In this document: positions 1-64,000 of the stretch, piece after piece
Numbering within the stretch: position 1 is the first letter of the stretch
How the letters are laid out: the number at the start of each line of letters is the position of its first letter
DNA from: a virus
Lineage: Duplodnaviria; Caudoviricetes
Reading direction: 5' to 3' (one strand)
DNA: 64,000 bases
IMG/VR virus record: IMGVR_UViG_3300021295_000001
The notes under the pieces: generated by a model
Database searches by the model: none
What the model was told of the DNA's origin: nothing
What the model saw: the letters and a program-made list of their open reading frames with translations, nothing else
Position numbers and translations under genes: made by a program

Positions 1-1906
1 GTCCGACGGGAAGGCGGGGCTGTACGATTTGGTCAACTCCGTTTTCTACGTAAGCGACGGCACAAGCGATTTCGTCGCGGGCCCAGAACTCGGGACGTGC
101 AAGGCGCCCCTTTTCGCCAAACTGCCAGACGCCTACCAGGAAGTGGACTACCTGCAAAGCGACGGGAACCAGAGGATTGCGGTCGGCAACAGCGACATAA
201 AGAAGGTATACGTCAAGCACAGTTTCAGCGTCATCGGCTCTGGTAGGGTCACATTGCAGGGCGGTGAGGACACATGGTGGGGCACTGACACTGGCGGTCA
301 TTACCTACAATACGCGGACGGGGCGGTGATAACGACCTCCCAACGTCTTTACGAAGACACTATATATGAAATGACTTCGTCCCAAAAAGGATTGAAGTTT
401 GACGGCGTTTTCTACAAATACAACAACTCCAAGACATACAATTCCTACGCGTTGTTCCAGATAAACAACTACCCCATCTACAAATTCGCTGGCAAGGTGT
501 ACAGCGCGAAGACGTACGATTCCGACGACGTGTTGATTAACGATTTCGTACCTTGTTATCGTAAATCGGATTCCAAGCCTGGGCTTTACGACTTGGTGAA
601 GCAAACGTTCCTCACCAATCAGGGCACTGGCGAGTTCACGGTTGGGAACGACGTCGTAGACATCCCCTCGGAGTATCAGCGCATCGAGTACCTAGAGGCT
701 GGCACGGGGCAGTACATAGAAACTGCCCTCAACTTCAACCATGAATCGACCATGGAAATATACGGGAAGAGTTACACGTCGTCCGCAGGCAACAGGGCGT
801 GCATCGCGTCCGAGTATGGCAATGGTAGCCAATTGAGCCTCGAGATAACGACTGGGTTGAGGTTGTTCAACAGCAGCAACCAAGATTTCGTCAACGAAGG
901 ATATGTGAACGACAAAGTTAACGAATACGTGATGCGTTTCGACAGGACGGCGAAGACGATGAGCACGACGTGCGGGTCCGTCGAGCGCATGGCGTCCAAT
1001 GCGCTGTATGGCAACAACGGCGTCAATTTCTTCATGTTCGTGGACAGGAAGAAAAGGTTTTCCACGTTCAACAAAACCCACAGGCTGTACTATTTCAGAA
1101 TCGTGAAGGACGGAACGCTGTATTGCGACTTGGTTCCGTGCCGTAGGAAATCGGACGAGGCCCTGGGATTGTTCGACAAGGTATCTGGCTCGTTTTACAT
1201 GAACAAAGGCACGGGTGCGTTCGTGGCAGGCCGTGACATGACCGCGTCGCCCGTGATGCCATGCACGCCGAAGATTGTCAGGTTGCCATCCGAGTATCAG
1301 GAGGTGACGTTCCTAGAGTCCACTGGCGGGCAATACATAGACACTGGCGTCGCGTTGGCTGGCACCGAAAGTAGCGTGCGCACGTTCCTCCGCGTGGAGA
1401 TAACCGTCGCCCAGAACGGCGACAGGTGCCTCATAGGGAACTGCTACGGGGCGAACAAGATATACTGGTTGCCACAATACAGGCCAGAGGTCCCCGCGTT
1501 CAGGATGTTCAGTAGGGGCAACGGCGCGAACAACATAATAACTGGCCCAGGCTTCACGACGGGGAAGGTGTATAATATAATGTGCTATTCCTCACCATCG
1601 TTACAAACGATGGTGGTTGACGGGAGCATATTCAAGAAGACCGTGTCGCTGTACGTGATGGAGGCCACGCAGAACCTATACATGTTCGCGAGCAACGAAC
1701 AGGGCACCAGTGCGGAGAATTTCTCGAGGGCGCGCATATACGGCGCCAGGATATTCGTCAACGACTCGCTGAGGAGGGACTTCGTGCCCTGCTACAGGAA
1801 ATCAGACAACGTCGCTGGCATGTACGACCTCGTCACTGGCGCGTTCTTCACCAACTCTGGGACTGGCTCGTTCGTCATAGGGACGAACGTCACGCGCGTG
1901 TTCTGA
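1..1906 (+). CDS. Tail/adhesin protein with tandem concanavalin/LamG-like repeats (5' end outside window)
   Basis: Frame open from position 2 (SDGKAGLYDLV). Three full repeats of about 190-210 aa, each starting P..YQ.[VI].[YF]L...G.Q.I and ending D[FL]VPC.RKSD...G.[YF]D.V...F..N.GTG.F..G. Confidence 0.7.
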   Translation, partial: SDGKAGLYDLVNSVFYVSDGTSDFVAGPELGTCKAPLFAKLPDAYQEVDYLQSDGNQRIAVGNSDIKKVYVKHSFSVIGSGRVTLQGGEDTWWGTDTGGHYLQYADGAVITTSQRLYEDTIYEMTSSQKGLKFDGVFYKYNNSKTYNSYALFQINNYPIYKFAGKVYSAKTYDSDDVLINDFVPCYRKSDSKPGLYDLVKQTFLTNQGTGEFTVGNDVVDIPSEYQRIEYLEAGTGQYIETALNFNHESTMEIYGKSYTSSAGNRACIASEYGNGSQLSLEITTGLRLFNSSNQDFVNEGYVNDKVNEYVMRFDRTAKTMSTTCGSVERMASNALYGNNGVNFFMFVDRKKRFSTFNKTHRLYYFRIVKDGTLYCDLVPCRRKSDEALGLFDKVSGSFYMNKGTGAFVAGRDMTASPVMPCTPKIVRLPSEYQEVTFLESTGGQYIDTGVALAGTESSVRTFLRVEITVAQNGDRCLIGNCYGANKIYWLPQYRPEVPAFRMFSRGNGANNIITGPGFTTGKVYNIMCYSSPSLQTMVVDGSIFKKTVSLYVMEATQNLYMFASNEQGTSAENFSRARIYGARIFVNDSLRRDFVPCYRKSDNVAGMYDLVTGAFFTNSGTGSFVIGTNVTRVF

Positions 1907-1928
1907 CTAAATTACAGGGAGAGTATAT

Positions 1929-4900
1929 ATGGCTAACCTAAAGGAAGTAATCTACTTGACGAACGAGGCGTACGACACGCTCGTTTCGACTGGCACGGTG
2001 ACCGTCAACGGGGTCACGATAAACTACGACGAGAACTGCGTGTACGTGACGCCAGACCAACTGGCCACCACGACGCAGGACGGCTTGATGAGCGCGTCCG
2101 ACAAGGCCGTCGTGGATTCCTTGGGCTCCGCTTCCGCCAAGAACTTCACCACGTCGGTGACGTCTGGCAGTTCCGATTTGGTCACGTCTGGCGCCGTGTG
2201 GACAGCGATAGACAACCTCCCCGAGCCGATGGTATACAAGGGAACGCTCGGCACGGGCGGGACGATAACGTCCCTGCCGACGGCGTCCTCTTCGAACGAG
2301 GGGTTCACCTACAAGGTAATCACCGCTGGGACCTACGCCAGCCAATCCGCGAAGGTCGGCGACGTCTTCATATCTAACGGTATCGCATGGACCCTGATTC
2401 CCTCTGGCGACGACGTGGATGACACTTGGCGCGGAATCAAGGTGAACGGCACCGACCTTTTGGGCACGGGCATCTCCACTGGGGCCGTCAACTTCAAGAA
2501 CGGCTCAAACGTCACGGTGTCTGGCAGTGGCAACGACGTCACCATAGCGTCCTCCAACTATTATCCCACGGCCGTGTCCTGGTCCAACGGCACCACCGCT
2601 GGCCCGACTGGCACGATGACGATGAGCGGTACGTCCAACGTGTCGATACCCGCAATACCAGACGCAACGACATCAAGAAGTGGCATCGTGACCACTGGGG
2701 CGCAATCATTCGGTGGCAACAAGAGATTCGACGGAAGCGTTTCCATGAATTCGTCAGCAACCGTGATAGGACCTCTTTACGTCGGCGAGGGCATACCTAT
2801 ATCAAGAAATGTTGGCGATGCCCCCAAATACACGAAATTCGCGGGCTTCGACAGAAGGTCTGGCGTTCTGTCTGGTTTAACCGTGTTCAGCGGAACTGGC
2901 GACTGGTTCTTCAACGCGGACAAAAAATCCACGTTCACCATACGTAGCACATTCAAAGGAAACGGAGCCGAATCCGACACATACAACGCCAACTTCTACA
3001 CCCTAGGAGTCGACGACGGGGTTACGTTGTACAACCTTTTCGACTGGAATTTGAATTCTGGTTGGCATGTACTGCCTTCAAAGGTGTCCGCATCAACGCC
3101 CGCGATAATCGAAGTCAAGAGTTCGTCGCAAATGACCTACACAGACGTGCTCAGGCTCATAATAACTGGGCACAATGGCGTTGACCCGTCGAACAATTAT
3201 TCTGGCACCCTCACCAATTATAAGATAGAGGTATGCACCGATTACACGAACAACACATGGGTCACGGTCGTCGAAAGGAGCGGGGTCGAAGATAAGATTG
3301 GCTCCTGCCCGATGTACGCGCTTCAAACGTCAACATACACGGCGTGCTTCGGCATCAGGCTCACGATAACTGGGTGTTCTGTCACTGGGTATGGATACGC
3401 CTACATAAAAATAACAAGTTTGCAATTGCGCGACAACCGTCCAGATTTCACGGTCCCAGAGTCCGTCGGCGCCATATCGTCAAGGGGCGGAAACATCTAC
3501 GGGAACCTCATATTCGACGCCAAAGGAAGTCAGCAAACGTTCAGGCCAGCGGTAAACAACACTGGTTATTTGGGAACTGGTTCCTTCAAATGGGCGTCTT
3601 TGGATGCCGTCTCGATAAACGAAAACGGCACCCCACTTTCCAACAAGTACCAAGCGAAACTCTCTTCACAGACCGCGTACAGCGCCAAGGGAACGGCCAC
3701 CAAGGTCCCGCAGATAACGACGAACTCATTGGGCCAGGTGACCAACATTTCGGAAGTCACGATAGACGCGGACACCGTCGATGGGAAGCATTTCACCGAC
3801 GTCGGCATGGAGTTCAGAGGATACCGTCAACTCAAGGTGGGCGCCATAAGCGTCCTCAAGGGAACGGTCACGTACGCCGAATTGATAGCGCTGACTGGCG
3901 TGTCCTACGGCTCGCTTTACTGCGCGTCCGACCAGAACAAATACTACAAACGCTCGTCCACGAATCCGTCGGCGACGGGCGCTTCGTGTTGGATTGATTG
4001 CACCAGTTCATACAATGAGGCGGCCGCGTTGCCAGACCAGCAGGCGAGCGGTGACCCCTACATTTACGTGAAAGTGAACACTCATCAGAAGTACTGGGGC
4101 CAAGACGTTCATTTCTACGTGCGTCCCACATACGACAACACCTCTGGTTCGACAAAGATAACTGGCTTCGCCCGCTCACAGAACAATTTCCTGGCGGAGA
4201 TGGTTGATTACAACGGCAACAAATTGCTCGGCATATACCAGGCCTCGTCCGATACGGACATATACTATCTGAAGTTCGGGAGGTACAACAGCGTATACGT
4301 GGATGGTCCGATGGCCGTCATAAACGTGTATTGCAACGTCGACAACAACATAACGCTCACCTACATACCGTCGAGTTCTTCCGAATACGCCACCGTGTCT
4401 GGGTATTCGTATTTCTCCATACCCTCGGGGGGCATAAAGAGCAACGCGATGACGCATCTGCTCCCGATTGCCAACAACACCTACGACCTTGGCGCCAACG
4501 GTAGGAACTGGCGTGACATATACGCGCAACGACTTCAATTAAACGGCACAAATGGCATAAGTTACGCTGGCACGAAGGCCACCAGTGGGATGATTACCTT
4601 CTACGACAATACGGTCGATGCCAATGGAAACGGTATCGGAATCGGTGGCGGAGGCGTCACCATCGTGGGCTCTGGCGAATCGACCAGCGCCGTTTGGTCT
4701 GGCATCGGGTCCGCCGCTGGCAGTGAATATACTTATGTGGCATCCGACAACGACGTTTACGTAGTCACTAATATGCAGAACGGCTGGGCCAACAGGAAGA
4801 CGTTCGATTTCTCCGCCGACGGCTCGTTCAACGCCACGACTTTGAAGGAGGGTGGCACTTCCCTAGCCGATAAATATCTCGGTAAAACAGCAAAAGCCTC

Positions 4901-5801
4901 AGACGCGGAAAAACTTGATGGTCAGGATTCGACATATTACCTAAATTACAATAACTTAACCAACAAGCCAACAATCCCGACCGTGAATGACGGCACGTTG
5001 ACCATCCAAAAAAATGGTACTCAGGTCGCCACTTTTACTGCTAATCAAAGTGGTAACGCGACCGCTAACATTACGGTTCCAACGAAAGTAAGTGAACTTA
5101 CCAATGATAGTGGTTATACCACCAACACTGGCACAGTCACCTCAATTAAAGTTGGCTCCACTAGTTATGACCCGTCTAGTGGCGTAGTAAGCCTGCCAGC
5201 ATATCCAACGGTAAATAATGGCACTTTAAATATTCAAAAGAATGGAACATTAATTGATTCGTTTCATGCTAATCAAAGCACTGATACTACTATTAATGTT
5301 AGTGTACCTACCAAAGATAGTGACTTAACTAATGATAAATATGTTAACTATACTGCTGCTCAAAACCTTACTACTACCCAACAATCACGCGCACGCAGTA
5401 ATATTAATGCCAGCGCTCCTGTTACTTTGTATATGTATAAATTTGTCCTAAAATATAGTAGTTCTAATGACGGCTTAGAGATACATGCCATAGGATATAG
5501 TACTGCCTCTTATTCATCTTCTACTACAATCACTTATGTATTAGATGCATGGAGAAGTTGCTTTGGATTAAATGTTGACGTTCCTTGTAGCGGTGCTTTA
5601 CGCTCGGTTTATTTTGCATCTATGCTCCAGGTCCTTTCCTGTCGAATTACAAGTACCACTCCCGCCTCAGGTACTTTCTATTTTACCTATTTAAAACCTT
5701 ATAACAGTGCCTCTTCTACAAGTCTTACCTCTACCAGTAGTGGTGGTGAGTCAAACCTTTTTGGATGCTCAGTCACGCCTATTGGCTCAATGACAGTGTA
5801 A
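1929..5801 (+). CDS. Long tail fibre / receptor-binding protein (1290 aa)
   Basis: G/S/T-rich; fibre motifs DGLMSASDK, DADTVDG, YDLG..W; duplicated PTVN.GTL.IQKNGT...VPTK.S.LTND unit; RBS GGGAGAG. Confidence 0.8.
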   Translation: MANLKEVIYLTNEAYDTLVSTGTVTVNGVTINYDENCVYVTPDQLATTTQDGLMSASDKAVVDSLGSASAKNFTTSVTSGSSDLVTSGAVWTAIDNLPEPMVYKGTLGTGGTITSLPTASSSNEGFTYKVITAGTYASQSAKVGDVFISNGIAWTLIPSGDDVDDTWRGIKVNGTDLLGTGISTGAVNFKNGSNVTVSGSGNDVTIASSNYYPTAVSWSNGTTAGPTGTMTMSGTSNVSIPAIPDATTSRSGIVTTGAQSFGGNKRFDGSVSMNSSATVIGPLYVGEGIPISRNVGDAPKYTKFAGFDRRSGVLSGLTVFSGTGDWFFNADKKSTFTIRSTFKGNGAESDTYNANFYTLGVDDGVTLYNLFDWNLNSGWHVLPSKVSASTPAIIEVKSSSQMTYTDVLRLIITGHNGVDPSNNYSGTLTNYKIEVCTDYTNNTWVTVVERSGVEDKIGSCPMYALQTSTYTACFGIRLTITGCSVTGYGYAYIKITSLQLRDNRPDFTVPESVGAISSRGGNIYGNLIFDAKGSQQTFRPAVNNTGYLGTGSFKWASLDAVSINENGTPLSNKYQAKLSSQTAYSAKGTATKVPQITTNSLGQVTNISEVTIDADTVDGKHFTDVGMEFRGYRQLKVGAISVLKGTVTYAELIALTGVSYGSLYCASDQNKYYKRSSTNPSATGASCWIDCTSSYNEAAALPDQQASGDPYIYVKVNTHQKYWGQDVHFYVRPTYDNTSGSTKITGFARSQNNFLAEMVDYNGNKLLGIYQASSDTDIYYLKFGRYNSVYVDGPMAVINVYCNVDNNITLTYIPSSSSEYATVSGYSYFSIPSGGIKSNAMTHLLPIANNTYDLGANGRNWRDIYAQRLQLNGTNGISYAGTKATSGMITFYDNTVDANGNGIGIGGGGVTIVGSGESTSAVWSGIGSAAGSEYTYVASDNDVYVVTNMQNGWANRKTFDFSADGSFNATTLKEGGTSLADKYLGKTAKASDAEKLDGQDSTYYLNYNNLTNKPTIPTVNDGTLTIQKNGTQVATFTANQSGNATANITVPTKVSELTNDSGYTTNTGTVTSIKVGSTSYDPSSGVVSLPAYPTVNNGTLNIQKNGTLIDSFHANQSTDTTINVSVPTKDSDLTNDKYVNYTAAQNLTTTQQSRARSNINASAPVTLYMYKFVLKYSSSNDGLEIHAIGYSTASYSSSTTITYVLDAWRSCFGLNVDVPCSGALRSVYFASMLQVLSCRITSTTPASGTFYFTYLKPYNSASSTSLTSTSSGGESNLFGCSVTPIGSMTV

Positions 5802-5815
5802 AGGAGAAATAATAT

Positions 5816-6142
5816 ATGAGAATATTTAATCAAAATAAGACGCAAATAATTACTAATCCCGATTTAACAAAAGGGTATTTGGTTTTAGACACTATTCCTT
5901 TTGAAGATGCGGGTCTAGACGGAGAAGAAACTATCCTCGTCTACATCCCTTATACCGAAGCGGAACTTCACAAAATACACGCTGAAAACCGCATCGCAGA
6001 ACTCAAGAAACTCTTAGCCGATACTGATTACCAAGCCATTAAATTCGCAGAAGGCGAATTATCGAGCGACGAATACGAACCCACTAAACAAAATCGCCGC
6101 GCTTGGCGAGCCGAAATCAACCAACTCGAATCTCAGTTATAA
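5816..6142 (+). CDS. Tail fibre assembly/chaperone-like protein
   Basis: Directly follows the fibre gene; ELKKLLADTDYQAIK...R.AWRAEIN motif typical of fibre-associated small proteins. Confidence 0.65.
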   Translation: MRIFNQNKTQIITNPDLTKGYLVLDTIPFEDAGLDGEETILVYIPYTEAELHKIHAENRIAELKKLLADTDYQAIKFAEGELSSDEYEPTKQNRRAWRAEINQLESQL

Positions 6143-6222
6143 GTTAGTAGGAGAATAAATATGGCTAATAATAAAATAACCGACGCCAATCGAAGTTTGC
6201 GAACCCGTTGCGAAGTTCCCCG

Positions 6223-6250
6223 AAAGCGCCGTAAAATGGCGCTTTTTCTT
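6223..6250 (+). terminator. Rho-independent terminator
   Basis: AAAGCGCC-gtaaaat-GGCGCTTT followed by T-rich tail. Confidence 0.75.
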
Positions 6251-6329
6251 CGCTTTCTTTTTTGCGAACCGATTGCGAAGTTGACGCGTCCGCCAATCCG
6301 TGATAAACTATCCCTCGGAGGACATAACC

Positions 6330-6686
6330 ATGGACGAAAACGATTACTTCAACGCAATCGCCCCGTATCAGGACGCGCTCAAGGTGCTGATGGACCATGT
6401 GTCGTTGGTGAGGGATGGGCAAGGAAAAGCGAGCCTTAGGCTCAAGGGGGACGACGATTGGCGCGCGCTCACCGAAAAGGAAGCCGACGCGCTCTCTAAC
6501 TTCATGGACGCCGAGAGCCCGAAACCGCGCAGGAAAATGCTTTACGCGGAAATCGTGCCACCTTACGATATGGCCGAACTCGTCGCTAAACTAGAGAAGA
6601 AATACGAGGGCATGGGCGTGAACGTTCGGGCAATCGAGATGGTCGGTGGCAACTACTGGGTCGAGGCCGTCATGGAACTGGATTGA
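6330..6686 (+). CDS. Hypothetical protein (early)
   Basis: RBS GGAGG before ATG 6330; upstream TTGACG...TG.TAAACT promoter. Confidence 0.7.
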   Translation: MDENDYFNAIAPYQDALKVLMDHVSLVRDGQGKASLRLKGDDDWRALTEKEADALSNFMDAESPKPRRKMLYAEIVPPYDMAELVAKLEKKYEGMGVNVRAIEMVGGNYWVEAVMELD

Positions 6687-6746
6687 CGCCAGGTTGACTT
6701 ACGCGTGGATTCGTGATACAATATCCAGTAGTGGGAGGTTCCTAAT

Positions 6747-7025
6747 ATGACTTGCAAGCAACTCATGGGCATGGCCGATGGCGACGTGTTCGTCATCGTG
6801 CGCGGAAGGGACGACAGGTCCCTCGTGGAATTCGATTCCAAATGCCTGTTCGACGGAGGGCGCGCGTATAGGCACGGCTCGTTCGTGTACGACGCCGACA
6901 GCCTCGATTTCCCGACCGACGACGACTTCACGGAACTGGTGCGCGCAATCGACATCAGGCACAAGCGGGAATTGGAGTACGCGTCCCGAATGTACGCCAA
7001 GTGGAAGCCCTCTTCCAAGAAATAG
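6747..7025 (+). CDS. Hypothetical protein (early)
   Basis: TTGACT-17-TACAAT promoter (6694-6722) and GGAGG RBS. Confidence 0.7.
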   Translation: MTCKQLMGMADGDVFVIVRGRDDRSLVEFDSKCLFDGGRAYRHGSFVYDADSLDFPTDDDFTELVRAIDIRHKRELEYASRMYAKWKPSSKK

Positions 7026-7056
7026 AAAAAGACGGTCCGTCATGGCCGTCTTTTCA
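7025..7056. terminator. Bidirectional terminator between convergent units
   Basis: GAAAAAGACGGTC-cgtcat-GGCCGTCTTTTC. Confidence 0.7.
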
Positions 7057-7772
7057 TTTCGTCATCGAGCGTCTTTCCCGCCAACCTGCATAGAGACATA
7101 GTAACCGCACCGTTTGCCGTCGGCGTCCAACGTCTCGGAGATGTTGACGTCGCGAGCCCCTTCGAGCGCCATCACCATGGCCAGGACCTCCGCGTTCTTC
7201 TCACGCGTCCTGTCATTGTATTTTTTCTTTTGGTCGAGGTATTCGTAGTCGCCCAGAACGGGGTCCGCCGTTGGTTTCCCCCAGTAATAATGTCCGTCGA
7301 CGTCGTCGAGCACGGCCTCAATCGCCTTTTCTTCCCTCTCCTTGCGGTCGTCGAGTTCCGCTTCCTTGTCGGTGAGTTCGAGATACCTGTTCAGGGGCAA
7401 CGTGACCGTCACGCCCTCGTGTTTGTTCGTTTCCATCGGTTCCTCACTTCCTGATGCCCAGCGCCTTGGCGAGCGCCTCGTATTCGTCCCTGTCGAGGCC
7501 GACCCTTTCGGTGGACGGCCATCCGTCCTCGTCAATCGGGTATTCCACGTAGTAACACCCCATGAAGCCTTCCTTCGGCAGTTCTGGGACCTCGAACAGT
7601 TCGTTCGCCCAGAGTTTCCTGACGGCCTTCCTCAGGGCTTTGTAGTCCCGTAGGTCCCTCAGGATTGCGTCCCTGTCGGCCGTCGCCTCAATCACGTCCT
7701 CTGGCGACATCGCGCCTATTTCCGCGTCCATAAGGACGTATTTGGCCAGCCTCTTGGCCGATTCCTCGCCCT

Positions 7773-8342
7773 TCATGCACGCCATTCCTCCACGTCTATC
7801 TGGCACGAGCGCATGACCTTGAGCGCTGCCTCGTGGTTCTCCTTGGTCGTCCCAGCGCACAGGTTGGAGTAAACCACCATTCTGGCCTCTGGGTACAGTT
7901 CCTTCAGTATCAGCGCGTTGGAGATGACGCAGATGTCCGTGCAGGTCCCGACGAGCGTTATCGTCTTCGGGTCGATGGATTCGTAATACGCCTCCCAATC
8001 GGCCCCGAACCTGTCCTTGCAGACGTCGGTGTGCCACACGGCTTTGCCGTCGCGCGCCATCGTGGCCATGTCCAGCGCGTCCTGCAGTTCCAACGGGTAT
8101 TCCCAACCCTCCGTACCAGACATGCAATGCGGTATGGGCAACCTCCTGCCCTCCTGCGTGTCGAGGTAATCGCCGTAATGCGTGTCGTGCGTTACGAAAA
8201 CCATGTCGTAACCGCCTTTCTCCAGCATTTCGCAGAGGGGCTTGACGATTGCCTGCGCGTCGGGGTTGGCCAACGACCCAGTGATGAAGTCGTTCTGCAT
8301 GTCCACGACGACCAGCATGTTGTCAATGGCCAGCCTGCTCAT
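7773..8342 (-). CDS. pncA: Nicotinamidase / isochorismatase-family cysteine hydrolase
   Basis: VVVDMQNDF, THDTH, PHC, K(DRF), GTCTDICV catalytic and metal motifs; true start MSRLAID at 8342. Confidence 0.85.
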   Translation of the reverse strand: MSRLAIDNMLVVVDMQNDFITGSLANPDAQAIVKPLCEMLEKGGYDMVFVTHDTHYGDYLDTQEGRRLPIPHCMSGTEGWEYPLELQDALDMATMARDGKAVWHTDVCKDRFGADWEAYYESIDPKTITLVGTCTDICVISNALILKELYPEARMVVYSNLCAGTTKENHEAALKVMRSCQIDVEEWRA

Positions 8343-8833
8343 CGCCTCGCCTCCGTGTCCTTCATGACGCCTGGTATGAGCCTGAGCAGGTCCCTCCATG
8401 CCCTTTCTGCCACGTCCTTGAACTCCTTGGCCGATTCTGGGATGTCGTCCTCGACGAACAGCGCGTCCAGTCTGTCCAGTTCCTCGGAAATCGTGCCAGA
8501 AATCCTCAGGCACGCCTTCCTCAATCTCCTATTGAACTTCCTATCCATTGGACACCCCCTTCGCTTCCTTCAGGAATTCGACCAACTCGGCCTTCGGGCA
8601 GTCCTCGAACTCGAGGAACGCCACCGCGTAGCATTGCTTGTTGTAATAGGCGAACCAATTCCAATCTGCCTCGCATTCGCAATTTGGATACCACCCATCG
8701 CCGAACGTCACGCCCTTCCTGTATTCGCACACGATTGGCGTGCCCAGCGTCCAGCCAGTGTCCTTCTCCACGAATTTGACGAGAACCCAATCGCGTGGCT
8801 TCTCGAAGTACTCCTTTATCGGCTTCCCTCCGC

Positions 8834-9253
8834 TCATAGCAACTCGAACCTCCATTCCCATCCGTCGTCGTCCATTTCCTGATTGACGGCCTTGGCGACG
8901 TACCTTAGGCCGTTCTTAGTCCATATCGCCCCATAGAACCCGACGCGCGAATCCCTGTCTTTCGTAAACGGCCCCTTGTCCGTCGCGTCCCAGAGTTCAT
9001 GCGCGTGGTCCCCGAATGTTCCAGCGTATGGCAACGGGCCACATGCGATGGCCACGTCGAGCAATTCGTCGATGTTGCCAGCGACCACGAACTTGCCGTA
9101 AAGCATTTTGAAGAACCAGAGGTTGATGGGGTCATTCGAGGCGATTGACACGAAGTCAACCACGTCCCACGATATGATTCTCTCGCCCTCGGTCCCGATG
9201 TCCACCCTGAGGTAAACGTTGTTGTAATCCGCTTTGCGCCTGCCGTTCCTCAT
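8834..9253 (-). CDS. Hypothetical protein, paralog family B (YGA.W...VA...ELL)
   Basis: C-terminus resembles 12715-13077 and 18268-18645. Confidence 0.7.
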   Translation of the reverse strand: MRNGRRKADYNNVYLRVDIGTEGERIISWDVVDFVSIASNDPINLWFFKMLYGKFVVAGNIDELLDVAIACGPLPYAGTFGDHAHELWDATDKGPFTKDRDSRVGFYGAIWTKNGLRYVAKAVNQEMDDDGWEWRFELL

Positions 9254-9472
9254 TCCGTCTTATTATACACGCACACCTTGAAGCACCTACTGCCCCTGAC
9301 GTGCACGTAGTAAAGGAAATCGCCTTTTACGAACCTCATGATTTGGTACGTATCGTCGACGGTGAGGACGTTCTCGGGGATGCCGTGCATCAGTTCGACG
9401 AGGATGTCCACCATGGGCATCACGTCGCTTCGGTTGTCCGCGAGCAACCTCCTGGACAGCCTGTAGTTGACC

Positions 9473-9979
9473 TTACCCCTGAGCATCTTGGTCACTCTCG
9501 GCCTTTCGCTCGATTTTCCTCTCTCGGCGCCAGTCCAACAGCATCCCGAGGCCGATTGCGACCACAGTGGCGAAGCAGAACGCTCCAAGCGCCGTCGCCC
9601 ATGGCCCAGCCTCCACGTCTATTATACAGCAGTCGGTCGATTTGTCGTAGAACAGGGCCATCCTTCTGTTGATGTCCTCAATCTCCGCTTGCATCACGTC
9701 CCTGTACTCCTTGAGTTTGCGCAACGCCTTCTCCCGAGCCTCGCGTTCGCCCATCAGTTCCTCCTCATAGAAGATTTTGTGGGTTACGTTACCGCCCAGG
9801 ATGTCGCGGACCGCCACCTTGGACCCTTTGTCGATGAACCTGCATAAATACGCTGGCTCATCCAACTCGTCGCATTCCCTGAGGACCTCGACGCACCTTA
9901 CCCTGCAGTGGGACAGGCCGTCCCCGTACACGACGTAGGCGACGTCGGGCGGTGCGTATTTGTATTCGAACTCAGCCAT
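9473..9979 (-). CDS. Hypothetical protein, family D, with C-terminal transmembrane helix
   Basis: YKY..PDVAYVV start, coiled coil, hydrophobic WATALGAFCFATVVAIGLGMLL. Confidence 0.7.
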   Translation of the reverse strand: MAEFEYKYAPPDVAYVVYGDGLSHCRVRCVEVLRECDELDEPAYLCRFIDKGSKVAVRDILGGNVTHKIFYEEELMGEREAREKALRKLKEYRDVMQAEIEDINRRMALFYDKSTDCCIIDVEAGPWATALGAFCFATVVAIGLGMLLDWRRERKIERKAESDQDAQG

Positions 9980-10328
9980 TCGCTTCCCTCCTTAGCCTTT
10001 CCAATTCGCGTTCGTGATACGCTATCTGCGCCTTGACGGCGTCTTCCTTGGTCTTGGCCTTCGCCTTCTCCAATTTCAAGTACGCCTCGTAGGCCTCGTC
10101 CTTCGTCTTGAACATCATGTCGTTGTTTTGGATGGCGCTGTAGGATTCGCGCCTTGAGTCGTAATAACGGTGCGCCCAATACGTGATTAACGGCCTGCTC
10201 GCACCGCAGAACGTCACGTCCACCCTGTCGAGTTGCATCGTCATCATCATGGTGTCCGAGTGGCCATTCCCGTCGTCCAGGTAATAGAAGACGCTCCCCA
10301 CCTCGAATTTTGTGTCTACGGTCGTCAT
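9972..10328 (-). CDS. Hypothetical protein, family D (TKFEVG.VFY)
   Basis: N-terminal motif shared with 15338-15967 and 17467-17808. Confidence 0.7.
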   Translation of the reverse strand: MTTVDTKFEVGSVFYYLDDGNGHSDTMMMTMQLDRVDVTFCGASRPLITYWAHRYYDSRRESYSAIQNNDMMFKTKDEAYEAYLKLEKAKAKTKEDAVKAQIAYHERELERLRREANG

Positions 10329-10708
10329 TTTTCTTCCTCCAGTTCCTCTTTGGTAAATGCCCACATGACGCCATAAGCGTTCATGTCAAGTCGTTTCTTA
10401 CAAGGTGGTTCAGTTTTTAGATAGATGATACATCTATCACTTTTCTCTTCGTCTCGAGTGGCTTTTTGGTAGTGCACTTCATCTATCGTCCTTTGGTAAT
10501 AATCGCTTATAACATATACCGTGTCTCTTTTTTTCACATCGGAGAAGATTTTGGCAAATCTTTTTTTGAAAAAGCGGTTTACCCTGTAGCGATTTAGCGG
10601 TTCTTTGACAAGCATTATTATTACCGCGATTAAGGCTATGACTATGATGCCCAAGATAATCCAGGCCCCAATGACTTTCGTCTTCGCCCATTCTTCAATC
10701 CAGTTCAT
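10325..10708 (-). CDS. Membrane-anchored hypothetical protein
   Basis: N-terminal TM helix; C-terminal YGVMWAFTKEEL motif. Confidence 0.7.
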   Translation of the reverse strand: MNWIEEWAKTKVIGAWIILGIIVIALIAVIIMLVKEPLNRYRVNRFFKKRFAKIFSDVKKRDTVYVISDYYQRTIDEVHYQKATRDEEKSDRCIIYLKTEPPCKKRLDMNAYGVMWAFTKEELEEEK

Positions 10709-10709
10709 C

Positions 10710-11351
10710 TTATTCTACCTCCACATAAGACCAACTCTGGGGAGCGCGTTTGAGCCTCCTCTCCTCCTTGTTCCTGTAGTAATCCACCATCGACTCGTAA
10801 TCGTGGTGATAGGTTTTCGGAAGGGAGAAGAACTCGCTTAGTTCCTTCGGCTCATCGAAAACCTCTAGGTCGGAGATGTGCCAAGCGTAGCCAATCATTC
10901 CAAGCGGGTTATTGGAGCCGAGGCATTTTGTATCTAAATAGCGGACGACCTCGAAAGGGCTTATGCACGCTTCCTTGCATATCCGATTGTGCTTTCTTAT
11001 CTCCTCGTTGTATTTCGGTGCGTTGCCTTCGTGTTTTATCTCGCTTATAAAATCAAATTTTTCCACTTCCTTAAGCGTGAACTTCGCGACGACCTTGCCA
11101 TTCAACGGACCGTCCAGTTCGGATGTCCCGACGCATTTCATCTTCTTGTCATCGTCCTTGAATTGATGGACGCAGAAACGGGTGGCGTCGTTGGTCAAAT
11201 GCGTGAGGGAATAACCGTGCGTGCAATAGATATACACATCTATCGGCAACTCGCACTTTGGCTCGGTCTTGCGGATTTCGATGGTTTTCTCCTCATTGAG
11301 GATTTTCTCCACCCATTCGGGGCGGATGCTGATTAGGATTGCTTTCTTCAT
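10710..11351 (-). CDS. ASCH-domain (PUA-like) protein
   Basis: ILISIRPEWVEKIL..EKTIEIRK, VYIYCT, GKVV..F, APQSW.YV signature. Confidence 0.85.
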   Translation of the reverse strand: MKKAILISIRPEWVEKILNEEKTIEIRKTEPKCELPIDVYIYCTHGYSLTHLTNDATRFCVHQFKDDDKKMKCVGTSELDGPLNGKVVAKFTLKEVEKFDFISEIKHEGNAPKYNEEIRKHNRICKEACISPFEVVRYLDTKCLGSNNPLGMIGYAWHISDLEVFDEPKELSEFFSLPKTYHHDYESMVDYYRNKEERRLKRAPQSWSYVEVE

Positions 11352-11641
11352 TATTCCCAATCCTCCATTTGTTTTGCCGCTTCCTTCCAATGTTTTAATG
11401 TATCCTCAAAATTGGCGATTATCCTCAAAGCCGCTTCTTTTCTAGTGAAAAACCACCAAACCCCATAATCTTCATACAAAAACTCAATTGAGAGATTTGG
11501 ATAAAAATCATCATAATCGGCAACGATGAAGGATTTTTCTCCTAAGAAGCCGACAAATGCCAAATGTATTGAGTCGTCCCCATACTTGAGATATACGGTC
11601 TGACCTATTTCTGGTTTTATTTCTTTCTTATTCATCGCCAT
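11351..11641 (-). CDS. Hypothetical protein, family A
   Basis: KPEIGQTVY...YGVWWFFTRKEA; paralog of 12446-12718. Confidence 0.7.
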   Translation of the reverse strand: MAMNKKEIKPEIGQTVYLKYGDDSIHLAFVGFLGEKSFIVADYDDFYPNLSIEFLYEDYGVWWFFTRKEAALRIIANFEDTLKHWKEAAKQMEDWE

Positions 11642-11827
11642 TCCTCCTTCAGTCTAGCATCTCGAATCTATCGGCTTTTGCGCCTTCCAATTCCTCAATG
11701 CCTCTTTGGTCGATGATAATCGTCATATGCGGATGCATATATTTTTGGGCGTATTCCTCCGCTATTTTCTTTAGTTTTTCCCAGCATTGTTGTTTTTCCT
11801 TTTGGTATTCTCCGCGTTCTTTGGTGG

Positions 11828-12202
11828 TCACCATTTTTTCACCCCCAACTTTTCTAACTCTTCTTTTGTCAGTGCCCATGTTTTACCGTGTTCTTCAAGA
11901 GGGAAGTACTTATCCCAGTGACTCTCTATACCACAGTCAAAATCGACATTGTGTTTTACCAAGCATTTACCTCTGACATCCAACGTGGGGATGCAATAAC
12001 CCCCGTAACCCTCACAAAGGACATAGTAGATTCCATTCTCCAATGCTTTGAAAACAATGTCTGCGTCAATTCCCAACTTCTCCTCTGTGTCTTCCAAAGC
12101 GCCTAGTTTTTGGGCTAAAGAATAACGGTCGAAGTCGTCTAGAGGAGGTAAAACATATAACATGTTTCCTTGCGCCGTTTTTGTTTTGCTTGTGTATCTC
12201 AT
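11828..12202 (-). CDS. Hypothetical protein, family C
   Basis: KLG.LED.EE.LG.D and CIPT.D...KC.V.HNV.FDC shared with 15982-16362. Confidence 0.75.
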   Translation of the reverse strand: MRYTSKTKTAQGNMLYVLPPLDDFDRYSLAQKLGALEDTEEKLGIDADIVFKALENGIYYVLCEGYGGYCIPTLDVRGKCLVKHNVDFDCGIESHWDKYFPLEEHGKTWALTKEELEKLGVKKW

Positions 12203-12445
12203 AGAATTTCAATCCCTCCGTCCTCGCAAATTATAATCTGCTTGTTTGGAAACATCTTTTTGAATTCTTTTCCGCTTTCCCAACCAAATTTCATATAAAT
12301 TCTATACAAAACGTCGGCGATTGTTTCCTTTTCGCCATGGAAAACGAATGGTGAGGAAACGATGCCGTCCACCATAACATTGAAACCGTAACCAGTATCG
12401 TAAATGGAAATGACGACAATGTCTTTCATCTCATCGTTTGCCATG

Positions 12446-12718
12446 TCATTCTCCTTCCTCTTCTTCCTTCGTGAAAGCGCGGATATGGTCGTTCCACTCG
12501 TAACCGTTCCGTTTCAGCCATTCAAGGGCTTCTTCCTCCGTTAGAAACCACGAACTTCCATAACCAGCAAAACAAATGGGTTTATTGTGTATATAATCGA
12601 CCTGCCCGTAGCAAAGGAAGCGTTCCTTGCCGATATATTCGACCGTCATCTTCTTCAAATATTTATCACCCAAGAAACTGCCGATATGCCATATTTCCTG
12701 TCCCAATTTCGGTTTCAT
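12446..12718 (-). CDS. Hypothetical protein, family A
   Basis: KPKLGQEIW...YGSSWFLTEEEA. Confidence 0.7.
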   Translation of the reverse strand: MKPKLGQEIWHIGSFLGDKYLKKMTVEYIGKERFLCYGQVDYIHNKPICFAGYGSSWFLTEEEALEWLKRNGYEWNDHIRAFTKEEEEGE

Positions 12719-13077
12719 AGCAATTCGAATTCCCCTTTCTCGTTCATCTTCGCGACAAAGGAAATGCAATCCCCCCAACTATGAACCGCGCCATATACCG
12801 AGTACTCATAAGGACTGTTAAGATGATACAACTCGTAGAAGTCCGAGGGGTCCGAACGAATTTCTATCGTCCAAGGCAGTTCTTTTCCGTTCTCCTTCAT
12901 GAAGGAGATGACGTAATCGCAAAGCCCAAGAATCGAGTCGGATTCTTTTTCTACGTCGTCAAAACTAATTGGCATTTCAGGTCTCAAGCGTAAATTGGAA
13001 TCGACGATATATTCGTAATCGTTTTCACGGATTACCTCGTAAATGTACCCAAGTTTCGTCATGATGTATTTCTTCAT
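12715..13077 (-). CDS. Hypothetical protein, family B
   Basis: KYIMT...YSVYGAV...VAKMNEKGEFELL. Confidence 0.7.
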   Translation of the reverse strand: MKKYIMTKLGYIYEVIRENDYEYIVDSNLRLRPEMPISFDDVEKESDSILGLCDYVISFMKENGKELPWTIEIRSDPSDFYELYHLNSPYEYSVYGAVHSWGDCISFVAKMNEKGEFELL

Positions 13078-13436
13078 CGGCCGTCCTCCAAAACCCCCAT
13101 ATCGAAACCCGATTCGATGAACTTGACGCACAGGGCGCGGTTCACTCCGTTGCCCAAACGCGCATAGATTCTTTCCATTTCGTCTTTGGTGAACGTGAAT
13201 CCGAAATAAGCGCAAATCCCATCGAAATGGTATTTCTTGCTCTGCCATGAGCCGTTTATGGCCGCTCCGCTACAGAATTCAAGAACCTTGCAATCCAGTT
13301 CCAATTCCGTCGCTACGTTATCAAGCATGAAGAATGTGTTGGTCCTCGGGTATATTATCATCTCGTTGGAACGGTTCACGAATGCCTTCGGGAAGCACGC
13401 GAGCACCCTCGTGAGTTCTTTGCTTTCGTTGTTCAT
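13074..13436 (-). CDS. Conserved phage hypothetical protein
   Basis: CFP.AF.N...E...PRTN.FF.L...CKVLE...IY.RLGNGVN..L...FIESG pattern recalled from Bacillota phages. Confidence 0.7.
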   Translation of the reverse strand: MNNESKELTRVLACFPKAFVNRSNEMIIYPRTNTFFMLDNVATELELDCKVLEFCSGAAINGSWQSKKYHFDGICAYFGFTFTKDEMERIYARLGNGVNRALCVKFIESGFDMGVLEDGR

Positions 13437-13724
13437 ACGTTCTTCCTCCTAGCCTTTTCGATGGCTTTCGTTCTTTTTTATCGTGTAGCCATTCGACACG
13501 AACGTTATCTTCTCGATGCAACGCGCCGTGAGCAACCACACCCTACCGCCGTCCTGCAACAGCAGGTACGGGCTTCTCCCGTAGTGGTAATCGGGGTCGT
13601 TTTTCAGGAGCCAACCCCTCAGGTTCACGCGGTAGCCGTCACCGTCCGACACGACGACGTCCACGTAGTTTCCGACGGCGTATTCGTTGATTGTCCTTTT
13701 ATTATACCTCATGGACACCCTCCG

Positions 13725-13964
13725 TCAGCAATTAACTTTCTCTTTTTTCTTCACCAGTTTCTTTCCGCAATGCGGGCAATACTTGAAATGAACCTCGGAG
13801 TCCATTTCGTTCTCTTTGTTGAAAATGAAGGGACAGGAAAACGACTTCCCCGTTTTCTCGCAGGAAATCTCCGCTTCAAAAACCTCATCCACACCACATT
13901 CCAATATGTGATGGATGTCCTCCCTTTTGTGTCCGTCTGATAATACGAATTTGACTTTAACCAT
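13725..13964 (-). CDS. Small zinc-ribbon protein
   Basis: CEKTG...FKYCPHCGKKL. Confidence 0.65.
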   Translation of the reverse strand: MVKVKFVLSDGHKREDIHHILECGVDEVFEAEISCEKTGKSFSCPFIFNKENEMDSEVHFKYCPHCGKKLVKKKEKVNC

Positions 13965-15337
13965 GTTTTCTTTCCTTTCTCATTCCTCGTCCTTCTCGAC
14001 GTCAGCGCCTTCCACGCCTTCTAGTTCGTTTTCATATTCCTTCGCTTTGGAAGGGTCGTAAAAGTGGATATAGCGACCATCCAGTTTGAGTATGACGAAC
14101 CCTCGTTCTATGAGGTATTTTTCAACCTCGTATGGACTCCCATACTCGGAATATGCGATTCCGTCTATCCCATATTCCGCGAAGAACACGTTTATGTCAA
14201 TCATCTTGCTTCCTCCAGGTTTATCTTTCCGTCTTCGAGGTCCAGCAACGCTTGCTCGTATCCCCTTACCCAAGCGTTCTCAATCGTTGCACGGCGCATT
14301 TTGTCGTTTGCTGAGTGGGATGGGAATCGCCAACCGATGTCATGCAAAAAGCAATCAACCGCTTCCTCGACGCTTCCGCTGTGTTCAAGCCGTACTCTTA
14401 TTCCCTCGATTGCGCTTCTATAGCCCGCTTCGTAATCTCTCTTTATTCGCGCTTCTGTTTTCATTGTCCGCAAGCCCTTCCTTGTTTCTCTTCTTCTTTA
14501 TCTTCTAGGTAAAGATATCCAAAAGTGAAAATTAAGCCGAATACTGGCAAAGTTAATTGCAGATATGTTATCAATCCGTAATCAGGTTTTCCTGCATAAA
14601 GCGTTATCGAAAATATGAATAGCAAAATAATCTCGCCAAGCACGCATCCCGCCAAGAACAAACCGAGGAACAAACCGAGTGTTTTTAGGATAACTTTCAT
14701 TCCTCCACCTCCTCGTTCATGATGTTTGTATCCTCGTACCCGAACGTGATGTCGTTGTTCGTTAGAAAATCGTGCACGTTTTCAAAGGCGTTCAGCCTTC
14801 CAGATAGTTCGGAGTCTTTGCACACGAGGCGTAGGAATTCGGCCATGTCGCCCGTTTGCTTGCTTTCGTAGTCGGCCCTCTCGATGCCGAGGTCGTTCCG
14901 TTTTCTCTCTTTTTCGATGCGACGAATCTGACTCCTCGTCGAAAACTCCAGGAAATCCAGTTTCGTGAGCGCGATTTTCAATGTCATAATCACGTCGTCC
15001 CACTTCCCTTTGTCTTTTTCTGGTAGGCTGTCTTGGAAATACATTACGAAGGCGACCGCTTGTTCCAATTTCATTGTTCGTCCACCTCAACGTTGCCCGC
15101 TTCCGCCTTCTTGAAGACTCTGTCCAGTTCCGCGTCCAATTCGGCGACGTACCAATGCATGGCGTCGAACGTCGCCTTGACGTCCGTAATCTCGTAGAAA
15201 TGCCTGAGGGACTTCGTCAGCCTCCTGCCTTTGAGCCCTAGTTGCCTCGTGGTGTCGAGGAAGTCGATTGCCTTCAGTGCCTTGGACGCCTTCTCGCGCA
15301 TCCGCATCAGCGCCTTGTATTCTTCCTTAGCGTCCAT

Positions 15338-15967
15338 TCACTTTGCCTCCAATTCGGACAACCGCCTCTCGACGTCCTCGATTTTCCCGAGCAACTCCTC
15401 CTTGCTCTTGGCGAAGTACTCGCGTGCGATTCGCTTGGCCTCGGCCTCGCCATGGAGTTCCCTCTCAAGACAGTGCCTTTTTTGGCCGAACGACGTCCCC
15501 TCGGTGAGGTGCGCGCATTCGTATTGGTATCCTTTGTAGACACCGCAGTCCTCCACGGAGCGGACCTCCAAGGGGTAGATTTCCCCGTTGCAGACGATGT
15601 AGGCGGTATCGCCGACGGAGTATTCGGGCGACCTAGTGGTCAGCGCCCTCTCCTCCATGTCCTCGATGTCGCTTTCGATTGCCTTCAGTTTGTTGGACGC
15701 GTTCTTCCTGCAGACCCTGAGCGCTCTGAGGTTCTCCTGAATCGCCTCGTCCTCGCTGAGCAGGTCTTCGTCGTCGTAACCGAAGTAGATGTCGTCGTCC
15801 TCGGCGTAGTTCGGGTCCATGCTTCTGACTTCGTACTCGTAATTGCTGTCCCCAAATAAGGAAATGCGGGTTACCCTCTTTGGGACCATCACGCTGTACG
15901 TGACCCCGTCTGTGTCGATGACGTATCCGACGTCCCCGACCTTGAACTTCGCTTTTTTGGTTTCCAT
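15338..15967 (-). CDS. Hypothetical protein, family D, internal tandem duplication
   Basis: KFKVGDVGY and EYSVGDTAY units, each followed by a coiled coil. Confidence 0.7.
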   Translation of the reverse strand: METKKAKFKVGDVGYVIDTDGVTYSVMVPKRVTRISLFGDSNYEYEVRSMDPNYAEDDDIYFGYDDEDLLSEDEAIQENLRALRVCRKNASNKLKAIESDIEDMEERALTTRSPEYSVGDTAYIVCNGEIYPLEVRSVEDCGVYKGYQYECAHLTEGTSFGQKRHCLERELHGEAEAKRIAREYFAKSKEELLGKIEDVERRLSELEAK

Positions 15968-15981
15968 GTGTTTCCTCCCAA

Positions 15982-16362
15982 TCACAAACGATTTACTTCT
16001 AGGATATTATATTGCGTGGTTATGTCTTTGTCAACGTCCTTGAATCCGTTTTCCGTCAAGGACCATGTGTAGCCCTCTCCGTTGAAATAATAGTAATTGG
16101 TAAAATTACTTTCGCCACTGCAATCGAAATACACATTGTGATTTACGAAGCATTTGTGGTAGAGGTCTATGGTCGGTATGCACTTACGAAATCCCTTATT
16201 GGAATAAATGCCTTCCATTCCGCCTTTTATCACGGTCATGATGTCGGTCCCCAGTTCCTCTTCGGCGTCCTCGATTTCCCCTAGTTTGATGAGGGCCATG
16301 GCGCTATCGCTTAACCCAATTATTATTCCGTTCTCATCCTTAATCGTGTATCTCATCGTCAT
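15982..16362 (-). CDS. Hypothetical protein, family C
   Basis: Paralog of 11828-12202. Confidence 0.75.
   Translation of the reverse strand: MTMRYTIKDENGIIIGLSDSAMALIKLGEIEDAEEELGTDIMTVIKGGMEGIYSNKGFRKCIPTIDLYHKCFVNHNVYFDCSGESNFTNYYYFNGEGYTWSLTENGFKDVDKDITTQYNILEVNRL
16006..16034 (-). promoter_or_regulatory. Consensus sigma70/sigmaA promoter
   Basis: Minus strand TTGACA-17 bp-TATAAT, inside the 3' end of 15982-16362. Confidence 0.85.
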
Positions 16363-16679
16363 ACTCCTTTAATATCGGTAATCGCCACCCAACGAAGACA
16401 TCATCATGGCCGACAGCAACCCGATTCTCCTCATCGCGTTCTTCGCCGATTGCCGTGACCTGCTGGCATCCTCTTCCAACTGTTCAAAGGTCTTCCCAAC
16501 GTCCAACACGATGACGGTCAGGCCGACGCTTTCCTCCGTGCTGAGGACCTCCATGTCGGACAGTTCGTCGAATAGGTCCTCAGGCATCCTCTTCGCCTTG
16601 TCGTCGAAGAGTTTTTTGATTTCGTTCTTCTCGAGGATTGTCAAATGCCTGTTCCTCGAAATCGCCAATTCGCGCAATT

Positions 16680-17201
16680 TCATTCCTTTCCCTCCTTGGT
16701 ATTCGACTTATAAGAAGCAAATGCGCCAACATTGAGTTTTGGCACTTTTGCCCAGTGTTTCTTAAACTTTAACTTTGTGGCTTCGCCATTTCGGTTAGCC
16801 TCGTTCGAGCGGTTGAATTCCCTATCGAAGGCCTTCTCTAAAGACGAGAAGAACTTGAACTTATCTTCTTCGACGAACCAACGCACACCCTCGTCTTCCA
16901 ACCAATATGTTTCCGCGCTCTTTTCTTTCGTGATTACGGCGTATCTACCATGTTTCTTCTTGATGCCCTTTATCGCGAAAGTTCCTTCTTTCGCATATAG
17001 AACATCGTGGGTGAGAACCGAAATTATCGTGCTTAAGCCAATGTTGAGTTTGGTCTCGGCGTCGTCTATGAAGTCTTCCAACTCGCCGAATTCCTCTATA
17101 AGTTCTGATTCGGAATCCGAGCCGAACCTGTCCAAGAAATATTTCGATTTCTTGTGCCATCCGCACTCGGTTATTTCGGTGCATCTATAGGATTTCTTCA
17201 T
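16680..17201 (-). CDS. Hypothetical protein, family C (divergent)
   Basis: EFGELEDF...ETKLNIG and YWLEDEGVRWF. Confidence 0.65.
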   Translation of the reverse strand: MKKSYRCTEITECGWHKKSKYFLDRFGSDSESELIEEFGELEDFIDDAETKLNIGLSTIISVLTHDVLYAKEGTFAIKGIKKKHGRYAVITKEKSAETYWLEDEGVRWFVEEDKFKFFSSLEKAFDREFNRSNEANRNGEATKLKFKKHWAKVPKLNVGAFASYKSNTKEGKE

Positions 17202-17466
17202 ATCTTTCCCCCTCAATAGAAGTCCTTCACGAAGCACCCGTAGGTGTCGTATCCTGGGTTTCGTCCAAACCAGTCAAGCGCCTTGTCCAGTTTTTCTTGG
17301 AACTCGTCGTCGAACATCGTGCTGTCGTAACTCCTGCCGTTTTCCAGTTCGACCTCGGTGGACCAACCGCCTATCGTCACCTGCCTGACCTCGTATTCCC
17401 TGCCCACTTCCAGTTCTGGGCATTCCGATTCGTCCCAAGGCTCTATGTTCGTTATCGCTTTCGCCT

Positions 17467-17808
17467 TCATCGTTTCCCGCACACGGACTCCTCTATCCTC
17501 TCGGCCTCGGCCAGCAATGCCTTCTTCTTCTCCACTTCGCGCCTTAGGTCAAGCGCGTGTTTCCGAACGAACATGCGGTAGCCAGCGTCGCGCTCATCCT
17601 CGGTGTACAGCGCCTCCTCGTAACACGCCTCGTCGCGCCCGTCCCGCCTTAGGCCGTACATGACGTCCACGACTTCCCCGCCGTCATCCAAGGCTATGCG
17701 ACGGACGTATACCTCGACGACCTTATAAGACAACATGGCGGGGATTCCAGCCTCCGTCATGCCCATATAGGCGGTGTCGCCCAAATCGAACTTCGTCTTG
17801 ATTTCCAT
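17467..17808 (-). CDS. Hypothetical protein, family D
   Basis: MEIKTKFDLGDTAY. Confidence 0.7.
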   Translation of the reverse strand: MEIKTKFDLGDTAYMGMTEAGIPAMLSYKVVEVYVRRIALDDGGEVVDVMYGLRRDGRDEACYEEALYTEDERDAGYRMFVRKHALDLRREVEKKKALLAEAERIEESVCGKR

Positions 17809-18267
17809 GTCAGTCCTCCCTTATGCAATCGTACATGAAGTCGTTCCCGCCTTTGGTGGCAACCCATTCCTCGTACGTGTATACGCGAACCTCGTCCGAG
17901 AACGGTTGCACCACGAGCCAGTTGTAACTGTACGGGTTCGCGTGGAACATGGCCGTCATGCCGTTCCTGACGTCGAGGGAGAATTTGCCTCGCATGTATA
18001 TGAGGTCGCACCTGACCGTCCCGAGTTTCTTGATTTCCCCGCTACCAGTCGCGACGTAGTAGACGTCGAAACAACGCCATCCGTAGTTCTTCCTGCTCGA
18101 TGGCTTGGTCAGGACGCACGTCGTGACGAATTCGCCCGCTTCAGGGCCAGGCTTTTCCGTCTCGTAATGGAAATGGTTGTGCGCGTAATCGCCGTCATGC
18201 GCCTCGAGCAACTCCCTTTCGTCATCGTCAATCATTCTGCTTATCATCGTCTTTCCCCTTTCTCCGT

Positions 18268-18645
18268 TCATAGGAGTTTCCACTCCCCCTTATCGTATTC
18301 GGCGACTGGGGTCAGGCCACCGCCTTCCCATATGACGCCGTAAATAGAATAACCCATGCCGTCGTATGTGTCAAGCACCGATTTGGCGTCCCACGAGTCT
18401 GACGGCAGGTATTTGTGGCGCTCCTCGCCGTCCAGCGTGCCGACCACGGTGAACCCGTCGAACAGGGGAGGAAGGTCGTCGGACTTGGCCTTCACGCGGT
18501 CCGACGGAACCCACATCTTGTTGAAGTCGCAAAGGAACCCAGACCCGTTGCGCACGAGGTATTCGGCTTCCCCCTTCCAGTCGTCCCGCGCGTCCAGCGC
18601 CTCGCGTATGCCTTCGTCCGTCCTGACGTATTTCGGATTCGTCAT
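18268..18645 (-). CDS. Hypothetical protein, family B
   Basis: KYVRT...YSIYGVIW...VAEYDKGEWKLL. Confidence 0.7.
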   Translation of the reverse strand: MTNPKYVRTDEGIREALDARDDWKGEAEYLVRNGSGFLCDFNKMWVPSDRVKAKSDDLPPLFDGFTVVGTLDGEERHKYLPSDSWDAKSVLDTYDGMGYSIYGVIWEGGGLTPVAEYDKGEWKLL

Positions 18646-19018
18646 AACTCGTTCCTCCCGTAATACGAATCGCCGTCCTCTGGCTCCGACTCGATTGGCT
18701 CGCACGGGTCGTCGTCCCTAAGTTCGAAAAGGGCCCGCTCCATGGCGCGACGCTCCTTCCTCTGCTCCATGCTCGGCCTGACGTCCGCGCCCGACGTGGC
18801 GTGCCTATGCGCCGTCTCCGCGTCCAGCAAACCGCGAACGAAGCATTCCTCGAACACGCCGTCCACCATCTCCTCGGTCACCCAATGGGGCAGGTAACTC
18901 GCGCGTTCCAAGAACCTCGCTATGTTCATGAGGTACTCATCGGAAACCTCCGATTTCCAGTATTCCCTTTCCTTCGTCTTCCAAAAAACCATGGCAATTA
19001 TCACCCTTCTCCCCAAAC

Positions 19019-19047
19019 ATTGTAACGCGGGATGGCGACCAAGTCAA
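19019..19047 (-). promoter_or_regulatory. sigma70-type promoter driving the leftward early array
   Basis: Minus strand TTGACT-17-TACAAT. Confidence 0.75.
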
Positions 19048-19097
19048 GACAAGCGGTAGCCCCCGACGTTATTATACGGTCGGCCCCATACCGCTTT

Positions 19098-19106
19098 TGC
19101 TAAATT
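19098..19106 (+). promoter_or_regulatory. Putative phage late promoter TGCTAAATT (first of 13 exact copies)
   Basis: Also at 20020, 21514, 25936, 31741, 34916, 39828, 44139, 45180, 47048, 49071, 56781, 58031; each just upstream of a + strand gene or unit. Confidence 0.75.
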
Positions 19107-19133
19107 CCTAGAACACAAGGAGATATTTTTGAC

Positions 19134-19307
19134 ATGATTACATCCGTTGACCAAAGCACATACGAATTCAGGGGACTCAGCACCGACACGAAGCCGACCG
19201 AGAACGTCGGGAACGGCTCCCTGTTCTTCGAGATGGACACCTCGAAGTGGTACATGTTCGACGCATCCGCCAACACGTGGATGGAAATCACGTGGAGGGG
19301 AATCTAA
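19134..19307 (+). CDS. Small 57-aa phage protein (missed by ORF track)
   Basis: MITSVDQSTYEFRGLSTDTKPTENVGNGSLFFEMDTSKWYMFDASANTWMEITWRGI; AAGGAG RBS; follows late motif. Confidence 0.75.
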   Translation: MITSVDQSTYEFRGLSTDTKPTENVGNGSLFFEMDTSKWYMFDASANTWMEITWRGI

Positions 19308-19347
19308 GGCGCGCGCACCGTTCTCGCGATAGAGTGAGGCACGATAG

Positions 19348-20025
19348 ATGAAACCATCGGAATTGTTCTACAAATGCGCCTTCGAGGTCAAATACGAGAC
19401 CGTGGGCAACGACGTGAACTACGCGTTCATCGAGGATGGTAGCACGTTGTACCTGTTCCTGCAAGGAAGTTCGAGTGACGTCGATTGGCGACGGAATTTC
19501 ACGTTCCCAGCCCGCCCGTACAAGGACATGGGCATCCCGTATCTCGTCCACCGCGGGTTCTTGGAGGCGTGGAAGGAACTCGAGGACGTAGTCATCGCCA
19601 AGGTGACGGAACGCGTCCCGTATGGCGAGTGGAAGTACAAATATGACCACGTCGTCGTCATCGGCTATTCCCACGGTTCCAGTTTGGCATTCTTTGCAAC
19701 AGAGTGCATATGGTATCACAGAGAAGATTTGAGGGACGGAGGGTTTGAGACATACGCCTTTGAATCACCTAGAGTGTTTGCTGGGTTTTGGATTCCAAAA
19801 AAATTAAGGGAGCGTTGGAACAACATGACTGTGTTCGTCAACGGAAGTGACATAGTAACCCATTGTCCGCCTCGGATATTTGGATTTTGTCACGCAGGAC
19901 ACATAGTGCATATAAAAGGAGATGTTTCTTTGGTAGAAGGAAGGCTACCGAAATGCATCAAGTACCATTATCCACAAGTAGTTGAGGATGGCCTTAAAAA
20001 GTACGAAAAAGACAAAGACTGCTAA
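19348..20025 (+). CDS. Lipase class 3 (alpha/beta hydrolase)
   Basis: LFLQGS, VHRGF, VIGYSHG (GxSxG), FESPRV, DIVT..P, terminal HYP. Confidence 0.85.
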   Translation: MKPSELFYKCAFEVKYETVGNDVNYAFIEDGSTLYLFLQGSSSDVDWRRNFTFPARPYKDMGIPYLVHRGFLEAWKELEDVVIAKVTERVPYGEWKYKYDHVVVIGYSHGSSLAFFATECIWYHREDLRDGGFETYAFESPRVFAGFWIPKKLRERWNNMTVFVNGSDIVTHCPPRIFGFCHAGHIVHIKGDVSLVEGRLPKCIKYHYPQVVEDGLKKYEKDKDC

Positions 20026-20120
20026 ATTGTATAGATTGCTCCTCTGATGGTGACGCGTCTGTTGGAGAAATCCGACACACCTTCAGGGGAGGAATCTTCA
20101 GGGACGAATTAAAGCAAAAA

Positions 20121-21071
20121 TTGTTGGGTCTAGGGTGTTTCGTTGACAACGAATACCTAGACCTTTATTGTTCTTTGATAAACGATAACAGAGCCACAAA
20201 AAGGGAAAAGTTCAAAACGCAAAGCCACCACATAATACCGAAATGCTGTTTTTCTTGCCTAAAGTTGCCGATAGACGATTCATCAGAAAACAAAGTCAAT
20301 CTCCTGTATTCAAAACATATCCTTGCTCACTATTATTTGTGTTTGTGTTCAGATAGCACCAATAAACAATTAAAATACAAGTTGGAGAATTCATTTCTTC
20401 ATCTTGTATCAGGCGATGCCAACAACAAAAAACGCATTGAAAATTATGAGGTGGATGAATTTGAACAATTTCAAGAAATATATGAGGAGTGGAAAAGTCT
20501 AAATAGTTCACTTAAATTGGGGAAATCTTCTTGGAACAAAGGTCTTACAAAATCGACAGATGCTCGTGTTGCAAAATACTCTAAACCTCGTAACTTTTCT
20601 AAAGAGCATAATAAAAATCTAAGTAAAGCAATAAAAGAATACTTCAAAACTCATGTAGCGCCAGCAAAAGGGAGAAAGTTATCGGACGAAGCAAAACGCA
20701 AACTATCTGAAGCGCACAAAGGTAAATATTATATGCCAAAGGACCCAGAGGCGCATTCAAAGAAAATGTCAGAAAATTCAAAGAGATACTGGGAAACTCA
20801 TCCCGAAAGAATTAAAGCCCTCATAGAATACAACAAATCTCGTGTTATATCAGAAGAAACACGACGCAAAATTGCCTTGGGCCAAAAGAGACAAGAAGTT
20901 GTAATGATAGACGATGACGGGAATGTGATACATAATTTTATATCCATCAAAGATGCTGCTAGATATTTCAACATAACGAATTGTGCCGTTTCTTGGAGAA
21001 TAAAGAAAAGAAAGGAAATTGAGCCAGGAAGATACTTAGCATTCAAACAGGATACAGATGTCAGAAAATAA
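20121..21071 (+). mobile_element. Free-standing HNH homing endonuclease with NUMOD3/NUMOD1-like DNA-binding repeats
   Basis: HHIIPKC...N.VNL...H..AH; WNKG, LSDEAKRKLSEAHKG, FISIKDAARY; AT-rich; exact start uncertain. Confidence 0.8.
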
Positions 21072-21083
21072 AAACAAAAGAAG

Positions 21084-21377
21084 TTTGAAGGCGGTCTCGA
21101 GGGCTACGGATTCGAGGCACCGAGGGTCTTCTTCGGATGGCACGTCAAAAAGGAACTGAGGGAGCGCTGGGCTTCGTTCAGGGTGTTCCGCAACAAGAAG
21201 GACATCGTTACGCACATGCCCCCGATTCTATTCGGGTTCAGGCACGTGGGAGAGGTCGTTAGGATTGGCCAGGGCCTCCCAGACGACGACTACCATTGGC
21301 CGAAGTGCGTGGGCGCCCATTACCCAGACAAGGTATACGAATCGCTCAAGGCATACGAGGCCGAGGGAAACGAATGA
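21084..21377 (+). pseudogene. Displaced original 3' half of the lipase gene
   Basis: GGLEGYGFEAPRVFFGWHVKKELRERW...DIVTHMPP.LFGF.H.G...PKC...HYP aligns to the lipase C-terminal half; no start codon/RBS at its 5' edge. Confidence 0.85.
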
Positions 21378-21382
21378 TTCGA

Positions 21383-21404
21383 CGGGGCCGAAAGACCCCG
21401 TTTT
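21383..21404 (+). terminator. Rho-independent terminator
   Basis: CGGGG-ccgaaaga-CCCCG then TTTT. Confidence 0.65.
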
Positions 21405-21549
21405 CGTTTCGCTGTATAATATGATTGCGGCTTAAAGCGCACGGTTTCTATTCGTTTTCAAAATTCGAAAAACGCATCGTGCGTGCGCACATACACGCGA
21501 TGTATTCGTCGTTTGCTAAATTCAGAAGAAACGGTTGGAAGGTTTTTCG

Positions 21550-24500
21550 ATGTCCGAAAGCGCAAAGTACTATGATTCTAATGGCAGGCGCCTGACGGAT
21601 GGGCAGGCCAAGTTTTTCTGGGATTCTGCCGTGAGGGACGGCCAAGGAAGGCTGTTGGTGTGCTATCATGGTTCCAACGAATCGTTTTCTGAGTTTGACC
21701 CGTCAAAAGCGTCAGGCGGTTTCTTCGGAAAGGGATTCTATTTCTCGAAAGAAGAGGAATATGCATCTGATTACGGAACATCGGTAGGCGCGTATTACCT
21801 GAACATAGAGAACCCATTCTATTATGATGAGTCGACCATGGAAGACGTCAGGAAAATCCTTGATTTGGAAATCAAAAAGGGAAAAATCGACGGTTACGAC
21901 GAAGAGGAGATGCCACGATTAGAACAAGAATGGTATGACAAAGGGTTGGACCTCATAGACGACGTCTTGGCGGAATTGGCTGGTGGTTACACGGGTGACA
22001 CGTTTTCGGAAGACATCATGCAACTTGGATATGATGGGATACTCGTCGACTACGGAAGGGAGATAATCGTGTTCAGCCCGAACCAGATTAAGCGCGTGGA
22101 CAACACAAACCCGACCGATTCCGATAGATTGGATGAGAAAACAACGCAAAACGTAATCTTTTTCGGCAATCCGACCAAGCGCAATGACATGCGCGCCACC
22201 GAATCATTTGACGAGGCTTACGAGCCGATGAAGACGGGCAAGGCATACAAGGTCTTCCGCGTGAAGAACGGGAAACTATATCCTCCCATGGTGGCCAACG
22301 CTGGCGGAAGGGACACGCCGATTGGGGTGTGGCTCGACGCAGAGGAAGGCGAGTTCGCTGGCCTTTCCAAGACTGGCAGACCCCAAGTCAAGTCGACTGG
22401 CTCTGGCACGCTCTCATACAGGCCTGGGTGGCACCTCGGCGATTTGCCACGCGCCCCTCAGTTCGACAGGACCAACAAGGAGACTGGCGAGAAGGAATTC
22501 CCGAGCGATTTCGTTTGGGCCGAGTGCGACTACGCCATGGACGTCGACTATCAGCCAGAGGCGGACGCCCGTGGGTACGAGAGGACCAAGATGGGCGACG
22601 ACGGCAAGGTCGTGACCTACAAGAGCGACAAATACCAACATTCCCTCGCGGGACTTCCGAAACTCCCAGCCAAGGGTTATTACAGATACAGGACCAACCC
22701 GAACCCCGAAACCGTGCCATGGGTCATAACTGGCTCGATAAGGGTGAACAGGTTGCTTTCCGACGACGAGGTGAACGCCATCCTGAAGGACAACGGAGTG
22801 GCCCCGATACACAGGCAGGGCGGTGACAAGACGCTCGCCGAACTCGGCCTTTCCGAATCCCTGTCCGAGGCATCTGGCTCGGGTCTTGACGAACAGGCGT
22901 CGCGACGCACGCTGACATCGAATGATTTCCTCGGTTGGGTCGAGGCGCTGTCCGACAAAGACGACATATCATATAACTCCCCCGATTCCATCGAATACTC
23001 GGACGTGTTGTTGCTGAGCCCCGAAGGGGACATGATTGACTGCGGGGAATACGACACCCACGAGTCTTTCGTGGACGCCGTGATGGAGACGAATGAGGCC
23101 AAGGAGGCCAAGGCGCGCGTCGTTTGGGACGGGAGAATAACCGATTACCTTTTGGAGAAACTCGGCTACATCACGCTTAACAGTGGCCAAGGATACGGCG
23201 ACGACAGGTTGAAGATAGTCATATGCAGAAAGCCGAGCGCTCAGCAAATCGACATCCTCAAGGAGTGGCTTGGAAACCATTTCGCGGACAACGGTCCCAC
23301 GTTGCATGTTTATACGCCAAACGACCATAAGGAATTCGACCCAACGTATTTCGACAAGGAAGACGTGACGAAAGGCATAATCAAGGCGTTTTCTTCTGGT
23401 AGAGGGGTGTTCACCGAGGCCACTGGCTCGCACCTGAAGGGCGAGTACGACTACGGCGACGTGCATTCGTACCTCGAATCCGAATTCGGGTTTTCGGACG
23501 ACATCCCCGAGGTCATGCCACAACTCATAGACAAAGACGGGCGCTTCTGCTCCATGAGCCCAAAATCCAAGCCGAACGCGCCCATGTTCCATGGGGAGAT
23601 ACTCCAAGCCATGGAGGACGACGGAATCGTGGCCACTGGCGATTCCCTTTTGGACAAGGTGAACCTAACCAACACCGACCTGTTCCAACGGCTCGGGTTC
23701 ATACGTTGCAACCGCGGGAGCGAGGGATACCACTACATGGCGTTGCCAGACGCCCCCACCGCGAACCAGATGAGGGCCCTCAAGAGGTACGTGCTCGATT
23801 CCTATTCCGACAGGCGCGCCCTGATTGAGATAAGCGGTCGTGGCGAATACGTGAACTTCATGGTCAACGACGACACCTATCCGATATGCGGGCACGTGGA
23901 CGACCTCATGAGGATGTTGGTCAGATACGCCAACGGCAGGCCCCTGAGGACGAAAACGGAGGCCAGGTTGTCCGAGGAATGGCTCGACGACGAGCACGGA
24001 ATCTGGATGACCGAGAGCCAATACGAGGTCGCCAACATGATGAGGAACTCCAAACACTCCCTCAGGATACTCTGGGACAGGAACCTCAAACTGTTCTTCG
24101 TGTGCGACGCGGACCTCTACATACACAGGGACATGATTGAGCAGGCCGTGGAGGACGGGCTGTACAACGGCGTCATAAGCCGTTGGGGTATAGACTCGTA
24201 CGTCGACGACTACGGCAGGAACGTGATATACTACATCTTCGCGCCGAAGGGCCTCGAGAAGGAGACCTACGGGGCGGACGTGAACGAGGACGGCTACGAG
24301 GGTAAATACATATACCCATTCGGGACCGTGACCACGCGTAGCGACGACAGGTACAAGTCCTCACCGCTCGCCAAGGCGCTCGGGAAGTACGAGGCCCATT
24401 ACGTGCAGGACGGGTGGGTCGACGATTACACGCCGAAGGTCGTACAGGTAGAGTCGATGCTCACCGAGGTGTATCCGAACGAGGGCGAATCGAAGAAGGA

Positions 24501-25506
24501 CTTCGTGTCCCGCTTCATGTCCGTTACCAAGGACGAATACCCAGACGTAAAACAGCGATACGCCGTGGCTCTTTCCTATTGGGACAGGGCCAAACGCAAA
24601 AACGAGTCGTTGCTCACCGAGAAGAAGCGCGGTGAACTCATAAGCCAGTCCAAGAAGGGCGCGGACTATTCGAAGAACAACCAATCCAAAGGCAGGAACA
24701 GGTGGGAGCGCAGGATGCATTCCCGCGTGGCGAACAGCGTCAGGGACTACGACAGGATAGACATGAACGCGCTTTGGAAGGCCGACATACTGGAGTTCGG
24801 CGTGAAGGTGCACGGCGAGACCGACGACTACGTGGTCACGATAACGTTCGAGAAGATACTCGACAACCTGAGGCAGGAGGTCCGCTCCAACGGCAACAAG
24901 ATGGAGTTCAAATGCGTGCTCAGGGCGCTAATGAGGTCGTTCAACGACGACGACGTCTTCATCAGTTGCTCCTGTCCCGACTGGAAATACAGGTTTTCCT
25001 ACCAAAGCACGATTGGGCGCTACAACAGCGGTCTGCCAGAACTCAGGCCGAGCGACATCACCAACCCCAACAACGACAAGGGCGCTGGGTGCAAGCACTC
25101 GTTGCTCGTCCTGTCCAACACGGACTGGATGGTCAAGATAGCGTCCGTCATAAACAACTACGCGAGGTACTGCCAGAAGAACATGCAGAAGAACTACGCG
25201 GACTACATATTCCCGAAGATTTACGGGATGCCCTACAAGAAGGCCGTGCAACTGTCCCTGTTCGACGACATGGACCCCGATAAGAGCGGTCTGTTGCCGA
25301 GCGACCAGAAGGCCCTGTCCGACGTCATAGAACTCGGCATGAGGGGCAAGGACGAGAAGGGGCGCTTCGAGAAGGGCAACGACTACAGGTTCGCGAAGAC
25401 CAAGCCCGAGGTTGGGACCGACCAAGAGGACGAGAACCCGCTCGAACTCAGATTCGACAACAACAGGCGCAAGACGCTCAGGGGACCAGAGGAGGAAGAA
25501 GGATGA
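21550..25506 (+). CDS. Large multidomain (polyvalent-type) protein: ART-PolyVal-like domain, several unknown modules, C-terminal SWIM-like zinc finger
   Basis: VCYHGS...GKGFYFS...YLNIENP...GYDGI...FSPNQIK; CSCPD...CKH; late motif at 21514. Confidence 0.7.
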   Translation: MSESAKYYDSNGRRLTDGQAKFFWDSAVRDGQGRLLVCYHGSNESFSEFDPSKASGGFFGKGFYFSKEEEYASDYGTSVGAYYLNIENPFYYDESTMEDVRKILDLEIKKGKIDGYDEEEMPRLEQEWYDKGLDLIDDVLAELAGGYTGDTFSEDIMQLGYDGILVDYGREIIVFSPNQIKRVDNTNPTDSDRLDEKTTQNVIFFGNPTKRNDMRATESFDEAYEPMKTGKAYKVFRVKNGKLYPPMVANAGGRDTPIGVWLDAEEGEFAGLSKTGRPQVKSTGSGTLSYRPGWHLGDLPRAPQFDRTNKETGEKEFPSDFVWAECDYAMDVDYQPEADARGYERTKMGDDGKVVTYKSDKYQHSLAGLPKLPAKGYYRYRTNPNPETVPWVITGSIRVNRLLSDDEVNAILKDNGVAPIHRQGGDKTLAELGLSESLSEASGSGLDEQASRRTLTSNDFLGWVEALSDKDDISYNSPDSIEYSDVLLLSPEGDMIDCGEYDTHESFVDAVMETNEAKEAKARVVWDGRITDYLLEKLGYITLNSGQGYGDDRLKIVICRKPSAQQIDILKEWLGNHFADNGPTLHVYTPNDHKEFDPTYFDKEDVTKGIIKAFSSGRGVFTEATGSHLKGEYDYGDVHSYLESEFGFSDDIPEVMPQLIDKDGRFCSMSPKSKPNAPMFHGEILQAMEDDGIVATGDSLLDKVNLTNTDLFQRLGFIRCNRGSEGYHYMALPDAPTANQMRALKRYVLDSYSDRRALIEISGRGEYVNFMVNDDTYPICGHVDDLMRMLVRYANGRPLRTKTEARLSEEWLDDEHGIWMTESQYEVANMMRNSKHSLRILWDRNLKLFFVCDADLYIHRDMIEQAVEDGLYNGVISRWGIDSYVDDYGRNVIYYIFAPKGLEKETYGADVNEDGYEGKYIYPFGTVTTRSDDRYKSSPLAKALGKYEAHYVQDGWVDDYTPKVVQVESMLTEVYPNEGESKKDFVSRFMSVTKDEYPDVKQRYAVALSYWDRAKRKNESLLTEKKRGELISQSKKGADYSKNNQSKGRNRWERRMHSRVANSVRDYDRIDMNALWKADILEFGVKVHGETDDYVVTITFEKILDNLRQEVRSNGNKMEFKCVLRALMRSFNDDDVFISCSCPDWKYRFSYQSTIGRYNSGLPELRPSDITNPNNDKGAGCKHSLLVLSNTDWMVKIASVINNYARYCQKNMQKNYADYIFPKIYGMPYKKAVQLSLFDDMDPDKSGLLPSDQKALSDVIELGMRGKDEKGRFEKGNDYRFAKTKPEVGTDQEDENPLELRFDNNRRKTLRGPEEEEG

Positions 25507-25871
25507 TTGACATAACCGACAACGGGATAGTATCCATCGTGGCGGGGGACACCGTCGAATTCGGCATAATGCTGAACGACGGCGACAAGATATTCCCCGA
25601 ATGGTACACGCTCAACGAGGGCGACGAACTGCTTTTCGGCATAATGGAGCCGAACGCGCCGTTCGAGCGCTCTTTGGTCAAGAAGACGCTCGGCGTCGAG
25701 GACGTCAACGTGTCTGGAGGGGTGACCGTGAGGCTCAACCACATGGACACCGCGCTCCTGCTCCCTGGGCTCTACTACTACGAGGTGAAACTCGTCAGGA
25801 TGCCCATCGGGGCGAACCAGCCGTACGTGGACACCGTGGTGCCCCGCAGAAGGCTTTACATCAACCACTGA
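25503..25871 (+). CDS. BppU N-terminal-like (baseplate/fibre attachment) protein
   Basis: I..GDT..F.I.L...L...DT..L.PG.Y.YEVKL pattern. Confidence 0.55.
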   Translation: MIDITDNGIVSIVAGDTVEFGIMLNDGDKIFPEWYTLNEGDELLFGIMEPNAPFERSLVKKTLGVEDVNVSGGVTVRLNHMDTALLLPGLYYYEVKLVRMPIGANQPYVDTVVPRRRLYINH

Positions 25872-25961
25872 TTCGGAACGGCGCCTATAAGGCGCTTTTC
25901 CTTCGCGTTCCGTTACGGCGTATGGGACAGTCCTTTGCTAAATTACACGAGTAAGGGATTT

Positions 25962-26495
25962 ATGATGATACTTAACGCTGTTGTGGAGATACCTGGATGG
26001 GCCATCACGCTCGTATCGGTGGCGGCCAGCGCCATCGTCTCTGGGTTCTTCGGGTTCATGATTAAGCACGGTCTTGAGAAGTACTTCCAGAAGCGCGACC
26101 AAGAGAAGGACGAGCAGAAAACGAAATTGAAGGAAGCGGAGCGGATAATGGGCGAGCAGGAGAACGAGAGGTTGGTCCAGACAATCGGCAAGATGATTGA
26201 CGACAAGGTGTCGCCGATGTCGAAGAAACTGGACGCGATAGGCGACGGCACATTGTCCTCTTTGAGGAACGACATACTGACGTGCTATTACAAATGCGTC
26301 GACAAGGGCTATAGGAACGACTACGACTACACGAACGTGCACGACATGTACGAATCCTATTACAACCTGAACGGGAACTCGTTCGTGGCGGACGTCATGA
26401 AGAGGTTCGACGAACTCCCGACCAAAGAGGACTGGGAGAAGAAGCACAAAAGGAAGAGGCAACCGCTCAGGGAAACGCAACCGAAGGCCAAGTGA
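25962..26495 (+). CDS. Holin-like membrane protein
   Basis: N-terminal TM helix; LRNDIL..Y...KGY...MYESY..LNGNS motif recalled from Bacillota phage lysis regions. Confidence 0.55.
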   Translation: MMILNAVVEIPGWAITLVSVAASAIVSGFFGFMIKHGLEKYFQKRDQEKDEQKTKLKEAERIMGEQENERLVQTIGKMIDDKVSPMSKKLDAIGDGTLSSLRNDILTCYYKCVDKGYRNDYDYTNVHDMYESYYNLNGNSFVADVMKRFDELPTKEDWEKKHKRKRQPLRETQPKAK

Positions 26496-26503
26496 GGTAA
26501 CGC

Positions 26504-29026
26504 ATGGAAGGATACGTATACGAGTTGAAGGGCGAACAGGGCAAGTCCAGGTTCGACGAACTCCAAGAACAGATAGACTCCCTCGACACGAGGGTCGACG
26601 CGTTGGAGGACGTCGTCGTAACTTTCGTCACGCTCGACACCGCGCAGACCATAACTGGCGACAAGGAGATAACTGGGAACGTACACATAGACGGCGCCCA
26701 AGGAAAAGCCATAACCCTCGGGCAATCCGCCGATAACCCCCGCGTGACCATAGACCAGTGGAGCGGTGTCGTCGGCTTCACCGACACGGAAGGCGGATTC
26801 AACGAATTCAATCCCTGCGACTCCGACTTCGGGGCGATACCATCGTTCGACAGGTTGGGGGTTTACGACCTGAACGCCAACGGTTTGTACTCTGGCGACT
26901 TAGAGGTCGCCGACAGCGCGACGATAGAGAACCTCCGCGTCAAAACAGTCAAGGCTGGCAACACCACGGTCAAGGGACAGAACGTATACAACTTCGAGGA
27001 ACCCTGCACGTTCAACTTCGGCATAACAAGCAGTGGTGAGACTGAGTATTATGGCGTCTTTAATACATATGACCCAGATTATGATGGCCCTCGGTTTAAT
27101 TTCCTTGCAATTGGCGGGTTAACAGTTGAAAGCAGGTTAACAGTTGAAAGCAATTTATATATTCCATCTACGATTCGCGCATATACGCCTAATGTAGGCA
27201 CATATACAATAACATTCCCCACGAAGAATGGCACGGTCGCTTTAACATCGGATTTGTATGATTATCTGCCTTTGACAGGTGGCACAATAGTATCTAGAAT
27301 TGCTGAGAATACTGATGAGAATGTCATTTCAAATCGTGAAATAACAATCAGAAGCAACGACCGCAATCACTATTCCACATTGGACAAAAATGGTGTGACT
27401 GTGTCTACACTTGGTTCATATGGTTCGACAAAAGTACAATTGGATGGCGTATTGACAACTTATGGTAGATTTGGAGAATCTGGTCATAAATACGCATCTA
27501 ATGGCATACACAAAATACTCAACAACGTTGAATTTACTTATACATTCCCATCGGAAAGCGGAATGCTCGCCTTAGGCGAACTGAAGACGACGTGGTCGGA
27601 ATTGAAAGCGTTGCGTGATGCAAGCAAGTTGGTGCCTGGAAGACAATACAGGATTACCGACTATGTCTGCACTACCGCTCAGGCAAACACCTCTTCCGCT
27701 GGGCATCAATTCGACATCATCGTTGTCGCTGACAGCGTAAACAAATTGAATGAGGTCGCACGCGCATGCCTTCACGAAGGCGATACGTATTTCGCCAACA
27801 GCAAACTGGAGGCATGGCAACTTTGGTATTGCTTGGACAACGACGACACTCGATTTGAATGGGCCGACACAAGTTACATTGAAATCGTCGGCACGATAGT
27901 GGCGAACGATGTTAGTTGGGACAGATATGAGGCTGGCGACTTCCCATCAGGCCGACATCCGTATGCGTGGAAATCCTCGGATGGAACAAGAGTCTACACC
28001 GATTCGACGACACCTTCCGTTTCAGACGAAGCATACACGTCAAGTTCCCCGAGTCCCAGTTACGCGATTACGGAAATCGTCATGGGAAACAAATACACAG
28101 GCAAAGGTGTAATTTACCATATGGTTGACGAGTTCGACAATGACGTTCCTTATGACTTTAAGAACATATTGTTTACGAAATCGGGTAAATATACAAATGC
28201 ATACACTTTTAGTTATACAGAAGACAGTGTGATTAAAGATGCTTCATTATCATTAAGTAATGGCTGTTATGGTAACAGTATGAAAGAATATCTTTTAGGC
28301 GGTAAACAACAACTTAATTTTAATGTATTTTATTCATCATCTGTTAGTGTCAGTTCTCTTATGTGTTATTGCAATACCTTTGGTTATGATTGCTACAACA
28401 ACACATTTAGAGAAGGTTGCTCTTGTAACACCTTCATCTCTAATTGCCGTAATAACATCTTCGGCGAGAGTTGCTCCTATAACACTTTTAATGGGAGTTG
28501 CTTTAACAACACCTTTGACAACGATTGCTTTAATAATATTTTCGATTCTTATTGCTCTAGCAATCTCTTTGGTCAGAATTGCACAAACAATACTTTCGGT
28601 GCTTATTGCACCAGCAATACATTCGGTGATGATTGCTTCGACAATACTTTCGGCTCTAGTTGCTCTAGTAACGTCTTTAGTAGTAATTGCCCTTACAACA
28701 CATTCGGTTGTAATTGCGACCATAATATCTTAGGTGATACTTGCTCCAACAACACCTTTGGCAATAATTGCACCTATAACACATTTGGAGAATCATCTTC
28801 GCCAATTAATTACTGTCGAGGCATTCTTTTAGACAATCTTTGTAGTTATTTAGAGATTATTTCTACCGACACTTCGGCGACATCAAGCAACTGGCTACAG
28901 AACATCCATATCCATCTCGGTGTGGCTGGTTCATCATCAGACCGCAAAACCATCACAATACCCGACCGCAATCTTCAATACACAACCGACGTCTACCCGA
29001 CAGGCTCAACGGAGATGTTCATATAA
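26504..29026 (+). CDS. Tail fibre/spike with Cys/Asn-rich 9-aa repeat beta-helix
   Basis: TLDTAQTITG.K, T.ALTSD, LVPG.QYRITDY; about 16 C..N[TIVL]F... repeats at 28370-28790. Confidence 0.75.
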   Translation: MEGYVYELKGEQGKSRFDELQEQIDSLDTRVDALEDVVVTFVTLDTAQTITGDKEITGNVHIDGAQGKAITLGQSADNPRVTIDQWSGVVGFTDTEGGFNEFNPCDSDFGAIPSFDRLGVYDLNANGLYSGDLEVADSATIENLRVKTVKAGNTTVKGQNVYNFEEPCTFNFGITSSGETEYYGVFNTYDPDYDGPRFNFLAIGGLTVESRLTVESNLYIPSTIRAYTPNVGTYTITFPTKNGTVALTSDLYDYLPLTGGTIVSRIAENTDENVISNREITIRSNDRNHYSTLDKNGVTVSTLGSYGSTKVQLDGVLTTYGRFGESGHKYASNGIHKILNNVEFTYTFPSESGMLALGELKTTWSELKALRDASKLVPGRQYRITDYVCTTAQANTSSAGHQFDIIVVADSVNKLNEVARACLHEGDTYFANSKLEAWQLWYCLDNDDTRFEWADTSYIEIVGTIVANDVSWDRYEAGDFPSGRHPYAWKSSDGTRVYTDSTTPSVSDEAYTSSSPSPSYAITEIVMGNKYTGKGVIYHMVDEFDNDVPYDFKNILFTKSGKYTNAYTFSYTEDSVIKDASLSLSNGCYGNSMKEYLLGGKQQLNFNVFYSSSVSVSSLMCYCNTFGYDCYNNTFREGCSCNTFISNCRNNIFGESCSYNTFNGSCFNNTFDNDCFNNIFDSYCSSNLFGQNCTNNTFGAYCTSNTFGDDCFDNTFGSSCSSNVFSSNCPYNTFGCNCDHNILGDTCSNNTFGNNCTYNTFGESSSPINYCRGILLDNLCSYLEIISTDTSATSSNWLQNIHIHLGVAGSSSDRKTITIPDRNLQYTTDVYPTGSTEMFI

Positions 29027-29041
29027 AGGAGGGGATGACAC

Positions 29042-29455
29042 ATGGCAGACAAAGTAATAAACGGTAGCCTGGACGTAACGGGCGAAATTTCCCAAAACGG
29101 CACCACGCTTGAGCCTGGGACGAAGTGGTATCGCCACCGCATCACGGTCGGGGATGCAAACGGTGGCCCCGTTGTCCTTGACGCGATTTCCACTTACCCC
29201 ACGCCTCTCACCACGTTCTCTCAATTTCGGGGGATGCTGTGGTGGCATTACCTTCCCATGAGCGAAACGCCCCATACCAATGAACATATATTGTTATACG
29301 TACCCGTCGGTGTTTACGTCGCGCCATATTCCACTGAAGATGAACAAGGGAATCGCAAAGACTACATTAGATATTATGGACCCACTGATAGCGAATTGCA
29401 GTTAATTGAACTCAACTCCAGCGACTTCCGCTCGGACTTAGTGACGGCCCTGTAG
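29042..29455 (+). CDS. Short fibre-tip-like protein
   Basis: INGSLDVTGEI, GTKWYRHRI; strong RBS. Confidence 0.55.
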   Translation: MADKVINGSLDVTGEISQNGTTLEPGTKWYRHRITVGDANGGPVVLDAISTYPTPLTTFSQFRGMLWWHYLPMSETPHTNEHILLYVPVGVYVAPYSTEDEQGNRKDYIRYYGPTDSELQLIELNSSDFRSDLVTAL

Positions 29456-29528
29456 CCAAAGGCATACGCATAAAGGCAACGTCATGCTTACGTTGCTAAA
29501 ATGATTAGGAGAAGGAGGCATTGAAAAG

Positions 29529-30056
29529 ATGTCAAAATACGTAGACACGCTAACAACATTCATAGACCGTCAGAGGACGCTTTATGGGCATAAGGCCGAG
29601 GAACAGCCCGTAGGCCCGCAACCCGTCATAACCATAGACGGCGTCGATTATTACCAGAAGACCGAATTCCACCTCGACCAGTTGGGCGAGCAGGGATACG
29701 GCGACATCTACGACCTCATATCTGGCGAGAGGACCGCGCACTTCCCGATGTCGGACCCCGATATAGGAGAAGACGCGCAGGAGCACAACAGCGTGCTCGT
29801 TTCGAAGGACGAGGTGTCGATGTGCATATTCAACGTCGGACGCTCCAAGGAGAAGTCACCAGCGCAGTTCATACTGGCGTCGGACAACCCCGAAATGGAG
29901 CCCAACTACGTGTCGCACGCATTCGAGTTGGTCGATTCCATAGAGGACGGTGACAGCACCCACATCTGCCTCCCGCAGTGCTCAGCCTTCTACGGCTGGC
30001 AGTCCGAGGACAGGAACACGTTCATAGCGTATTACAACCTCAAGGACGAGCAATAA
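29529..30056 (+). CDS. Hypothetical virion protein, paralog 1
   Basis: Near-identical termini with 30095-30673; late-motif variant at 29494. Confidence 0.7.
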   Translation: MSKYVDTLTTFIDRQRTLYGHKAEEQPVGPQPVITIDGVDYYQKTEFHLDQLGEQGYGDIYDLISGERTAHFPMSDPDIGEDAQEHNSVLVSKDEVSMCIFNVGRSKEKSPAQFILASDNPEMEPNYVSHAFELVDSIEDGDSTHICLPQCSAFYGWQSEDRNTFIAYYNLKDEQ

Positions 30057-30094
30057 AAACCAAAGGCAATAAAACATCATAAAGGAGAATCAAA

Positions 30095-30673
30095 ATGGCC
30101 AAATACGTAGACACACTCATCACCTTCATCGACAGGCAAAGGACCCTTTACGGTCTCAAAAAAGAGGAAGAGCCAGTCGGACCCGTTCCCGTCATAACCA
30201 TCGACGGGGTCGATTACTTCAACAAATGCGAATTCGACCTCACTGCGTTGCAGGGACAGTCAGCGGGACGCTTCTACGATATTCTGAGTGGTGAAGGAAT
30301 TCTGGTACCTCCCTCCATTTCGGATATATCGGAGGCAGCGATTATGGCGAAGACATTCCCCGTCGAGCAAGGTAATGGGAAGGTACGCTCCATCGTTTAC
30401 GGCCCTGGGGACGGGGCGGAGAGCGAATACGGCAGTATCCTCGACATCGTCATAGCGTCGGAGGTCCCTGGCCAGTTCCCCGTCAATTACCAGTCCAGGG
30501 CGTTCACTTGCGTGGACACTTGGGCGGAAGCGGACGCCACGAGCAAGATATTCCTCCCCACCTGCTCCGCGTTCTATGGCATGCTATCCGAGGACGGCAA
30601 GACATTCACCGCGTACTTCAACCTGAAGGAAGAACAGGAACAAGAGCCTCAGTCTGGGGGAATCTCGTTATAG
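30095..30673 (+). CDS. Hypothetical virion protein, paralog 2
   Basis: M.KYVDTL.TFIDRQRTLYG and LP.CSAFYG..SED..TF.AY.NLK. Confidence 0.7.
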   Translation: MAKYVDTLITFIDRQRTLYGLKKEEEPVGPVPVITIDGVDYFNKCEFDLTALQGQSAGRFYDILSGEGILVPPSISDISEAAIMAKTFPVEQGNGKVRSIVYGPGDGAESEYGSILDIVIASEVPGQFPVNYQSRAFTCVDTWAEADATSKIFLPTCSAFYGMLSEDGKTFTAYFNLKEEQEQEPQSGGISL

Positions 30674-30748
30674 CAAAAACCCGAATAACGGGAAGGGACA
30701 CAACGGTCCGAAAGGGCCGTTTTCCTTTCCTTGTGTATAATAACGTAG

Positions 30749-31714
30749 ATGATTGTTTTCAACGTTTTCTCTAACCGCAAGCGCATAGGCGAAATCCCAG
30801 AGGTAGACGTCCTGATATGGACGGCGTCGCTCCTAAGGTACCGCTCGTTCGGGTACAGGACCAAACTCTACTGCACGAGGAAGGACATACCGTTCCTCGA
30901 CAAATGGGGCCTCAGGAGGCTGTACGACGTGATAGACGACGACACGCTTTCCGCAATCGGGCCGTTGGGGATAGACGAATCGAAATTCTGGTCGACTGGC
31001 AAGTTGACGGCCGTGAACTACCAAAAACACGACGTTTGGGAACAGGCGGTGTATTCCGACGTGGACGTGCTGATGAGGAAGCCGTTCGACCTGTCCCACG
31101 ACTGCTTGGTCTGGTCGCCAGAGGGGAAGGACGATGACGACGGGGGCATATACGTCCCGTGGGATGCCCTCAGCGTCCCAGACGGCTACGCGATGCCAGA
31201 GCACATAAGGGCGACGGACGACGCCTACAACTGCGGTGTGCTGTGGTTCGGCGGTGACAAGGGGCGCCAAGCGGTGGGCGATTGGTTCCGCGACTACGAG
31301 GACTTCGCCACGCTCAACCCGTGCGAGATAGTCGGTGGCGAGGACGTGGCCGATTTGCGCACCAACGACGCCGTGTGGGCCTGCAACGCCGAGCAGAGGT
31401 TCCTGAAGGCCACGCTGGACCGCGAAGGCTTGGACGTTGGGTTCGTGATGCCCGAGAAGGGCAACGGTCTGTCCGCTGACGGGGACCACTATTACTACTA
31501 CAGGGTCGTGTGGAGGTTCTTCAAGGAGAGCGGGCTCGCGATGAACTCCGACGCGTTGCGCGTGCTCAACGCGACGGTCAAGGAATGCTTGGAGACGATA
31601 AGGGACGCGGAACCAGGGCTGTACGAGTTCTGGCAGACCGTGCCGTGGGCGAGGAACTTCCTTGACGTGGTGGATTTGGGGCAAGGCCTGTTCCCGATTT
31701 CTTCCTATGTATGA
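30749..31714 (+). CDS. Putative GT-A-fold glycosyltransferase
   Basis: FW..GKL, YSDVD (DxD), YNCGV, AEQ..L motifs. Confidence 0.6.
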   Translation: MIVFNVFSNRKRIGEIPEVDVLIWTASLLRYRSFGYRTKLYCTRKDIPFLDKWGLRRLYDVIDDDTLSAIGPLGIDESKFWSTGKLTAVNYQKHDVWEQAVYSDVDVLMRKPFDLSHDCLVWSPEGKDDDDGGIYVPWDALSVPDGYAMPEHIRATDDAYNCGVLWFGGDKGRQAVGDWFRDYEDFATLNPCEIVGGEDVADLRTNDAVWACNAEQRFLKATLDREGLDVGFVMPEKGNGLSADGDHYYYYRVVWRFFKESGLAMNSDALRVLNATVKECLETIRDAEPGLYEFWQTVPWARNFLDVVDLGQGLFPISSYV

Positions 31715-31777
31715 GGGGTCCGACGGGGCCCCTTTTCGCATGCTAAATTACGTGACGTATACGAAGGAGGGAACCGC

Positions 31778-32119
31778 ATGGACTGGACTCAGGGAATAAT
31801 CGCTTTGCTCATAGGCCTCTGCGGTCTCGTCGGCGCTGGCGTCGCCGTTTGGTTCGCCGTCAAGGCGAAGGTCTCCGAGGTCAAGGGAAAGTCCCTTGCC
31901 GAACAGTGGGCCTTCGTGATGGAGGTCGCGGATTCCGCGATGAAGGAAGCCGAGGCCACCGCAAAGAAGGGCAAAGGCAAGAAGGAGATGGTCATACAGG
32001 CCGTCAAATCAGCCTGCAAGACCGCTGGCATCGACGTCGAGCCGTTCGTCGACCAACTCTGCGCCTACATAGACCAGTGCATCGCGTTCGTCAACTCGAT
32101 GAACGGCAAGGGGGAATGA
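31778..32119 (+). CDS. Holin, LL-H-like
   Basis: Single N-terminal TM helix; A...AE....KG..KK..V. Confidence 0.6.
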   Translation: MDWTQGIIALLIGLCGLVGAGVAVWFAVKAKVSEVKGKSLAEQWAFVMEVADSAMKEAEATAKKGKGKKEMVIQAVKSACKTAGIDVEPFVDQLCAYIDQCIAFVNSMNGKGE

Positions 32120-32121
32120 CG

Positions 32122-32316
32122 ATGGCGAAGAGAAGGAAGACTTACGTCGAGGTCCTGACGTCGTTCATATCGAACATGAGGGCCGAGAAGGCCGAGGCCG
32201 AGCCAGACGTCGTCGATGGCAACGAAATCGAATTGGTTTCGTCCAGCGTTTCCGAGAACGCGATAGAACTCGGTGACAGCACGCACGTAGAGGACCACGC
32301 GTTGGTCCTTGGATAA
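32122..32316 (+). CDS. Small hypothetical protein
   Basis: MAKRRKTYVEVLTSFISNMR; coupled to the holin stop. Confidence 0.55.
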   Translation: MAKRRKTYVEVLTSFISNMRAEKAEAEPDVVDGNEIELVSSSVSENAIELGDSTHVEDHALVLG

Positions 32317-32348
32317 TCAAAAAGCATTCGAAACGGAGGTAATTGGGA

Positions 32349-32792
32349 ATGGCTTACGTAAACAAGGTAAAGAAGGGTTCCGAGGAATGGGACATCCAGG
32401 ACGCCCGCATCCCCGAGGCTGAGCAGGCCGACGAGGGCAAGGTTCCTACTGTCAGTGCATCTGGTGAGTACGTTTTGGCCACCCCGTCTGGCGGAACTAA
32501 GTTATACAAGCATGCTTTAGCAAAAAGCGACTTTACAGTTGGGGCTGACATAATCACCAATTCTAGTGGTTCGTTATTCGATACGGAACAGACAATAATA
32601 TCTGTTAACAACGTAAAAGGCGTTGCTCAATATGGTGGTAATTACTATATTGCATTGCAAAACTATTTTAACAGAGCAGGAGACACCATTGTCGGATTTT
32701 CTATAACATCCCTATTGGTGTCAAATTTAGAAACAGTTGAAACACTTTCTTTTGACAGTTCGAACGCAACTGAGACAATAACTGCCCTATAA
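32349..32792 (+). CDS. Short fibre-tip-like protein
   Basis: WDIQDAR, D.GKV.TV...G, GGTKLYKH, then AT-rich variable domain. Confidence 0.6.
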   Translation: MAYVNKVKKGSEEWDIQDARIPEAEQADEGKVPTVSASGEYVLATPSGGTKLYKHALAKSDFTVGADIITNSSGSLFDTEQTIISVNNVKGVAQYGGNYYIALQNYFNRAGDTIVGFSITSLLVSNLETVETLSFDSSNATETITAL

Positions 32793-32809
32793 TAATTAAA
32801 TCAATTGGA

Positions 32810-32836
32810 AAAAGCATGCAAAACGCATGCTTTTTT
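32810..32836 (+). terminator. Rho-independent terminator
   Basis: AAAAAGCATGC-aaaac-GCATGCTTTTTT. Confidence 0.8.
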
Positions 32837-32876
32837 ATTTTGTTCATGTATAACCGTTAACCGTCGTAATTCCTCA

Positions 32877-34871
32877 TTGAAATACCAATCAATTCATGAT
32901 ACAATATCATCCGCGAGGAAAAATCATGGATAACTCTAAACCGACAAAAATCACCTATGGATACGACCGCCAACAGAGGTCGTGGTGCATCATCGTCGTC
33001 GACGCAGAGGGCAACGAAATCGAGTCATCCTACGTCGGGGACAGAATCGGTTGCGACCACGAGATAGAATATTTCAAAGGCAAATACGGAATCGACGCCA
33101 CCAAGAAATACAAAGCGTATTGACATAGCGTCCCGTTTGCCGCATAATGTAATCGCATAAGGAGAATCGCCATGGAAAAAGTCTACGAAATCAACTTCAT
33201 CATCAGAAGGAACAACCGCGACAACAAGTTCGTTACCTACCTAACTGCCAAAAACGCGAAAGACCCCCGCAAGCAATTCGACAACGTCGACCGACTTGGA
33301 ATCCGTTCGGATTGGGAAACCGCCCATCGCTTCCACGTCGAAGTCAAGAGAATCAACGAAGTCAACCCCGCCAAGATTGGCTTCACATACGCCAGATAAG
33401 GAGAAACAAACATGGAAAAGTTCGTCATCAACTACTTCAACGAAAGGGAAGTCGGGTACTTCGGCACCGTCGAGGGCGCGATTGAATACGCGGAGGGGTT
33501 CGCCAGGAACCTCATCCTCACATACGACGGGGAAATCTCCATCCGCGACGGCAACGGCGATGAGGTCGCGTCCCAGAAATGGAACGTCGCGGAAGACGGC
33601 TCCTCCACGCCAGAGGATTGGCGCTGGACCTGCGCTTACTGATAGGGGGGGAACGGAAATGGAACCGAACGAAATCATGGATAGGCTGAACGCCATCACC
33701 AAGGCGGAACTCGAACTCAACTGGAACCTGGGCGAGGTTTCGAGGGCTGTCATCAACGATTCTAACAAAAACGCCAAGCACGTCGTCTTGGCCCGCGAAC
33801 TCGAGGACGAACTCAACAAGGACATAAGGGACGGGTACGTCGCCAAGGTCGGGTTCCTCGGCACCCTGACCATCTACAGAAAGGAACGGGGACCCGTCGG
33901 AGAGCACCTGGTCGAGGTCAAGAGAATCGAATCCGAGAACTCAAAAAAACTCCCTTACGGATACGTCATGGGCAGGAAGTTGCCCAAGCGCGCCTACGAG
34001 CAGACCCTCGCTTCGATGAAATAGGAGGACGAAAACATGATGCTGACATATCTATTCCGCGGAATCCAAGAAGCCGAGGCTAGTGCGAGCACGCACATCG
34101 GGAACGGATGGTACGAGCCACACTACGAGGAAGTGGAACTCGAGGAATACTTCGATTACTACGTCGAGCCGAAAACGGAGGACTACGTAGCCTATATCAT
34201 GTGGCGCGTCATCCGCATCGACCCTAGGGCCGACAAGGAATACATCCGCGGTTGCGCGTCCGCAATCGAGCGTTGCATCGAGTCCGAACTGATTCATACC
34301 GACGCAATCGACCGCGACCCGCGCTTCGCCGACATGGTGAAGGACATCTACGAGGAAGACGCCTACGAAGCGTTCCGCGAGGAATACGGTTGCATCGACT
34401 GACGGTCGCCACACGCGAAGGCTGGGTAAGGATAAGGCAAGTCCTCCGTCATAAGGCGAATGAAATTCGTTCGTTTTCCTATTGACGAAATACGACATAC
34501 GTGTTACAATATACGCGTCAAAAGGAGAAACGGACATGGAAACCTTACTTGAAAAACAACAACGAATCATCAAGGAAATCGAGGAGCATTTCGGTAAAAG
34601 CGCCTACGAAGTCGCGAGCGATAAAAAGTTATCGAAAGACCCGTTCTTCATCGAAAAGGATAAGGAGTTCGACAGACTTCAAAACCTTATCGACACCGAG
34701 TGCTTCTAAAGGTAAGGAGAACCAACTATGAAAGACTTCGACAAAATCGGAAACGACATCGACAAGGCCATCGAACAAGCCAAGGCCGAACTCAAGGCGA
34801 GGAACCTCACCAAGAAGGTCGCAGCGAGGGCGATGGAAATCTACTGCCAACTCAGAAAGCAAGGAAAATAA
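32877..34871 (+). other. Early-gene islet: small ORFs 32926-33123, 33172-33399, 33412-33642, 33659-34024, 34037-34402, 34536-34709, 34728-34871
   Basis: sigma70 promoters TTGAAA-17-TACAAT (32877), TTGACA-17-CATAAT (33120), TTGACG-17-TACAAT (34482); AGGAG RBSs; terminator at about 34892-34915. Confidence 0.75.
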
Positions 34872-34953
34872 CCGCGAGCGAACCATGAACGCCACCCAAT
34901 CGGGTGGTTTTCTTTTGCTAAATTACCGTAGATAGGCGTTTGGAGAAGATTTC

Positions 34954-37410
34954 TTGGACACTGAATTCAACAAGGACACTTTGAATGGGCTCAGCGACGA
35001 AGAGCGCGAGTTGGCTTTTTCCATACTCGGCGAGTTCGCCAAGGACGGTTCATCCAAGACGTACGACGAACTGCTTTACGAGGACTATTCGGAGATACCC
35101 GTCGGCATAGAGGAGTTTTTGCACGAAAGAAGGTTCCTCGGGAACGGCCTCACGGACCAAGACGGGAGGTTCACCATATTCCCATATTGGGTGGAGACTC
35201 TCAAGGACATCTTCCCGACGAACACCACGACCAAATACAACACGGTCGTTTTCACGGGCGCCATCGGCTTGGGCAAGTCGACGATAGCCGTCATAATACT
35301 GCTCTACATGCTTTACAGGCTCCTCTGCCTTAAGGACCCATACCTTTACTATGGGATGCAACCGATAGACAAGATAAGCATCTCGCTTATGAACATAACA
35401 ATAGAGAACGCGAAGGGCGTCGCCTTGGACAAGATGAACCAACTGATACTTTCCAGCGAATGGTTCATGTCGCACGGCAAGATGGTAGGCATAGAGAACC
35501 TGATGTACAAACCAGAGAAGCACATCGAGGTGATAACCGCGTCCAGCAACAACCAAGTCATCGGTCGTTGCTTGGATGGGAACACGGTTATATTGACGGA
35601 AGACGGGGAGCACACGCTCAACGAATTGGTCGGCAAAAACATCAAGGTGGTATCCATAGACGACGAAGGCAACCGCGTGCTGAGCGATGAGTGCACGGTT
35701 TTGCCGACGGTCATGACGTCCGAGCAATTCATATTGACATTGGAAGACGAAACGGTCATAGAATGCACGCCAGAACACAGATTCATGATGGCGGACGGCG
35801 CTTATGCGGAGGCCAAGGACCTGAAGCGGGGAGACGAATTGTTCGGCGACAAAGGCATTAGGGTCAAGTCGATACTCCGCTCGTGGTCTTCCGACCCGAA
35901 GGTCATGTACGACGTGGTGGACGCGTACCCACACAACAACTTCCTAGTAAAGACAAATTCTGGGGCCGTGTGCTCGCACAACTGCGTTTTCGCGAATTTC
36001 ACCGATGAGGTCAATTTCGGCCTCACCAACGACGTGGAGAAACTGAAGAAGAAGCAGAAAACGCTAATATCGCAGATAGACGCCCGTATGCGCTCCCGTT
36101 TCCAAAGGGACAAGAACGGGGAGACGTACCTCCCAACCATAAACGTCATCGCGTCCTCGAAGAACAGCGAGCAGTCCTTCCTTGAGGATTACATAGAGAC
36201 CAAGAGGAAGAACGAGTCGAAGACCACGCTCATAGTCGACGAACCGCAGTGGGTCGTCGACAGCCGTAAGGACAGCAAGGTCAAGTTCCAGGTGGCGATA
36301 GGCAACAAGTTCCTCGCCAACGAACTCCTGCCCGTGGGGTGCCCGAAGCAACTCATAGACGAATACAAGGCCAGGGGCTACAGGATAATAGACGTCCCGA
36401 TAGGGTACAGGGAGAAGTTCGACGACGACCTCGACGGCTCGCTGAACGACATCGCTGGCATAGCGACGCAATCCTCCGTCAAATACATAAGCGGTATACG
36501 CTGGAACGAGATAAAGACGGACGCGTACAAGAACCCGTTCACCAAGGAAATCATAGAGGTCGGCACCGCCAAGGACGACTTGGCTCAATACGGCGACTTC
36601 TTCGACATGTCGCGCGTCGAGCCCAACATGCTAGGCCTCCCTATGTACGTGCACCTCGACATGTCCAAAAGCAACGACAAGACGGGCATCGCTGGCGTGT
36701 ACATAATGGGCAAGAGGCCGTCGAAGCCTGGGGTGGACTCGTCTAGGGACATGTTCTACAGGGTCGCGTTCTCGGTATCCGTCAAGGCGCCGAAGGGATA
36801 CGAAATCTCGTTCGACAAGAACAGGGAGTTCATCCGTTGGCTCAGGGCCAAGGGATTCAACGTCAAGGGCGTGTCCAGCGACACCTACCAAGCGGCGCAG
36901 ATACAACAGCAACTCACCGCCGACGGGTTCGACGTGAAGACCATATCCATGGACCGATTGGATTCCGAGACGAAGACGCAACTCCAGTACGCTTACCTCA
37001 AATCCACCATATACGAGCGCAGGATGGACGTTTACTCAGACTGCGACTTCCTCACCGACGAGGTGTTGGGGCTGGAAAGGGAAGGCGACGGGCACATAGA
37101 GCACCCCGAGCAGGGCACGCAGGGCAGTAAGGACGCGATAGACGCCGTCACTGGCGCCCTGTGGAACGCGTCGAAGCACGCCGACGAATACGCGTATGAG
37201 TACGGCGAGAACATGAAGGCGATGCTGGACGTGAACGAGGACGTGAACAAATCCGACAAGAAGCAGATTACCGTCGCGTTCGAGGACGAACTGAAGAGGG
37301 CGTACGCGGATTCCGCGCCGTGGGGCCCGAAAAAGCAGGACGACAGGAATGCGGACGAGAGACTAAGGGCCCAGCAGGAGATGTACAGCCTGATGGGAAT
37401 CATAATATGA
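34954..37410 (+). CDS. terL: Terminase large subunit (T4 gp17-like) with intein
   Basis: Walker A GAIGLGKS, Walker B FANFTDE, nuclease VHLDMS...D...KDAIDA. Confidence 0.9.
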   Translation: MDTEFNKDTLNGLSDEERELAFSILGEFAKDGSSKTYDELLYEDYSEIPVGIEEFLHERRFLGNGLTDQDGRFTIFPYWVETLKDIFPTNTTTKYNTVVFTGAIGLGKSTIAVIILLYMLYRLLCLKDPYLYYGMQPIDKISISLMNITIENAKGVALDKMNQLILSSEWFMSHGKMVGIENLMYKPEKHIEVITASSNNQVIGRCLDGNTVILTEDGEHTLNELVGKNIKVVSIDDEGNRVLSDECTVLPTVMTSEQFILTLEDETVIECTPEHRFMMADGAYAEAKDLKRGDELFGDKGIRVKSILRSWSSDPKVMYDVVDAYPHNNFLVKTNSGAVCSHNCVFANFTDEVNFGLTNDVEKLKKKQKTLISQIDARMRSRFQRDKNGETYLPTINVIASSKNSEQSFLEDYIETKRKNESKTTLIVDEPQWVVDSRKDSKVKFQVAIGNKFLANELLPVGCPKQLIDEYKARGYRIIDVPIGYREKFDDDLDGSLNDIAGIATQSSVKYISGIRWNEIKTDAYKNPFTKEIIEVGTAKDDLAQYGDFFDMSRVEPNMLGLPMYVHLDMSKSNDKTGIAGVYIMGKRPSKPGVDSSRDMFYRVAFSVSVKAPKGYEISFDKNREFIRWLRAKGFNVKGVSSDTYQAAQIQQQLTADGFDVKTISMDRLDSETKTQLQYAYLKSTIYERRMDVYSDCDFLTDEVLGLEREGDGHIEHPEQGTQGSKDAIDAVTGALWNASKHADEYAYEYGENMKAMLDVNEDVNKSDKKQITVAFEDELKRAYADSAPWGPKKQDDRNADERLRAQQEMYSLMGIII
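35569..35982 (+). mobile_element. Mini-intein (138 aa, no endonuclease domain)
   Basis: CLDGNT start, block B CTPEHRF, MYDV...HNN, terminal SHN followed by +1 Cys. Confidence 0.92.
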
Positions 37411-37453
37411 CCGAACGGTGCGAAATTATATTGATGGAGAAAGGAAAAAAAGC

Positions 37454-39292
37454 ATGGCGAATGAGAAGAAGAGCAACAAACTCGTAGGCAAGAAAGCCAG
37501 GCCAGTGCCGACCGAGAAGCCAGAGATAGGCGTCGATTTGGAAGGCCAGCACATGCTGAAACTGCTCGACGCTGCCGAGAACGGTAACCTCGACACCCCA
37601 GCGTTGGAGTCGTTCAATTCAACCGCGCAATCGCGCGAATACATATACAACTTCATAGACTCGATGGCGCTCGACGACAGGGTGTCCGCCGTTTTGGACG
37701 TGTACGCCTCCGACTGCGTCGAGACCAACGACGACGGTAAGGTCGTGTGGTGCGAGAGTTCGGACCCAGACCTGGCCAAGACGGTCAACTACATACTGGA
37801 CTCCGTGAACGTCGACAAACACGCGTACGAATGGATTTACTCCCTCATCAAATACGGGGACCTATACCTCAAGATGTACAGGCGCTCCGACGTCGAGGCG
37901 GACGACGCGGGCTCCGACGGAAGGCTCAACGAGGACGTGAACGCCATGGTCCATTCGGCTGGCGACCACTACGTCCATTACGTGGAGATGGTGCCGAACC
38001 CTGGCGAGATGTTCGACCTCACGAAGATGGGCAAAACCGTCCTGTTCGTGCAGGCCCCAACGTCCATACAGAACATGATAAAGGACGTGTCCCCCACGTA
38101 CAGGATGCTCACCTACAAGATAAAGAGGTCCGACGTGAACGTTTACGGCCCGACCGACTTCGTCCACGCCAGCCTCGCCGACGCGAACACGATGCGCAGT
38201 CCCGAGGAGGTCAGCATATTCCTGAACGAGGACGACTACAAGAACGATTCCAACTCTAAGGACTACACGGTCAAGAAGGGCCAATCGTTCCTATACAACC
38301 TGTTCAAGGTCTGGAGGCAGTTGTCACTCATCGAGGACAGCCTGATAGTCAACAGGGCCACGAGGTCCAGCCTCGTTAGGATAATGCAGGTCGAGGTCGG
38401 CAACATGCCCGCGGAGCAGGTCGCCCCGTACCTCCAAAGGCTCAAGGCGAACATCGAGCAGAAGACGGCCATGTCCCTGAACAACGGAATCCAAGAGTAC
38501 AACAACCCTGGCCCGATGGAGAACACCATATTCGTCCCGACCCACGGCGGTCAGGGCGTCATATCGTCCCAGGACATGGGCGGGGAATACGACCCGAAGC
38601 AACTGACGGACCTGGATTACTTCGTCAACAAGTTCTACGGGGACGTCGGAATCCCGAAGCAGTTCTTCTCGTTCACCGACGACGGCGCTGGGTTCAACGG
38701 CGGTTCGTCGCTGGCCATCATATCGTCGAGGTACGGCAAGAACGTCAAGAAATACCAGAACACGTTCTGCCAGTTGATGACGGACATGGTCAACCTGTTC
38801 CTCATAGACAAGGGGCAGGGAGGTAGCATCGGCAAGTTCACCATCAAGATGCAACCGCCCCTCACCCAAGAGGAGATAGACAGGCGCGAGAACATGCGCA
38901 ACAGGATGGGCGTCGTGAACGACGTGATGAGCCAAGTCGGGCAGGTCGTGGAAGACGACGTGGTCAAACTCAAGGTCATGAAGACGCTTCTGTCCCAGAC
39001 CCTCACGGACAACGAGGTCGTGTCCATCCTCGACGAATACATCGAGGCCAAGGAGGCCGAGGCGAACAAGGCGTCCGAGGGCGACGACGGGGAACCGAGC
39101 GAAGGCAAGGGTGAGGCGCCGAAGACCGAGATTAACATAGAGAGGGAGCGCCCGTCGATGGCGACCCCTCCGACCCCGCCATCCGCCCCAGCGGAGGAAC
39201 CGAGCGAACCGACGTTCGGGAACGAGCCAGAGGAGGACAGTTACCTCCCTTCGCCCGACGAACTCGGCGTCTCGATGCTCGGCGAGATATAA
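37454..39292 (+). CDS. Portal protein (T4 gp20-like)
   Basis: W.QL.L.ED.L...R..R, IMQVEVGNMP, DLDYF..K.Y...GIP; position after terL. Confidence 0.88.
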   Translation: MANEKKSNKLVGKKARPVPTEKPEIGVDLEGQHMLKLLDAAENGNLDTPALESFNSTAQSREYIYNFIDSMALDDRVSAVLDVYASDCVETNDDGKVVWCESSDPDLAKTVNYILDSVNVDKHAYEWIYSLIKYGDLYLKMYRRSDVEADDAGSDGRLNEDVNAMVHSAGDHYVHYVEMVPNPGEMFDLTKMGKTVLFVQAPTSIQNMIKDVSPTYRMLTYKIKRSDVNVYGPTDFVHASLADANTMRSPEEVSIFLNEDDYKNDSNSKDYTVKKGQSFLYNLFKVWRQLSLIEDSLIVNRATRSSLVRIMQVEVGNMPAEQVAPYLQRLKANIEQKTAMSLNNGIQEYNNPGPMENTIFVPTHGGQGVISSQDMGGEYDPKQLTDLDYFVNKFYGDVGIPKQFFSFTDDGAGFNGGSSLAIISSRYGKNVKKYQNTFCQLMTDMVNLFLIDKGQGGSIGKFTIKMQPPLTQEEIDRRENMRNRMGVVNDVMSQVGQVVEDDVVKLKVMKTLLSQTLTDNEVVSILDEYIEAKEAEANKASEGDDGEPSEGKGEAPKTEINIERERPSMATPPTPPSAPAEEPSEPTFGNEPEEDSYLPSPDELGVSMLGEI

Positions 39293-39323
39293 GACTACTG
39301 ACACCATTGGGAGATTCCTATAA

Positions 39324-39803
39324 ATGCTTACAAACAACGATTTGATTCTACTGCTCACGGAATTGCAGGACGACGGCGACGCCGAGGCGTTGCCCCTCAT
39401 AAGGGAGGCCGTCGGGAAACAGACAGTTTCCCTCAAGGCCCTCAAACACGTGAACGAACGGCGCCAACTAGACGTCGTGTCGTTCTACGAGCACCTGCGC
39501 AAGAACCACAACGAGAAGCGCAGTCCGCTCTACAAGAACATCGTGTCGGAAACGGACGACGCCAACGAGATATTGACCACGCTCCACGCGTTCCTCCTGC
39601 AGGCGTTCCTCTTCGGGAGGAAGGTGTCCGAGGAGACGAGGATTCAGTTCTTCAAGCACGTGAGGGCCGAGGAGGTGTCCGACGTCCTGAAACGCTACTA
39701 CGACGGATTCGACGTCACGTCGGCCATGAGGATGCTCAGGCTGATACGCGCCGACCTCATGGCGTTCGAATACGTGAACGGAAGAAGGGAATTGGGCGAA
39801 TGA
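39324..39803 (+). CDS. Hypothetical head-module protein
   Basis: Helical ORF with RBS between portal and protease. Confidence 0.7.
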   Translation: MLTNNDLILLLTELQDDGDAEALPLIREAVGKQTVSLKALKHVNERRQLDVVSFYEHLRKNHNEKRSPLYKNIVSETDDANEILTTLHAFLLQAFLFGRKVSEETRIQFFKHVRAEEVSDVLKRYYDGFDVTSAMRMLRLIRADLMAFEYVNGRRELGE

Positions 39804-39888
39804 AACCGCTTTTCCGCCACGCGCCAATGCTAAATTCGGTGAGACGCGCGCACGGCGTCGTTCTTTCGTGCAAAAAAGAGGTTAGGAA

Positions 39889-41421
39889 ATGACGAACGAG
39901 ACCATAATGGAGACTCTGAAGGTACAGCCCCTTTCCGAGGAGGAAAAGCAGGCCCGCCACATCCTGAAAAGGCTGACTGGGCCCATCGCGTCCTGCAAGG
40001 AAGGCACGAGGAACGGCAGGAAGTACAACCGCGAACTCTGGGAGAAGGCGCTCAACGACGACATCTTCAAGGAGAAGATTGACACGAAGAGCCTGTTCCT
40101 GGAACTCGGCCACCCCGACAGGGACGAGACCGACATGAACTGCGCCTGCGCGTGCATCCCCGAGATGCCCAAGATAATCGACGGCGACCTATACGCGGTG
40201 GTCGACGTACTGGACACCCCAGTCGGAAGGTTGCTAAACACCCTAATCGACTACGGGTTCCAGCCTGGCATCAGTTCCCGTGGCACGGGTGACGTCATAG
40301 AGGGTTACGACGGCGAGTCCGAAGTCGACCCCGAGACGTTCTTCCTGGAAACGTGGGACATAGTCCAGACACCCGCCCTCAAGAAGGCCAGGCTGGCCGT
40401 CACCGAGGGTCTGGAAAAGGAGAAGGCCGACCTCAACGTCGCGTTGAGGGAAAGCCTCAAATCGTCCTCGGAGGAGGACAAGAAGATGATGACGGAGGCG
40501 CTCAGGAACGTGGGCATCGACGTCGTCGAAGAAGAGAAGGTATCAGACGCCGTCGAGGCGGAGGATATAAAGGAAAGCGAATCCGAAGGGTCCGAAAAGG
40601 AAAGCAAGGAAGCCGTGGATGACGGGACCGACGCGTTGATTAAGGGACTCCAGGAGGCGCTCAAGGCCAAAGCGGAATTGGAGGCGACCGTCAAATCGCT
40701 TCGGGAGAGCCTTGCAGTCAGCGATGCTAAGGTGGGCAAACTCGAGGAGGAGAACGGAAGGTGCAAGGGCACAATCGTGCGACTCACCAAACTGTCCGAG
40801 GGTTCCAAGGAATCGGCCAAGAGGATAGCCTCACTAGAGGAGGAACTGAAACGCAAGACCGAGAGCATCAACATGCTCACGAAGGTGACCGCCGAAAGCA
40901 AGGCAAGGATGGACGACGAGAACCGTTCCCTGCGCGAATCCGCGAAACGCGGGTCCGACGAACTCGGGAGACTGAGGAGGGAACTCAAGGAATCCAAAGA
41001 GGCCAACGAGCAGAAGGTACGCTCACTGGAGGAATCGGCGCGCAAGGCTGGCGCCAGGTCCGCGAAGGAAATAGCCGAATTGAAATCACGCCTGGACAAA
41101 TCTTCCAAACTCGCTGAGGGTTACAGGAAGATGGCGAACGACACCATGTCGAGCCTAATCTCGACCAAAGCCGTCCAGTTGGGCGTGTCCGAGAACGACA
41201 TCAGGTCGCGCCTCGGCGAATCCTACACGTTGCAGGACGTGGAGGACGTGTGCGAGTCCCTAAGCGAGTACTCGCTCAACCTCAGCAGGTTGCCTTTCCG
41301 CCTGGACGGGAACGCCACCGTAAGAATCAAGGAATCCAAGATGCCGACCGCCAAGCCGACCCCGTCGTATTACGACGACGACATCGACGAGCACTCGTTG
41401 CGCATCGCGGGCCTCGATTGA
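39889..41421 (+). CDS. Prohead protease (T4 gp21-like) fused to coiled-coil scaffold
   Basis: NGRKY, ELGHP, DTP.G, GISSRGTG, WDIV..P; long E/K-rich coiled-coil C-terminus with many LxE sites. Confidence 0.88.
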   Translation: MTNETIMETLKVQPLSEEEKQARHILKRLTGPIASCKEGTRNGRKYNRELWEKALNDDIFKEKIDTKSLFLELGHPDRDETDMNCACACIPEMPKIIDGDLYAVVDVLDTPVGRLLNTLIDYGFQPGISSRGTGDVIEGYDGESEVDPETFFLETWDIVQTPALKKARLAVTEGLEKEKADLNVALRESLKSSSEEDKKMMTEALRNVGIDVVEEEKVSDAVEAEDIKESESEGSEKESKEAVDDGTDALIKGLQEALKAKAELEATVKSLRESLAVSDAKVGKLEEENGRCKGTIVRLTKLSEGSKESAKRIASLEEELKRKTESINMLTKVTAESKARMDDENRSLRESAKRGSDELGRLRRELKESKEANEQKVRSLEESARKAGARSAKEIAELKSRLDKSSKLAEGYRKMANDTMSSLISTKAVQLGVSENDIRSRLGESYTLQDVEDVCESLSEYSLNLSRLPFRLDGNATVRIKESKMPTAKPTPSYYDDDIDEHSLRIAGLD

Positions 41422-41470
41422 CCCTTCAGGAAAAACATTTCACATCACACATATCAACAGGAGAAAAAAC

Positions 41471-44082
41471 GTGAAACTAAACGCCAAACAACTCACGGAA
41501 GCCTACGCCAAGCGCCTAAGCCTCACCGAGGCGGCTTACGCCAAGGCCCACAACGGCGCCACCCTTCCCGAGAACCTAAAGAACGCCACCGCTCAGTTAA
41601 TCTCCAACGCGAACACCCTCTTCAGGGAGTCCTTCGCCAACTCGACTGGAACCCAGTTGGGTGACATGGGCACCTTCAAGAAGTTCACCTTGGACATCAC
41701 CCAGGTCGCGCTCCCCAACCTCATCGCCCCCGAACTCGTCATCGTCCGTCCGATGGCCTCCCGCACTGGATTTTAACCGAATAGAATCCCTTTTGTAGCA
41801 ATACAATAGCAAACAACCTCGTTAATTGCTGGAAAACCCGATATGGACAATCAGCAGCCAAGCCCCGTGTATCAGTAAGCGGGGAAGGTTCAACGACTAT
41901 CGAAAGCGTAATCGGCGAGAAAAACGCCGATGAGGAAGCGAGTAGAGTAGGGCTTCGGTCCGAAAGACGAGGCAACCGAATGAGGACAAACCAAGTTCGG
42001 CTGATAATATAGTCTGAGCACCATGGTAACATGGTGAGCCTGACATTACTGGTAAATGACACAATGCCACGTGGCGAGCCATAACTCGCATCCGCACATG
42101 CGTGGCGAATACATAGAACGCTTTATGGAGAGTTAAGATGAAGAGAAAACTGAAGTACTTGGATTCAAGTTGCATCGACGACATCGTGAACATGTATGAG
42201 GTCGAGCGAAAGACCCTGAGAGATTGCGGAAGGAAATACGGGCTGTCCCGACCTTCCGTGAAAAGGCTCCTCGAAGAAAACGGGACCCACATCAGGACCA
42301 ACAGCGAGTCACACAGAAAACATATCACTGACGCCGAAATCGCGGAAACCGTGGAATGGTACGAATCGGGCCACACGCTGGACGAATGCTCCGAGAAAAC
42401 GGGGCTCAAGCGAAGCACCACGTATAATATACTGAAGAACCACACGAAAACGCGAAATACTTCCGAATACACGAAGGGCAAGAGGAGGGATGAGGCCACG
42501 AGGGCCAAAATCTCCAAGTCCAAAATGGGACACCCAGTGTCGGAGAAAGTGAGGCAACGCATGAGGGACTACAACAGAAACCTCGACAAAAAGACCATCC
42601 AGATAAAACTCACGAAGGCATGGTTGACCAAGAAACTCCACGGAACGTGCAACACCTCGAAACCTGAGGAGGAACTGTACCAAAGGTTGCTAAAGGAAAA
42701 CGTCAACAAGACGATACTGAGGCAATACAAGGACAGCGAAAGATACCCGTTCTACTGCGACTTCTACATAGTGGAAGACGACAAATTCATCGAACTCAAC
42801 GCGCATTGGTCGCACGGCGGAAAGCCCTACGACGAAAACGACGAGGAGTGCCAAAAGAAACTGGCGCTGTGGCGAGAGAAGGCCAAGACCTCGGCGTTCT
42901 ACGCGCAAGCCATAAAGGTGTGGACCGAAACGGACGTGCTCAAAGCAAAGACGGCCAAGGAACACAACCTCAACTACGAAGTCATTTACTAAGAATGCTT
43001 ACGAATAACAAAACCTGATTCAGTACATCCAGTTCGTCGCTGGCTCCAACAAGGGCGGAATCCAACGCGGTGCCGTCTTCAACGACCCCTTCCACCTCGG
43101 CCCCATGACCGATGACAGGGTCGACTACACCGCCCAAGCCATCGCCGAGAACGTCGAACTCGACGCCCAAGGCAAGGCCACCCTCGCCTGGGCTCCCATC
43201 AGCGAGTCCTTCACCCCCGTCGTCGTCGGCCAGCCCTCCGCGGTCGTCACCGTCGTCGACGCCGCCACTGGCGAAATCTCCGTCGCTGGCGCCTCTGGCA
43301 CCGCCATCAAGGTCAAGTACCTCTATGACCAGGCCATCATCCCCGCCAACGACATCCCGACCCTCAACATGAGGGTAGAGGGCATCGCCCTCGAGGCCAA
43401 GCCCCGTCGCATCGCCATCTACTTCGACCAGATGGCCGCCTTCCAAGCGAAGACCGAGATGGGCATCGACCTCGGCGACGTCCTCGCCAAGCAGGCCGTC
43501 TCCGAACTCTCCTACGAAATCGACACCGAAATCGTGAAGTTGCTCGCCGAATCCGCCCCGACCGACGTCACCCTCCAGTTCAACAAGAGGATTCCCGTCG
43601 GCATCTCCATGGAACAGCACTACGAGGCCTTCGCCGAGACCATCGAGCGCGCTTCCCAAATCATCTACGACAGGACCCAGCGCTACCACGCCAACTACAT
43701 GGTCTGCGCGTCCAACGTCAAGCCCCTCCTCGCCCTCGTGAGGGGTTGGAAGGCCACTGGCGAAGCGACCCGCAACGGCCCGTACCTCGCTGGCACCCTC
43801 AACGGCCTCAAGGTCTTCGTCTCCCCCGCCATCGAGCCCAACAAGTGGTTCGTGGGCTTCAACGGCGACGACCTCATGACCTCGGCGGCCATCTACGCCC
43901 CCTATATGCTCATCGCCCCGACCGCGCTCCTCAACTTCGCGGATGGTGGCAACAGCCAGGGCTTTATGACCCTTTACGACCTAAAACTCCTCAACGACAA
44001 ACTCCTCGTCGCTGGTGAAATCATCAACGCCAAGGACGTCGAAGCGGTCCAGGTCGTCCCGACCGAAGACGTCGGCGAATAA
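41471..44082 (+). CDS. Major capsid protein (T4 gp23-like), spliced: exon 1 41471-41773, exon 2 43018-44082 (455 aa)
   Basis: LPNLIA.ELV.V.PM...TGF|IQY, EAKPRRI, EL..EID.EI, YAPY; highly biased codons. Confidence 0.9.
41774..43017 (+). mobile_element. Group I intron
   Basis: P1 GGATTT/GAATCC with U.G at the splice site; P AATTGCTGGAAA, Q AATCAGCAG, R TTCAACGACTA, S ATATAGTCT; terminal G43017; in-frame exon join. Confidence 0.92.
42138..42992 (+). CDS. Intron-encoded homing endonuclease (Vsr/DUF559-like, EDxHD-type) with HTH and NUMOD3-like repeats
   Basis: SKPEE..Y, RYPFYCDFY, FIELNAHWSHG; lies downstream of the S element (P9 region). Confidence 0.75.
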   Translation: MKRKLKYLDSSCIDDIVNMYEVERKTLRDCGRKYGLSRPSVKRLLEENGTHIRTNSESHRKHITDAEIAETVEWYESGHTLDECSEKTGLKRSTTYNILKNHTKTRNTSEYTKGKRRDEATRAKISKSKMGHPVSEKVRQRMRDYNRNLDKKTIQIKLTKAWLTKKLHGTCNTSKPEEELYQRLLKENVNKTILRQYKDSERYPFYCDFYIVEDDKFIELNAHWSHGGKPYDENDEECQKKLALWREKAKTSAFYAQAIKVWTETDVLKAKTAKEHNLNYEVIY

Positions 44083-44109
44083 CCTCGGTTATCCGTACAA
44101 AGTCAAGTC

Positions 44110-44139
44110 AAGGACCTCGAAAGAGGTCCTTTTCTTTTT
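44110..44139 (+). terminator. Terminator after capsid gene
   Basis: AAGGACCTC-gaaa-GAGGTCCTT then T tract. Confidence 0.85.
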
Positions 44140-44197
44140 GCTAAATTAACTGTATAATATCATGTGGTGCGTAGCACTATAAGCGGAGGTTATCGGT

Positions 44198-45160
44198 ATG
44201 TCGAGCAAGGGTCTTCATTGGTTCAACGACGGGAAATCCGAGGTTTGCGTGGCGGAGTGCCCAGACGGATGGCGCAAAGGACGTCTCCCAGCGTCCGACG
44301 AGGCGAGGCGGAGGATGTCCGAATCCTGTTGGACGAAGCGCGCGTCGAAGGAGGAACTGTCGGCCAGGAACGCCAGGATTTCCGAAACCAAGTCCGCGAA
44401 GACGGAGGAGGAGAGGGCCGAATACGCCAGAAGGGTATCCGAGGGCAGGAAGGGCAAAGGGCTCGGCGTGGAGCCTTGGAACAAGGGCATGACTGGGTTG
44501 GTCGCCCACAACAAAGGCGTCCCGATGTCCGAGGGGCAGAAACTTAAACTCCGCGAGGCATACGCGTCCCTGTCCGATGAGGAGAAGCGGGAACGCGCCC
44601 TGAAGGTATCCGTGGCGAACAAGGGCAGGAGCGTCTGGAACAAAGGCCTGAGGTGCCCCCTGCCACGCGACGTGGCCGTGGCGAGGAAGGCGAAGGAGCA
44701 CGAGACCAAGAAGAGGAACGGCTCCTACACGCGCTCGTTGATGGAGGACATGTGCTACTCGTTGATGTCCGATTATTTCGGATGGGACGTGGAGAGGCAG
44801 TATTCCGACGAACGCTATCCGTATGACTGCGACTTCCACACGGCGGACGACCTGTTCATCGAGATTAACGGGAATTGGACGCACAACGACCACCCATACG
44901 GAACGCGCGAGGACGACGATGAGACGCTGGCCGAATGGAAATCGAGGACCGATTCCGATTATTACGCGAACGCGGTGTACACTTGGTCCGATTTGGACGT
45001 GAGGAAATTCGAGAAGGCGATGGAAAACGGGCTGAAATACGTGGTCATATACCCGTCGAACACCTTGGATTTCAACCTCTCGATAAACGATGAGGAGTTC
45101 TCCGACCTCGTGACGGCGCTCTACAACTGTTGCAACTTCAATGGAGCGAGAAAGCGATGA
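44198..45160 (+). CDS. Free-standing endonuclease related to the intron-encoded one
   Basis: RQY.DERYPY.CDF, FIEINGNWTH; WNKG/HNKG repeats. Confidence 0.75.
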   Translation: MSSKGLHWFNDGKSEVCVAECPDGWRKGRLPASDEARRRMSESCWTKRASKEELSARNARISETKSAKTEEERAEYARRVSEGRKGKGLGVEPWNKGMTGLVAHNKGVPMSEGQKLKLREAYASLSDEEKRERALKVSVANKGRSVWNKGLRCPLPRDVAVARKAKEHETKKRNGSYTRSLMEDMCYSLMSDYFGWDVERQYSDERYPYDCDFHTADDLFIEINGNWTHNDHPYGTREDDDETLAEWKSRTDSDYYANAVYTWSDLDVRKFEKAMENGLKYVVIYPSNTLDFNLSINDEEFSDLVTALYNCCNFNGARKR

Positions 45161-45228
45161 ACCACATCGCTTTTCTTTTTGCTAAATTAACTGTATAATA
45201 TCATTGGGACTTATTGGGAGATGAAACC

Positions 45229-46821
45229 ATGGACGTTGTGAATAAGGTCGGTCAGAAGGCGCGCGAGAAGGCGAACGCCGATTTGCTCGAGGCGATGTCG
45301 GGGCGCAGGGACGAGTTGTTCTCGTTCTACGATTCGCATTCGTACAAGGAGACGCTGGACGAGTTCGGCATACCGAGTTACAAGAGGCTCAGCGCGATAC
45401 TGAAGGCTCTTGGGTACGATTTCTCGCGGAAGAAGGGGAACAGCGTGCTCAAGGGGAAGCCGTCCCCGCGTAGCCACGAGAGTTACGTCGCTGGAGGCAG
45501 GAAGAGTTCCGAGACGCAAAGGGACGCGTGGGCGGGGAAAACGGACGAAGAGAAGGGGGAATGGTCCAAGAAGATGGCCGATTCCCATTCGTCCGAGGAG
45601 TACAAAGCGAGGAAATCGAAGGCGCAGAAGGAATGGTACGCATCGCTTTCCGACGATGACAAGAAGGAATACGCCCGCGTGCGTGGCGAAGGCTCCAAGG
45701 CTTGGTGGGATTCACTGACCGAGGACGAGAAGGCGGAGCAGGTGGCGAAGCACATGGAGGCTGGCGCTGGGTGGAACCACGAGAGGATAAGGCAAACCCT
45801 GCGCGATAGATACGGGGTTTCCAACGTGTCGCAAGTACCTTCCGTGAGCGCCAAGGCCGTCGAGGGGATGAGGAAGACGTGCCTTGAGAAATACGGGGTT
45901 GAGTGGAATTGCCAACTCGAGCAATGCAAGACGGCCATTGGGGCCAAATCGTCGAACACGAAGCCGAACGTGGAGTTCGCCACGCTTTTGGATTCCATGG
46001 GTATTGCGTACGAAAGGGAATTCAACCTCGGGAAATACATATACGACTTCAAGGTGGGCGACACGTTGGTCGAAATCAACCCGACCCCGACCCACAATTC
46101 CACGTGGAACCCCTTCGGAGGGGAACCGCTCGACAAACTCTACCACAAGGACAAACTGGCCAACGCCGAGAAGAACGGCTACAGGTGCGTCATGGTGTGG
46201 GACTGGGACGTGCCAGAGAAGGTGGCGTGGTCCCTGAAGGACGCCGAGGTCGTGTACGCCAGGAAATGCGAGGTCAGGGAAATCGGTATGGCGGAATGCT
46301 CCGAGTTCGTCAACAGGCACCATTTCCAGAACGACGCCCGTTGCTCCGTGCGACTGGGCCTGTTCCACGAAGGCGAGTTGGTAAGCGTGATGACGTTCGG
46401 GAAGCCGAGGTACAACGGGAACCACGAGTGGGAACTGATTAGGTACTGTTCGTCCAAGAAGGTAATCGGAGGGGCGAGCAAACTGTTCAGGCGCTTCGTG
46501 GCCGACCACGCGCCGAGGAGCATAGTAAGTTATTGCGACAGGTCCAAGTTCAAGGGTGACCTATACCCGAAACTCGGGTTCGCGCTGACGAAGAGGGGTA
46601 AGCCGTCGAAGCATTGGCACAGCATAAGGACTGGGGAGCACTACACGGACAACCTGCTCAGGCAACAGGGGTTCTCGAGGCTCGTGCACAGGACGGACGC
46701 GTCCAACGAGGATTTGGCGACGTCCGACAACGCGACCCTCATGCGCGAGGAGGGGTTCGCCGAGGTATGGGACTGCGGTCAGGACGTGTACGTTTGGGAA
46801 AACGGCACAAGCGACCGTTGA
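45229..46821 (+). CDS. Hef-like endonuclease with DUF559-like domain and GNAT-like C-terminal domain
   Basis: T.LEKYGV, YDF....LVEIN...H; YARKC...HHFQ...VMTFGKPR...WELIRYC...GGASKLF...SYCD. Confidence 0.65.
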   Translation: MDVVNKVGQKAREKANADLLEAMSGRRDELFSFYDSHSYKETLDEFGIPSYKRLSAILKALGYDFSRKKGNSVLKGKPSPRSHESYVAGGRKSSETQRDAWAGKTDEEKGEWSKKMADSHSSEEYKARKSKAQKEWYASLSDDDKKEYARVRGEGSKAWWDSLTEDEKAEQVAKHMEAGAGWNHERIRQTLRDRYGVSNVSQVPSVSAKAVEGMRKTCLEKYGVEWNCQLEQCKTAIGAKSSNTKPNVEFATLLDSMGIAYEREFNLGKYIYDFKVGDTLVEINPTPTHNSTWNPFGGEPLDKLYHKDKLANAEKNGYRCVMVWDWDVPEKVAWSLKDAEVVYARKCEVREIGMAECSEFVNRHHFQNDARCSVRLGLFHEGELVSVMTFGKPRYNGNHEWELIRYCSSKKVIGGASKLFRRFVADHAPRSIVSYCDRSKFKGDLYPKLGFALTKRGKPSKHWHSIRTGEHYTDNLLRQQGFSRLVHRTDASNEDLATSDNATLMREEGFAEVWDCGQDVYVWENGTSDR

Positions 46822-46852
46822 CATCGGGCCGAATCCGTGATAGCATATGGGC

Positions 46853-47053
46853 ATGGGAAAGAGGAAATCCAAAAAGGCGAATGTGCGGAAAACGCACGGT
46901 GGGAAGGTAATCGTGAGCGTGGACGTCTCTGGCGTGAAGGTCAGGGACGAGGTCCATTTGGCCATGATTGCCAAGACGAGGCCACACGTCGTCGCGGACA
47001 AACGCAGGAAGAAGTCCAAACACCCGAAGAGGGACATGGACGGTCTCTGCTAA
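46853..47053 (+). CDS. Small basic protein
   Basis: TTGACA promoter at about 46818; K/R-rich 66 aa. Confidence 0.5.
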   Translation: MGKRKSKKANVRKTHGGKVIVSVDVSGVKVRDEVHLAMIAKTRPHVVADKRRKKSKHPKRDMDGLC

Positions 47054-47133
47054 ATTGTCTGATGGACAACGCTTTTTCAGGCGCTGGCAAGCGCAATACA
47101 AGAATGCACGTTAAACCCAAAGGGGTGAAGGAC

Positions 47134-47820
47134 ATGAAGGAATCTAAACGCAAGGGCAAGGTCATTTTCTTCGGCAAGGGCCAAGAGCGTGACGGGGTCA
47201 GGGAAGAGGTAATCGACGAGGCTGGCAAGAAACTGCCGTATGGCGTTCTGGCGTGGGGCCTCAACGAAATCATCTCTGGCATGAACGACGAGGAAGCCTA
47301 CTACGGCTCATGGCTTTACGTGTGGCCAGACGGCGCCACCCGCGAGGACGCCAACGACTCGTTCGGCACAAAGGAGGAATACCAGGAACTCGAGGACCTG
47401 TTCAAGAAGGTGTACAAGGCCTACCACAGGTCTGGGCTGTACAACGTGAGCGACAAGACGTTGGAACGCGCCCACGAATGGGATAGGAAACTCGGTCTGA
47501 CGCCAATCGCCGACGTCGGTAGGAAGGGCTCCGTCCAATCCAAGTTCGAGGACGGTACCGAGGAGAAAATCGGCGAGGTCCTCAAAGGCGTTGGGATAGG
47601 CGAAGAAGAATACGAAATCGAGGAGGAGCACGACGCTGGCGACGCCGAGCACCCATACAAGACCGTCTATTTCTTCGAAGACGAAGTAGCCAAGAAGGCG
47701 CTTAAGGCGCTCAGGGCATCCAACGCGTTCGTCACCGTCAAGGGTTACGAGGAGCCGTTCCCCGACGACGTGCACAGCGCCATCGAGATTCTGGTCAGCG
47801 CATACGATTACGGGAGGTGA
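47134..47820 (+). CDS. Acidic hypothetical late protein
   Basis: Late motif at 47048; RBS GAAGGA; start codon uncertain. Confidence 0.65.
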   Translation: MKESKRKGKVIFFGKGQERDGVREEVIDEAGKKLPYGVLAWGLNEIISGMNDEEAYYGSWLYVWPDGATREDANDSFGTKEEYQELEDLFKKVYKAYHRSGLYNVSDKTLERAHEWDRKLGLTPIADVGRKGSVQSKFEDGTEEKIGEVLKGVGIGEEEYEIEEEHDAGDAEHPYKTVYFFEDEVAKKALKALRASNAFVTVKGYEEPFPDDVHSAIEILVSAYDYGR

Positions 47821-47826
47821 CGCGAC

Positions 47827-48357
47827 ATGGAAAGCGGATTCACCGTATACTACGATTTCGAATACAATGGATTCGAGGACAAGTTCTGGGACTACGAGGT
47901 GCCGATGGCAATCCTCGTGTCTGGCATTCGGGAATACTTCTCAAGGTACAACGTCGAACTCGACGGCACAGATTCCGCCATATGGAACTCCCTGCACGAC
48001 GTCGACGGCGCGCTGGACGAGATATTCGAGACCATGACCGAATGGTACGAGGACAAGTGCGAGAAACTCGCCTTCGAGAAATTCAAGGAGTACGCCGAAA
48101 GCGAACTCGAGTGGAAGGCCGAGCGCGAGGGTTTCGATGAGGACCTCGACGACGAGGAAGAGTCAGAGCGCGTAATCAAGACGAAGGTATTCGCAGATTA
48201 CGTTGAACGCCTGAAAGCAAACCATCCAGAGATGGGGCCATCCGAACTTTGGGCCTTGGCTCAGGAAAAGAACGACATCTACGAACCCGTGTTCTCCCGC
48301 GAGGAGATAGAGGAACACAAGCGCGCCGTGTTCGACGCGTTTGCGGAAGGCGAATAG
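47827..48357 (+). CDS. Acidic hypothetical protein
   Basis: GGAGGTG RBS; coding-like codon usage. Confidence 0.7.
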   Translation: MESGFTVYYDFEYNGFEDKFWDYEVPMAILVSGIREYFSRYNVELDGTDSAIWNSLHDVDGALDEIFETMTEWYEDKCEKLAFEKFKEYAESELEWKAEREGFDEDLDDEEESERVIKTKVFADYVERLKANHPEMGPSELWALAQEKNDIYEPVFSREEIEEHKRAVFDAFAEGE

Positions 48358-48358
48358 G

Positions 48359-48550
48359 ATGGACGGCCTCGAGATAGGCTCCGTCGTTATCATCTCCGAC
48401 CCAGACACCGTTTGGGACGGGAAGACTGGGGTCCTGAAGGGAATCGACGAATCGGCTGGCATCGCGCTGGTGTACGTCGACTTCCTGCCAGATAAGGGCA
48501 AGAAGGTCCTGCAATACTTCGAAACCGAAAAACTGGCGCCCGCCGAATGA
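48359..48550 (+). CDS. Small SH3/KOW-like protein
   Basis: IGS.V.I....WDGKTG.L..ID; followed by a GGCGCC hairpin terminator. Confidence 0.6.
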   Translation: MDGLEIGSVVIISDPDTVWDGKTGVLKGIDESAGIALVYVDFLPDKGKKVLQYFETEKLAPAE

Positions 48551-48822
48551 GGCGCCTTTTTCTTTACGCGCATATTTACGCGCATACGCGCACGTGCGAT
48601 GTTCGAAGCGTTTTTGAATTGAAAACGAATCAAAAAACGAATGCTTATTCGAGCGCACTTATATTCATCATTCGTATATATAATACAGCGATGGAAAACG
48701 CAACCCCGCGGATTTCGTATAAAATCATCAGAAAGGGAAATCGTTTGAATAATTCCCCAAACCATATGGATAATCCCCTAAAACGCCTTGCATTTTGGGG
48801 GAATGTCGTTTACAATATGGCC

Positions 48823-49056
48823 ATGGGAAACGAAATGAAAACGTACGCACTGCCACTCGATGCGTCCGTCGTGATAGACTGTGGTGATTTCCACTATGAC
48901 TTCGTTTTGGGGGATAAGTCCGAAAAGCCTTGGTTCACCAAAGCGTCGACTCCGCGACGCGCCTACGTCAATTTCAAGAAGAGGATTGCGGAAATGGAGC
49001 GCACGTCCGTGTCGCGCGTGGACTTCGCCGTAACCGACATGGTCGAATGCGTGTGA
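48823..49056 (+). CDS. Small early hypothetical protein
   Basis: TTGCAT-17-TACAAT promoter (48788-48816). Confidence 0.55.
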   Translation: MGNEMKTYALPLDASVVIDCGDFHYDFVLGDKSEKPWFTKASTPRRAYVNFKKRIAEMERTSVSRVDFAVTDMVECV

Positions 49057-49086
49057 AATACCCCGTCCGTTGCTAAATTCCATGAT

Positions 49087-52000
49087 ATGGTTGACGAAAA
49101 GGATTTTTTGGCGTTCACGGAAGACGACGTAGTCGATTACGCCGAGGTTTATGATTTGGATGAGGGGTTCGGCAAAGGCCCTTCTATTTTGATGCCCGAC
49201 GGAACCGTGTACGACCTGTCCCGCGCGTTCGAAACGCATTTCGGCTTCTTCGAGGTCGTGTTCCAGGGATTGCACGATTCCATATTGGACGAATACCCTG
49301 GCGACACTGACGTCGAGTACGAAGGCTATCTGTCCTACGACCAAGAGAAGATAATGTACCGCGCCGAGGCCGAATTGGGAATCATCACCCTGAACGTCGG
49401 CCTCACGTACAAGGAGCCGAGGGCCAAGGTCGTAATCCTCAGCAAACCGACGGAAGCGCAATACGGCGCGCTCACCGATTTCCTCGATTACGTTCAGCAA
49501 AAAGGCAAGAAGTCCGTCCTTTTCTTCATGGGCGACAAAATAGATTACGTCGAGTACCAGTTCGGAGAGGACCAAGGCACCGACGAAATCATCGACAAGG
49601 TCAGGAGGTATTTCGCCACTGGCAAGATAGTCGAGGCTCAATCGGCCGACGGCATGGCGTACGACGACGTCATCAAGGCCATCGAGGGGTCTGGCTTGTT
49701 CCCGATAACCGCGGACGCGGACGAGACTGGCTTCATCCTCCCAGACGGCAGGTTCCTGAACACGGCCGACAACGAATACGGGATGCCTTGGCACATGGCG
49801 GTCGAGGATTTCCTCGGCGACAAGGGATTGGCGAACGAGAAAGCCCGCGAAAGGTCCTCCGAAAACGACTCTGGCGACGGCTCCCCCACAATCGAGGCGT
49901 TCGGCGCCATAAGGGTAAGCGACGGCGAGGAATACATATGCCTACCGCCAGTGAGGCCGACCGAGCAGGCGTTCTCCGCCCTCGAGGGATGGTTGGCGAA
50001 GATGCACGACGAGCATAGCCTGCAGAGGGTGTACGCGTGCAATTACGAAGGCAATCAGGACGCGTTCTACGACATCGTCCCTGGTGAAGAGAAGGAAATA
50101 GTCGGCAAATTGCGCAGATATTACTCTTCGAACAGATTGATTGAATCCCCCAAAACCCTTAATTTGACAGAATATTTCGAAGAAGAGGACGGCCCGTGTT
50201 TCGTGACGAACGAGGCAAAGGAATTGGCTGATTATCTTAAACGCAAGATAAACGAAGGTCACGGTTCTTACAGGATAGTGCATTTCTACGACCAAGACGT
50301 ATACGCTGTAGCGTCTAGTTACTCCATGGTGCACTACTGGCTTGATTACAACACCAGAAAACAGATGTACGTCGACGGCAACGAGTTCGGCGCTAGGTTA
50401 ATGGCCTATCCGATAGGGGCCAGCGACGACGACAACGTGGACTATTATGACTGCGAGAACAAGGTGTATGAATTCGGCGATTGTGGCATAAAGGTGGCCG
50501 TGATAGGCGACTTCCCCGAGGATTTCGAGAAGACAACGCTATGCAAAGCACTGGGTCCGATAACTAGAAAATACGAATTCGAGAAGGACGACAGCGACAA
50601 ATACGAGAGTATGCGCCTTCCTCACGCAACAGACTTGGGCAAGCCCAAGGAATCGCATGACAAGCAAAACGAACTGACCGAGGCCAAGGATGACGAACTT
50701 AAATTCAAGGATTGGTTGGACTCCGCATACGAAGCCGTCGGATATCAGTGGAGCGACCCGATGTTGGACATTTCCTATGAAATGAGGAGCGCCGATTCTT
50801 GCTTTGATGAGTTCCAAGATTACAGGCGCAGAAACAAAGGCAGGCAAACCGATTACTATTATTGGATGGGTCAAGAACCGAGTATGTTCTTCTCCTTTCT
50901 GGCAAGAAGCATAAGAAAAAAATCGAGCAAAGCCAATGTGAAAAAGGAAGCGGAGGCTGGGGCCGAGTCCGTATACGACGGGAAATTTTGGCGTGTGTAC
51001 AAAATAAACACGTACGAGGCGTCGTGCCATTATGGCAAAGGCACCACGTGGTGCATATCGGAATACGATGACGATTATTGGGACGAATATGCTGAAAAAG
51101 GCATCACATTTTATTTCCTTCTCCCTAAAGACGGGAAAAAATACATGAAGTATGCCATAGGAATCGACCGCAACGGGCATGTTCAGATGATATTCGACCA
51201 AGAGGATTGCAATGTTGAAGGAGTGCCGAACGTACCAGACATACCCGAATTGAGAGAAGTTAGAGATGCCATGGGCTTGGATTTCCATGTGTATTTCAAC
51301 ATGGACGAAGAATTCAGCACATATGACAACTTCAGGGACGCATGGTACGCTGGCGTGAACTGGCCCGAGATGCTATGGTTCCTTTCCGAGGACGAGGAAG
51401 AAATAAAGCGCATAATGCATGACGACCTACGTATGGACGATGTGGAGGTTGTCGAATCCCTAACCGAGGCCAAAGCGGACGTCGATAAGTTCAAGGCTTG
51501 GCTCGCCGACGGGATAAGGGGAAGCAATTTCTCCGAGCCTAATGCCGATGAGGTGGCCAAAGGGTACGCCGATTTCTTCGTGGCAAACAAAAACAGACTC
51601 AAATCCCCGCAGAACGATTTCTATTATTGGATGAAGAAACCGTTCGGGGAATTCGTGTCCTTCATAAGCGACCTCAAGAGAAAGGACGACGAAAAGTCAT
51701 TGTCCAAGTCAAAGGAGGACGAAGGCTCAAAACTCGTGTACGAGGATGAGGATTGGTTTGTGTACGAGATAACCAATTACGAGGCCTCGAAGAAATATGG
51801 CGCCAATACAAAATGGTGCATTTCTGGCTCCAAGCGATGGAACAACGGGGAGAACGGAAGGAAGTTTTTCGACGAATACGCCAGCAAAGGCATCAGGTTT
51901 TTCTTCTTCATCGACAGGAAGGGTGGCAGGAAGTACGCGTTCACCGCTTATCCAGAGGCGTTGGGGGACGACGCCTACGAGATTTACAATGACATGGACG

Positions 52001-54414
52001 TTAGGGTTCCGTTCATCCCTAACGCCCCAGCCGTCGACGAATTGTTGGCCATGTACGGCAAAGACAACGCTTTCTACGGTTCCGTGCAGGACGTGAGGCT
52101 GGAACTGAAATTGGCCCTTGCGGAAGGCAATTACAGCCCAAGCACCCTAAAATGGATTGTCGACGATTATCAATTGAATTACGGAGGAGAGGAAGAGTTC
52201 CTCATCGCCACCGACAAATACCAATTGGTAAACGAATTGGATTGGCTTATACCCGATGAGTATTTGGAGTGGGAGCGTTCCTATGAAGAGGCTGAGGCTT
52301 CCCACAAAGACGACGGCGATGACTCAAATTCCTACTCGGCGTACTGGGACGGCGATTTCTGTCAGATAAGCAACTGGGACGAAATCCCTGGTTGGAGAAA
52401 CGGAAAGGAATACGTAACGGACCCCGCGCATTGGAAGGACGGCATGTACCTATTGTCCCCAACTGGGTACGATGGATTGGAACTTACGATTGAGCCCACG
52501 GACGTCAAGGACGCGGTCATGGTGATATCGTCGTATTACGGACCTGATTTTTTGGCCGACGTTTCACTTGACCTGATGGATGCCGTGAGAAGCGGGGAGT
52601 ATGACGCCAAAAAAGTTGCCGAGGACCTAGGAATGTCCAAGGAAGCGACGGATGCGCTCATAAAATACTCAAAAGAAAAGCACGAGGGTTTGGAACTCAC
52701 CGAAGCAAAGGCGGACCAAGACGCCTTCGTCGACAAATTCGGTCAGGACCTTTTCGACCTGTTCCAGAAATCCAAGGACAGGCTAAAGAACGCCAAGGTC
52801 TCAACCGACATGACTTGGCACGTTAAGAACACGGACCCCAAGGACATGAGGCAGATGCTATACAACCTACGCTCCAAGTCTGTGAAGACTGACGGGGAAG
52901 GCAAGGCGGACCTCACCAAGATACCAGGGAAATACAAATACCTTGGCTCAAAGGGCGGTTATGACGTATACGAGCCTTTGGACGTGGATGCATCCATGGC
53001 GCTCGGCGTGGGCTCTGGTTGGTGCACCACTGGAAGGTACGGGCACGCTGGGGACCTCAATTTCAAACCGTCGCGCGAAGACGCCGAGGAGCATTGGGAC
53101 GAGTATGAGGAAAAGGGGATAAGTTTATTCTACTTCCTGCGAGACGGCGTGGCGAAATACGCGATTGCACTTCACCCAATTACGTATGAAATAAACCAAT
53201 GGATAGGGAAAGATTATCTTCGCAAAACCAACGTCGAGGTATTCAATCAGAATGACGAACAAGATTATGATGCCCTGAAATACCTGCCTTTGGACATCCT
53301 CGACGACGACATCGTTTTCGATGTGGACGAGCACGAGGATGGCTTGGCTTTGTCCGAGGATGGAAGGACCGTGCTACAGGCTAACGAAAACGTCGTCTCC
53401 GTGACCATCCCCGAGGGCGTCACCTCCATCGACGACTATGCCTTCTCTCATTGCTCCTATCTGACATCGGTAGTCATCCCTTCTTCCGTCGCATCTATTG
53501 GTGAGTCGGCATTCCTAGGTTGCTCATCCCTCGCCTCGATTGTCATTCCCTCATCCGTCACTTCCATCGGCGAAGAAGCCTTCGCGGACTGTTCATCTCT
53601 CATCTTGATTACCATCCCCTCATCGGTAACCTCCATCGGGGATTACGCCTTCGAAGGATGCCTCTCCCTTAAATCTGTGACCATCGGAAACAGGTCTTGC
53701 GAAATAGGGGAAAGTGCATTCCCCCAAAAAACGAAGATAATATACGCTGAAACAGAGTCGCTAAAGGAATCTCACGAAACGGTGTGCTACGTCCTTCCCG
53801 ACGGAAGCACCATGCACGGAACCGACCATTTCCTAATGGATTTGGAAATCGGCGACGTGGACGACGAAATGCAAAGCGAGACCGCCAAGTCGTTCGTGAG
53901 GGTGAGGCTCAATTCGTACATCAACTCCCTCACGTTCCCATCGCATGGAATCACCGACGCGCAGGAGGCCAAGGTGAGGGAACTCCTCAATGGGGCGGAC
54001 TTGGAAGGTAAGACAATAGAGGCAAACACATACGATGGCAAATGGTATCCGAGGATGAAGGCCACTGACGAAGTGGCCGACCAAGTCCTGAACTCATACA
54101 AGAGGCATCTGCTAGGCATAAGCGAATCCAGTCGGTCGGTTGACACAGCCAACCAAGGTGGTATAATAGTGTTACGCGAGGGAAACCACATGCAACACAC
54201 CAAAAGGGAATTACGCAAGATGATAGACTGCCTCAATGAGGCGGAACTCAACGAGAGGATTGACGAACTCAAGGCCAAGGTCCTGAGGATGGTCGAATCC
54301 GACAATTCGGACTATTCCGACGACGCGTTCATGCTCAATTACGCTAGGATGGTCCGCGCCAGGGACTACAGGCCCGAAACGCTAAAGGACGGGAGTTGGA
54401 TGTATGGAGAATGA
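49087..54414 (+). CDS. Giant modular protein (1775 aa): three PDG...H modules, three YG..T.WCI-type modules, BspA-type leucine-rich repeats
   Basis: Internal repeats visible by eye; IPSSVTSIG..AF..C.SL LRRs at about 53400-53720; late motif at 49071. Confidence 0.75.
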   Translation: MVDEKDFLAFTEDDVVDYAEVYDLDEGFGKGPSILMPDGTVYDLSRAFETHFGFFEVVFQGLHDSILDEYPGDTDVEYEGYLSYDQEKIMYRAEAELGIITLNVGLTYKEPRAKVVILSKPTEAQYGALTDFLDYVQQKGKKSVLFFMGDKIDYVEYQFGEDQGTDEIIDKVRRYFATGKIVEAQSADGMAYDDVIKAIEGSGLFPITADADETGFILPDGRFLNTADNEYGMPWHMAVEDFLGDKGLANEKARERSSENDSGDGSPTIEAFGAIRVSDGEEYICLPPVRPTEQAFSALEGWLAKMHDEHSLQRVYACNYEGNQDAFYDIVPGEEKEIVGKLRRYYSSNRLIESPKTLNLTEYFEEEDGPCFVTNEAKELADYLKRKINEGHGSYRIVHFYDQDVYAVASSYSMVHYWLDYNTRKQMYVDGNEFGARLMAYPIGASDDDNVDYYDCENKVYEFGDCGIKVAVIGDFPEDFEKTTLCKALGPITRKYEFEKDDSDKYESMRLPHATDLGKPKESHDKQNELTEAKDDELKFKDWLDSAYEAVGYQWSDPMLDISYEMRSADSCFDEFQDYRRRNKGRQTDYYYWMGQEPSMFFSFLARSIRKKSSKANVKKEAEAGAESVYDGKFWRVYKINTYEASCHYGKGTTWCISEYDDDYWDEYAEKGITFYFLLPKDGKKYMKYAIGIDRNGHVQMIFDQEDCNVEGVPNVPDIPELREVRDAMGLDFHVYFNMDEEFSTYDNFRDAWYAGVNWPEMLWFLSEDEEEIKRIMHDDLRMDDVEVVESLTEAKADVDKFKAWLADGIRGSNFSEPNADEVAKGYADFFVANKNRLKSPQNDFYYWMKKPFGEFVSFISDLKRKDDEKSLSKSKEDEGSKLVYEDEDWFVYEITNYEASKKYGANTKWCISGSKRWNNGENGRKFFDEYASKGIRFFFFIDRKGGRKYAFTAYPEALGDDAYEIYNDMDVRVPFIPNAPAVDELLAMYGKDNAFYGSVQDVRLELKLALAEGNYSPSTLKWIVDDYQLNYGGEEEFLIATDKYQLVNELDWLIPDEYLEWERSYEEAEASHKDDGDDSNSYSAYWDGDFCQISNWDEIPGWRNGKEYVTDPAHWKDGMYLLSPTGYDGLELTIEPTDVKDAVMVISSYYGPDFLADVSLDLMDAVRSGEYDAKKVAEDLGMSKEATDALIKYSKEKHEGLELTEAKADQDAFVDKFGQDLFDLFQKSKDRLKNAKVSTDMTWHVKNTDPKDMRQMLYNLRSKSVKTDGEGKADLTKIPGKYKYLGSKGGYDVYEPLDVDASMALGVGSGWCTTGRYGHAGDLNFKPSREDAEEHWDEYEEKGISLFYFLRDGVAKYAIALHPITYEINQWIGKDYLRKTNVEVFNQNDEQDYDALKYLPLDILDDDIVFDVDEHEDGLALSEDGRTVLQANENVVSVTIPEGVTSIDDYAFSHCSYLTSVVIPSSVASIGESAFLGCSSLASIVIPSSVTSIGEEAFADCSSLILITIPSSVTSIGDYAFEGCLSLKSVTIGNRSCEIGESAFPQKTKIIYAETESLKESHETVCYVLPDGSTMHGTDHFLMDLEIGDVDDEMQSETAKSFVRVRLNSYINSLTFPSHGITDAQEAKVRELLNGADLEGKTIEANTYDGKWYPRMKATDEVADQVLNSYKRHLLGISESSRSVDTANQGGIIVLREGNHMQHTKRELRKMIDCLNEAELNERIDELKAKVLRMVESDNSDYSDDAFMLNYARMVRARDYRPETLKDGSWMYGE
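54140..54167 (+). promoter_or_regulatory. Intragenic consensus sigma70 promoter
   Basis: TTGACA-16-TATAAT with extended TG, then GAGGG RBS and in-frame ATG 54190. Confidence 0.8.
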
Positions 54415-56407
54415 GATGAATAACCCCTTCCCGAAGGAATGGCAATTGTGGAAGATAGTCGTGCCCAACGAGCATAAGGACGACCCAGAGGACCCGAAGC
54501 GCAGGCCAGTCATACTGACCGAGACGTGGGTCGACGAAGGGGAGGACGACGAGAACCTCGACGAATACTACCCCAGTTTCGCCGTCGGGACCACGCAGGT
54601 CGAGCGCTACCAATACGAGCCAGACACGTTCGTTTTCGACGCCCCCGAGCAGTTGGAGGCGTACAAACTTTCCAAACCCACCATATTCAGATTCGGGAAG
54701 TCCGAGGGAAAATTCACCGAGGACCTCACTCTCAAGGATTTCATCGAGAAGGGTGAATACGTCGCCGACATCACGCCAGAGGACAAGGCCCGCATAAAGA
54801 GGTCCCTTAACAACAAGGTGGGACGCTCCACCCTTTTGCACGACGGGCTCCTGAAGGAATCCGCCGTCACCGACGATTCCATCGACTACCTTAGGGATTG
54901 GTTGCAATTGGGCAAGGAACCCCACATGAAGGGATTCGACGCCGACGCCAAGAAGGCGTTCATCGTGTTCCCGACAGGGGTGGACGTCGAGGACCTAAAG
55001 TCCAAAAGCGGAATCGGAACTTGGCTCGACGAGCACGGTTTCGATTGGAAGGCCGAGAAGACCGACTACACCTACAAAACGGTCGGGTCCTTCAACACGA
55101 GGACCATGAGCAAATCTGGCGCTGGTCGCGACAGGACGCTCAAGGACAGGGTCAGGCTCGACGTATCTTGGGGCGACGACGGCCTCAACGAGGACATCGA
55201 GGTCCACGACGAACTCAATCCGAAACTCTTCGACGGGGACGAACTCAAACCAGAGGTCAAGGAAGCCGTCAGGAACATCGCCGACGCGTTCATGGAAGGG
55301 TTGGCCGAGGATGGCATAAAGTTCAACCTCAAGGACATCGTCCTCATCGGCTCCAACGTGAACTACAACTACAACAAGGACAGCGATTTGGACATCCACC
55401 TAATCGCCGATTCGTCTGGATTGGAATGCCCAGACGAACTGTACCCGCTCCTATATTCCGCCTACCGTAGCATCTTCAACAAGAACTACGAGATAACCAT
55501 CAAGGGAATCCCCGCCGAGATTTACGTGGAGATGGACGAACCGCAGGGAAGGTCCAACGGCGTATACTCAATCAACGACGGTTGGGTCAAGAAGCCCGAG
55601 CGCAGGGAAATCCCCGAAATAGACATGGAGGCATTCGAAAAACTCTTCTCCGAGTGGGAGGACAGGTACTTCGAGGTCAAGAAGGAGGCCGAGGAGGAAC
55701 TCGCTTCGCGCGAGCATCCGCTCGACGAGTCCTTGATAACCGAGGGAACAACGTCGGCCGACGTCTACGACTTCGTGGAGGACGTATACGACCTGCGTAA
55801 GGAATCCATCGCCAAGGACGGCGAGTTCGGATTGGGCAACCTCGTTTTCAAGCAGATGCGCGCCCTCGGTTACCTCGACGAACTGAAGGAACTTATAAGG
55901 CAACTTAAGTCGAAGGAACTGTCGCTAGAGAACCTAAGCGAATCGGCCGAGGGGAAATCCGAAGTCGAGGAACTGTTCTGGAACATCAGGGACGAGGACG
56001 ACAAGGTAGCGGTCGCAATCCTCGACAAGCACAACGGGAAGAACATAATGTACGACGCGAAGAAGGACAAGATAGTGCCCGTTCCCAAATCCAAAACCAA
56101 GAACCGCTTCGCCGTCACAAGGGAGCAACTGAGGGACGGCGTGTTGGCCTCAGAGGAGGAGATGCGCTCGTTCATGAAGGAAGTCGGAGGCGACGAAATC
56201 GTGTTCTACGCCGACAGGGACAACCTTTGGGGCGGTGAGTACAGCGTCATAACCAAAGACGAGGAAAAGGCCCGCAAAGCCTGCGCGAAATACAATCAGG
56301 ACGGATACGCCGTCTTCAATTCGAAGGGCGATTACGAGATGTCCCGCGACAGAAACGGCGAGAGAATCAGGGAGAAACCAGTTGACAAAGCCTCCGAACC
56401 CGAGTAA
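54404..56407 (+). CDS. Modular protein: PemK/MazF-like N-terminal domain plus Pol-beta-type nucleotidyltransferase
   Basis: K.RPVIL...GTT...L.KPT..R; IGSNVNYN...SDLDIH (GS...DxD) and EIYVE. Confidence 0.65.
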   Translation: MENEMNNPFPKEWQLWKIVVPNEHKDDPEDPKRRPVILTETWVDEGEDDENLDEYYPSFAVGTTQVERYQYEPDTFVFDAPEQLEAYKLSKPTIFRFGKSEGKFTEDLTLKDFIEKGEYVADITPEDKARIKRSLNNKVGRSTLLHDGLLKESAVTDDSIDYLRDWLQLGKEPHMKGFDADAKKAFIVFPTGVDVEDLKSKSGIGTWLDEHGFDWKAEKTDYTYKTVGSFNTRTMSKSGAGRDRTLKDRVRLDVSWGDDGLNEDIEVHDELNPKLFDGDELKPEVKEAVRNIADAFMEGLAEDGIKFNLKDIVLIGSNVNYNYNKDSDLDIHLIADSSGLECPDELYPLLYSAYRSIFNKNYEITIKGIPAEIYVEMDEPQGRSNGVYSINDGWVKKPERREIPEIDMEAFEKLFSEWEDRYFEVKKEAEEELASREHPLDESLITEGTTSADVYDFVEDVYDLRKESIAKDGEFGLGNLVFKQMRALGYLDELKELIRQLKSKELSLENLSESAEGKSEVEELFWNIRDEDDKVAVAILDKHNGKNIMYDAKKDKIVPVPKSKTKNRFAVTREQLRDGVLASEEEMRSFMKEVGGDEIVFYADRDNLWGGEYSVITKDEEKARKACAKYNQDGYAVFNSKGDYEMSRDRNGERIREKPVDKASEPE

Positions 56408-56433
56408 TATATAAGGGCATGGAGGAAAAACCA

Positions 56434-56748
56434 ATGGCAAAAGAAGAATTCGACGCAATCAACAACTCGCAATACAAGGAAGCAATCGCCAAGTACTTCG
56501 ATTACTCGTTCGACTTCGCCTTCCTGGACATCGTCGCCAGAATCATCGACAGGGTCGAGGACTTCTCAGACACCGAGGAAATCTACGAGGCGATGGACTC
56601 CGCGCTAATCTACACCGAGGACCAGTGGAGGGTCATGATGCATTATCAAACCCCGAGCGAGGCCGACTTCGGGACCGCCTGCGAATACCTTCTGTCTGAC
56701 GTGGAGGCCATCTGCGAGCACATCGCGGAAGCCTCCGACGAGGCCTGA
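56434..56748 (+). CDS. Small acidic early protein
   Basis: TTGACA-17-TAATAT (56382-56410); GGAGG RBS. Confidence 0.7.
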   Translation: MAKEEFDAINNSQYKEAIAKYFDYSFDFAFLDIVARIIDRVEDFSDTEEIYEAMDSALIYTEDQWRVMMHYQTPSEADFGTACEYLLSDVEAICEHIAEASDEA

Positions 56749-56794
56749 TTCACGAAACCGCAAAAACGCGCGAATCGTAATGCTAAATTATAAG

Positions 56795-58000
56795 CCCCGC
56801 CCAAAAGGCGTGAAAACGGCGCCCCGCACCCAGTGTTCGGGAACGCAGTATAATAAGGGTGTCCGACGCGGATTCGTCCGCCTCGGGTCCGATTCGGATT
56901 CGTCCGATTCGGGACTGACGATGACCCAACGTCGTTAACCAGGGTCGTGACGGCGGAACCCCATCAACGGGGTCCGCACGTCGAACTGAGCGGTGCATCG
57001 CTCGAAGCGGGTCGGCCCGCGAACAAACTTGCACACCCCATCGGGAGGGTCGACTCCTTCCGTATGAACGCGGGGATATGACGGGACCCCGTAGGCGCGG
57101 TCAAAACCGCGGTTCCCAGACGGCTTCGTCTGGGAGGGGAAGGAAAACCCCGAAAACCAAAGCGCCGAGCGATAACCACGTTAGAGCCGTGGGCTCTCCG
57201 CATCCAGATACGGTACGGGGAGCGCTGGTTGTAGCGCGTCTCGGCACTCACGACCGCCACGTCGTTAAACTGCCAACGGTGGCTTCGGGTTCGATTCCCG
57301 AACCGTCCTGATAGACAATATCTGGGCGGTGAAGTATGGGCAGGTTGCCACAGTCCACCGTTAAACGTCTTGGAGGCGAGACGTTAAATCCCTTCCCGAG
57401 CAGCAAGGCACTCGTTAAAAGAGTCTTTCAGTACAGCGTGGGCAGGAGTTAGTCCCGTTCCTTATAACCGTGGAACGCACGAAAGAGGTCGCCAACATCG
57501 GCGACCGCAAGTAATGGTCGGCAATGATTCGCCGATGGGCAAAACACCCTTAATGTGCCCTCACCCTTTAACGGAACATGGATAGGCTCGGGAGGACCCG
57601 CGCGGGGCCATTGAAGGACCTTCTGGTTGAAAGGCGGACGGACCGCGCAATTAAGGTGGGTTTTCGGGAGAATAGGAACCAGCGAGAACATCCCGACGTC
57701 CTAATGTGTCAGACCAACGCGGTGCACCGCTAACCTGACCGCATTGGGACGTTAAACATCCTAACGCGACGCCCAGCAATGGGCTATGCCAAGGGACCGC
57801 ATCGCGGTGGGTATGGCCACGACGCACCGACGGACCCCGTATTCGGGGACCGACTCGGCAGTCATAATGTGTGGCCCTTGGCCCACCCAATGGCGCACGC
57901 GGTTCGGCGAGTCGCGATTCTGGGAAACGTGCGCCACAACGGTTGCTCCCCCGTGGCAGTCAACCGACAGACGGGTCCACAAAAACCCTTCGAAGGTAAG
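56795..58000 (+). ncRNA. Candidate large structured non-coding RNA (about 1.2 kb)
   Basis: No credible ORF; dense hairpins, tandem pseudoknots and a T-arm; flanked by late motif 56781 and terminator 57998-58024. Confidence 0.65.
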
Positions 58001-58024
58001 CGCCCAAAAGGCGCTTTTCCTTTT
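57998..58024 (+). terminator. Rho-independent terminator
   Basis: AAGCGCC-caaaa-GGCGCTT TTCCTTTT. Confidence 0.8.
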
Positions 58025-58070
58025 GTTTGGTGCTAAATTCACTGATATTGCCCTAGGGTTATTGTTCAGC

Positions 58071-58781
58071 ATGGATTTGAAGGATTACATCTCAAACATA
58101 AAACTCGAATTGACTGGCGGTTTGCTTGAGTTGGAGATTGACGACGAAGTGATAGCGAAGGTCGTCAACCAATCGCTCAGGGAGGTCCAAAGGTACATAG
58201 ACGAATCCAGGTTCATAGAGGTACCTTTCGCCAGTTGCATCGACATCGCTGGGTTCAAATGCTCGGCGATAAAGAAGGTGTACAGGGTAAGCCCCATAGG
58301 GGGCGCGGTGTCTGGCTCGTCCAGCGCCATAGACCCGATGTACGCGCAGACGTGGGCCCTGTACGGGATAAACAACGCGACGTACAACATAACGCAATTC
58401 GCCTACAACTACGCGTCGTACAACACCGTCCTCCAAATAAGGAACTCCCTGTCGACAGACCTGGCGTTCAGGATGGACAAGCAGGGTGAGAAACTGTACG
58501 TCAACGTATCTGGCAACTACCCCGAGAGAATCGTGATTGAGTACATCCCCATATTCGAGGACGTTTCCGAGGTCAAGGACGCCTATTGGATTGACATACT
58601 CCAGAGGCTGTCCCTCGCCATGACGAAGAGGATTCTGGGCAGGGTCAGGACCAGGTTCACCCAATCCAACGCCCTTTGGCAACAGGACGGCGAGACCATG
58701 CTCGAGGAGGGCAACAGGGAACTGTCCGAGATAAGGGAGATACTGAGGACCAATTCCTCGTTGTTCTACCCGATAGATTGA
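58071..58781 (+). CDS. Neck / head-completion protein (T4 gp13-like)
   Basis: IKLEL.G....LE.DD, W.....LA..K..LG..R..F, DG..M..EG..EL; late motif at 58031. Confidence 0.75.
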   Translation: MDLKDYISNIKLELTGGLLELEIDDEVIAKVVNQSLREVQRYIDESRFIEVPFASCIDIAGFKCSAIKKVYRVSPIGGAVSGSSSAIDPMYAQTWALYGINNATYNITQFAYNYASYNTVLQIRNSLSTDLAFRMDKQGEKLYVNVSGNYPERIVIEYIPIFEDVSEVKDAYWIDILQRLSLAMTKRILGRVRTRFTQSNALWQQDGETMLEEGNRELSEIREILRTNSSLFYPID

Positions 58782-58820
58782 CGCGATATAATAATAAATA
58801 ATAATAAAAGGAGTCGCAAA

Positions 58821-61466
58821 ATGGCCGAAAAAAGCAGACTGGAGATGTTAGCCTCCAAACTAAACAGGAAACGCGAGGAACTAAACCGCGCTGGTTTTCA
58901 CGTCGAAGGGACAAGCGACATGGACGTCACGTCGAATTTCAACGACGTGATGCCGTTCGTGGCGGTTTACGAGAGCACGGTGATGTCGGAGTTCCCAGAA
59001 CTCGGCTCCATCGACGAGGCCCTATGCGGACACGACCTCTTCACCGAAATGACCGAGAACGGCCTTGATGACAAGACCGCGATAGAATTCATCACGGAGA
59101 CGATTGGGAAGGCGCTTGGGTCGGACGAAGACGACGAAGAACACGTTGGCGAATCCTCGCTGACGGAGGGTGCTTCCAACTTCCACGGGGACGGTGGCGC
59201 CGAATGGTTGCCTTTATTGGTCTTCATGTCTGACGAAGAGGTATGGGACAAAATCAAATACTATGCCGAGCAGGAATACGTCGGCCACGAGGATGAGCAG
59301 GATTGGGACGAGTTCCTCCAGGAATTCGCCGACGAGCACTACGACGAATACTCGCAAGGCGTCTGCGTCTTGGACGACGACGAGATTAAGGCCCTCGAGG
59401 AGAAGATTGACGAGTTCAACTACGAAATTCACAGGCAAGGCGAGTCCATCACTGGTACCGAGGAATACGACGACGGCGACATACTGAAGAACTCCGAGAC
59501 CGAGATTAAGGGCGGTTATTACGAGGGCTATCAGATTTTCACCGAGTTCCAGTACAAGGACGACGAGAACCTATCCGAGGAACTCAGGAAGCCGTTCCAG
59601 GATTTCTACGCGGAAATCAAAAAGGAATTCGGTTTGACCGAACTTTCCGTCGCCTACAAGGCGTCCAACGGGGAGACTGGCTACAGAATCGTCGAGGAGG
59701 CCCGCGACGAAGCCAAGCGCAACCACAGACTCGGAGAATGCGACAAAGTCAAGGAATCCGTGAGTTGGTCCTATTTCGACAAATTCGACCCCATATTCGA
59801 CCAATACCTTCCCGATTACGGGGAGGGCGACGACATGGCCACCCAAGCGGTGACCGCCGTGTGCAAACTCGTTTACAAGTGGTACAACGACGGCGACGTT
59901 TTCGACAACGTCATGCAGAGGTCCATCGTCGGGTTCGGCAACGACCTGGCGTCATACGCGAACTGGCTTTACCACAACGTCCCCGAGACCAGGAAAATCC
60001 TCACGGGAATCAAAAAGGTTAGGAAGGACGGGGATTACGAGGACCTACTCCAAAAATTGGCCGACGCCGTTTTGGACGCCGAAAAACTCGATGGCCTCAG
60101 CCAAAGGAAAAAGGAAGGCTCCGTGTACGAAGGCGACTTCCCGTTCTCATACGAGTTCCGTAGCGAAAGCGAATACGACGAATCTCTTCACGAAGACGAT
60201 GACGAAATCGAGGAAGACGATGAACCTTGGGTTGGATATAAGATTTCCACACCAGATTTTCCAGATTCGGAAGATGTGTATTTCGACGATTTAGAAGAAG
60301 CGAAAAAGGCATTTGATAAACTCATCGACGAAGGAACAAAGCAAGTAAGACTGTATGCAGTTCAGGAGGCGGAATTTTCATATGGCGAGGACATCGAGGA
60401 ATTGTTGTTCTCTTATGACGACGATGACGAAGACGAATCCATCAAGGAGTCCAGTAAGGACTACTACGAATACCCCGCTGGCTCTGGTTGCCACGTAAGG
60501 GAGACCGAATCCAAATTCGTCGCCATAGGCAAAAACGGGGAGACAATCGGCGAATCCGACACCAAGGCTGGAGCCGAGGCCCTAATCGACGCCCAATGCA
60601 AGGAATGCGTTAATGAGGACACCGTGAAGCAGGGTGGCCACTGGGTCAACAAAGGCAAGGAAGGCACCCACGGAAAGTTCAGGACCAAGAAGCAGGCCGA
60701 CGCCCAGCGCAAGGCCATGTTCGCCAACGGATACAAGGAATCCACTGACCTTGGGGAAGGTGTTAAATACCACGATTTCTTGGACGATAAGGAAAAGATG
60801 AGGGATTTCAAAAAACTATCAAAGAGTGATTTCCTTAAATCGTATTCCTATCTGACGGAACTTGAATACGACCTTACCGCTAAAGCGCTTAAAGACAAAA
60901 ATAAAGCCAACGAATCCGCCGACTTGGGAGAATCCAAGAATAGCGATAACCCGTATCTTAAGAACACCCGCATCAAACTCGGCAAAGGCGAGCACGTCAA
61001 CAAAAACGCTGGCGACCCAGTCAAGAACATGCAGGCCTTCAACCACGCCATGGGCGAAGGAATCGACGCCGAAGCCGAACCAGAAGGCGAGTGCGACCAC
61101 GATTGCGAGGCTTCCATGCTCTCCAACGAGTTCAGCAAAAACGTCAAGGACGAATGGGACGCCATCGAGGGATACAACATCCTCAAAACGGAGATAGAGG
61201 CGTCGAGCCTCACCGACGAGGAGAAGGCCAAACTGGTCGCCATCGTCGACGACATCCGCGGTGAGGAATACAGGCACGTTGGCCAATTGGAGACCGCCGT
61301 CAAGACGGTCGCCCCGCAGGCCGACGACATAGAGAAGGGCAAGGAGGAGGCCGACGGGCAGGAAGCGTCCGCCGAGCATCACGAAGAGCCCGAGGAACAC
61401 GCTGAGGAAATCGCCTCCGAAGAGGAGGAGACCATCGTGGAGCCCAAGGAGGGAGAAGGCGAATAG
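58821..61466 (+). CDS. Highly acidic modular protein with C-terminal ferritin-like helix pair
   Basis: Many ES..E linkers; DEWDAIEGY...IRGEEYRHVGQL. Confidence 0.65.
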   Translation: MAEKSRLEMLASKLNRKREELNRAGFHVEGTSDMDVTSNFNDVMPFVAVYESTVMSEFPELGSIDEALCGHDLFTEMTENGLDDKTAIEFITETIGKALGSDEDDEEHVGESSLTEGASNFHGDGGAEWLPLLVFMSDEEVWDKIKYYAEQEYVGHEDEQDWDEFLQEFADEHYDEYSQGVCVLDDDEIKALEEKIDEFNYEIHRQGESITGTEEYDDGDILKNSETEIKGGYYEGYQIFTEFQYKDDENLSEELRKPFQDFYAEIKKEFGLTELSVAYKASNGETGYRIVEEARDEAKRNHRLGECDKVKESVSWSYFDKFDPIFDQYLPDYGEGDDMATQAVTAVCKLVYKWYNDGDVFDNVMQRSIVGFGNDLASYANWLYHNVPETRKILTGIKKVRKDGDYEDLLQKLADAVLDAEKLDGLSQRKKEGSVYEGDFPFSYEFRSESEYDESLHEDDDEIEEDDEPWVGYKISTPDFPDSEDVYFDDLEEAKKAFDKLIDEGTKQVRLYAVQEAEFSYGEDIEELLFSYDDDDEDESIKESSKDYYEYPAGSGCHVRETESKFVAIGKNGETIGESDTKAGAEALIDAQCKECVNEDTVKQGGHWVNKGKEGTHGKFRTKKQADAQRKAMFANGYKESTDLGEGVKYHDFLDDKEKMRDFKKLSKSDFLKSYSYLTELEYDLTAKALKDKNKANESADLGESKNSDNPYLKNTRIKLGKGEHVNKNAGDPVKNMQAFNHAMGEGIDAEAEPEGECDHDCEASMLSNEFSKNVKDEWDAIEGYNILKTEIEASSLTDEEKAKLVAIVDDIRGEEYRHVGQLETAVKTVAPQADDIEKGKEEADGQEASAEHHEEPEEHAEEIASEEEETIVEPKEGEGE

Positions 61467-61504
61467 CCTTCCTTTCCGCTTATAACCAAGGAGGAACGAC
61501 ATCA

Positions 61505-63184
61505 ATGTTCGGAATCAAATACGCGTTCATGCCACTCGTTCAATACGAGGACGAAGAGGAGGCCTACATAAGGTCTTTGCGCGAGGCCAAGGAAACCACG
61601 TTCGACATATCCGAGGATGGAATGTTCGACAGGGGCAACGCCTATTTCTACGCGAGGACTGGTAGCAAGGTCGATTTGGACGGCAAGGAATACACCGTCA
61701 CGACCGACGAGGAAGGCAACCACAGGATTGGCTATTCCGACACGATATACCTTAAGGACGCCGACGGCAACGTAACGACCGTGTCCAAGGCCGAGTTCAT
61801 CGAGAAGGCCACGCTCCTGAAAGAGGAGGCCAAGCCCGAGGAATACGGCGTTTGGCAGAACGTCGAGGCATCGAAGTACAAGAGCGGTGACCTCGCCGTT
61901 GGCTTCGTCGCCAAAGGCATGTCCAAGGAGGAAGCCGAGGCCAAAGCCAAGGAACTCTCCGACAAATACTGCAAATTCGGCGCTTGCACCTACGAGGTCA
62001 GGAAGGTCGACGAGTCGTTGGCCGAATCAGCCATCGTCGAGGAGCCCATCAAGTTGCTCGAACCCAAGTTCGATTCCAGGAAATCCTTCTACAAGAAAGC
62101 CAAGGTCGACGAAAGGGAAGACGGCACGAAGATACTTTGGTCGTACAACACCCCAGTCTGCAAGATAAAGGACGGGAAGGCCACGTTGCTCAAGAGGGGT
62201 TACCTCGGATGGTTCTCCTCCCCCACCACGCTCCGCCACGTGAAGGACTTCCTCCAGCAGAACGGATTCAAGATAGGTTCGAAATCGGAACTCGCCAAGA
62301 TGTACGAAACCGAACGCTACGACGAGTCGCTAATCACCGAGGCGGACGCCATGAAGGCCAACCTAGACGACGAGAAGGAGGTCGGGGAAGCCAAGGAAAT
62401 CCTGACCAAGGAACACGACGAGGAAGTGGAGCAGATAGTGGACGTCGACGCCAACACCGTCGCGGAACTCAAGGACTCCTACGTCGGTAACGTCATATTG
62501 CAATGCCCCGTGTGCAGGACGTTGCTCTACAAGAAGCCAGACGCCATCGAGAAAGCCGAGGATTCCGACATATACAACGTCGGCGAGGCCTGCCTGCATT
62601 GCGGTAGCGAGGACGGATACGGCTTGGTTGGCCAGGTCGCCGAACTGTCCGTGAAACCAGAAGTGGAGGACGACTCCACCACTGGCAAGGAAACAGATTC
62701 CCCCGACGTCGAGCCCGACAAGGAGGGCACCGAGTCCGAGGACGAGGTAGGCGTTGAGGTCGAGGAGACCGAGAAGGTCGGGGAACCCGTGGTAGAGGAA
62801 TCGCTCGCCAAGCCCGCAGAGGCCGACGAATTCGACGACGCGTCGTTCAACGCGCTGGTCACCGATTTCCTTACCGAGACTTACAACAACGTCACGGGAT
62901 TCACCGCCAACGAGGTGACGAAGGAAGGCTCGGACATAACCGTGTCTGGCTCAATCGCCTACGCGAGCGGTAAGGAACGCTCGACCGAGTTCAAACTGAA
63001 GGAGTCCGTCGAAGGCGGTTCAATCTCCTGGGAGGGTTCGAACCCGACGTTCGCTGGCGGTTCGTTCAGATTCGACGTCGTCAGCGAGGGGAACGTGGCG
63101 AAGGCCAAGGCCCTGTCCTACGAGATTGAGGCCAAGTCCGTCAACGAGTCCTACAAGGTCAAGGGGCGCATATCCCGCGCCTAA
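61505..63184 (+). CDS. Acidic modular protein with zinc ribbon
   Basis: SFY.KA.V...SYNT.V...S.TT.RH module; CPVC...CLHC; ESL.E linkers. Confidence 0.65.
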   Translation: MFGIKYAFMPLVQYEDEEEAYIRSLREAKETTFDISEDGMFDRGNAYFYARTGSKVDLDGKEYTVTTDEEGNHRIGYSDTIYLKDADGNVTTVSKAEFIEKATLLKEEAKPEEYGVWQNVEASKYKSGDLAVGFVAKGMSKEEAEAKAKELSDKYCKFGACTYEVRKVDESLAESAIVEEPIKLLEPKFDSRKSFYKKAKVDEREDGTKILWSYNTPVCKIKDGKATLLKRGYLGWFSSPTTLRHVKDFLQQNGFKIGSKSELAKMYETERYDESLITEADAMKANLDDEKEVGEAKEILTKEHDEEVEQIVDVDANTVAELKDSYVGNVILQCPVCRTLLYKKPDAIEKAEDSDIYNVGEACLHCGSEDGYGLVGQVAELSVKPEVEDDSTTGKETDSPDVEPDKEGTESEDEVGVEVEETEKVGEPVVEESLAKPAEADEFDDASFNALVTDFLTETYNNVTGFTANEVTKEGSDITVSGSIAYASGKERSTEFKLKESVEGGSISWEGSNPTFAGGSFRFDVVSEGNVAKAKALSYEIEAKSVNESYKVKGRISRA

Positions 63185-63199
63185 CGAAAGGAGGGACCC

Positions 63200-63697
63200 A
63201 TGGAGGCAAACGACACGGGGTTCCTTCTGAATCCCAACAACATAAAACTGCACAGGATTTGGTTCAAGCAGATGTGCGACGCCATAGGCATAAAGGTCCT
63301 TCACAGGGCGCCCAGGGCGGACAAGCATTACAACGGAAGCGGTGAACTCGATTCGTTCTACTTCGAGCCAGAGGTGGTCGGTTGCATCTTCGACGAGCAC
63401 CCGACGATATGGACGTGCAGGAAACTCGGATGGAACTCCGAATTGCAGGAGGATGCGTCCATAATACACATCCCCTACGACACCAAGGGAATCCAAGTTG
63501 GCTCGCTGTTCATCGTCCCAAGTGGCATAGACCACTCCGTCGGAAGGCTTTTCAGGGTGGTGCGCATGAGCACCATATCCGTTTACCCAGCGTCCATAGC
63601 CTGCGAGATTGCGCCCATGTGGCAATCCGATTTCGAGAAATCGCAACTCGACCACAAATACTCCGACTTCAGCCTGTTGGCAGACGAGGAGGAATAA
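63200..63697 (+). CDS. Putative head-closure/neck protein (gp14-like)
   Basis: F.QM....GI.V....P...LGW pattern and position near the gp13-like gene. Confidence 0.45.
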   Translation: MEANDTGFLLNPNNIKLHRIWFKQMCDAIGIKVLHRAPRADKHYNGSGELDSFYFEPEVVGCIFDEHPTIWTCRKLGWNSELQEDASIIHIPYDTKGIQVGSLFIVPSGIDHSVGRLFRVVRMSTISVYPASIACEIAPMWQSDFEKSQLDHKYSDFSLLADEEE

Positions 63698-63700
63698 CCC

Positions 63701-64000
63701 ATGGTGACCTACGTAAGCAGGGATTTCCCGCAGGAGTTCCTGCACCGTTGGTTGCCAGCGTTCGTCGCCAAAAGGATGCGTTCCAACTCCAACTCCGTGA
63801 GGGCCAAGGCGATGGACAAGGCGCTGAGGAACAAATACGGGGTTTCGCTCGACGACGTCATAATGGCTCTGTCGTCGACCGACATGGCCCAGGACGACGG
63901 GGCAAAGGAGAGGATAACCGTGCCCGCGGAGGCGACGCTGAACGGGCATTCGCTCAGCGAGATAGTCAGGTTCGTGGACGACGGGGACCTAAGCGTGTTC
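63701..64000 (+). CDS. Hypothetical protein, runs off window
   Basis: ATG 63701 after GGAGG; open to the window end. Confidence 0.6.
   Translation, partial: MVTYVSRDFPQEFLHRWLPAFVAKRMRSNSNSVRAKAMDKALRNKYGVSLDDVIMALSSTDMAQDDGAKERITVPAEATLNGHSLSEIVRFVDDGDLSVF

Follow-up and report, generated by a model that had tools for sequence, protein, structure and literature searches.

A phage lipase gene with two 3' ends around a homing-endonuclease gene, a probable product of one-sided homing

A tailed phage (Duplodnaviria; Caudoviricetes) carries a lipase gene whose 3' half occurs twice, once attached to the gene and once behind a homing-endonuclease gene. The locus raises the question of which half originally belonged to the gene and how the other one arrived. 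It lies in a window of 64,000 nucleotides, the whole stretch of DNA that was analyzed (IMG/VR record IMGVR_UViG_3300021295_000001). The host phage of the endonuclease cassette is ~150 kb and GC-rich (53% GC). The lipase ORF at 19348-20025 is a complete reading frame of 225 aa. The second copy of its C-terminal half, here called the remnant, is found within an open frame of 101 aa that runs from stop to stop at 21072-21377, has no start codon at its head and is in the frame of the endonuclease ORF, directly after the endonuclease TAA. The remnant aligns to lipase residues 130-222 with 48% identity (E 1e-30). The features of the locus are as follows:

19348..19680, plus strand: 5' part of the lipase gene, probably resident, codons 1-111, with the GYSHG nucleophile-serine motif (GC3 0.78; resident codon usage, summed log-likelihood ratio +36.7)
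19681..20025, plus strand: 3' part of the lipase gene, probably imported, codons 112-225 and stop, with the predicted catalytic Asp (DIVTH) and the conserved His207 (GC3 0.41; donor-like codon usage, -38.9; 12-member clade)
20020..20120, plus strand: conserved leader of the endonuclease cassette (core exact in other loci; predicted hairpin)
20121..21071, plus strand: homing-endonuclease ORF, 316 codons from the first TTG (phrog_655, NUMOD3, NUMOD1; relatives adjoin lipases)
21072..21086, plus strand: right-hand junction, an A-rich 15 nt between the endonuclease stop and the start of remnant homology (changepoint 21075-21096; sequence read)
21087..21377, plus strand: start-less 3' lipase part, probably resident and stranded, equivalent to codons 130-225 and TGA (homology; GC3 0.75; codon usage +42.2; 14-member clade)
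21381..21410, plus strand: terminator-like hairpin and T-run, 4 nt past the remnant stop (pattern scan)

The two halves differ in composition. GC content falls from ~0.58 to 0.44 near 19680, stays at 0.30-0.42 across the endonuclease ORF, and is back at ~0.58 from ~21085. GC3 is 0.78 in the lipase N-half, 0.41 in the attached C-half, 0.34 in the endonuclease gene, and 0.75 in the remnant. A changepoint test on synonymous codon usage, trained on the resident genes of the window versus the endonuclease gene, places the left changepoint after codon 111 (nt 19681-19684), directly past the GYSHGS codons, and the right one at nt 21075-21096. The score is 77.1 compared to a maximum of 59.8 in 2000 codon shuffles, so that 0/2000 reach the observed value. 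An initial annotation of this DNA had described the lipase as GC-rich up to GYSHG and AT-rich from about 19680, like the endonuclease gene, and GC, GC3, and the changepoint all agree with that description. Judged by composition, lipase codons 112-225, the ~100-nt leader, and the endonuclease gene read as foreign to the resident phage.

The same annotation had noticed a GC-rich, start-less copy of the C-half after the endonuclease stop. That copy is real, but its homology to the lipase starts at 21087 and not at 21084. The hairpin behind it has a 7-pair stem with 5 G-C pairs, followed by TTCGTTTCGC. By itself the fold is not significant (z -1.3). It is likely the original lipase terminator, with the end of the gene still in place.

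Metagenomes contain over 300 lipases that are homologous to this one and about 225 aa long. Among 128 family members, the window lipase has the most discordant identity profiles of N-half versus C-half (Spearman -0.28). The N-half and the remnant correlate at 0.14, inside the family range, where the median between N- and C-halves is 0.23. By this measure, the family as a whole is a mosaic.

Half-gene trees place the two C-halves in different clades. The attached C-half is sister to the lipase of locus L011 and belongs to a clade of 12 members (support 0.98) that includes the endonuclease-linked lipases of L010, L011, L012, and L014. Linked lipases account for six tree entries in this clade, two of which are protein duplicates of L010 and L011. 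No known endonuclease-free locus falls within it. The remnant belongs to a 14-member clade (support 1.0) together with five endonuclease-free loci. Endonuclease-free lipases with the AT-rich C-terminus, an outcome that would have spoken against the annotation's reading, were not seen; the known ones carry the remnant type.

The N-half is sister to P0020 and placed outside the remnant's clade, and the nearest relatives of the remnant, P0241 (72%) and P0242 (69%), are only about 55% identical to the N-half. That the N-half and the remnant are original partners is argued from their common composition, collinearity, and position rather than from phylogeny. A close endonuclease-free allele of this phage was not present in the databases searched, where the best matches to the N-half (68%) and to the remnant (72%) are different proteins. 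GenBank phages gave no blastn match to 18000-23000.

The endonuclease relatives P0122, P0125, P0127, and P0128 (48-54% identical) each lie directly 3' of a Lipase_3 gene. The four closest relatives with retrievable DNA, loci L010, L011, L012/13, and L014, were checked at the DNA level. All 5/5 distinct loci of the close clade have the endonuclease gene after the lipase, 18 IMG/VR lipase loci have no endonuclease gene, and more distant endonuclease relatives sit at other places. Contigs of equal length suggest that P0134 (with P0015) and P0178 (with P0069) are linked to lipases as well. A single-protein search of IMG/VR with the endonuclease returned no relatives, and an alignment search returned distant relatives only, none of them beside a lipase. 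Such a sporadic, site-specific distribution is the signature expected of a free-standing homing endonuclease that targets the adjoining gene. Endonuclease-linked alleles differ from the rest of the lipases at positions 112, 115, 117, 118, 135, 137, 140, and 143. These differences could be immunity changes, but they are only a lead since the linked alleles form one clade.

Leftovers and chimeras recur in some of these loci. At the end of the L010 endonuclease ORF stands a diverged version of the final 11 codons of the lipase with its stop, and 26/33 nt of this leftover match the real lipase tail upstream in L010. P0126 ends in VVYDALLKYEE, the C-terminal consensus of the lipase family. L011 belongs to a different GC-rich phage, with a resident GC3 of 0.71-0.77. 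Around codon 45 of its lipase, GC3 goes from 0.9 down to about 0.5; the L011 endonuclease gene has a GC3 of 0.48. L011 has the appearance of another chimera, with its left crossover at a different place. L012 and L014 have an intact lipase and the cassette, with no detectable leftover. The lipase tract transferred with the cassette and the leftover therefore differ in length from one event to the next.

The leader is a conserved part of the cassette. It contains a 29-nt invariant core (20039-20067) and a Shine-Dalgarno sequence, GGGGAGG (20086-20092), and it overlaps the end of the lipase gene, whose stop codon occupies 20023-20025. Identical copies of the core are found in L010, L012/13, L014, and L050-L055. 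The core is common to endonuclease genes of the HNH-like and the GIY-YIG-like kind, which sit at different places in their genomes. The unit of leader and endonuclease also occurs at six loci without a lipase, and the conserved unit therefore starts at the leader. In a predicted hairpin, CUCCUCU is base-paired to the Shine-Dalgarno sequence (-30.4 kcal/mol, z -5.1); the hairpin resembles those over the ribosome binding sites of segB, mobE, and I-TevI (PMC2988022). Changes in the leader are one-sided only, and the hairpin is without covariation support. The leader has no Rfam match and 0 matches in IMG/VR and in bacterial genomes, and none of the fetched loci has a diverged copy of it at up to 6 mismatches.

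Taken together, an AT-rich donor cassette probably entered the lipase gene of a GC-rich phage by one-sided homing and non-homologous joining. The ancestral setting would be a free-standing cassette, made up of the leader and an HNH-like, NUMOD-bearing gene, just 3' of a Lipase_3 gene in AT-rich phages. In a first step, the endonuclease from a co-infecting donor would have cut or nicked the resident lipase gene. The break would lie between codons 112 and 130, an interval of 57 nt bracketed by the two junctions. These codons contain the family-invariant residues E119, W122, R125, D127, and R129. In a second step, the left end would have invaded the donor at the conserved GYSHG region, and the lipase 3' half, the leader, and the endonuclease gene would have been copied from the donor. 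In a third step, the copied strand would have been joined non-homologously to the right-hand broken end because donor and phage would share no homology past the endonuclease gene. The result would be an intact chimeric lipase, followed by the endonuclease gene and, in front of the old terminator, by the resident 3' half, now an untranslated leftover. The sequence shows the anatomy of the chimera, where its junctions lie, that the two C-halves differ in ancestry, that lipase and endonuclease are repeatedly linked, and that L010 has a miniature leftover; the cleavage activity, its interval in the lipase gene, and the pathway of repair are inferred.

The initial annotation had gone further and given the element a divergent lipase C-terminus of its own. 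An imported 3' part in front and a resident 3' part behind do fit the locus; the built-in module fits less well. As a fixed module, evolved as proposed for some fungal mitochondrial genes, the lipase 3' half, the leader, and the endonuclease gene would insert as one unit. The recurring leftovers (96 codons here, 11 in L010, and the lipase tail that ends P0126) and the single clade of linked C-halves (support 0.98), with signature residues at 112-118 and 135-143, are what such a module would leave. Its boundaries, however, are not constant. The left end of the imported tract is at about codon 45 in L011 versus 111 here, and leftovers start at codon 130 here versus about 212. Moreover, the cassette of L012 and L014 follows an intact lipase with no leftover, and at six loci the leader and endonuclease have no lipase at all. 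A fixed module is thus improbable. The replacement half is most likely a co-converted donor flank and no fixed part of the element, because the cassette of the relatives normally lies just 3' of an intact lipase.

Phage endonuclease genes are often located in group I introns. Positions 19681-21086 could accordingly be a group I or II intron with an endonuclease ORF, whose splicing joins the N-half to the remnant. The remnant is intact and collinear with the N-half, and there is an intron in another gene of the window, at 41764-42036. This second intron is also the positive control: the Rfam Intron_gpI model finds it with 83.4 bits, yet between 18800 and 21900 no model matches, with E allowed up to 1 and the filters set permissively. 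The supposed intron would open with 114 in-frame codons of conserved lipase C-half and then a stop, its splicing would drop the family-conserved codons 112-129, and in the relatives the cassette follows an intact lipase with no downstream exon. An intron is very unlikely here, and the annotation's view that no splicing is involved is borne out by the complete chimeric ORF as well. A local tandem duplication of the lipase 3' half with later divergence, or a metagenome assembly chimera, would produce two copies of the same segment in direct orientation, 1.3 kb apart, but is scarcely credible, as the copies are 48% identical, have opposite codon styles, and fall in different well-supported clades, and as three contigs from different samples and assemblers (ENA, JGI, and Logan) span both junctions identically, so that the arrangement is no assembly artefact; the exact lipase protein is present on 15 contigs.

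The lipase is a chimera of a resident 5' part and a 3' part imported with the endonuclease gene. The ORF matches Pfam Lipase_3 (PF01764; E 1.7e-12, 47.9 bits, cut-off 22) and the esterase/lipase phrog_21992 (E 2.2e-12). The family profile matches the Rhizomucor lipase 4TGL (E 5e-17), where GYSHG aligns with GHSLG and DIVTH with DIVPH. Residues S108, D168, and H207 are invariant across the lipase family and retained in the chimeric ORF. His207 lies outside the PDB alignment and is the putative catalytic histidine. The serine of the chimeric enzyme would come from the resident side of the junction, the aspartate and the conserved histidine from the donor side. The attached C-half keeps 27/28 highly conserved positions and the remnant 25/28. 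The odd residues of the remnant are partly common to relatives such as L001, and no clear decay is seen. The chimeric lipase is presumably functional.

The endonuclease ORF matches phrog_655, annotated as homing endonuclease (E 3.9e-20), and phrog_314 (E 2.8e-6). Its Pfam matches are NUMOD3 (23 bits, cut-off 20.4) and NUMOD1, and an I-HmuI_NUMOD-like domain is found in 3 endonuclease relatives. In a modelled structure, residues 242-314 resemble the C-domain of I-HmuI (Z 6.8), and residues 202-310 resemble the DNA-binding domain of I-TevI (Z 6.4). The whole-protein model matches only through this C-terminal DNA-binding part.

The N-terminal domain is less easily assigned. Residues H36, H37, N57, H66, and H70 do not vary, either within the clade or among the wider set of relatives that bear the leader, and N60 is invariant in the 12-member clade. 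These HH..N..N..H residues are the candidate catalytic residues. Residues 33-75 form a strand-strand-helix with a pLDDT of about 90 in the whole-protein model. The N-domain modelled alone folds poorly (pLDDT 62.5) and has no structural match. Neither profile search, Foldseek, nor VIA-align placed the N-terminal domain in the HNH fold, a search against PDB sequences returned no match to the endonuclease, and a Pfam HNH match is found in 1/12 endonuclease relatives, where it is marginal (E 0.025). The gene had been called HNH from the outset. It does encode a probable homing endonuclease with invariant motif residues, and HNH is best taken as a motif-level label for its N-terminal domain.

The start of the endonuclease gene is unusual in the window. 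Homology to the endonuclease relatives begins at 20100, upstream of the TTG at 20121. At 20100-20102, this copy has AGG where the other six aligned leader-bearing HNH-type cassettes have ATG. The first usable start is the TTG at 20121, which is without a Shine-Dalgarno sequence. The ORF is otherwise intact. Because the usual ATG is lost, this copy may be in early decay or weakly expressed, and no longer active.

The anatomy of the locus is known from fungal mitochondria. In Allomyces atp6, Ophiostoma rps3, and Phlebia cox2/atp6, the C-terminus of the host gene is duplicated (PMC4019555), and the order is the same as here: a foreign or alternative C-terminal segment is fused in frame, the endonuclease gene comes next, and the original C-terminus lies displaced behind it (PMC4019555). 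The parallel drawn in the initial annotation is therefore a real one. Unlike the locus described here, the fungal cases are mitochondrial, mostly of the LAGLIDADG or GIY-YIG type, and often intron-associated. The present case is in a phage genome, has an HNH-like/NUMOD enzyme, and involves a non-essential-looking lipase gene.

The process is known from phage T4. One-sided homing with illegitimate, microhomology-mediated repair was described in T4 (Parker et al. 1999, as summarized in PMC2988022). In the td system of Parker, Belisle and Belfort (1999), homology on one side suffices and the other junction is non-homologous, as proposed here (summary in PMC2988022). According to that summary, td homing was an engineered laboratory cross and concerned an intron, whereas the present example would be natural, fixed in a phage lineage, and concern a free-standing gene. 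In the intronless homing of T4 SegB, SegF, SegG, and MobE, the free-standing gene is likewise the neighbour of a conserved gene, and donor sequence on its flank is co-converted. The described cases replace the recipient segment cleanly, while here one side would be resolved by homology. Because only one side was so resolved, part of the lipase is present twice. Aeh1 mobE in nrdA and T4 mobA with gene 60/39 also place a free-standing gene inside a coding sequence with function preserved (PMC2988022). In those cases, the genes are in pieces and the products reassemble; here, the gene would stay in one piece via the replacement end.

The literature yielded no phage example in which a leftover of the target gene adjoins an endonuclease gene; its coverage was partial, and the evidence of absence is weak. 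The locus would be a natural, fixed phage example of a process shown only in engineered T4 crosses, as far as these are summarized in PMC2988022. The likely cut site is bracketed to 57 nt, which makes the specificity of the enzyme directly testable, and the common leader could serve as a handle for finding such cassettes in metagenomes. A wider reading is possible but tentative: one-sided homing with a replacement gene end would be a regular route from phage to phage where the two are unrelated and have only the target gene in common, making the lipase family an endonuclease-driven mosaic, with the leader core as a novel regulatory RNA or recombination handle that homing-endonuclease genes share.

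For the phage itself, the proposed history means that an endonuclease gene can enter a genome with which it shares homology on one side, and that the target survives via the accompanying donor coding sequence. Such elements could cross between phages of very different GC (27-37% vs 53%). The crossing would make chimeric enzymes with catalytic residues from two lineages.

Members of the endonuclease cassettes (leader plus endonuclease gene) share a leader of about 80 nt, located as follows.
Window 20020-20120, leader of the window endonuclease gene
L010:953-1030, L012:4921-5000 and L014:4923-5000, leaders in loci with a close endonuclease relative directly after a Lipase_3 gene
L050-L055, leaders in loci found through the leader core

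The leader contains a 29-nt core, CTCCTCTGATGGTGACGCGTCTGTTGGAG, that is identical at every occurrence. In L050-L055 this invariance is by construction, as these loci were retrieved by exact core match, unlike the leaders of L010, L012, and L014, which were not found in this way. The proteins encoded 3' of the leader have a mutual identity of only 33-60%, and the L051 protein is GIY-YIG-like, not HNH-like. The upstream genes also differ among the sites where the leader precedes endonuclease genes. The Shine-Dalgarno sequence lies within the predicted hairpin of the leader, which has no matching Rfam family.

One relative of the window locus has a different arrangement.
L011:1028-2633, lipase and endonuclease genes on a second GC-rich phage contig

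The composition of this lipase gene falls internally, near codon 45. No leader precedes the endonuclease gene, whose ATG lies within the lipase 3' end (23-nt overlap); this suggests that translational coupling substitutes for the leader.

In the AT-rich contigs L012, L013, L014, L039, L044, and L045, the lipase and endonuclease genes have in-frame TGA codons at conserved tryptophan positions, e.g., lipase W47. These phages appear to decode TGA as Trp.

The window contains further features.
21535-25506, 1323-aa ORF directly downstream, annotated as ART-PolyVal (PF18760) on identical contigs L005 and L006
41764-42036, group I intron (Rfam; 83.4 bits, E 1e-19)
5200-6200, 10000-15000, 28000-29000, and 32400-33400, AT-rich islands (GC 0.36-0.45, versus ~55% in the rest of the window)

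Because these four islands contain neither relatives of the window endonuclease nor the leader core (0 found), they may be other imported DNA.

The window endonuclease gene differs at its start. At window 20100-20123, AGG occupies the position of the ATG start in the other aligned HNH-type leader cassettes (6/6). A canonical start codon first occurs at 20121 (TTG), and it lacks a preceding Shine-Dalgarno sequence. This start region may represent early decay of the window endonuclease gene after fixation.

Follow-up and report, generated by a model that had tools for sequence, protein, structure and literature searches.

The prohead protease gp21 of phage T4 cuts after L/I-x-E, and capsid-targeting leaders of 7-65 residues are removed in this way (PMC9026906). 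For polyvalent proteins, delivery together with the DNA has been predicted and the analogy with viral polyproteins has already been drawn (Iyer et al., 2017, PMC5512222), and an embedded processing peptidase is frequent, not obligatory, in them (PMC5512222). The DNA analyzed here, a stretch of 64,000 nucleotides referred to as the window, belongs to an uncultured T4-type giant phage, and a near-DNA search of a phage collection with the window gave no match. Five long ORFs chain small phage proteins that are normally separate, and the joints consist of a short peptide fitting the cutting rule of the head protease, that is, a hydrophobic-x-Glu site, often extended to Glu-Ser-Leu-x(1-2)-Glu, with Ala, Ser or Gly as the next residue. 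No peptidase family was detected when the five ORFs and their segments were scanned with Pfam, and no paper describing such an architecture was found in the literature. The motif strings reported for these ORFs in an earlier note on the same DNA were all found in the translations where it had placed them. We infer packaging, cleavage and injection, and consider it likely that the five ORFs encode head-packaged polyproteins processed by a gp21-family (S77) protease.

A head maturation protease of the gp21 family (S77) with a coiled, scaffold-like C-terminal half is encoded by ORF 39889 (39889..41421, + strand). The match to PF03420 (47.6 bits with a Pfam cut-off of 27), together with matches to phrog_207 (E=2e-34) and, over residues 38-198, to the T4 gp21 structure 5JBL (E=1e-5), bears out the earlier claim of a gp21-like protease. 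In the 5JBL alignment, the segments LGHPDR and PGISSRG align to the corresponding gp21 segments, which may hold the catalytic His and Ser of the S77 protease. There is no separate scaffold gene before the capsid gene, and the scaffold-like half of ORF 39889 is dense in L-x-E/[SAG] sites (a slash marks the putative cut); the protease-scaffold ORFs of relatives contain 8-13 sites when about 3.5 are expected. Exon 1 of the major capsid protein (41471..41770, + strand), which holds the N-terminal delta region and was recognized by tblastn with a relative's capsid protein, has the LTEA motif twice as the earlier note had said, in QLTE/A and SLTE/A, and also carries LFRE/S. Exon 2 (43018..44082, + strand) was found by tblastn at 42% identity (E=7e-80) and matches phrog_138. 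In the capsid N-termini of 8 relatives, VAE/A and W[LMI]TE/[AS] are conserved. Because of these conserved capsid sites and the site-dense scaffold half, the protease is predicted to cut after hydrophobic-x-Glu.

The five ORFs together contain 52 copies of [LIVM]-x-E-[AGS] where 21.5 are expected (z 6.9), a count reached by 0/400 of the composition-preserving shuffles that served as chance test. Controls in the same ORFs stayed near expectation, with 24 versus 21.5 for the reversed motif, 23 versus 21.8 for a shifted spacing, and 82 versus 84.6 for LxE with other residues at P1'. In ORF 39889 the same motif is found 15 times with 3.5 expected, and in the remaining ORFs of the window 38 times with 42.4 expected. 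The excess, for which the earlier note had proposed a comparison with non-head proteins, is specific and confined to the five ORFs and the protease-scaffold ORF; no other ORF of the window is as enriched as the protease, 58821, 49087, and 61505. For the narrower motif [LIV]xE[AS], 11 versus 3.8 copies were counted in ORF 49087, 10 versus 2.6 in ORF 58821, and 9 versus 2.0 in ORF 61505; ORF 21550 alone shows no enrichment of the short motif (2 versus 1.9) and has the unusual P1' residues K, V, and E at its joints. All 11 copies of ES-[LIM]-x(1-2)-E in the window lie within the five ORFs and the protease-scaffold ORF (2.8 expected window-wide), and ES[LIM] occurs once outside the cargo ORFs with 9.2 expected, so that non-cargo proteins may avoid the motif. 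Three matches in ORF 49087 fall within the LRR repeat consensus (LRR IGE/S) and are probably not real sites. By a crude measure of hydropathy and disorder propensity, the 52 sites are no different from control L-x-E positions, and so this simple test gives no sign of the sites sitting in linkers. ORF 44198, which has several [LIVM]SE[GST] matches, was excluded from the cargo count because these look by eye like the NUMOD3-type repeats of a homing endonuclease.

The earlier note had also placed apparent domain boundaries on such motifs, and module edges defined independently by homology do coincide with sites; for three unrelated modules, free-standing homologues either start at the junction or bear there a leader of 6-25 residues ending in L-x-E. 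ORF 21550 (putative polyprotein 1, about 1318 aa, 21550..25506, + strand), annotated with Pfam and PHROG, consists of an ART-PolyVal domain, a phrog_30118-like module (E=2e-33), two modules named 'PDG', an unknown module, a 51-aa piece, and a SWIM-like core. Its translation contains ESLSEA, VFTEA, LSEE, ESMLTEV, and ESLLTEK, the junctions being LSE/SLSE/A, VFTE/A, LSE/E, ESMLTE/V, and ESLLTE/K. The ADP-ribosyltransferase module (21550..22224, + strand; PF18760, E=8e-24, residues 35-194) keeps the YHGS, GFYFS, and EIIVF motifs. The two 'PDG' modules (22870..23976, + strand) are paralogous to each other (z 7.3) and to residues 1-183 of ORF 49087 (z 15), and each terminates at a hydrophobic-x-E site, VFTE/A and LSE/E respectively; searches with the 'PDG' module gave neither homologues of similar length nor an Atlas lead (score 0.75). 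The conserved SWIM-like core (24622..25506, + strand), whose SWIM Pfam match is below the cut-off and which has a weak 'tail protein' PHROG match (E=1.4e-3), is in relatives an ORF of its own, about 300 aa long, adjoining the terminase gene. All 5/5 relatives align only to this C-terminal core (residues about 1020-1300 of ORF 21550), the homologue in the relative G002 has KLDE/A aligned to ESLLTE/K, and that of SP-15 is SP15_038.

ORF 49087 (putative polyprotein 2, 1775 aa, 49087..54414, + strand), delimited by Pfam and paralogy, has the order PDG, PDG, unknown, WC1, WC2 with a tail, WC3 with LRR_5, PDG-like, and a C-terminal piece, and its sites are IVEA, LTEY, ELTEAK (twice), ESLTEAK, ESLKES, and ISES. 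The three WC modules (50683..53769, + strand), starting at residues 533, 795, and 1207, are paralogous (z 13-24) and each starts at [ES]LTE/AK.D, in agreement with the earlier reading. Free-standing WC homologues (P0001-P0006) bear leaders of 10-25 residues ending in L-x-E, and these end in the same alignment column with LSE/AKAD, LLQE/GKQD, FLE/SKAD, LLQE/AKQD, and YILE/GKRD. A confident model of the WC module (pLDDT 85) found nothing in the PDB with Foldseek, and a GNAT-like assignment was rejected since its VIA-align Z of 5.7 is within noise. ORF 54404 (putative polyprotein 3, 667 aa, 54404..56407, + strand; phrog_36119, E=6e-32) contains LKES, LNED, ESLITEG, and LSES, and its central residues 264-513, between GLNE/D and NLSE/S, form an NTase-like module with weak NTase Pfam matches. 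The 3546 homologues of this module align to residues about 258 to about 514. Of 140 homologues, 138 have a hydrophobic-x-E directly before the module, 128 of them inside larger proteins. This L-x-E hardly varies and has Asp as its next residue, so it could belong to the fold itself. Across 149 proteins with NTase-like homologues, ES[LIM]xE was observed 101 times with 11.9 expected, and in another T4-like contig a homologue-bearing protein of 1894 aa is encoded 6 kb upstream of the gp13 gene.

ORF 58821 (putative polyprotein 4, 881 aa, 15% Glu, 58821..61466, + strand) sits between a gp13-like neck gene and the 61505-family gene, is absent from relatives at the corresponding position, and contains ESSLTEG, VKES, ESLHED, and ESIKES. 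Its 'YKWYNDGD' family module (59757..60194, + strand; residue 313 on) directly follows VKE/S. There are at least 1053 short homologues of this family; 92 of 120 begin at the same residue as the module in ORF 58821, and 9 carry leaders such as MKIIKE/SVS and MKILTE/NVD. The model of the module (pLDDT 82) is folded over residues 1-130 and has ESLHE/D in a disordered tail, and its comparison with the PDB gave no match. ORF 61505 (putative polyprotein 5, 559 aa, 61505..63184, + strand), described from PHROG and relatives, contains LREA, ESLAES, and ESLITEA, and is composed of a 27-aa leader (LRE/A), an unknown module, a phrog_4264 module, a spacer, and an acidic Zn-ribbon core. This conserved core (62390..63184, + strand), with QCPxC...CxHCG and a C-terminal domain, has matches in 5/5 relatives, in which other modules are carried between linker cassettes; a related-locus search with ORF 61505 found nothing. 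Sequence searches of the PDB with the SWIM-like and 61505 cores gave nothing usable. In SP-15 as well as in relatives, both cores adjoin neck genes, and these two putative anchor domains may be neck-proximal and not internal head proteins.

A gain and loss of modules at linkers, which the earlier note had suggested looking for, is seen among relatives: only the core of ORF 21550 is present, close relatives of ORF 61505 differ by whole modules, and in the 61505 family the swaps occur exactly at E/SLNxS...ENLTLNE/ cassettes. In G001 and G002, two complete or near-complete relatives, the enrichment outside the protease is much weaker, which indicates that the very large polyproteins are lineage-specific. 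In the 12 ES-L-x-E linkers of the window, the Glu, Ser, and Leu codons are varied and silent-site conservation is absent, so that selection acts on the peptide. A promoter-like motif, TGCTAAATT, is present in 13 copies, all on the + strand, when 0.26 are expected; it lies upstream of ORF 21550 (21514..21522, + strand) and also precedes the terminase (34916), the protease (39828), and ORF 49087 (49071). Since the ORFs carry the motif of the head genes, they are probably expressed together with them.

According to the proposed explanation, modules found elsewhere as independent small phage proteins would have been fused in series; leaderless free-standing homologues are presumably made in the cell and others bear a short T4-style leader. 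The polyproteins would probably be expressed alongside the head genes and probably be taken into the prohead core, where the conserved core at the C-terminus of two of them may act as an anchor. The gp21-family serine protease, fused to its site-rich scaffold, would cut after the Glu residues, and the same enzyme would trim the capsid N-terminus and take its own scaffold apart. The freed pieces (ADP-ribosyltransferase, NTase-like enzyme, LRR-bearing WC modules, and others) would remain in the head and reach the cell along with the DNA. The packaged-polyprotein reading of the earlier note is favored by the motif excess, module edges, leaders, and turnover; its 'tens of effectors' overreaches, an effector-like identity being seen only for the ART-PolyVal domain, the NTase-like module, and the LRR_5 domain.

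The best surviving alternative, although unlikely, is that uncleaved polyvalent proteins act at full length and that the joints are fossil leaders, helix-capping or linker features. ART-PolyVal is a signature domain of the polyvalent class, part of whose members are delivered without processing (PMC5512222), the nearly invariant L-x-E before the NTase-like module could be structural, and the sites show no local disorder signal; however, fossils would decay, whereas the peptide motif is retained while silent positions are free, exceeds expectation 2.4-fold against flat controls, also fills the scaffold of the protease itself, and recurs as ES-L-x-E before unrelated modules in the 149 proteins from many contigs. 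Somewhat less likely still, the acidic ORFs, chiefly 58821 and 61505 (14-15% Glu) but perhaps portions of the other three too, might be scaffold or core material that is degraded and leaves the head before DNA entry, a fate known from T4, whose core proteins are cleaved into numerous fragments and for the most part expelled (PMC9026906). Weak similarity (E=4e-4 to 1e-2) links the tails of both ORFs to the scaffold-like half of ORF 39889, and the very acidic 61505 family is present in all relatives, adjoining head and neck genes. Yet modules of both ORFs include families of free small proteins of other phages (phrog_4264, YKWYNDGD with its 1053 matches) that are not expected in a scaffold, and the ART, NTase-like, and LRR modules are left uncovered. 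It is very improbable that the linker is a DNA-level recombination junction for cassette exchange with an incidental likeness to a protease site: relatives do exchange modules exactly at linker cassettes, but the varied codons of the 12 ES-L-x-E linkers mean that no DNA word is shared at the joints. Glu-rich composition as the cause of the motif frequency, which the 12-15% Glu of three of the five ORFs might have suggested, was rejected by the shuffles and by the reversed, shifted, and other-P1' controls and is dismissed.

[quoted passage not shown] A protein would be spliced into the polyprotein and cut by the prohead protease after the last Glu, the conversion could extend to families that are ordinarily produced inside the cell, and modules gained, lost, and duplicated at joints would provide an expandable pre-made payload. 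Should the cuts be real, a single late gene would deliver many ready-made proteins at DNA entry, the time of host-defence action and ahead of any phage gene expression; T4 capsid targeting with gp21 processing would be linked mechanistically to polyvalent proteins, and many giant unannotated ORFs in metagenomic phages would be explained. The junction motif would be a simple sequence rule predicting packaged proteins and their mature ends, could guide protein-delivery designs in T4-like vectors, and marks unannotated module families (for example YKWYNDGD and NTase-like) as candidates for host-takeover or anti-defence factors that act early.

Fusions of a protease with a scaffold, or nested genes for the two, are represented by gpO of P2 and C/Nu3 of lambda, and the likeness is limited to the protease gene ORF 39889, not the cargo ORFs. 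The T4 proteins IPI-III and Alt share with this locus the S77 protease family, the hydrophobic-x-Glu rule predicted for it, and an ADP-ribosyltransferase in the cargo, here putative (PMC9026906), and, like T4 internal proteins, free-standing homologues of three modules carry short leaders ending in a site. Among the five ORFs, the 27-residue leader of ORF 61505 ends in LRE/A, and inspection of the N-termini of ORFs 49087, 54404, and 58821 revealed no clear targeting leader. T4 encodes every cargo protein by its own gene, with a single leader at the N-terminus (Alt is processed at its C-terminus as well), whereas here up to about 8 modules per ORF are found with internal sites, the motif is extended to ES-L-x-E, and the ART belongs to the PolyVal and not to the Alt family. 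As proposed for this phage, phiKZ, 201phi2-1, and SPN3US have large heads with many packaged proteins; their diverged gp21-like proteases (gp175/gp245 type) cut after Glu, and long propeptides are cut at several sites. However, their motif is A/S/G-x-E, the reported cargo cuts remove N-terminal propeptides, the protease shedding a C-terminal one, and there is no report of cuts separating chained functional modules (PMC10052503, PMC5694885). With polyvalent proteins the locus shares unrelated conflict-type domains in one polypeptide and the ART-PolyVal domain (Iyer et al., 2017, PMC5512222); ORF 21550 alone combines PF18760 with at least five further modules, and the other four ORFs carry no signature domain. 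Release of polyvalent domains has been proposed to occur via embedded peptidases, a zincin-like MPTase or a C-terminal assemblin-like domain (PMC5512222), whereas the joints described here bear the predicted cleavage site of a prohead protease that has its own gene.

The window belongs to a giant, uncultured phage whose head is of the T4 type and whose head-gene set comprises a terminase gene (34954), a gp20-like portal gene (37418-39292; about 30% identity to portals of Streptococcus phage GXN1, Bacillus phages SP-15 and HSE3, and Listeria phage LIS04), a gp21-family protease gene (39889) and a gp23-like capsid gene. A near-DNA search with the window gave no match among isolated phages; 26 loci of relatives were found in IMG/VR, among them contigs G001 (201 kb) and G002 (233 kb). 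ORF 39889 scores above the Pfam S77 threshold and can be aligned to the T4 gp21 structure, and a coiled C-terminal stretch of 340 residues is dense in L-x-E/[SAG], the slash marking a predicted cut after Glu. Because of this coiled, site-rich part and because no separate scaffold gene lies ahead of the capsid gene in the window, ORF 39889 is interpreted as a protease-scaffold fusion; its homologues in all checked relatives are equally site-dense (8-13 sites vs about 3.5 expected). T4 gp21 cleaves after L/I-x-E, removing 65 residues from gp23, 7 from Alt and a 10-residue capsid-targeting leader from internal proteins (PMC9026906). The N-terminus of the window capsid protein contains QLTE/A, SLTE/A and LFRE/S, in agreement with an earlier note that had reported a gp21-like protease and LTEA twice in the capsid N-terminus, and in 8 relatives VAE/A and W[LMI]TE/[AS] are kept at matching positions, about 17 and about 50 residues in. 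We infer the cutting specificity of ORF 39889 from its protease family and these conserved sites.

A group I intron (41764-43017; Rfam RF00028, 83 bits at 41764-42036) with an endonuclease-like ORF (42138-42992) inside it interrupts the major capsid gene, with exon 1 ending at about 41770 and exon 2 starting at about 43018; the capsid gene is split in SP-15 too. Two more endonuclease-type genes directly follow the capsid gene of the window (44198-46821), ORF 44198 with repeated [LIVM]SE[GST] motifs that look NUMOD3-repeat-like by eye, and ORF 45214, a homing endonuclease of the HNH type (phrog_3339, E=2e-54).

Five large ORFs (21550, 49087, 54404, 58821 and 61505, named by their starts) had been proposed in the same note to encode cargo polyproteins whose domain boundaries fall on such sites, and all peptides quoted there were found in the ORF translations. 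Pooled, the five ORFs contain 52 matches to [LIVM]-x-E-[AGS], compared with 21.5 predicted by shuffles that preserve composition (z 6.9); the protease ORF contains 15 vs 3.5 expected, whereas the rest of the window (13.5 thousand residues) holds 38 vs 42.4. A Glu-rich composition as the sole cause is rejected, as the observed count was reached in 0 of 400 shuffles and control motifs in the five ORFs stayed at expectation (reversed order, 24 vs 21.5; shifted by one residue, 23 vs 21.8; other residues after Glu, 82 vs 84.6). The protease, 58821, 49087 and 61505 lead a Poisson ranking of the window ORFs. The window has 11 copies of the extended motif ES-[LIM]-x(1-2)-E vs 2.8 expected, all of them within the five ORFs and the protease; ORF 21550 by itself shows no short-motif enrichment, yet carries three extended motifs. 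Some motif matches lie inside folded repeats, sites and control positions were not distinguished by a crude test of hydropathy and disorder, and G001 and G002 show little enrichment other than in the protease. Outside the proposed cargo ORFs and the protease ORF, ES[LIM] appears depleted (1 vs 9.2 expected), and without the twelve most enriched window ORFs [LIVM]xE[AGS] falls to 25 vs 40.8; such low counts may reflect avoidance of protease sites.

When module edges were set without use of the motif, from homology, paralogy and PHROG profile lengths, they coincided with sites. ORF 49087 has three mutually paralogous WC modules (z 13-24), each opening at LTE/AK.D. Of seven database homologues (proteins of 165-423 residues, in which the WC domain is followed by LRR or ankyrin repeats), six have about 8-33 extra residues at the N-terminus, a leader whose final L-x-E falls in the same column of the alignment (LSE/AKAD, LLQE/GKQD and YILE/GKRD are examples). 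At residues 313-458, ORF 58821 carries a module from a family of at least 1053 short proteins, and 92 of 120 members start exactly where the window module starts, right after VKE/S; L-x-E is thus not part of this fold and is present only where other sequence comes before the module. Nine of the 120 have T4-like leaders (such as MKIIKE/SVS, MKFLKE/SVS and MKILTE/NVD), and one member lacking a leader has small genes as neighbours in a different T4-like phage. This large unannotated family (59757-60194 in the window; about 150 aa), common among T4-like metagenomic phages, is helical, with an invariant KWYNDGD core, an acidic tail with terminal Trp and no solved-structure match. All 'PDG' modules (21550 has two and 49087 three) end at hydrophobic-x-E/[AS], and PHROG profiles of free-standing length (194, 247 and 93 positions) cover modules end to end.

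Homologues of the NTase-like module in 54404 number 3546 and occupy any position in proteins of 243-1894 residues; matches run from query residue about 258 to about 514, with flanks GLNE/D and NLSE/S. Hydrophobic-x-E directly precedes it in 138 of 140 homologues, and the near-invariant L-x-E-D at this place could be structural; ES-[LIVM]-x-E precedes it in 22, and across 149 proteins with the module ES[LIM]xE occurs 101 times vs 11.9 expected. One of these proteins, of 1894 residues, is encoded upstream of a gp13 gene at a distance of 6 kb.

Among module identities, ART-PolyVal (E=8e-24; motifs YHGS, GFYFS and EIIVF present) and LRR_5 (E=1e-34) were matched; Pfam support was below threshold for the GS...DLD motif of the NTase-like module and for the SWIM-like finger. 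The WC and YKWYNDGD modules gave confident models and no convincing match among solved folds.

Module gain and loss at linkers, the comparison suggested in the earlier note, was seen in relatives. Only the last ~300 residues of ORF 21550, its SWIM-like core, are present in 5 of 5 relatives tested, as a separate gene that in G002 adjoins the terminase gene. As this stand-alone core has a leader ending in KLDE/A, aligned to ESLLTE/K of the window, the 1029 residues upstream are an accretion on a conserved protein's leader. The 61505 family, acidic Zn-ribbon proteins encoded after a gp13-like gene, is kept in 5 of 5 relatives; three close relatives share a backbone, carry different modules between E/SLNxS...ENLTLNE/ cassettes and rejoin at LTE/EVDKDL. 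The 61505-family genes of loci L024, L025 and L013 have a longer linker cassette (E/SLNxSE...SENLTLNE/) of about 35 residues, in up to four copies per protein, flanking every swappable module. ORF 58821 has no counterpart at the corresponding position in relatives. In relatives and SP-15 the conserved cores of 21550 and 61505 both lie near neck genes, and they might be something other than internal head proteins. In-frame TGA codons in several relatives' matches (G001, G003-G006; loci L030, L037, L050, L052-L054) may stem from alignment overrun, broken genes or recoding.

Codon choice for Glu, Ser and Leu varies among the twelve ES-L-x-E joints, which indicates constraint on the peptide and fits a protease site, not a recombination word. 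ORF 54404 begins before 49087 ends. The motif TGCTAAATT (13 copies between 19098 and 58031, all on the + strand, vs 0.26 expected) precedes ORFs 21550 and 49087 as well as the terminase and protease genes, and is probably a late promoter element. ORFs 44198 and 45214 each have their own copy, and two copies bound about 1.3 kb without a convincing ORF (56781-58070), the gp13-like gene probably starting at the ATG at 58071 (236 aa, matching relatives) rather than at 57786.

Judged from sequence, the polyprotein reading is partly supported, and cutting of the joints of the five ORFs by the head protease is moderately probable. Full-text literature searches turned up no account of modules chained through sites of a prohead protease. 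For polyvalent proteins, release by embedded peptidases has been proposed (PMC5512222), and in SPN3US, cuts at A-x-E are reported to remove N-terminal propeptides (PMC10052503, PMC5694885).

Follow-up and report, generated by a model that had tools for sequence, protein, structure and literature searches.

A probable large structured RNA gene, outside the catalogued families, upstream of the gp13-like neck gene of a rumen phage

Few natural RNAs are known that exceed 500 nt and have an elaborate conserved fold; the handful includes GOLLD, ROOL, OLE, HEARO and raiA. Two of these, both of them phage-borne, were reportedly shown in recent work to form RNA-only cages. GOLLD is an RNA of more than 800 nt from phages and prophages, with a conserved part, a poorly conserved 5' region and many pseudoknots and kissing loops; its level rises late during lysis, and both GOLLD and ROOL often lie near tRNA genes (PMC12286853). 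ROOL, which is of rumen origin and carried by phages, is an ornate RNA of ~600 nt with multiple pseudoknots and no known protein partner (PMC12286853).

The DNA analysed here (the window, 64 kb in all) comes from an uncultured rumen phage of ~150 kb: a 109-aa protein of the window is also encoded on a contig of 150,563 nt, and the closest relative is a viral contig of 149 kb that is rated 99% complete. An earlier note on this DNA had described a pseudoknot-rich non-coding RNA of about 1.2 kb, with its own promoter and terminator, and had likened it to GOLLD and ROOL; all the sequence features that it listed are present where it placed them. The best explanation of the locus, and one that we consider probable as a whole, is that positions 56797-58026 of the + strand constitute a stand-alone gene for a structured non-coding RNA of ~1.2 kb, whose family lies outside Rfam; this judgement takes in the transcription, the fold and the late trans-acting role proposed below.

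The gene-free stretch and its transcription signals

The longest ORF-free stretch of the window (56749-58070) is situated between a 109-aa ORF (56419-56748) and a gene for a T4 gp13-like neck protein, which served as the synteny anchor for the comparisons below (Table 1). Further upstream are large BspA-type genes and other structural or cargo genes. The predicted RNA gene is flanked by head-module genes on one side and the neck gene on the other. The statement that this is the longest non-coding gap of the window is borne out, as 1037 nt are free of any ORF of at least 105 aa and the next longest such gap measures 463 nt; in the last ~285 nt before gp13 the only overlap is with the gp13 frame, spuriously extended upstream. 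Each of the six frames contains at least six stop codons, of two or all three kinds, both in the window and in the related loci L001, L013 and L019, so that reassignment of a single stop opens no frame; a protein-coding gene under an alternative genetic code was rejected on this basis. The spurious short ORFs of the gap match no family in Pfam or PHROGs at E <= 0.01 (the best hit is a PHROG, E 0.076), and the indels between lineages, such as an expansion of 59 nt, are not multiples of three.

The gap also differs from its surroundings in composition and folding. Its GC content is 0.58-0.62 against 0.50-0.55 in the flanks, and its minimum free energy (MFE) per nt amounts to -0.45 kcal/mol, that of the adjacent 1.2 kb of coding sequence to -0.32. 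Relative to dinucleotide shuffles the folding z-score is -6.05 for the 5' half (56850-57395) and -3.67 for the 3' half (57396-58020); the nested MFE of the homologue in L013 has a z-score of only -0.56.

The 64 kb contain 13 copies of the motif TGCTAAATT, all of them on the + strand, where 0.26 would be expected; most copies lie 15-60 nt ahead of a start codon, often directly after a T-run. The copy at 56781 is followed by the structured region instead of an ORF. This distribution suggests that TGCTAAATT is probably a phage-specific, late promoter. At the other end of the unit, the gap contains a sole + strand intrinsic terminator, and L001 and L013 likewise have exactly one + strand terminator each, at the corresponding point ahead of TGCTAAATT and gp13. 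The claim of an own promoter and terminator is upheld to the extent that the enrichment of the motif is statistically real and the terminator recurs at the same place in these relatives, the motif itself being a putative promoter. In the mechanism that we propose, the phage's own, probably late, transcription machinery would start at the TGCTAAATT copy at 56781 and would stop at the intrinsic terminator (57998-58026), ahead of the separate promoter motif of gp13.

If it acted in cis, the element could serve the upstream gene as a long 3' UTR or stabiliser, or serve gp13 as a regulatory leader. The element always lies immediately upstream of gp13, and in L001 and L013 it directly follows a small ORF of 111-113 aa and lacks its own perfect promoter motif, so that it could be a 3' UTR in those lineages. 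However, a terminator and a separate TGCTAAATT stand between the element and gp13 in every lineage, the window copy has its own motif and no upstream ORF of the 111-113-aa family, and a pseudoknotted core of ~300 nt far exceeds the needs of a UTR stabiliser; we judge the cis-acting reading to be quite unlikely.

Table 1. Features of the proposed RNA gene and its immediate surroundings (positions in the window)
Feature	Positions	Strand	Basis or remark
TGCTAAATT promoter-like motif heading the RNA unit	56781..56789	+	enriched in the window (see text); putative promoter
Proposed ~1.2-kb non-coding transcript	56797..58026	+	5' end approximate; no ORF, fold z-scores, terminator, no Rfam match
5' hairpin CGCC-CAAAA-GGCG	56798..56810	+	exact 13-nt direct repeat of the terminator stem-loop at 58001-58013
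26-nt tandem repeat, 2.3 copies, with twin UUCG-loop hairpins	56861..56920	+	Tandem Repeats Finder; 5' domain of window lineage only
Drawable H-type pseudoknot GACG/CGTC + GACCC/GGGTC, linker GTTAACCA	56917..56946	+	read from sequence
Pseudoknot module CGAC..GTCG-UUAAAC..GTGGC	57250..57283	+	S1 stem and UUAAAC recur upstream of the core in L001 (5211-5240) and L013 (2368-2400)
T-loop-like hairpin TTCGGG-TTCGATT-CCCGAA	57284..57302	+	in sequence; not kept in L001 or L013
Drawable H-type pseudoknot CGTCT/AGACG + GGAGG/CTTCC, linker TTAAATCC	57366..57395	+	recovered by generic scan (57366-57394); window-specific
Conserved core	57397..57696	+	common to L001, L010, L011 and L013; BLAST and nhmmer E 1e-61 to 1e-85; alignment A8
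P1 hairpin CGAG/CTCG, invariant loop CAGCAAGGCA, A-rich linker, possible S2 AAGG/CUUU	57397..57428	+	compensated changes
P2 hairpin CGUUCC-UUAUAACCGU-GGAACG	57456..57477	+	three different perfect 6-bp stems
59-nt expansion with two hairpins (57487-57506, 57518-57535)	57479..57537	+	window-specific; absent from L001 and L013
Nearly invariant block GCAAAACACCCUUAAUGUGCCCUCACCC	57539..57566	+	25/28 columns invariant across 5 sequences
P3 (NACCU/GGGUN) enclosing P5 hairpin GCRG-ACRGN-CYGC (57634-57646)	57617..57662	+	one compensated pair per helix; weak
Pseudoknot CUGGUU (57623-57628) / AACCAG (57677-57682)	57623..57682	+	two compensated positions in 6-bp helix
P6 hairpin CGGGA...UCCCG, loop holding a pseudoknot strand	57665..57695	+	three different stems at the same position
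3' UUAAAC module (GGGACGUUAAACAUCC)	57745..57765	+	counterpart in L001 and L013 is CGUCGGCACGAAGACGUUAAACCU
Intrinsic terminator AAGCGCC-CAAAA-GGCGCUU, then T-run	57998..58026	+	sole + strand terminator in the gap
TGCTAAATT motif of the next unit (gp13)	58031..58039	+	kept before gp13 in L001, L013, L098, L018, L019 and L099
T4 gp13-like neck protein gene	58071..58781	+	downstream neighbour; homologues carry PF26809 Phage_T4_gp13; PHROG head-tail adaptor match

A conserved core with compensated helices

To place the gap in a comparative setting we collected the homologues of gp13 together with their upstream DNA; the relatives are rumen or gut metagenome assemblies, going by their sample names. 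A core of ~300 nt is present upstream of the gp13-like gene in three other metagenomic lineages, namely L001 (the same contig as L005, L015 and L021), the close variants L010 and L011, and L013. The gp13 proteins of these lineages are 77-78% identical to that of the window, and their gene-free gaps measure 660-850 nt. Within the core are invariant blocks of 24-36 nt, AAAAGAGUCUUUCAGUACAGCGUG and GCAAAACACCCU.AAUGU.C.CUCACCC, even though the neighbouring gp13 proteins are only 75-78% identical. Outside it, the first ~450 nt were seen only in the window and in one near-identical strain fragment (L102); their place in L001 and L013 is taken by the lysine-rich ORF of 111-113 aa, which is absent from the whole window according to tblastn, so that the 5' domain is not a decayed copy of that ORF. 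The 3' ~260 nt have no diverged homologues. Hence a non-coding unit of ~1.2 kb, as described in the earlier note, is supported, but what the relatives have in common with it is limited to the ~300 nt of the core and two small UUAAAC modules.

Pattern scans with the conserved blocks (four over viral contigs, one over metagenome contigs and one over genome contigs) produced no further members; they returned only the 149-kb contig again and one candidate, L014, which was discarded as a chance match on a GC-rich, unrelated contig. A blastn search against 50,697 phage records gave no match, and R1, a covariance model of the 3' domain, recovered only the five known sequences from 563 kb of loci of gp13 relatives.

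Closely related strains give a finer view. L100 and L101 (96% identical) cover the 3' half and L102 (95%) the 5' end; as all three derive from other samples, an assembly artefact is excluded. The RNA of L100 and L101 departs from that of the window at 3.9% of its positions, as against 8.4% at gp13 third codon positions. The changes that fall in local hairpins convert C·G to U·G, A·U to G·U and one GNRA loop to another (GCAA to GCGA); the second hairpin of the 59-nt expansion, for instance, has C·G replaced by U·G in L100. These strain-level changes are small in number and consistent with selection on the predicted RNA fold.

Eight helices were defined on alignment A8, over which 95.8% of the cells of the whole core model are paired, the same sequences having been used both to derive the model and to count the pairs. 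Across three diverged lineages 14 pairs are changed on both sides, against 5.6 +/- 1.7 in shuffles (none of 500 reaching 14) and 0-3 in slid controls. The P1 stem reads CGAG/CUCG, UGG/CCA or CAGG/CCUG in the three lineages, and the possible S2 pairing next to it changes a G·U to a G·C pair in strain L100. The stem of P2 is replaced by ACGCAC/GUGCGU in L001 and by GCAUCG/CGAUGC in L013, amounting to compensation at 5/6 pairs around a conserved loop; the palindromic UUAUAA of this loop was considered as a dimerisation signal and set aside, L013 having UGAUAA. P6 similarly has GAUGCG/CGCAUC in L001 and UCGCGAA/UUCGCGA in L013, and the two strands of the pseudoknot become CCGAUU/AAUCGG in L001, L010 and L011. 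Further candidate pairings are a loop-loop contact (kissing loop) of 57468-71 with 57638-41, with one compensation, and P7, with none.

As a control, a blind enumeration of helices was carried out on coding alignments of gp13 and of downstream genes from the same phages. This yielded 3-10 helices of 4 bp with one compensation per ~320 columns, against 7 in the core, whereas helices with two compensations numbered 0 in three coding controls. Since single compensations arise by chance in coding sequence, P3, P5 and the kissing loop were downgraded, and P3, P5, P7 and the loop-loop contact are to be taken as plausible but unproven. P1, P2, P6 and the pseudoknot are supported as the strong helices of the predicted fold. 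As to the covariation in homologues that the earlier note had asked for, four helices, including one pseudoknot, keep pairing through full compensation as counted by the procedure above, three diverged lineages being too few for a statistic of the R-scape type.

The model contains invariant U·G and G·U pairs, one of the U·G pairs being in the P3/P5 region, and these, along with the terminators and the promoter motif, indicate the + strand as the one that would be transcribed. They also bear on the reading that the locus works at the level of DNA, be it as a hot spot of recombination, as what is left of a mobile insertion or as a site of replication or packaging, in which case folding would be incidental. 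The terminator stem-loop and the 5' hairpin (58001 and 56798) form an exact 13-nt direct repeat that flanks nearly the whole unit, has only these two exact copies in the 64 kb and would be expected by chance with a probability of ~0.01; moreover, the content of the locus differs greatly among close relatives. Yet the compensated stems hold U·G pairs, which would be A·C on the opposite strand, the strains change G·C to G·U, and the promoter motif and terminator are conserved, and we regard a DNA-level element as very improbable. The transcript of the preferred RNA gene would instead fold into a core of ~300 nt locked by the pseudoknot, with lineage-specific hairpins and H-type pseudoknots with A-rich linkers arranged around it, and the peripheral modules would include the ~450-nt 5' domain found in the window and the near-identical strain fragment.

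Peripheral modules and the extent of the unit

The periphery of the RNA is rich in local elements. In the 5' domain the tandem repeat, whose region is 95% identical in strain fragment L102, forms twin GGA-UUCG-UCC hairpins at 56868-56881 and 56894-56907, and perfect stems are seen at 57116-57135 (CCCAGACG/CGTCTGGG) and, in the expansion, at 57487-57506 (GGTCGCC/GGCGACC). In all three lineages the core has a small UUAAAC module on either side; the stems of the upstream one (57250..57283) are invariant and thus offer no covariation.

Four compact H-type pseudoknots had been proposed from the sequence of the window. All of them can be drawn, but comparative support extends to the one in the core (57397-57428) alone. 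A crude generic pseudoknot scan finds 7 in the gap against 2.9 +/- 1.6 in shuffles, of which 1/200 reaches 7, and this excess gives the small pseudoknots modest statistical support; taken individually, most of them are weakly supported. The heptamer CGTTAAA, proposed as a recurrent linker, occurs at 57263, 57359, 57382, 57413 and 57750 as had been noted, and it is indeed clustered: the 64 kb contain 7 copies against 8.6 expected, and 6/7 of these fall within the 1.3-kb gap, where ~0.16 would be expected. The heptamer is not conserved in the relatives, though. At the core copy (57413) these have CAGAAAAA or CTGTAAAA (in RNA spelling CUGUAAAA), and even the 96%-identical strain L100 has CGATAAA (RNA CGAUAAA). 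What is kept at this position is, on such a comparison, a predicted A-rich linker such as lies along the groove in H-type pseudoknots, and not the heptamer as such.

The T-loop-like hairpin, which had been likened to the T-arm of a tRNA, is present as described; it is, however, specific to the window lineage, and ARAGORN calls neither a tRNA nor a tmRNA anywhere in the 64-kb window. A tRNA-like element would need an acceptor stem along with the T-arm, and a tmRNA a tag ORF as well; what is present is a lone T-loop-like hairpin that is not kept in the relatives, and both identities were dismissed.

Some of these peripheral features could be taken to mean that the gap encodes two or more separate RNAs, a 5' RNA of the window lineage (~56797-57243) and a conserved RNA (~57244-58026), either processed out of one precursor or started internally. 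No counterpart of the 5' ~450 nt exists in L001 and L013, which have the ORF of 111-113 aa instead, a TATAAT hexamer is found at 56849-56854, and the T-loop-like hairpin could be a processing signal. On the other hand, a scan for sigma-70 promoters gives no call at 56849, and neither an internal + strand terminator nor an internal copy of TGCTAAATT was found within the gap. Division into separate RNAs appears unlikely to us, and one unit of ~1.2 kb, reaching from TGCTAAATT to the terminator, offers the simplest reading of the signals in the sequence.

Known RNA families, the gp13-upstream locus and described large RNAs

A search of the whole window with Rfam 15 at gathering thresholds returned nothing in the gap, and at E <= 10 with permissive filters the gap gave only chance matches, without any large-RNA family, tRNA, tmRNA or Y-RNA-like element. 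The same library does detect a group I intron (83 bits) at 41764-42036 of the window, which served as a positive control. At gathering thresholds the gaps of 19 related loci are empty except for tRNAs in L071 and L089, and the loci of 3 relatives searched at E <= 5 with permissive filters gave nothing in their gaps. Group I and group II introns, RNase P, known ribozymes and riboswitches were excluded as identities in that no Rfam covariance model matched, and membership in ROOL (RF03087) or GOLLD (RF01998) was rejected likewise, with no score reaching the gathering thresholds and no match appearing even at E <= 10. The earlier judgement that the RNA could not be assigned to a known family therefore agrees with the Rfam check, which was negative for ROOL, GOLLD, tmRNA, RNase P and introns, and the RNA most likely belongs to a new family that matches no catalogued one.

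It might still be argued that this is a very divergent ROOL or GOLLD that the Rfam models miss. Its size, phage context and rumen origin, a conserved core joined to a variable 5' region, and the tRNAs at the same locus in L071 and L089 all recall those RNAs (PMC12286853). The searches argue against it at every level, namely at E <= 10 for the window, at E <= 5 for the relatives and at gathering thresholds for the 19 loci, and we consider such a relationship extremely improbable. The resemblance to GOLLD and ROOL drawn in the earlier note holds as an analogy, whereas membership, which was tested directly, does not.

In the wider relatives the place upstream of gp13 is occupied in different ways. 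A group of GC-poor phages (L018, L019, L020, L071 and L099), whose gp13 is ~60% identical to that of the window, has gene-free units of 850-2400 nt in the same place. Those of L018, L019 and L099 begin with TGCTAAATT and have a second TGCTAAATT before gp13, and in L019 and L099 a hairpin followed by a T-run can be seen by eye before gp13. These units share conserved islands among themselves, and no similarity to the window RNA was detectable, either with an nhmmer profile run against the window or with the R1 model; even a run of R1 with its filters off left the GC-poor group and L098, L012 and L096 without a hit. The lineage of these last three has only 413 nt at the locus, without the core, and others have no gap there at all. 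The window RNA lies in a phage context; the tRNA genes mentioned above lie within the gp13-upstream gap of L071 and L089, and the 64-kb window has none. Judged from this spread of contents, the gp13-upstream locus is a variable site for predicted RNAs, and its variability and patchy occupation among close relatives point to an accessory role in interaction with the host rather than an essential part in virion assembly.

By analogy with what has been proposed for GOLLD and ROOL, the folded RNA of the window might form a particle that acts in trans late in infection. Such a particle could be a scaffold or a cage, or it could bind a host or phage factor and so act as a decoy. On a broader proposal, to which we give about even weight, the RNA would be the first member of a new class of large phage RNA with a pseudoknot-locked core of ~300 nt and exchangeable modules, and the gp13-upstream position in this family of T4-like rumen/gut phages of ~150 kb would be a dedicated, fast-evolving 'RNA locus' that holds unrelated large RNAs and tRNAs according to lineage, frames each large unit with the same late promoter motif and terminator, and has an accessory function in an arms race. 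The candidate would add to the few large phage RNAs known, and a further one unrelated to these would be a new subject both for structural work and for the question of what such RNAs do. Its assets are a defined promoter motif, a terminator, a compact pseudoknotted core and a locus with other large RNAs in related phages, and its patchy distribution among near relatives affords natural comparisons of phages with and without it.

Among described systems, type III antitoxin RNAs (ToxI-like) consist of arrays of pseudoknot units of ~30-36 nt with A-rich segments, and are recognised as tandem near-identical repeats of 34-45 nt beside a gene for a ToxN/AbiQ-type toxin; phages can carry mimics of them. 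Unlike these, the window RNA has no tandem array, its only repeat being that of 26 nt in 2.3 copies, the UUAAA linker of its core is not kept in the relatives, and for the five neighbouring window genes and the small ORF of the relatives PADLOC reports no defence protein family at E <= 0.001, no match below E 0.005 and no toxin family. A type III antitoxin RNA was rejected on this evidence.

The pRNA of phi29 is a phage-encoded structured RNA of ~120-174 nt that makes loop-loop contacts, works with head and connector proteins and is essential. The window RNA resembles it in that its gene lies between head-module genes and a neck gene, and differs in its length of 1.2 kb and in being absent or replaced in close relatives; T4-type packaging, to our knowledge, requires no RNA.

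With respect to the two large phage RNAs, the window RNA is set apart from ROOL by its different blocks and helices, by a length about twice as great and by the lack of a model match at E <= 10; it resembles ROOL in being phage-borne and pseudoknotted, with relatives from rumen and gut metagenomes. From GOLLD it differs in lacking both a match to the Rfam model and a tRNA in the window, and in having its conserved part at the centre of the RNA and not at the 3' end. What it has in common with GOLLD is a conserved core, a variable 5' domain, a probable late promoter and, in relatives, tRNAs at the same locus.

Promoter-like motif and the gp13-upstream locus

The motif TGCTAAATT is strongly over-represented in the window, with 13 sites from 19098 to 58031, all on the + strand, which mostly lie a short way 5' of a gene and often immediately 3' of a terminator-like T-run. 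The copy preceding gp13, the gene of the T4 gp13-like neck protein, is kept even in distant GC-poor relatives, and the motif is a candidate for the late promoter of this phage group. In relatives with a GC content of about 0.33 the same gp13-upstream locus holds gene-free units of 850–2400 nt. TGCTAAATT opens the unit in three of these loci (L018, L019 and L099), all of which carry a second copy before gp13, and conserved islands are common to these units and that of L071. No similarity between the GC-poor units and the window's RNA was detectable; the L019 unit has a folding z of -2.7. These units probably belong to at least one additional family of large RNAs.

The lineage typified by L098, with a 75% identical gp13, has a GC-rich gap containing a terminator. 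The covariance model for the 3' domain of the RNA's core found no match in this gap. A AATAATGGTGGG stretch 3' of a hairpin there resembles part of that domain.

Features in the window and related loci
Feature	Location	Details
Group I intron	window 41764-42036	Rfam RF00028, 83 bits
HNH/homing-endonuclease-like ORF	window 45214-46821	535 aa
Direct repeat CGCCCAAAAGGCG	window 56798-56810 and 58001-58013	exact, 13 nt
Gene-free gap, L098 lineage	L098:382-795 (with L012:1-302, L096:2891-3103)	413 nt
Gene-free unit upstream of gp13, GC-poor relatives	L018:2586-5000; L019:4150-5000; L099:4333-6723; L071:1131-3500	
Lysine/glutamate-rich protein	L001:4818-5159; L013:1996-2331; L098:47-382; L099:4001-4333	110-113 aa
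tRNA genes in gp13-upstream gap	L071:3308-3373; L089:2323-2408; L089:2418-2501	

Terminal repeat, group I intron and homing-endonuclease-like ORF

CGCCCAAAAGGCG forms a hairpin at each end of the RNA unit, and its two exact copies are the only ones in the 64 kb (chance about 0.01); the repeat may be a trace of cassette insertion or duplication. Elsewhere in the window, the group I intron lies between ORFs 39889-41421 and 42138-42992, and probably interrupts a single gene. The homing-endonuclease-like ORF includes a weak Mom-like region and has TGCTAAATT upstream.

Genes in and beside the RNA locus

Several lineages, the GC-poor group among them, carry the gene of a lysine/glutamate-rich protein next to the RNA locus, on its upstream side. 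This protein, a possible RNA partner, matches no known family and was not found anywhere in the 64-kb window. The tRNA genes in the gp13-upstream gaps of L071 and L089 recall the tRNA neighbourhood described for the large phage-borne RNAs GOLLD and ROOL.
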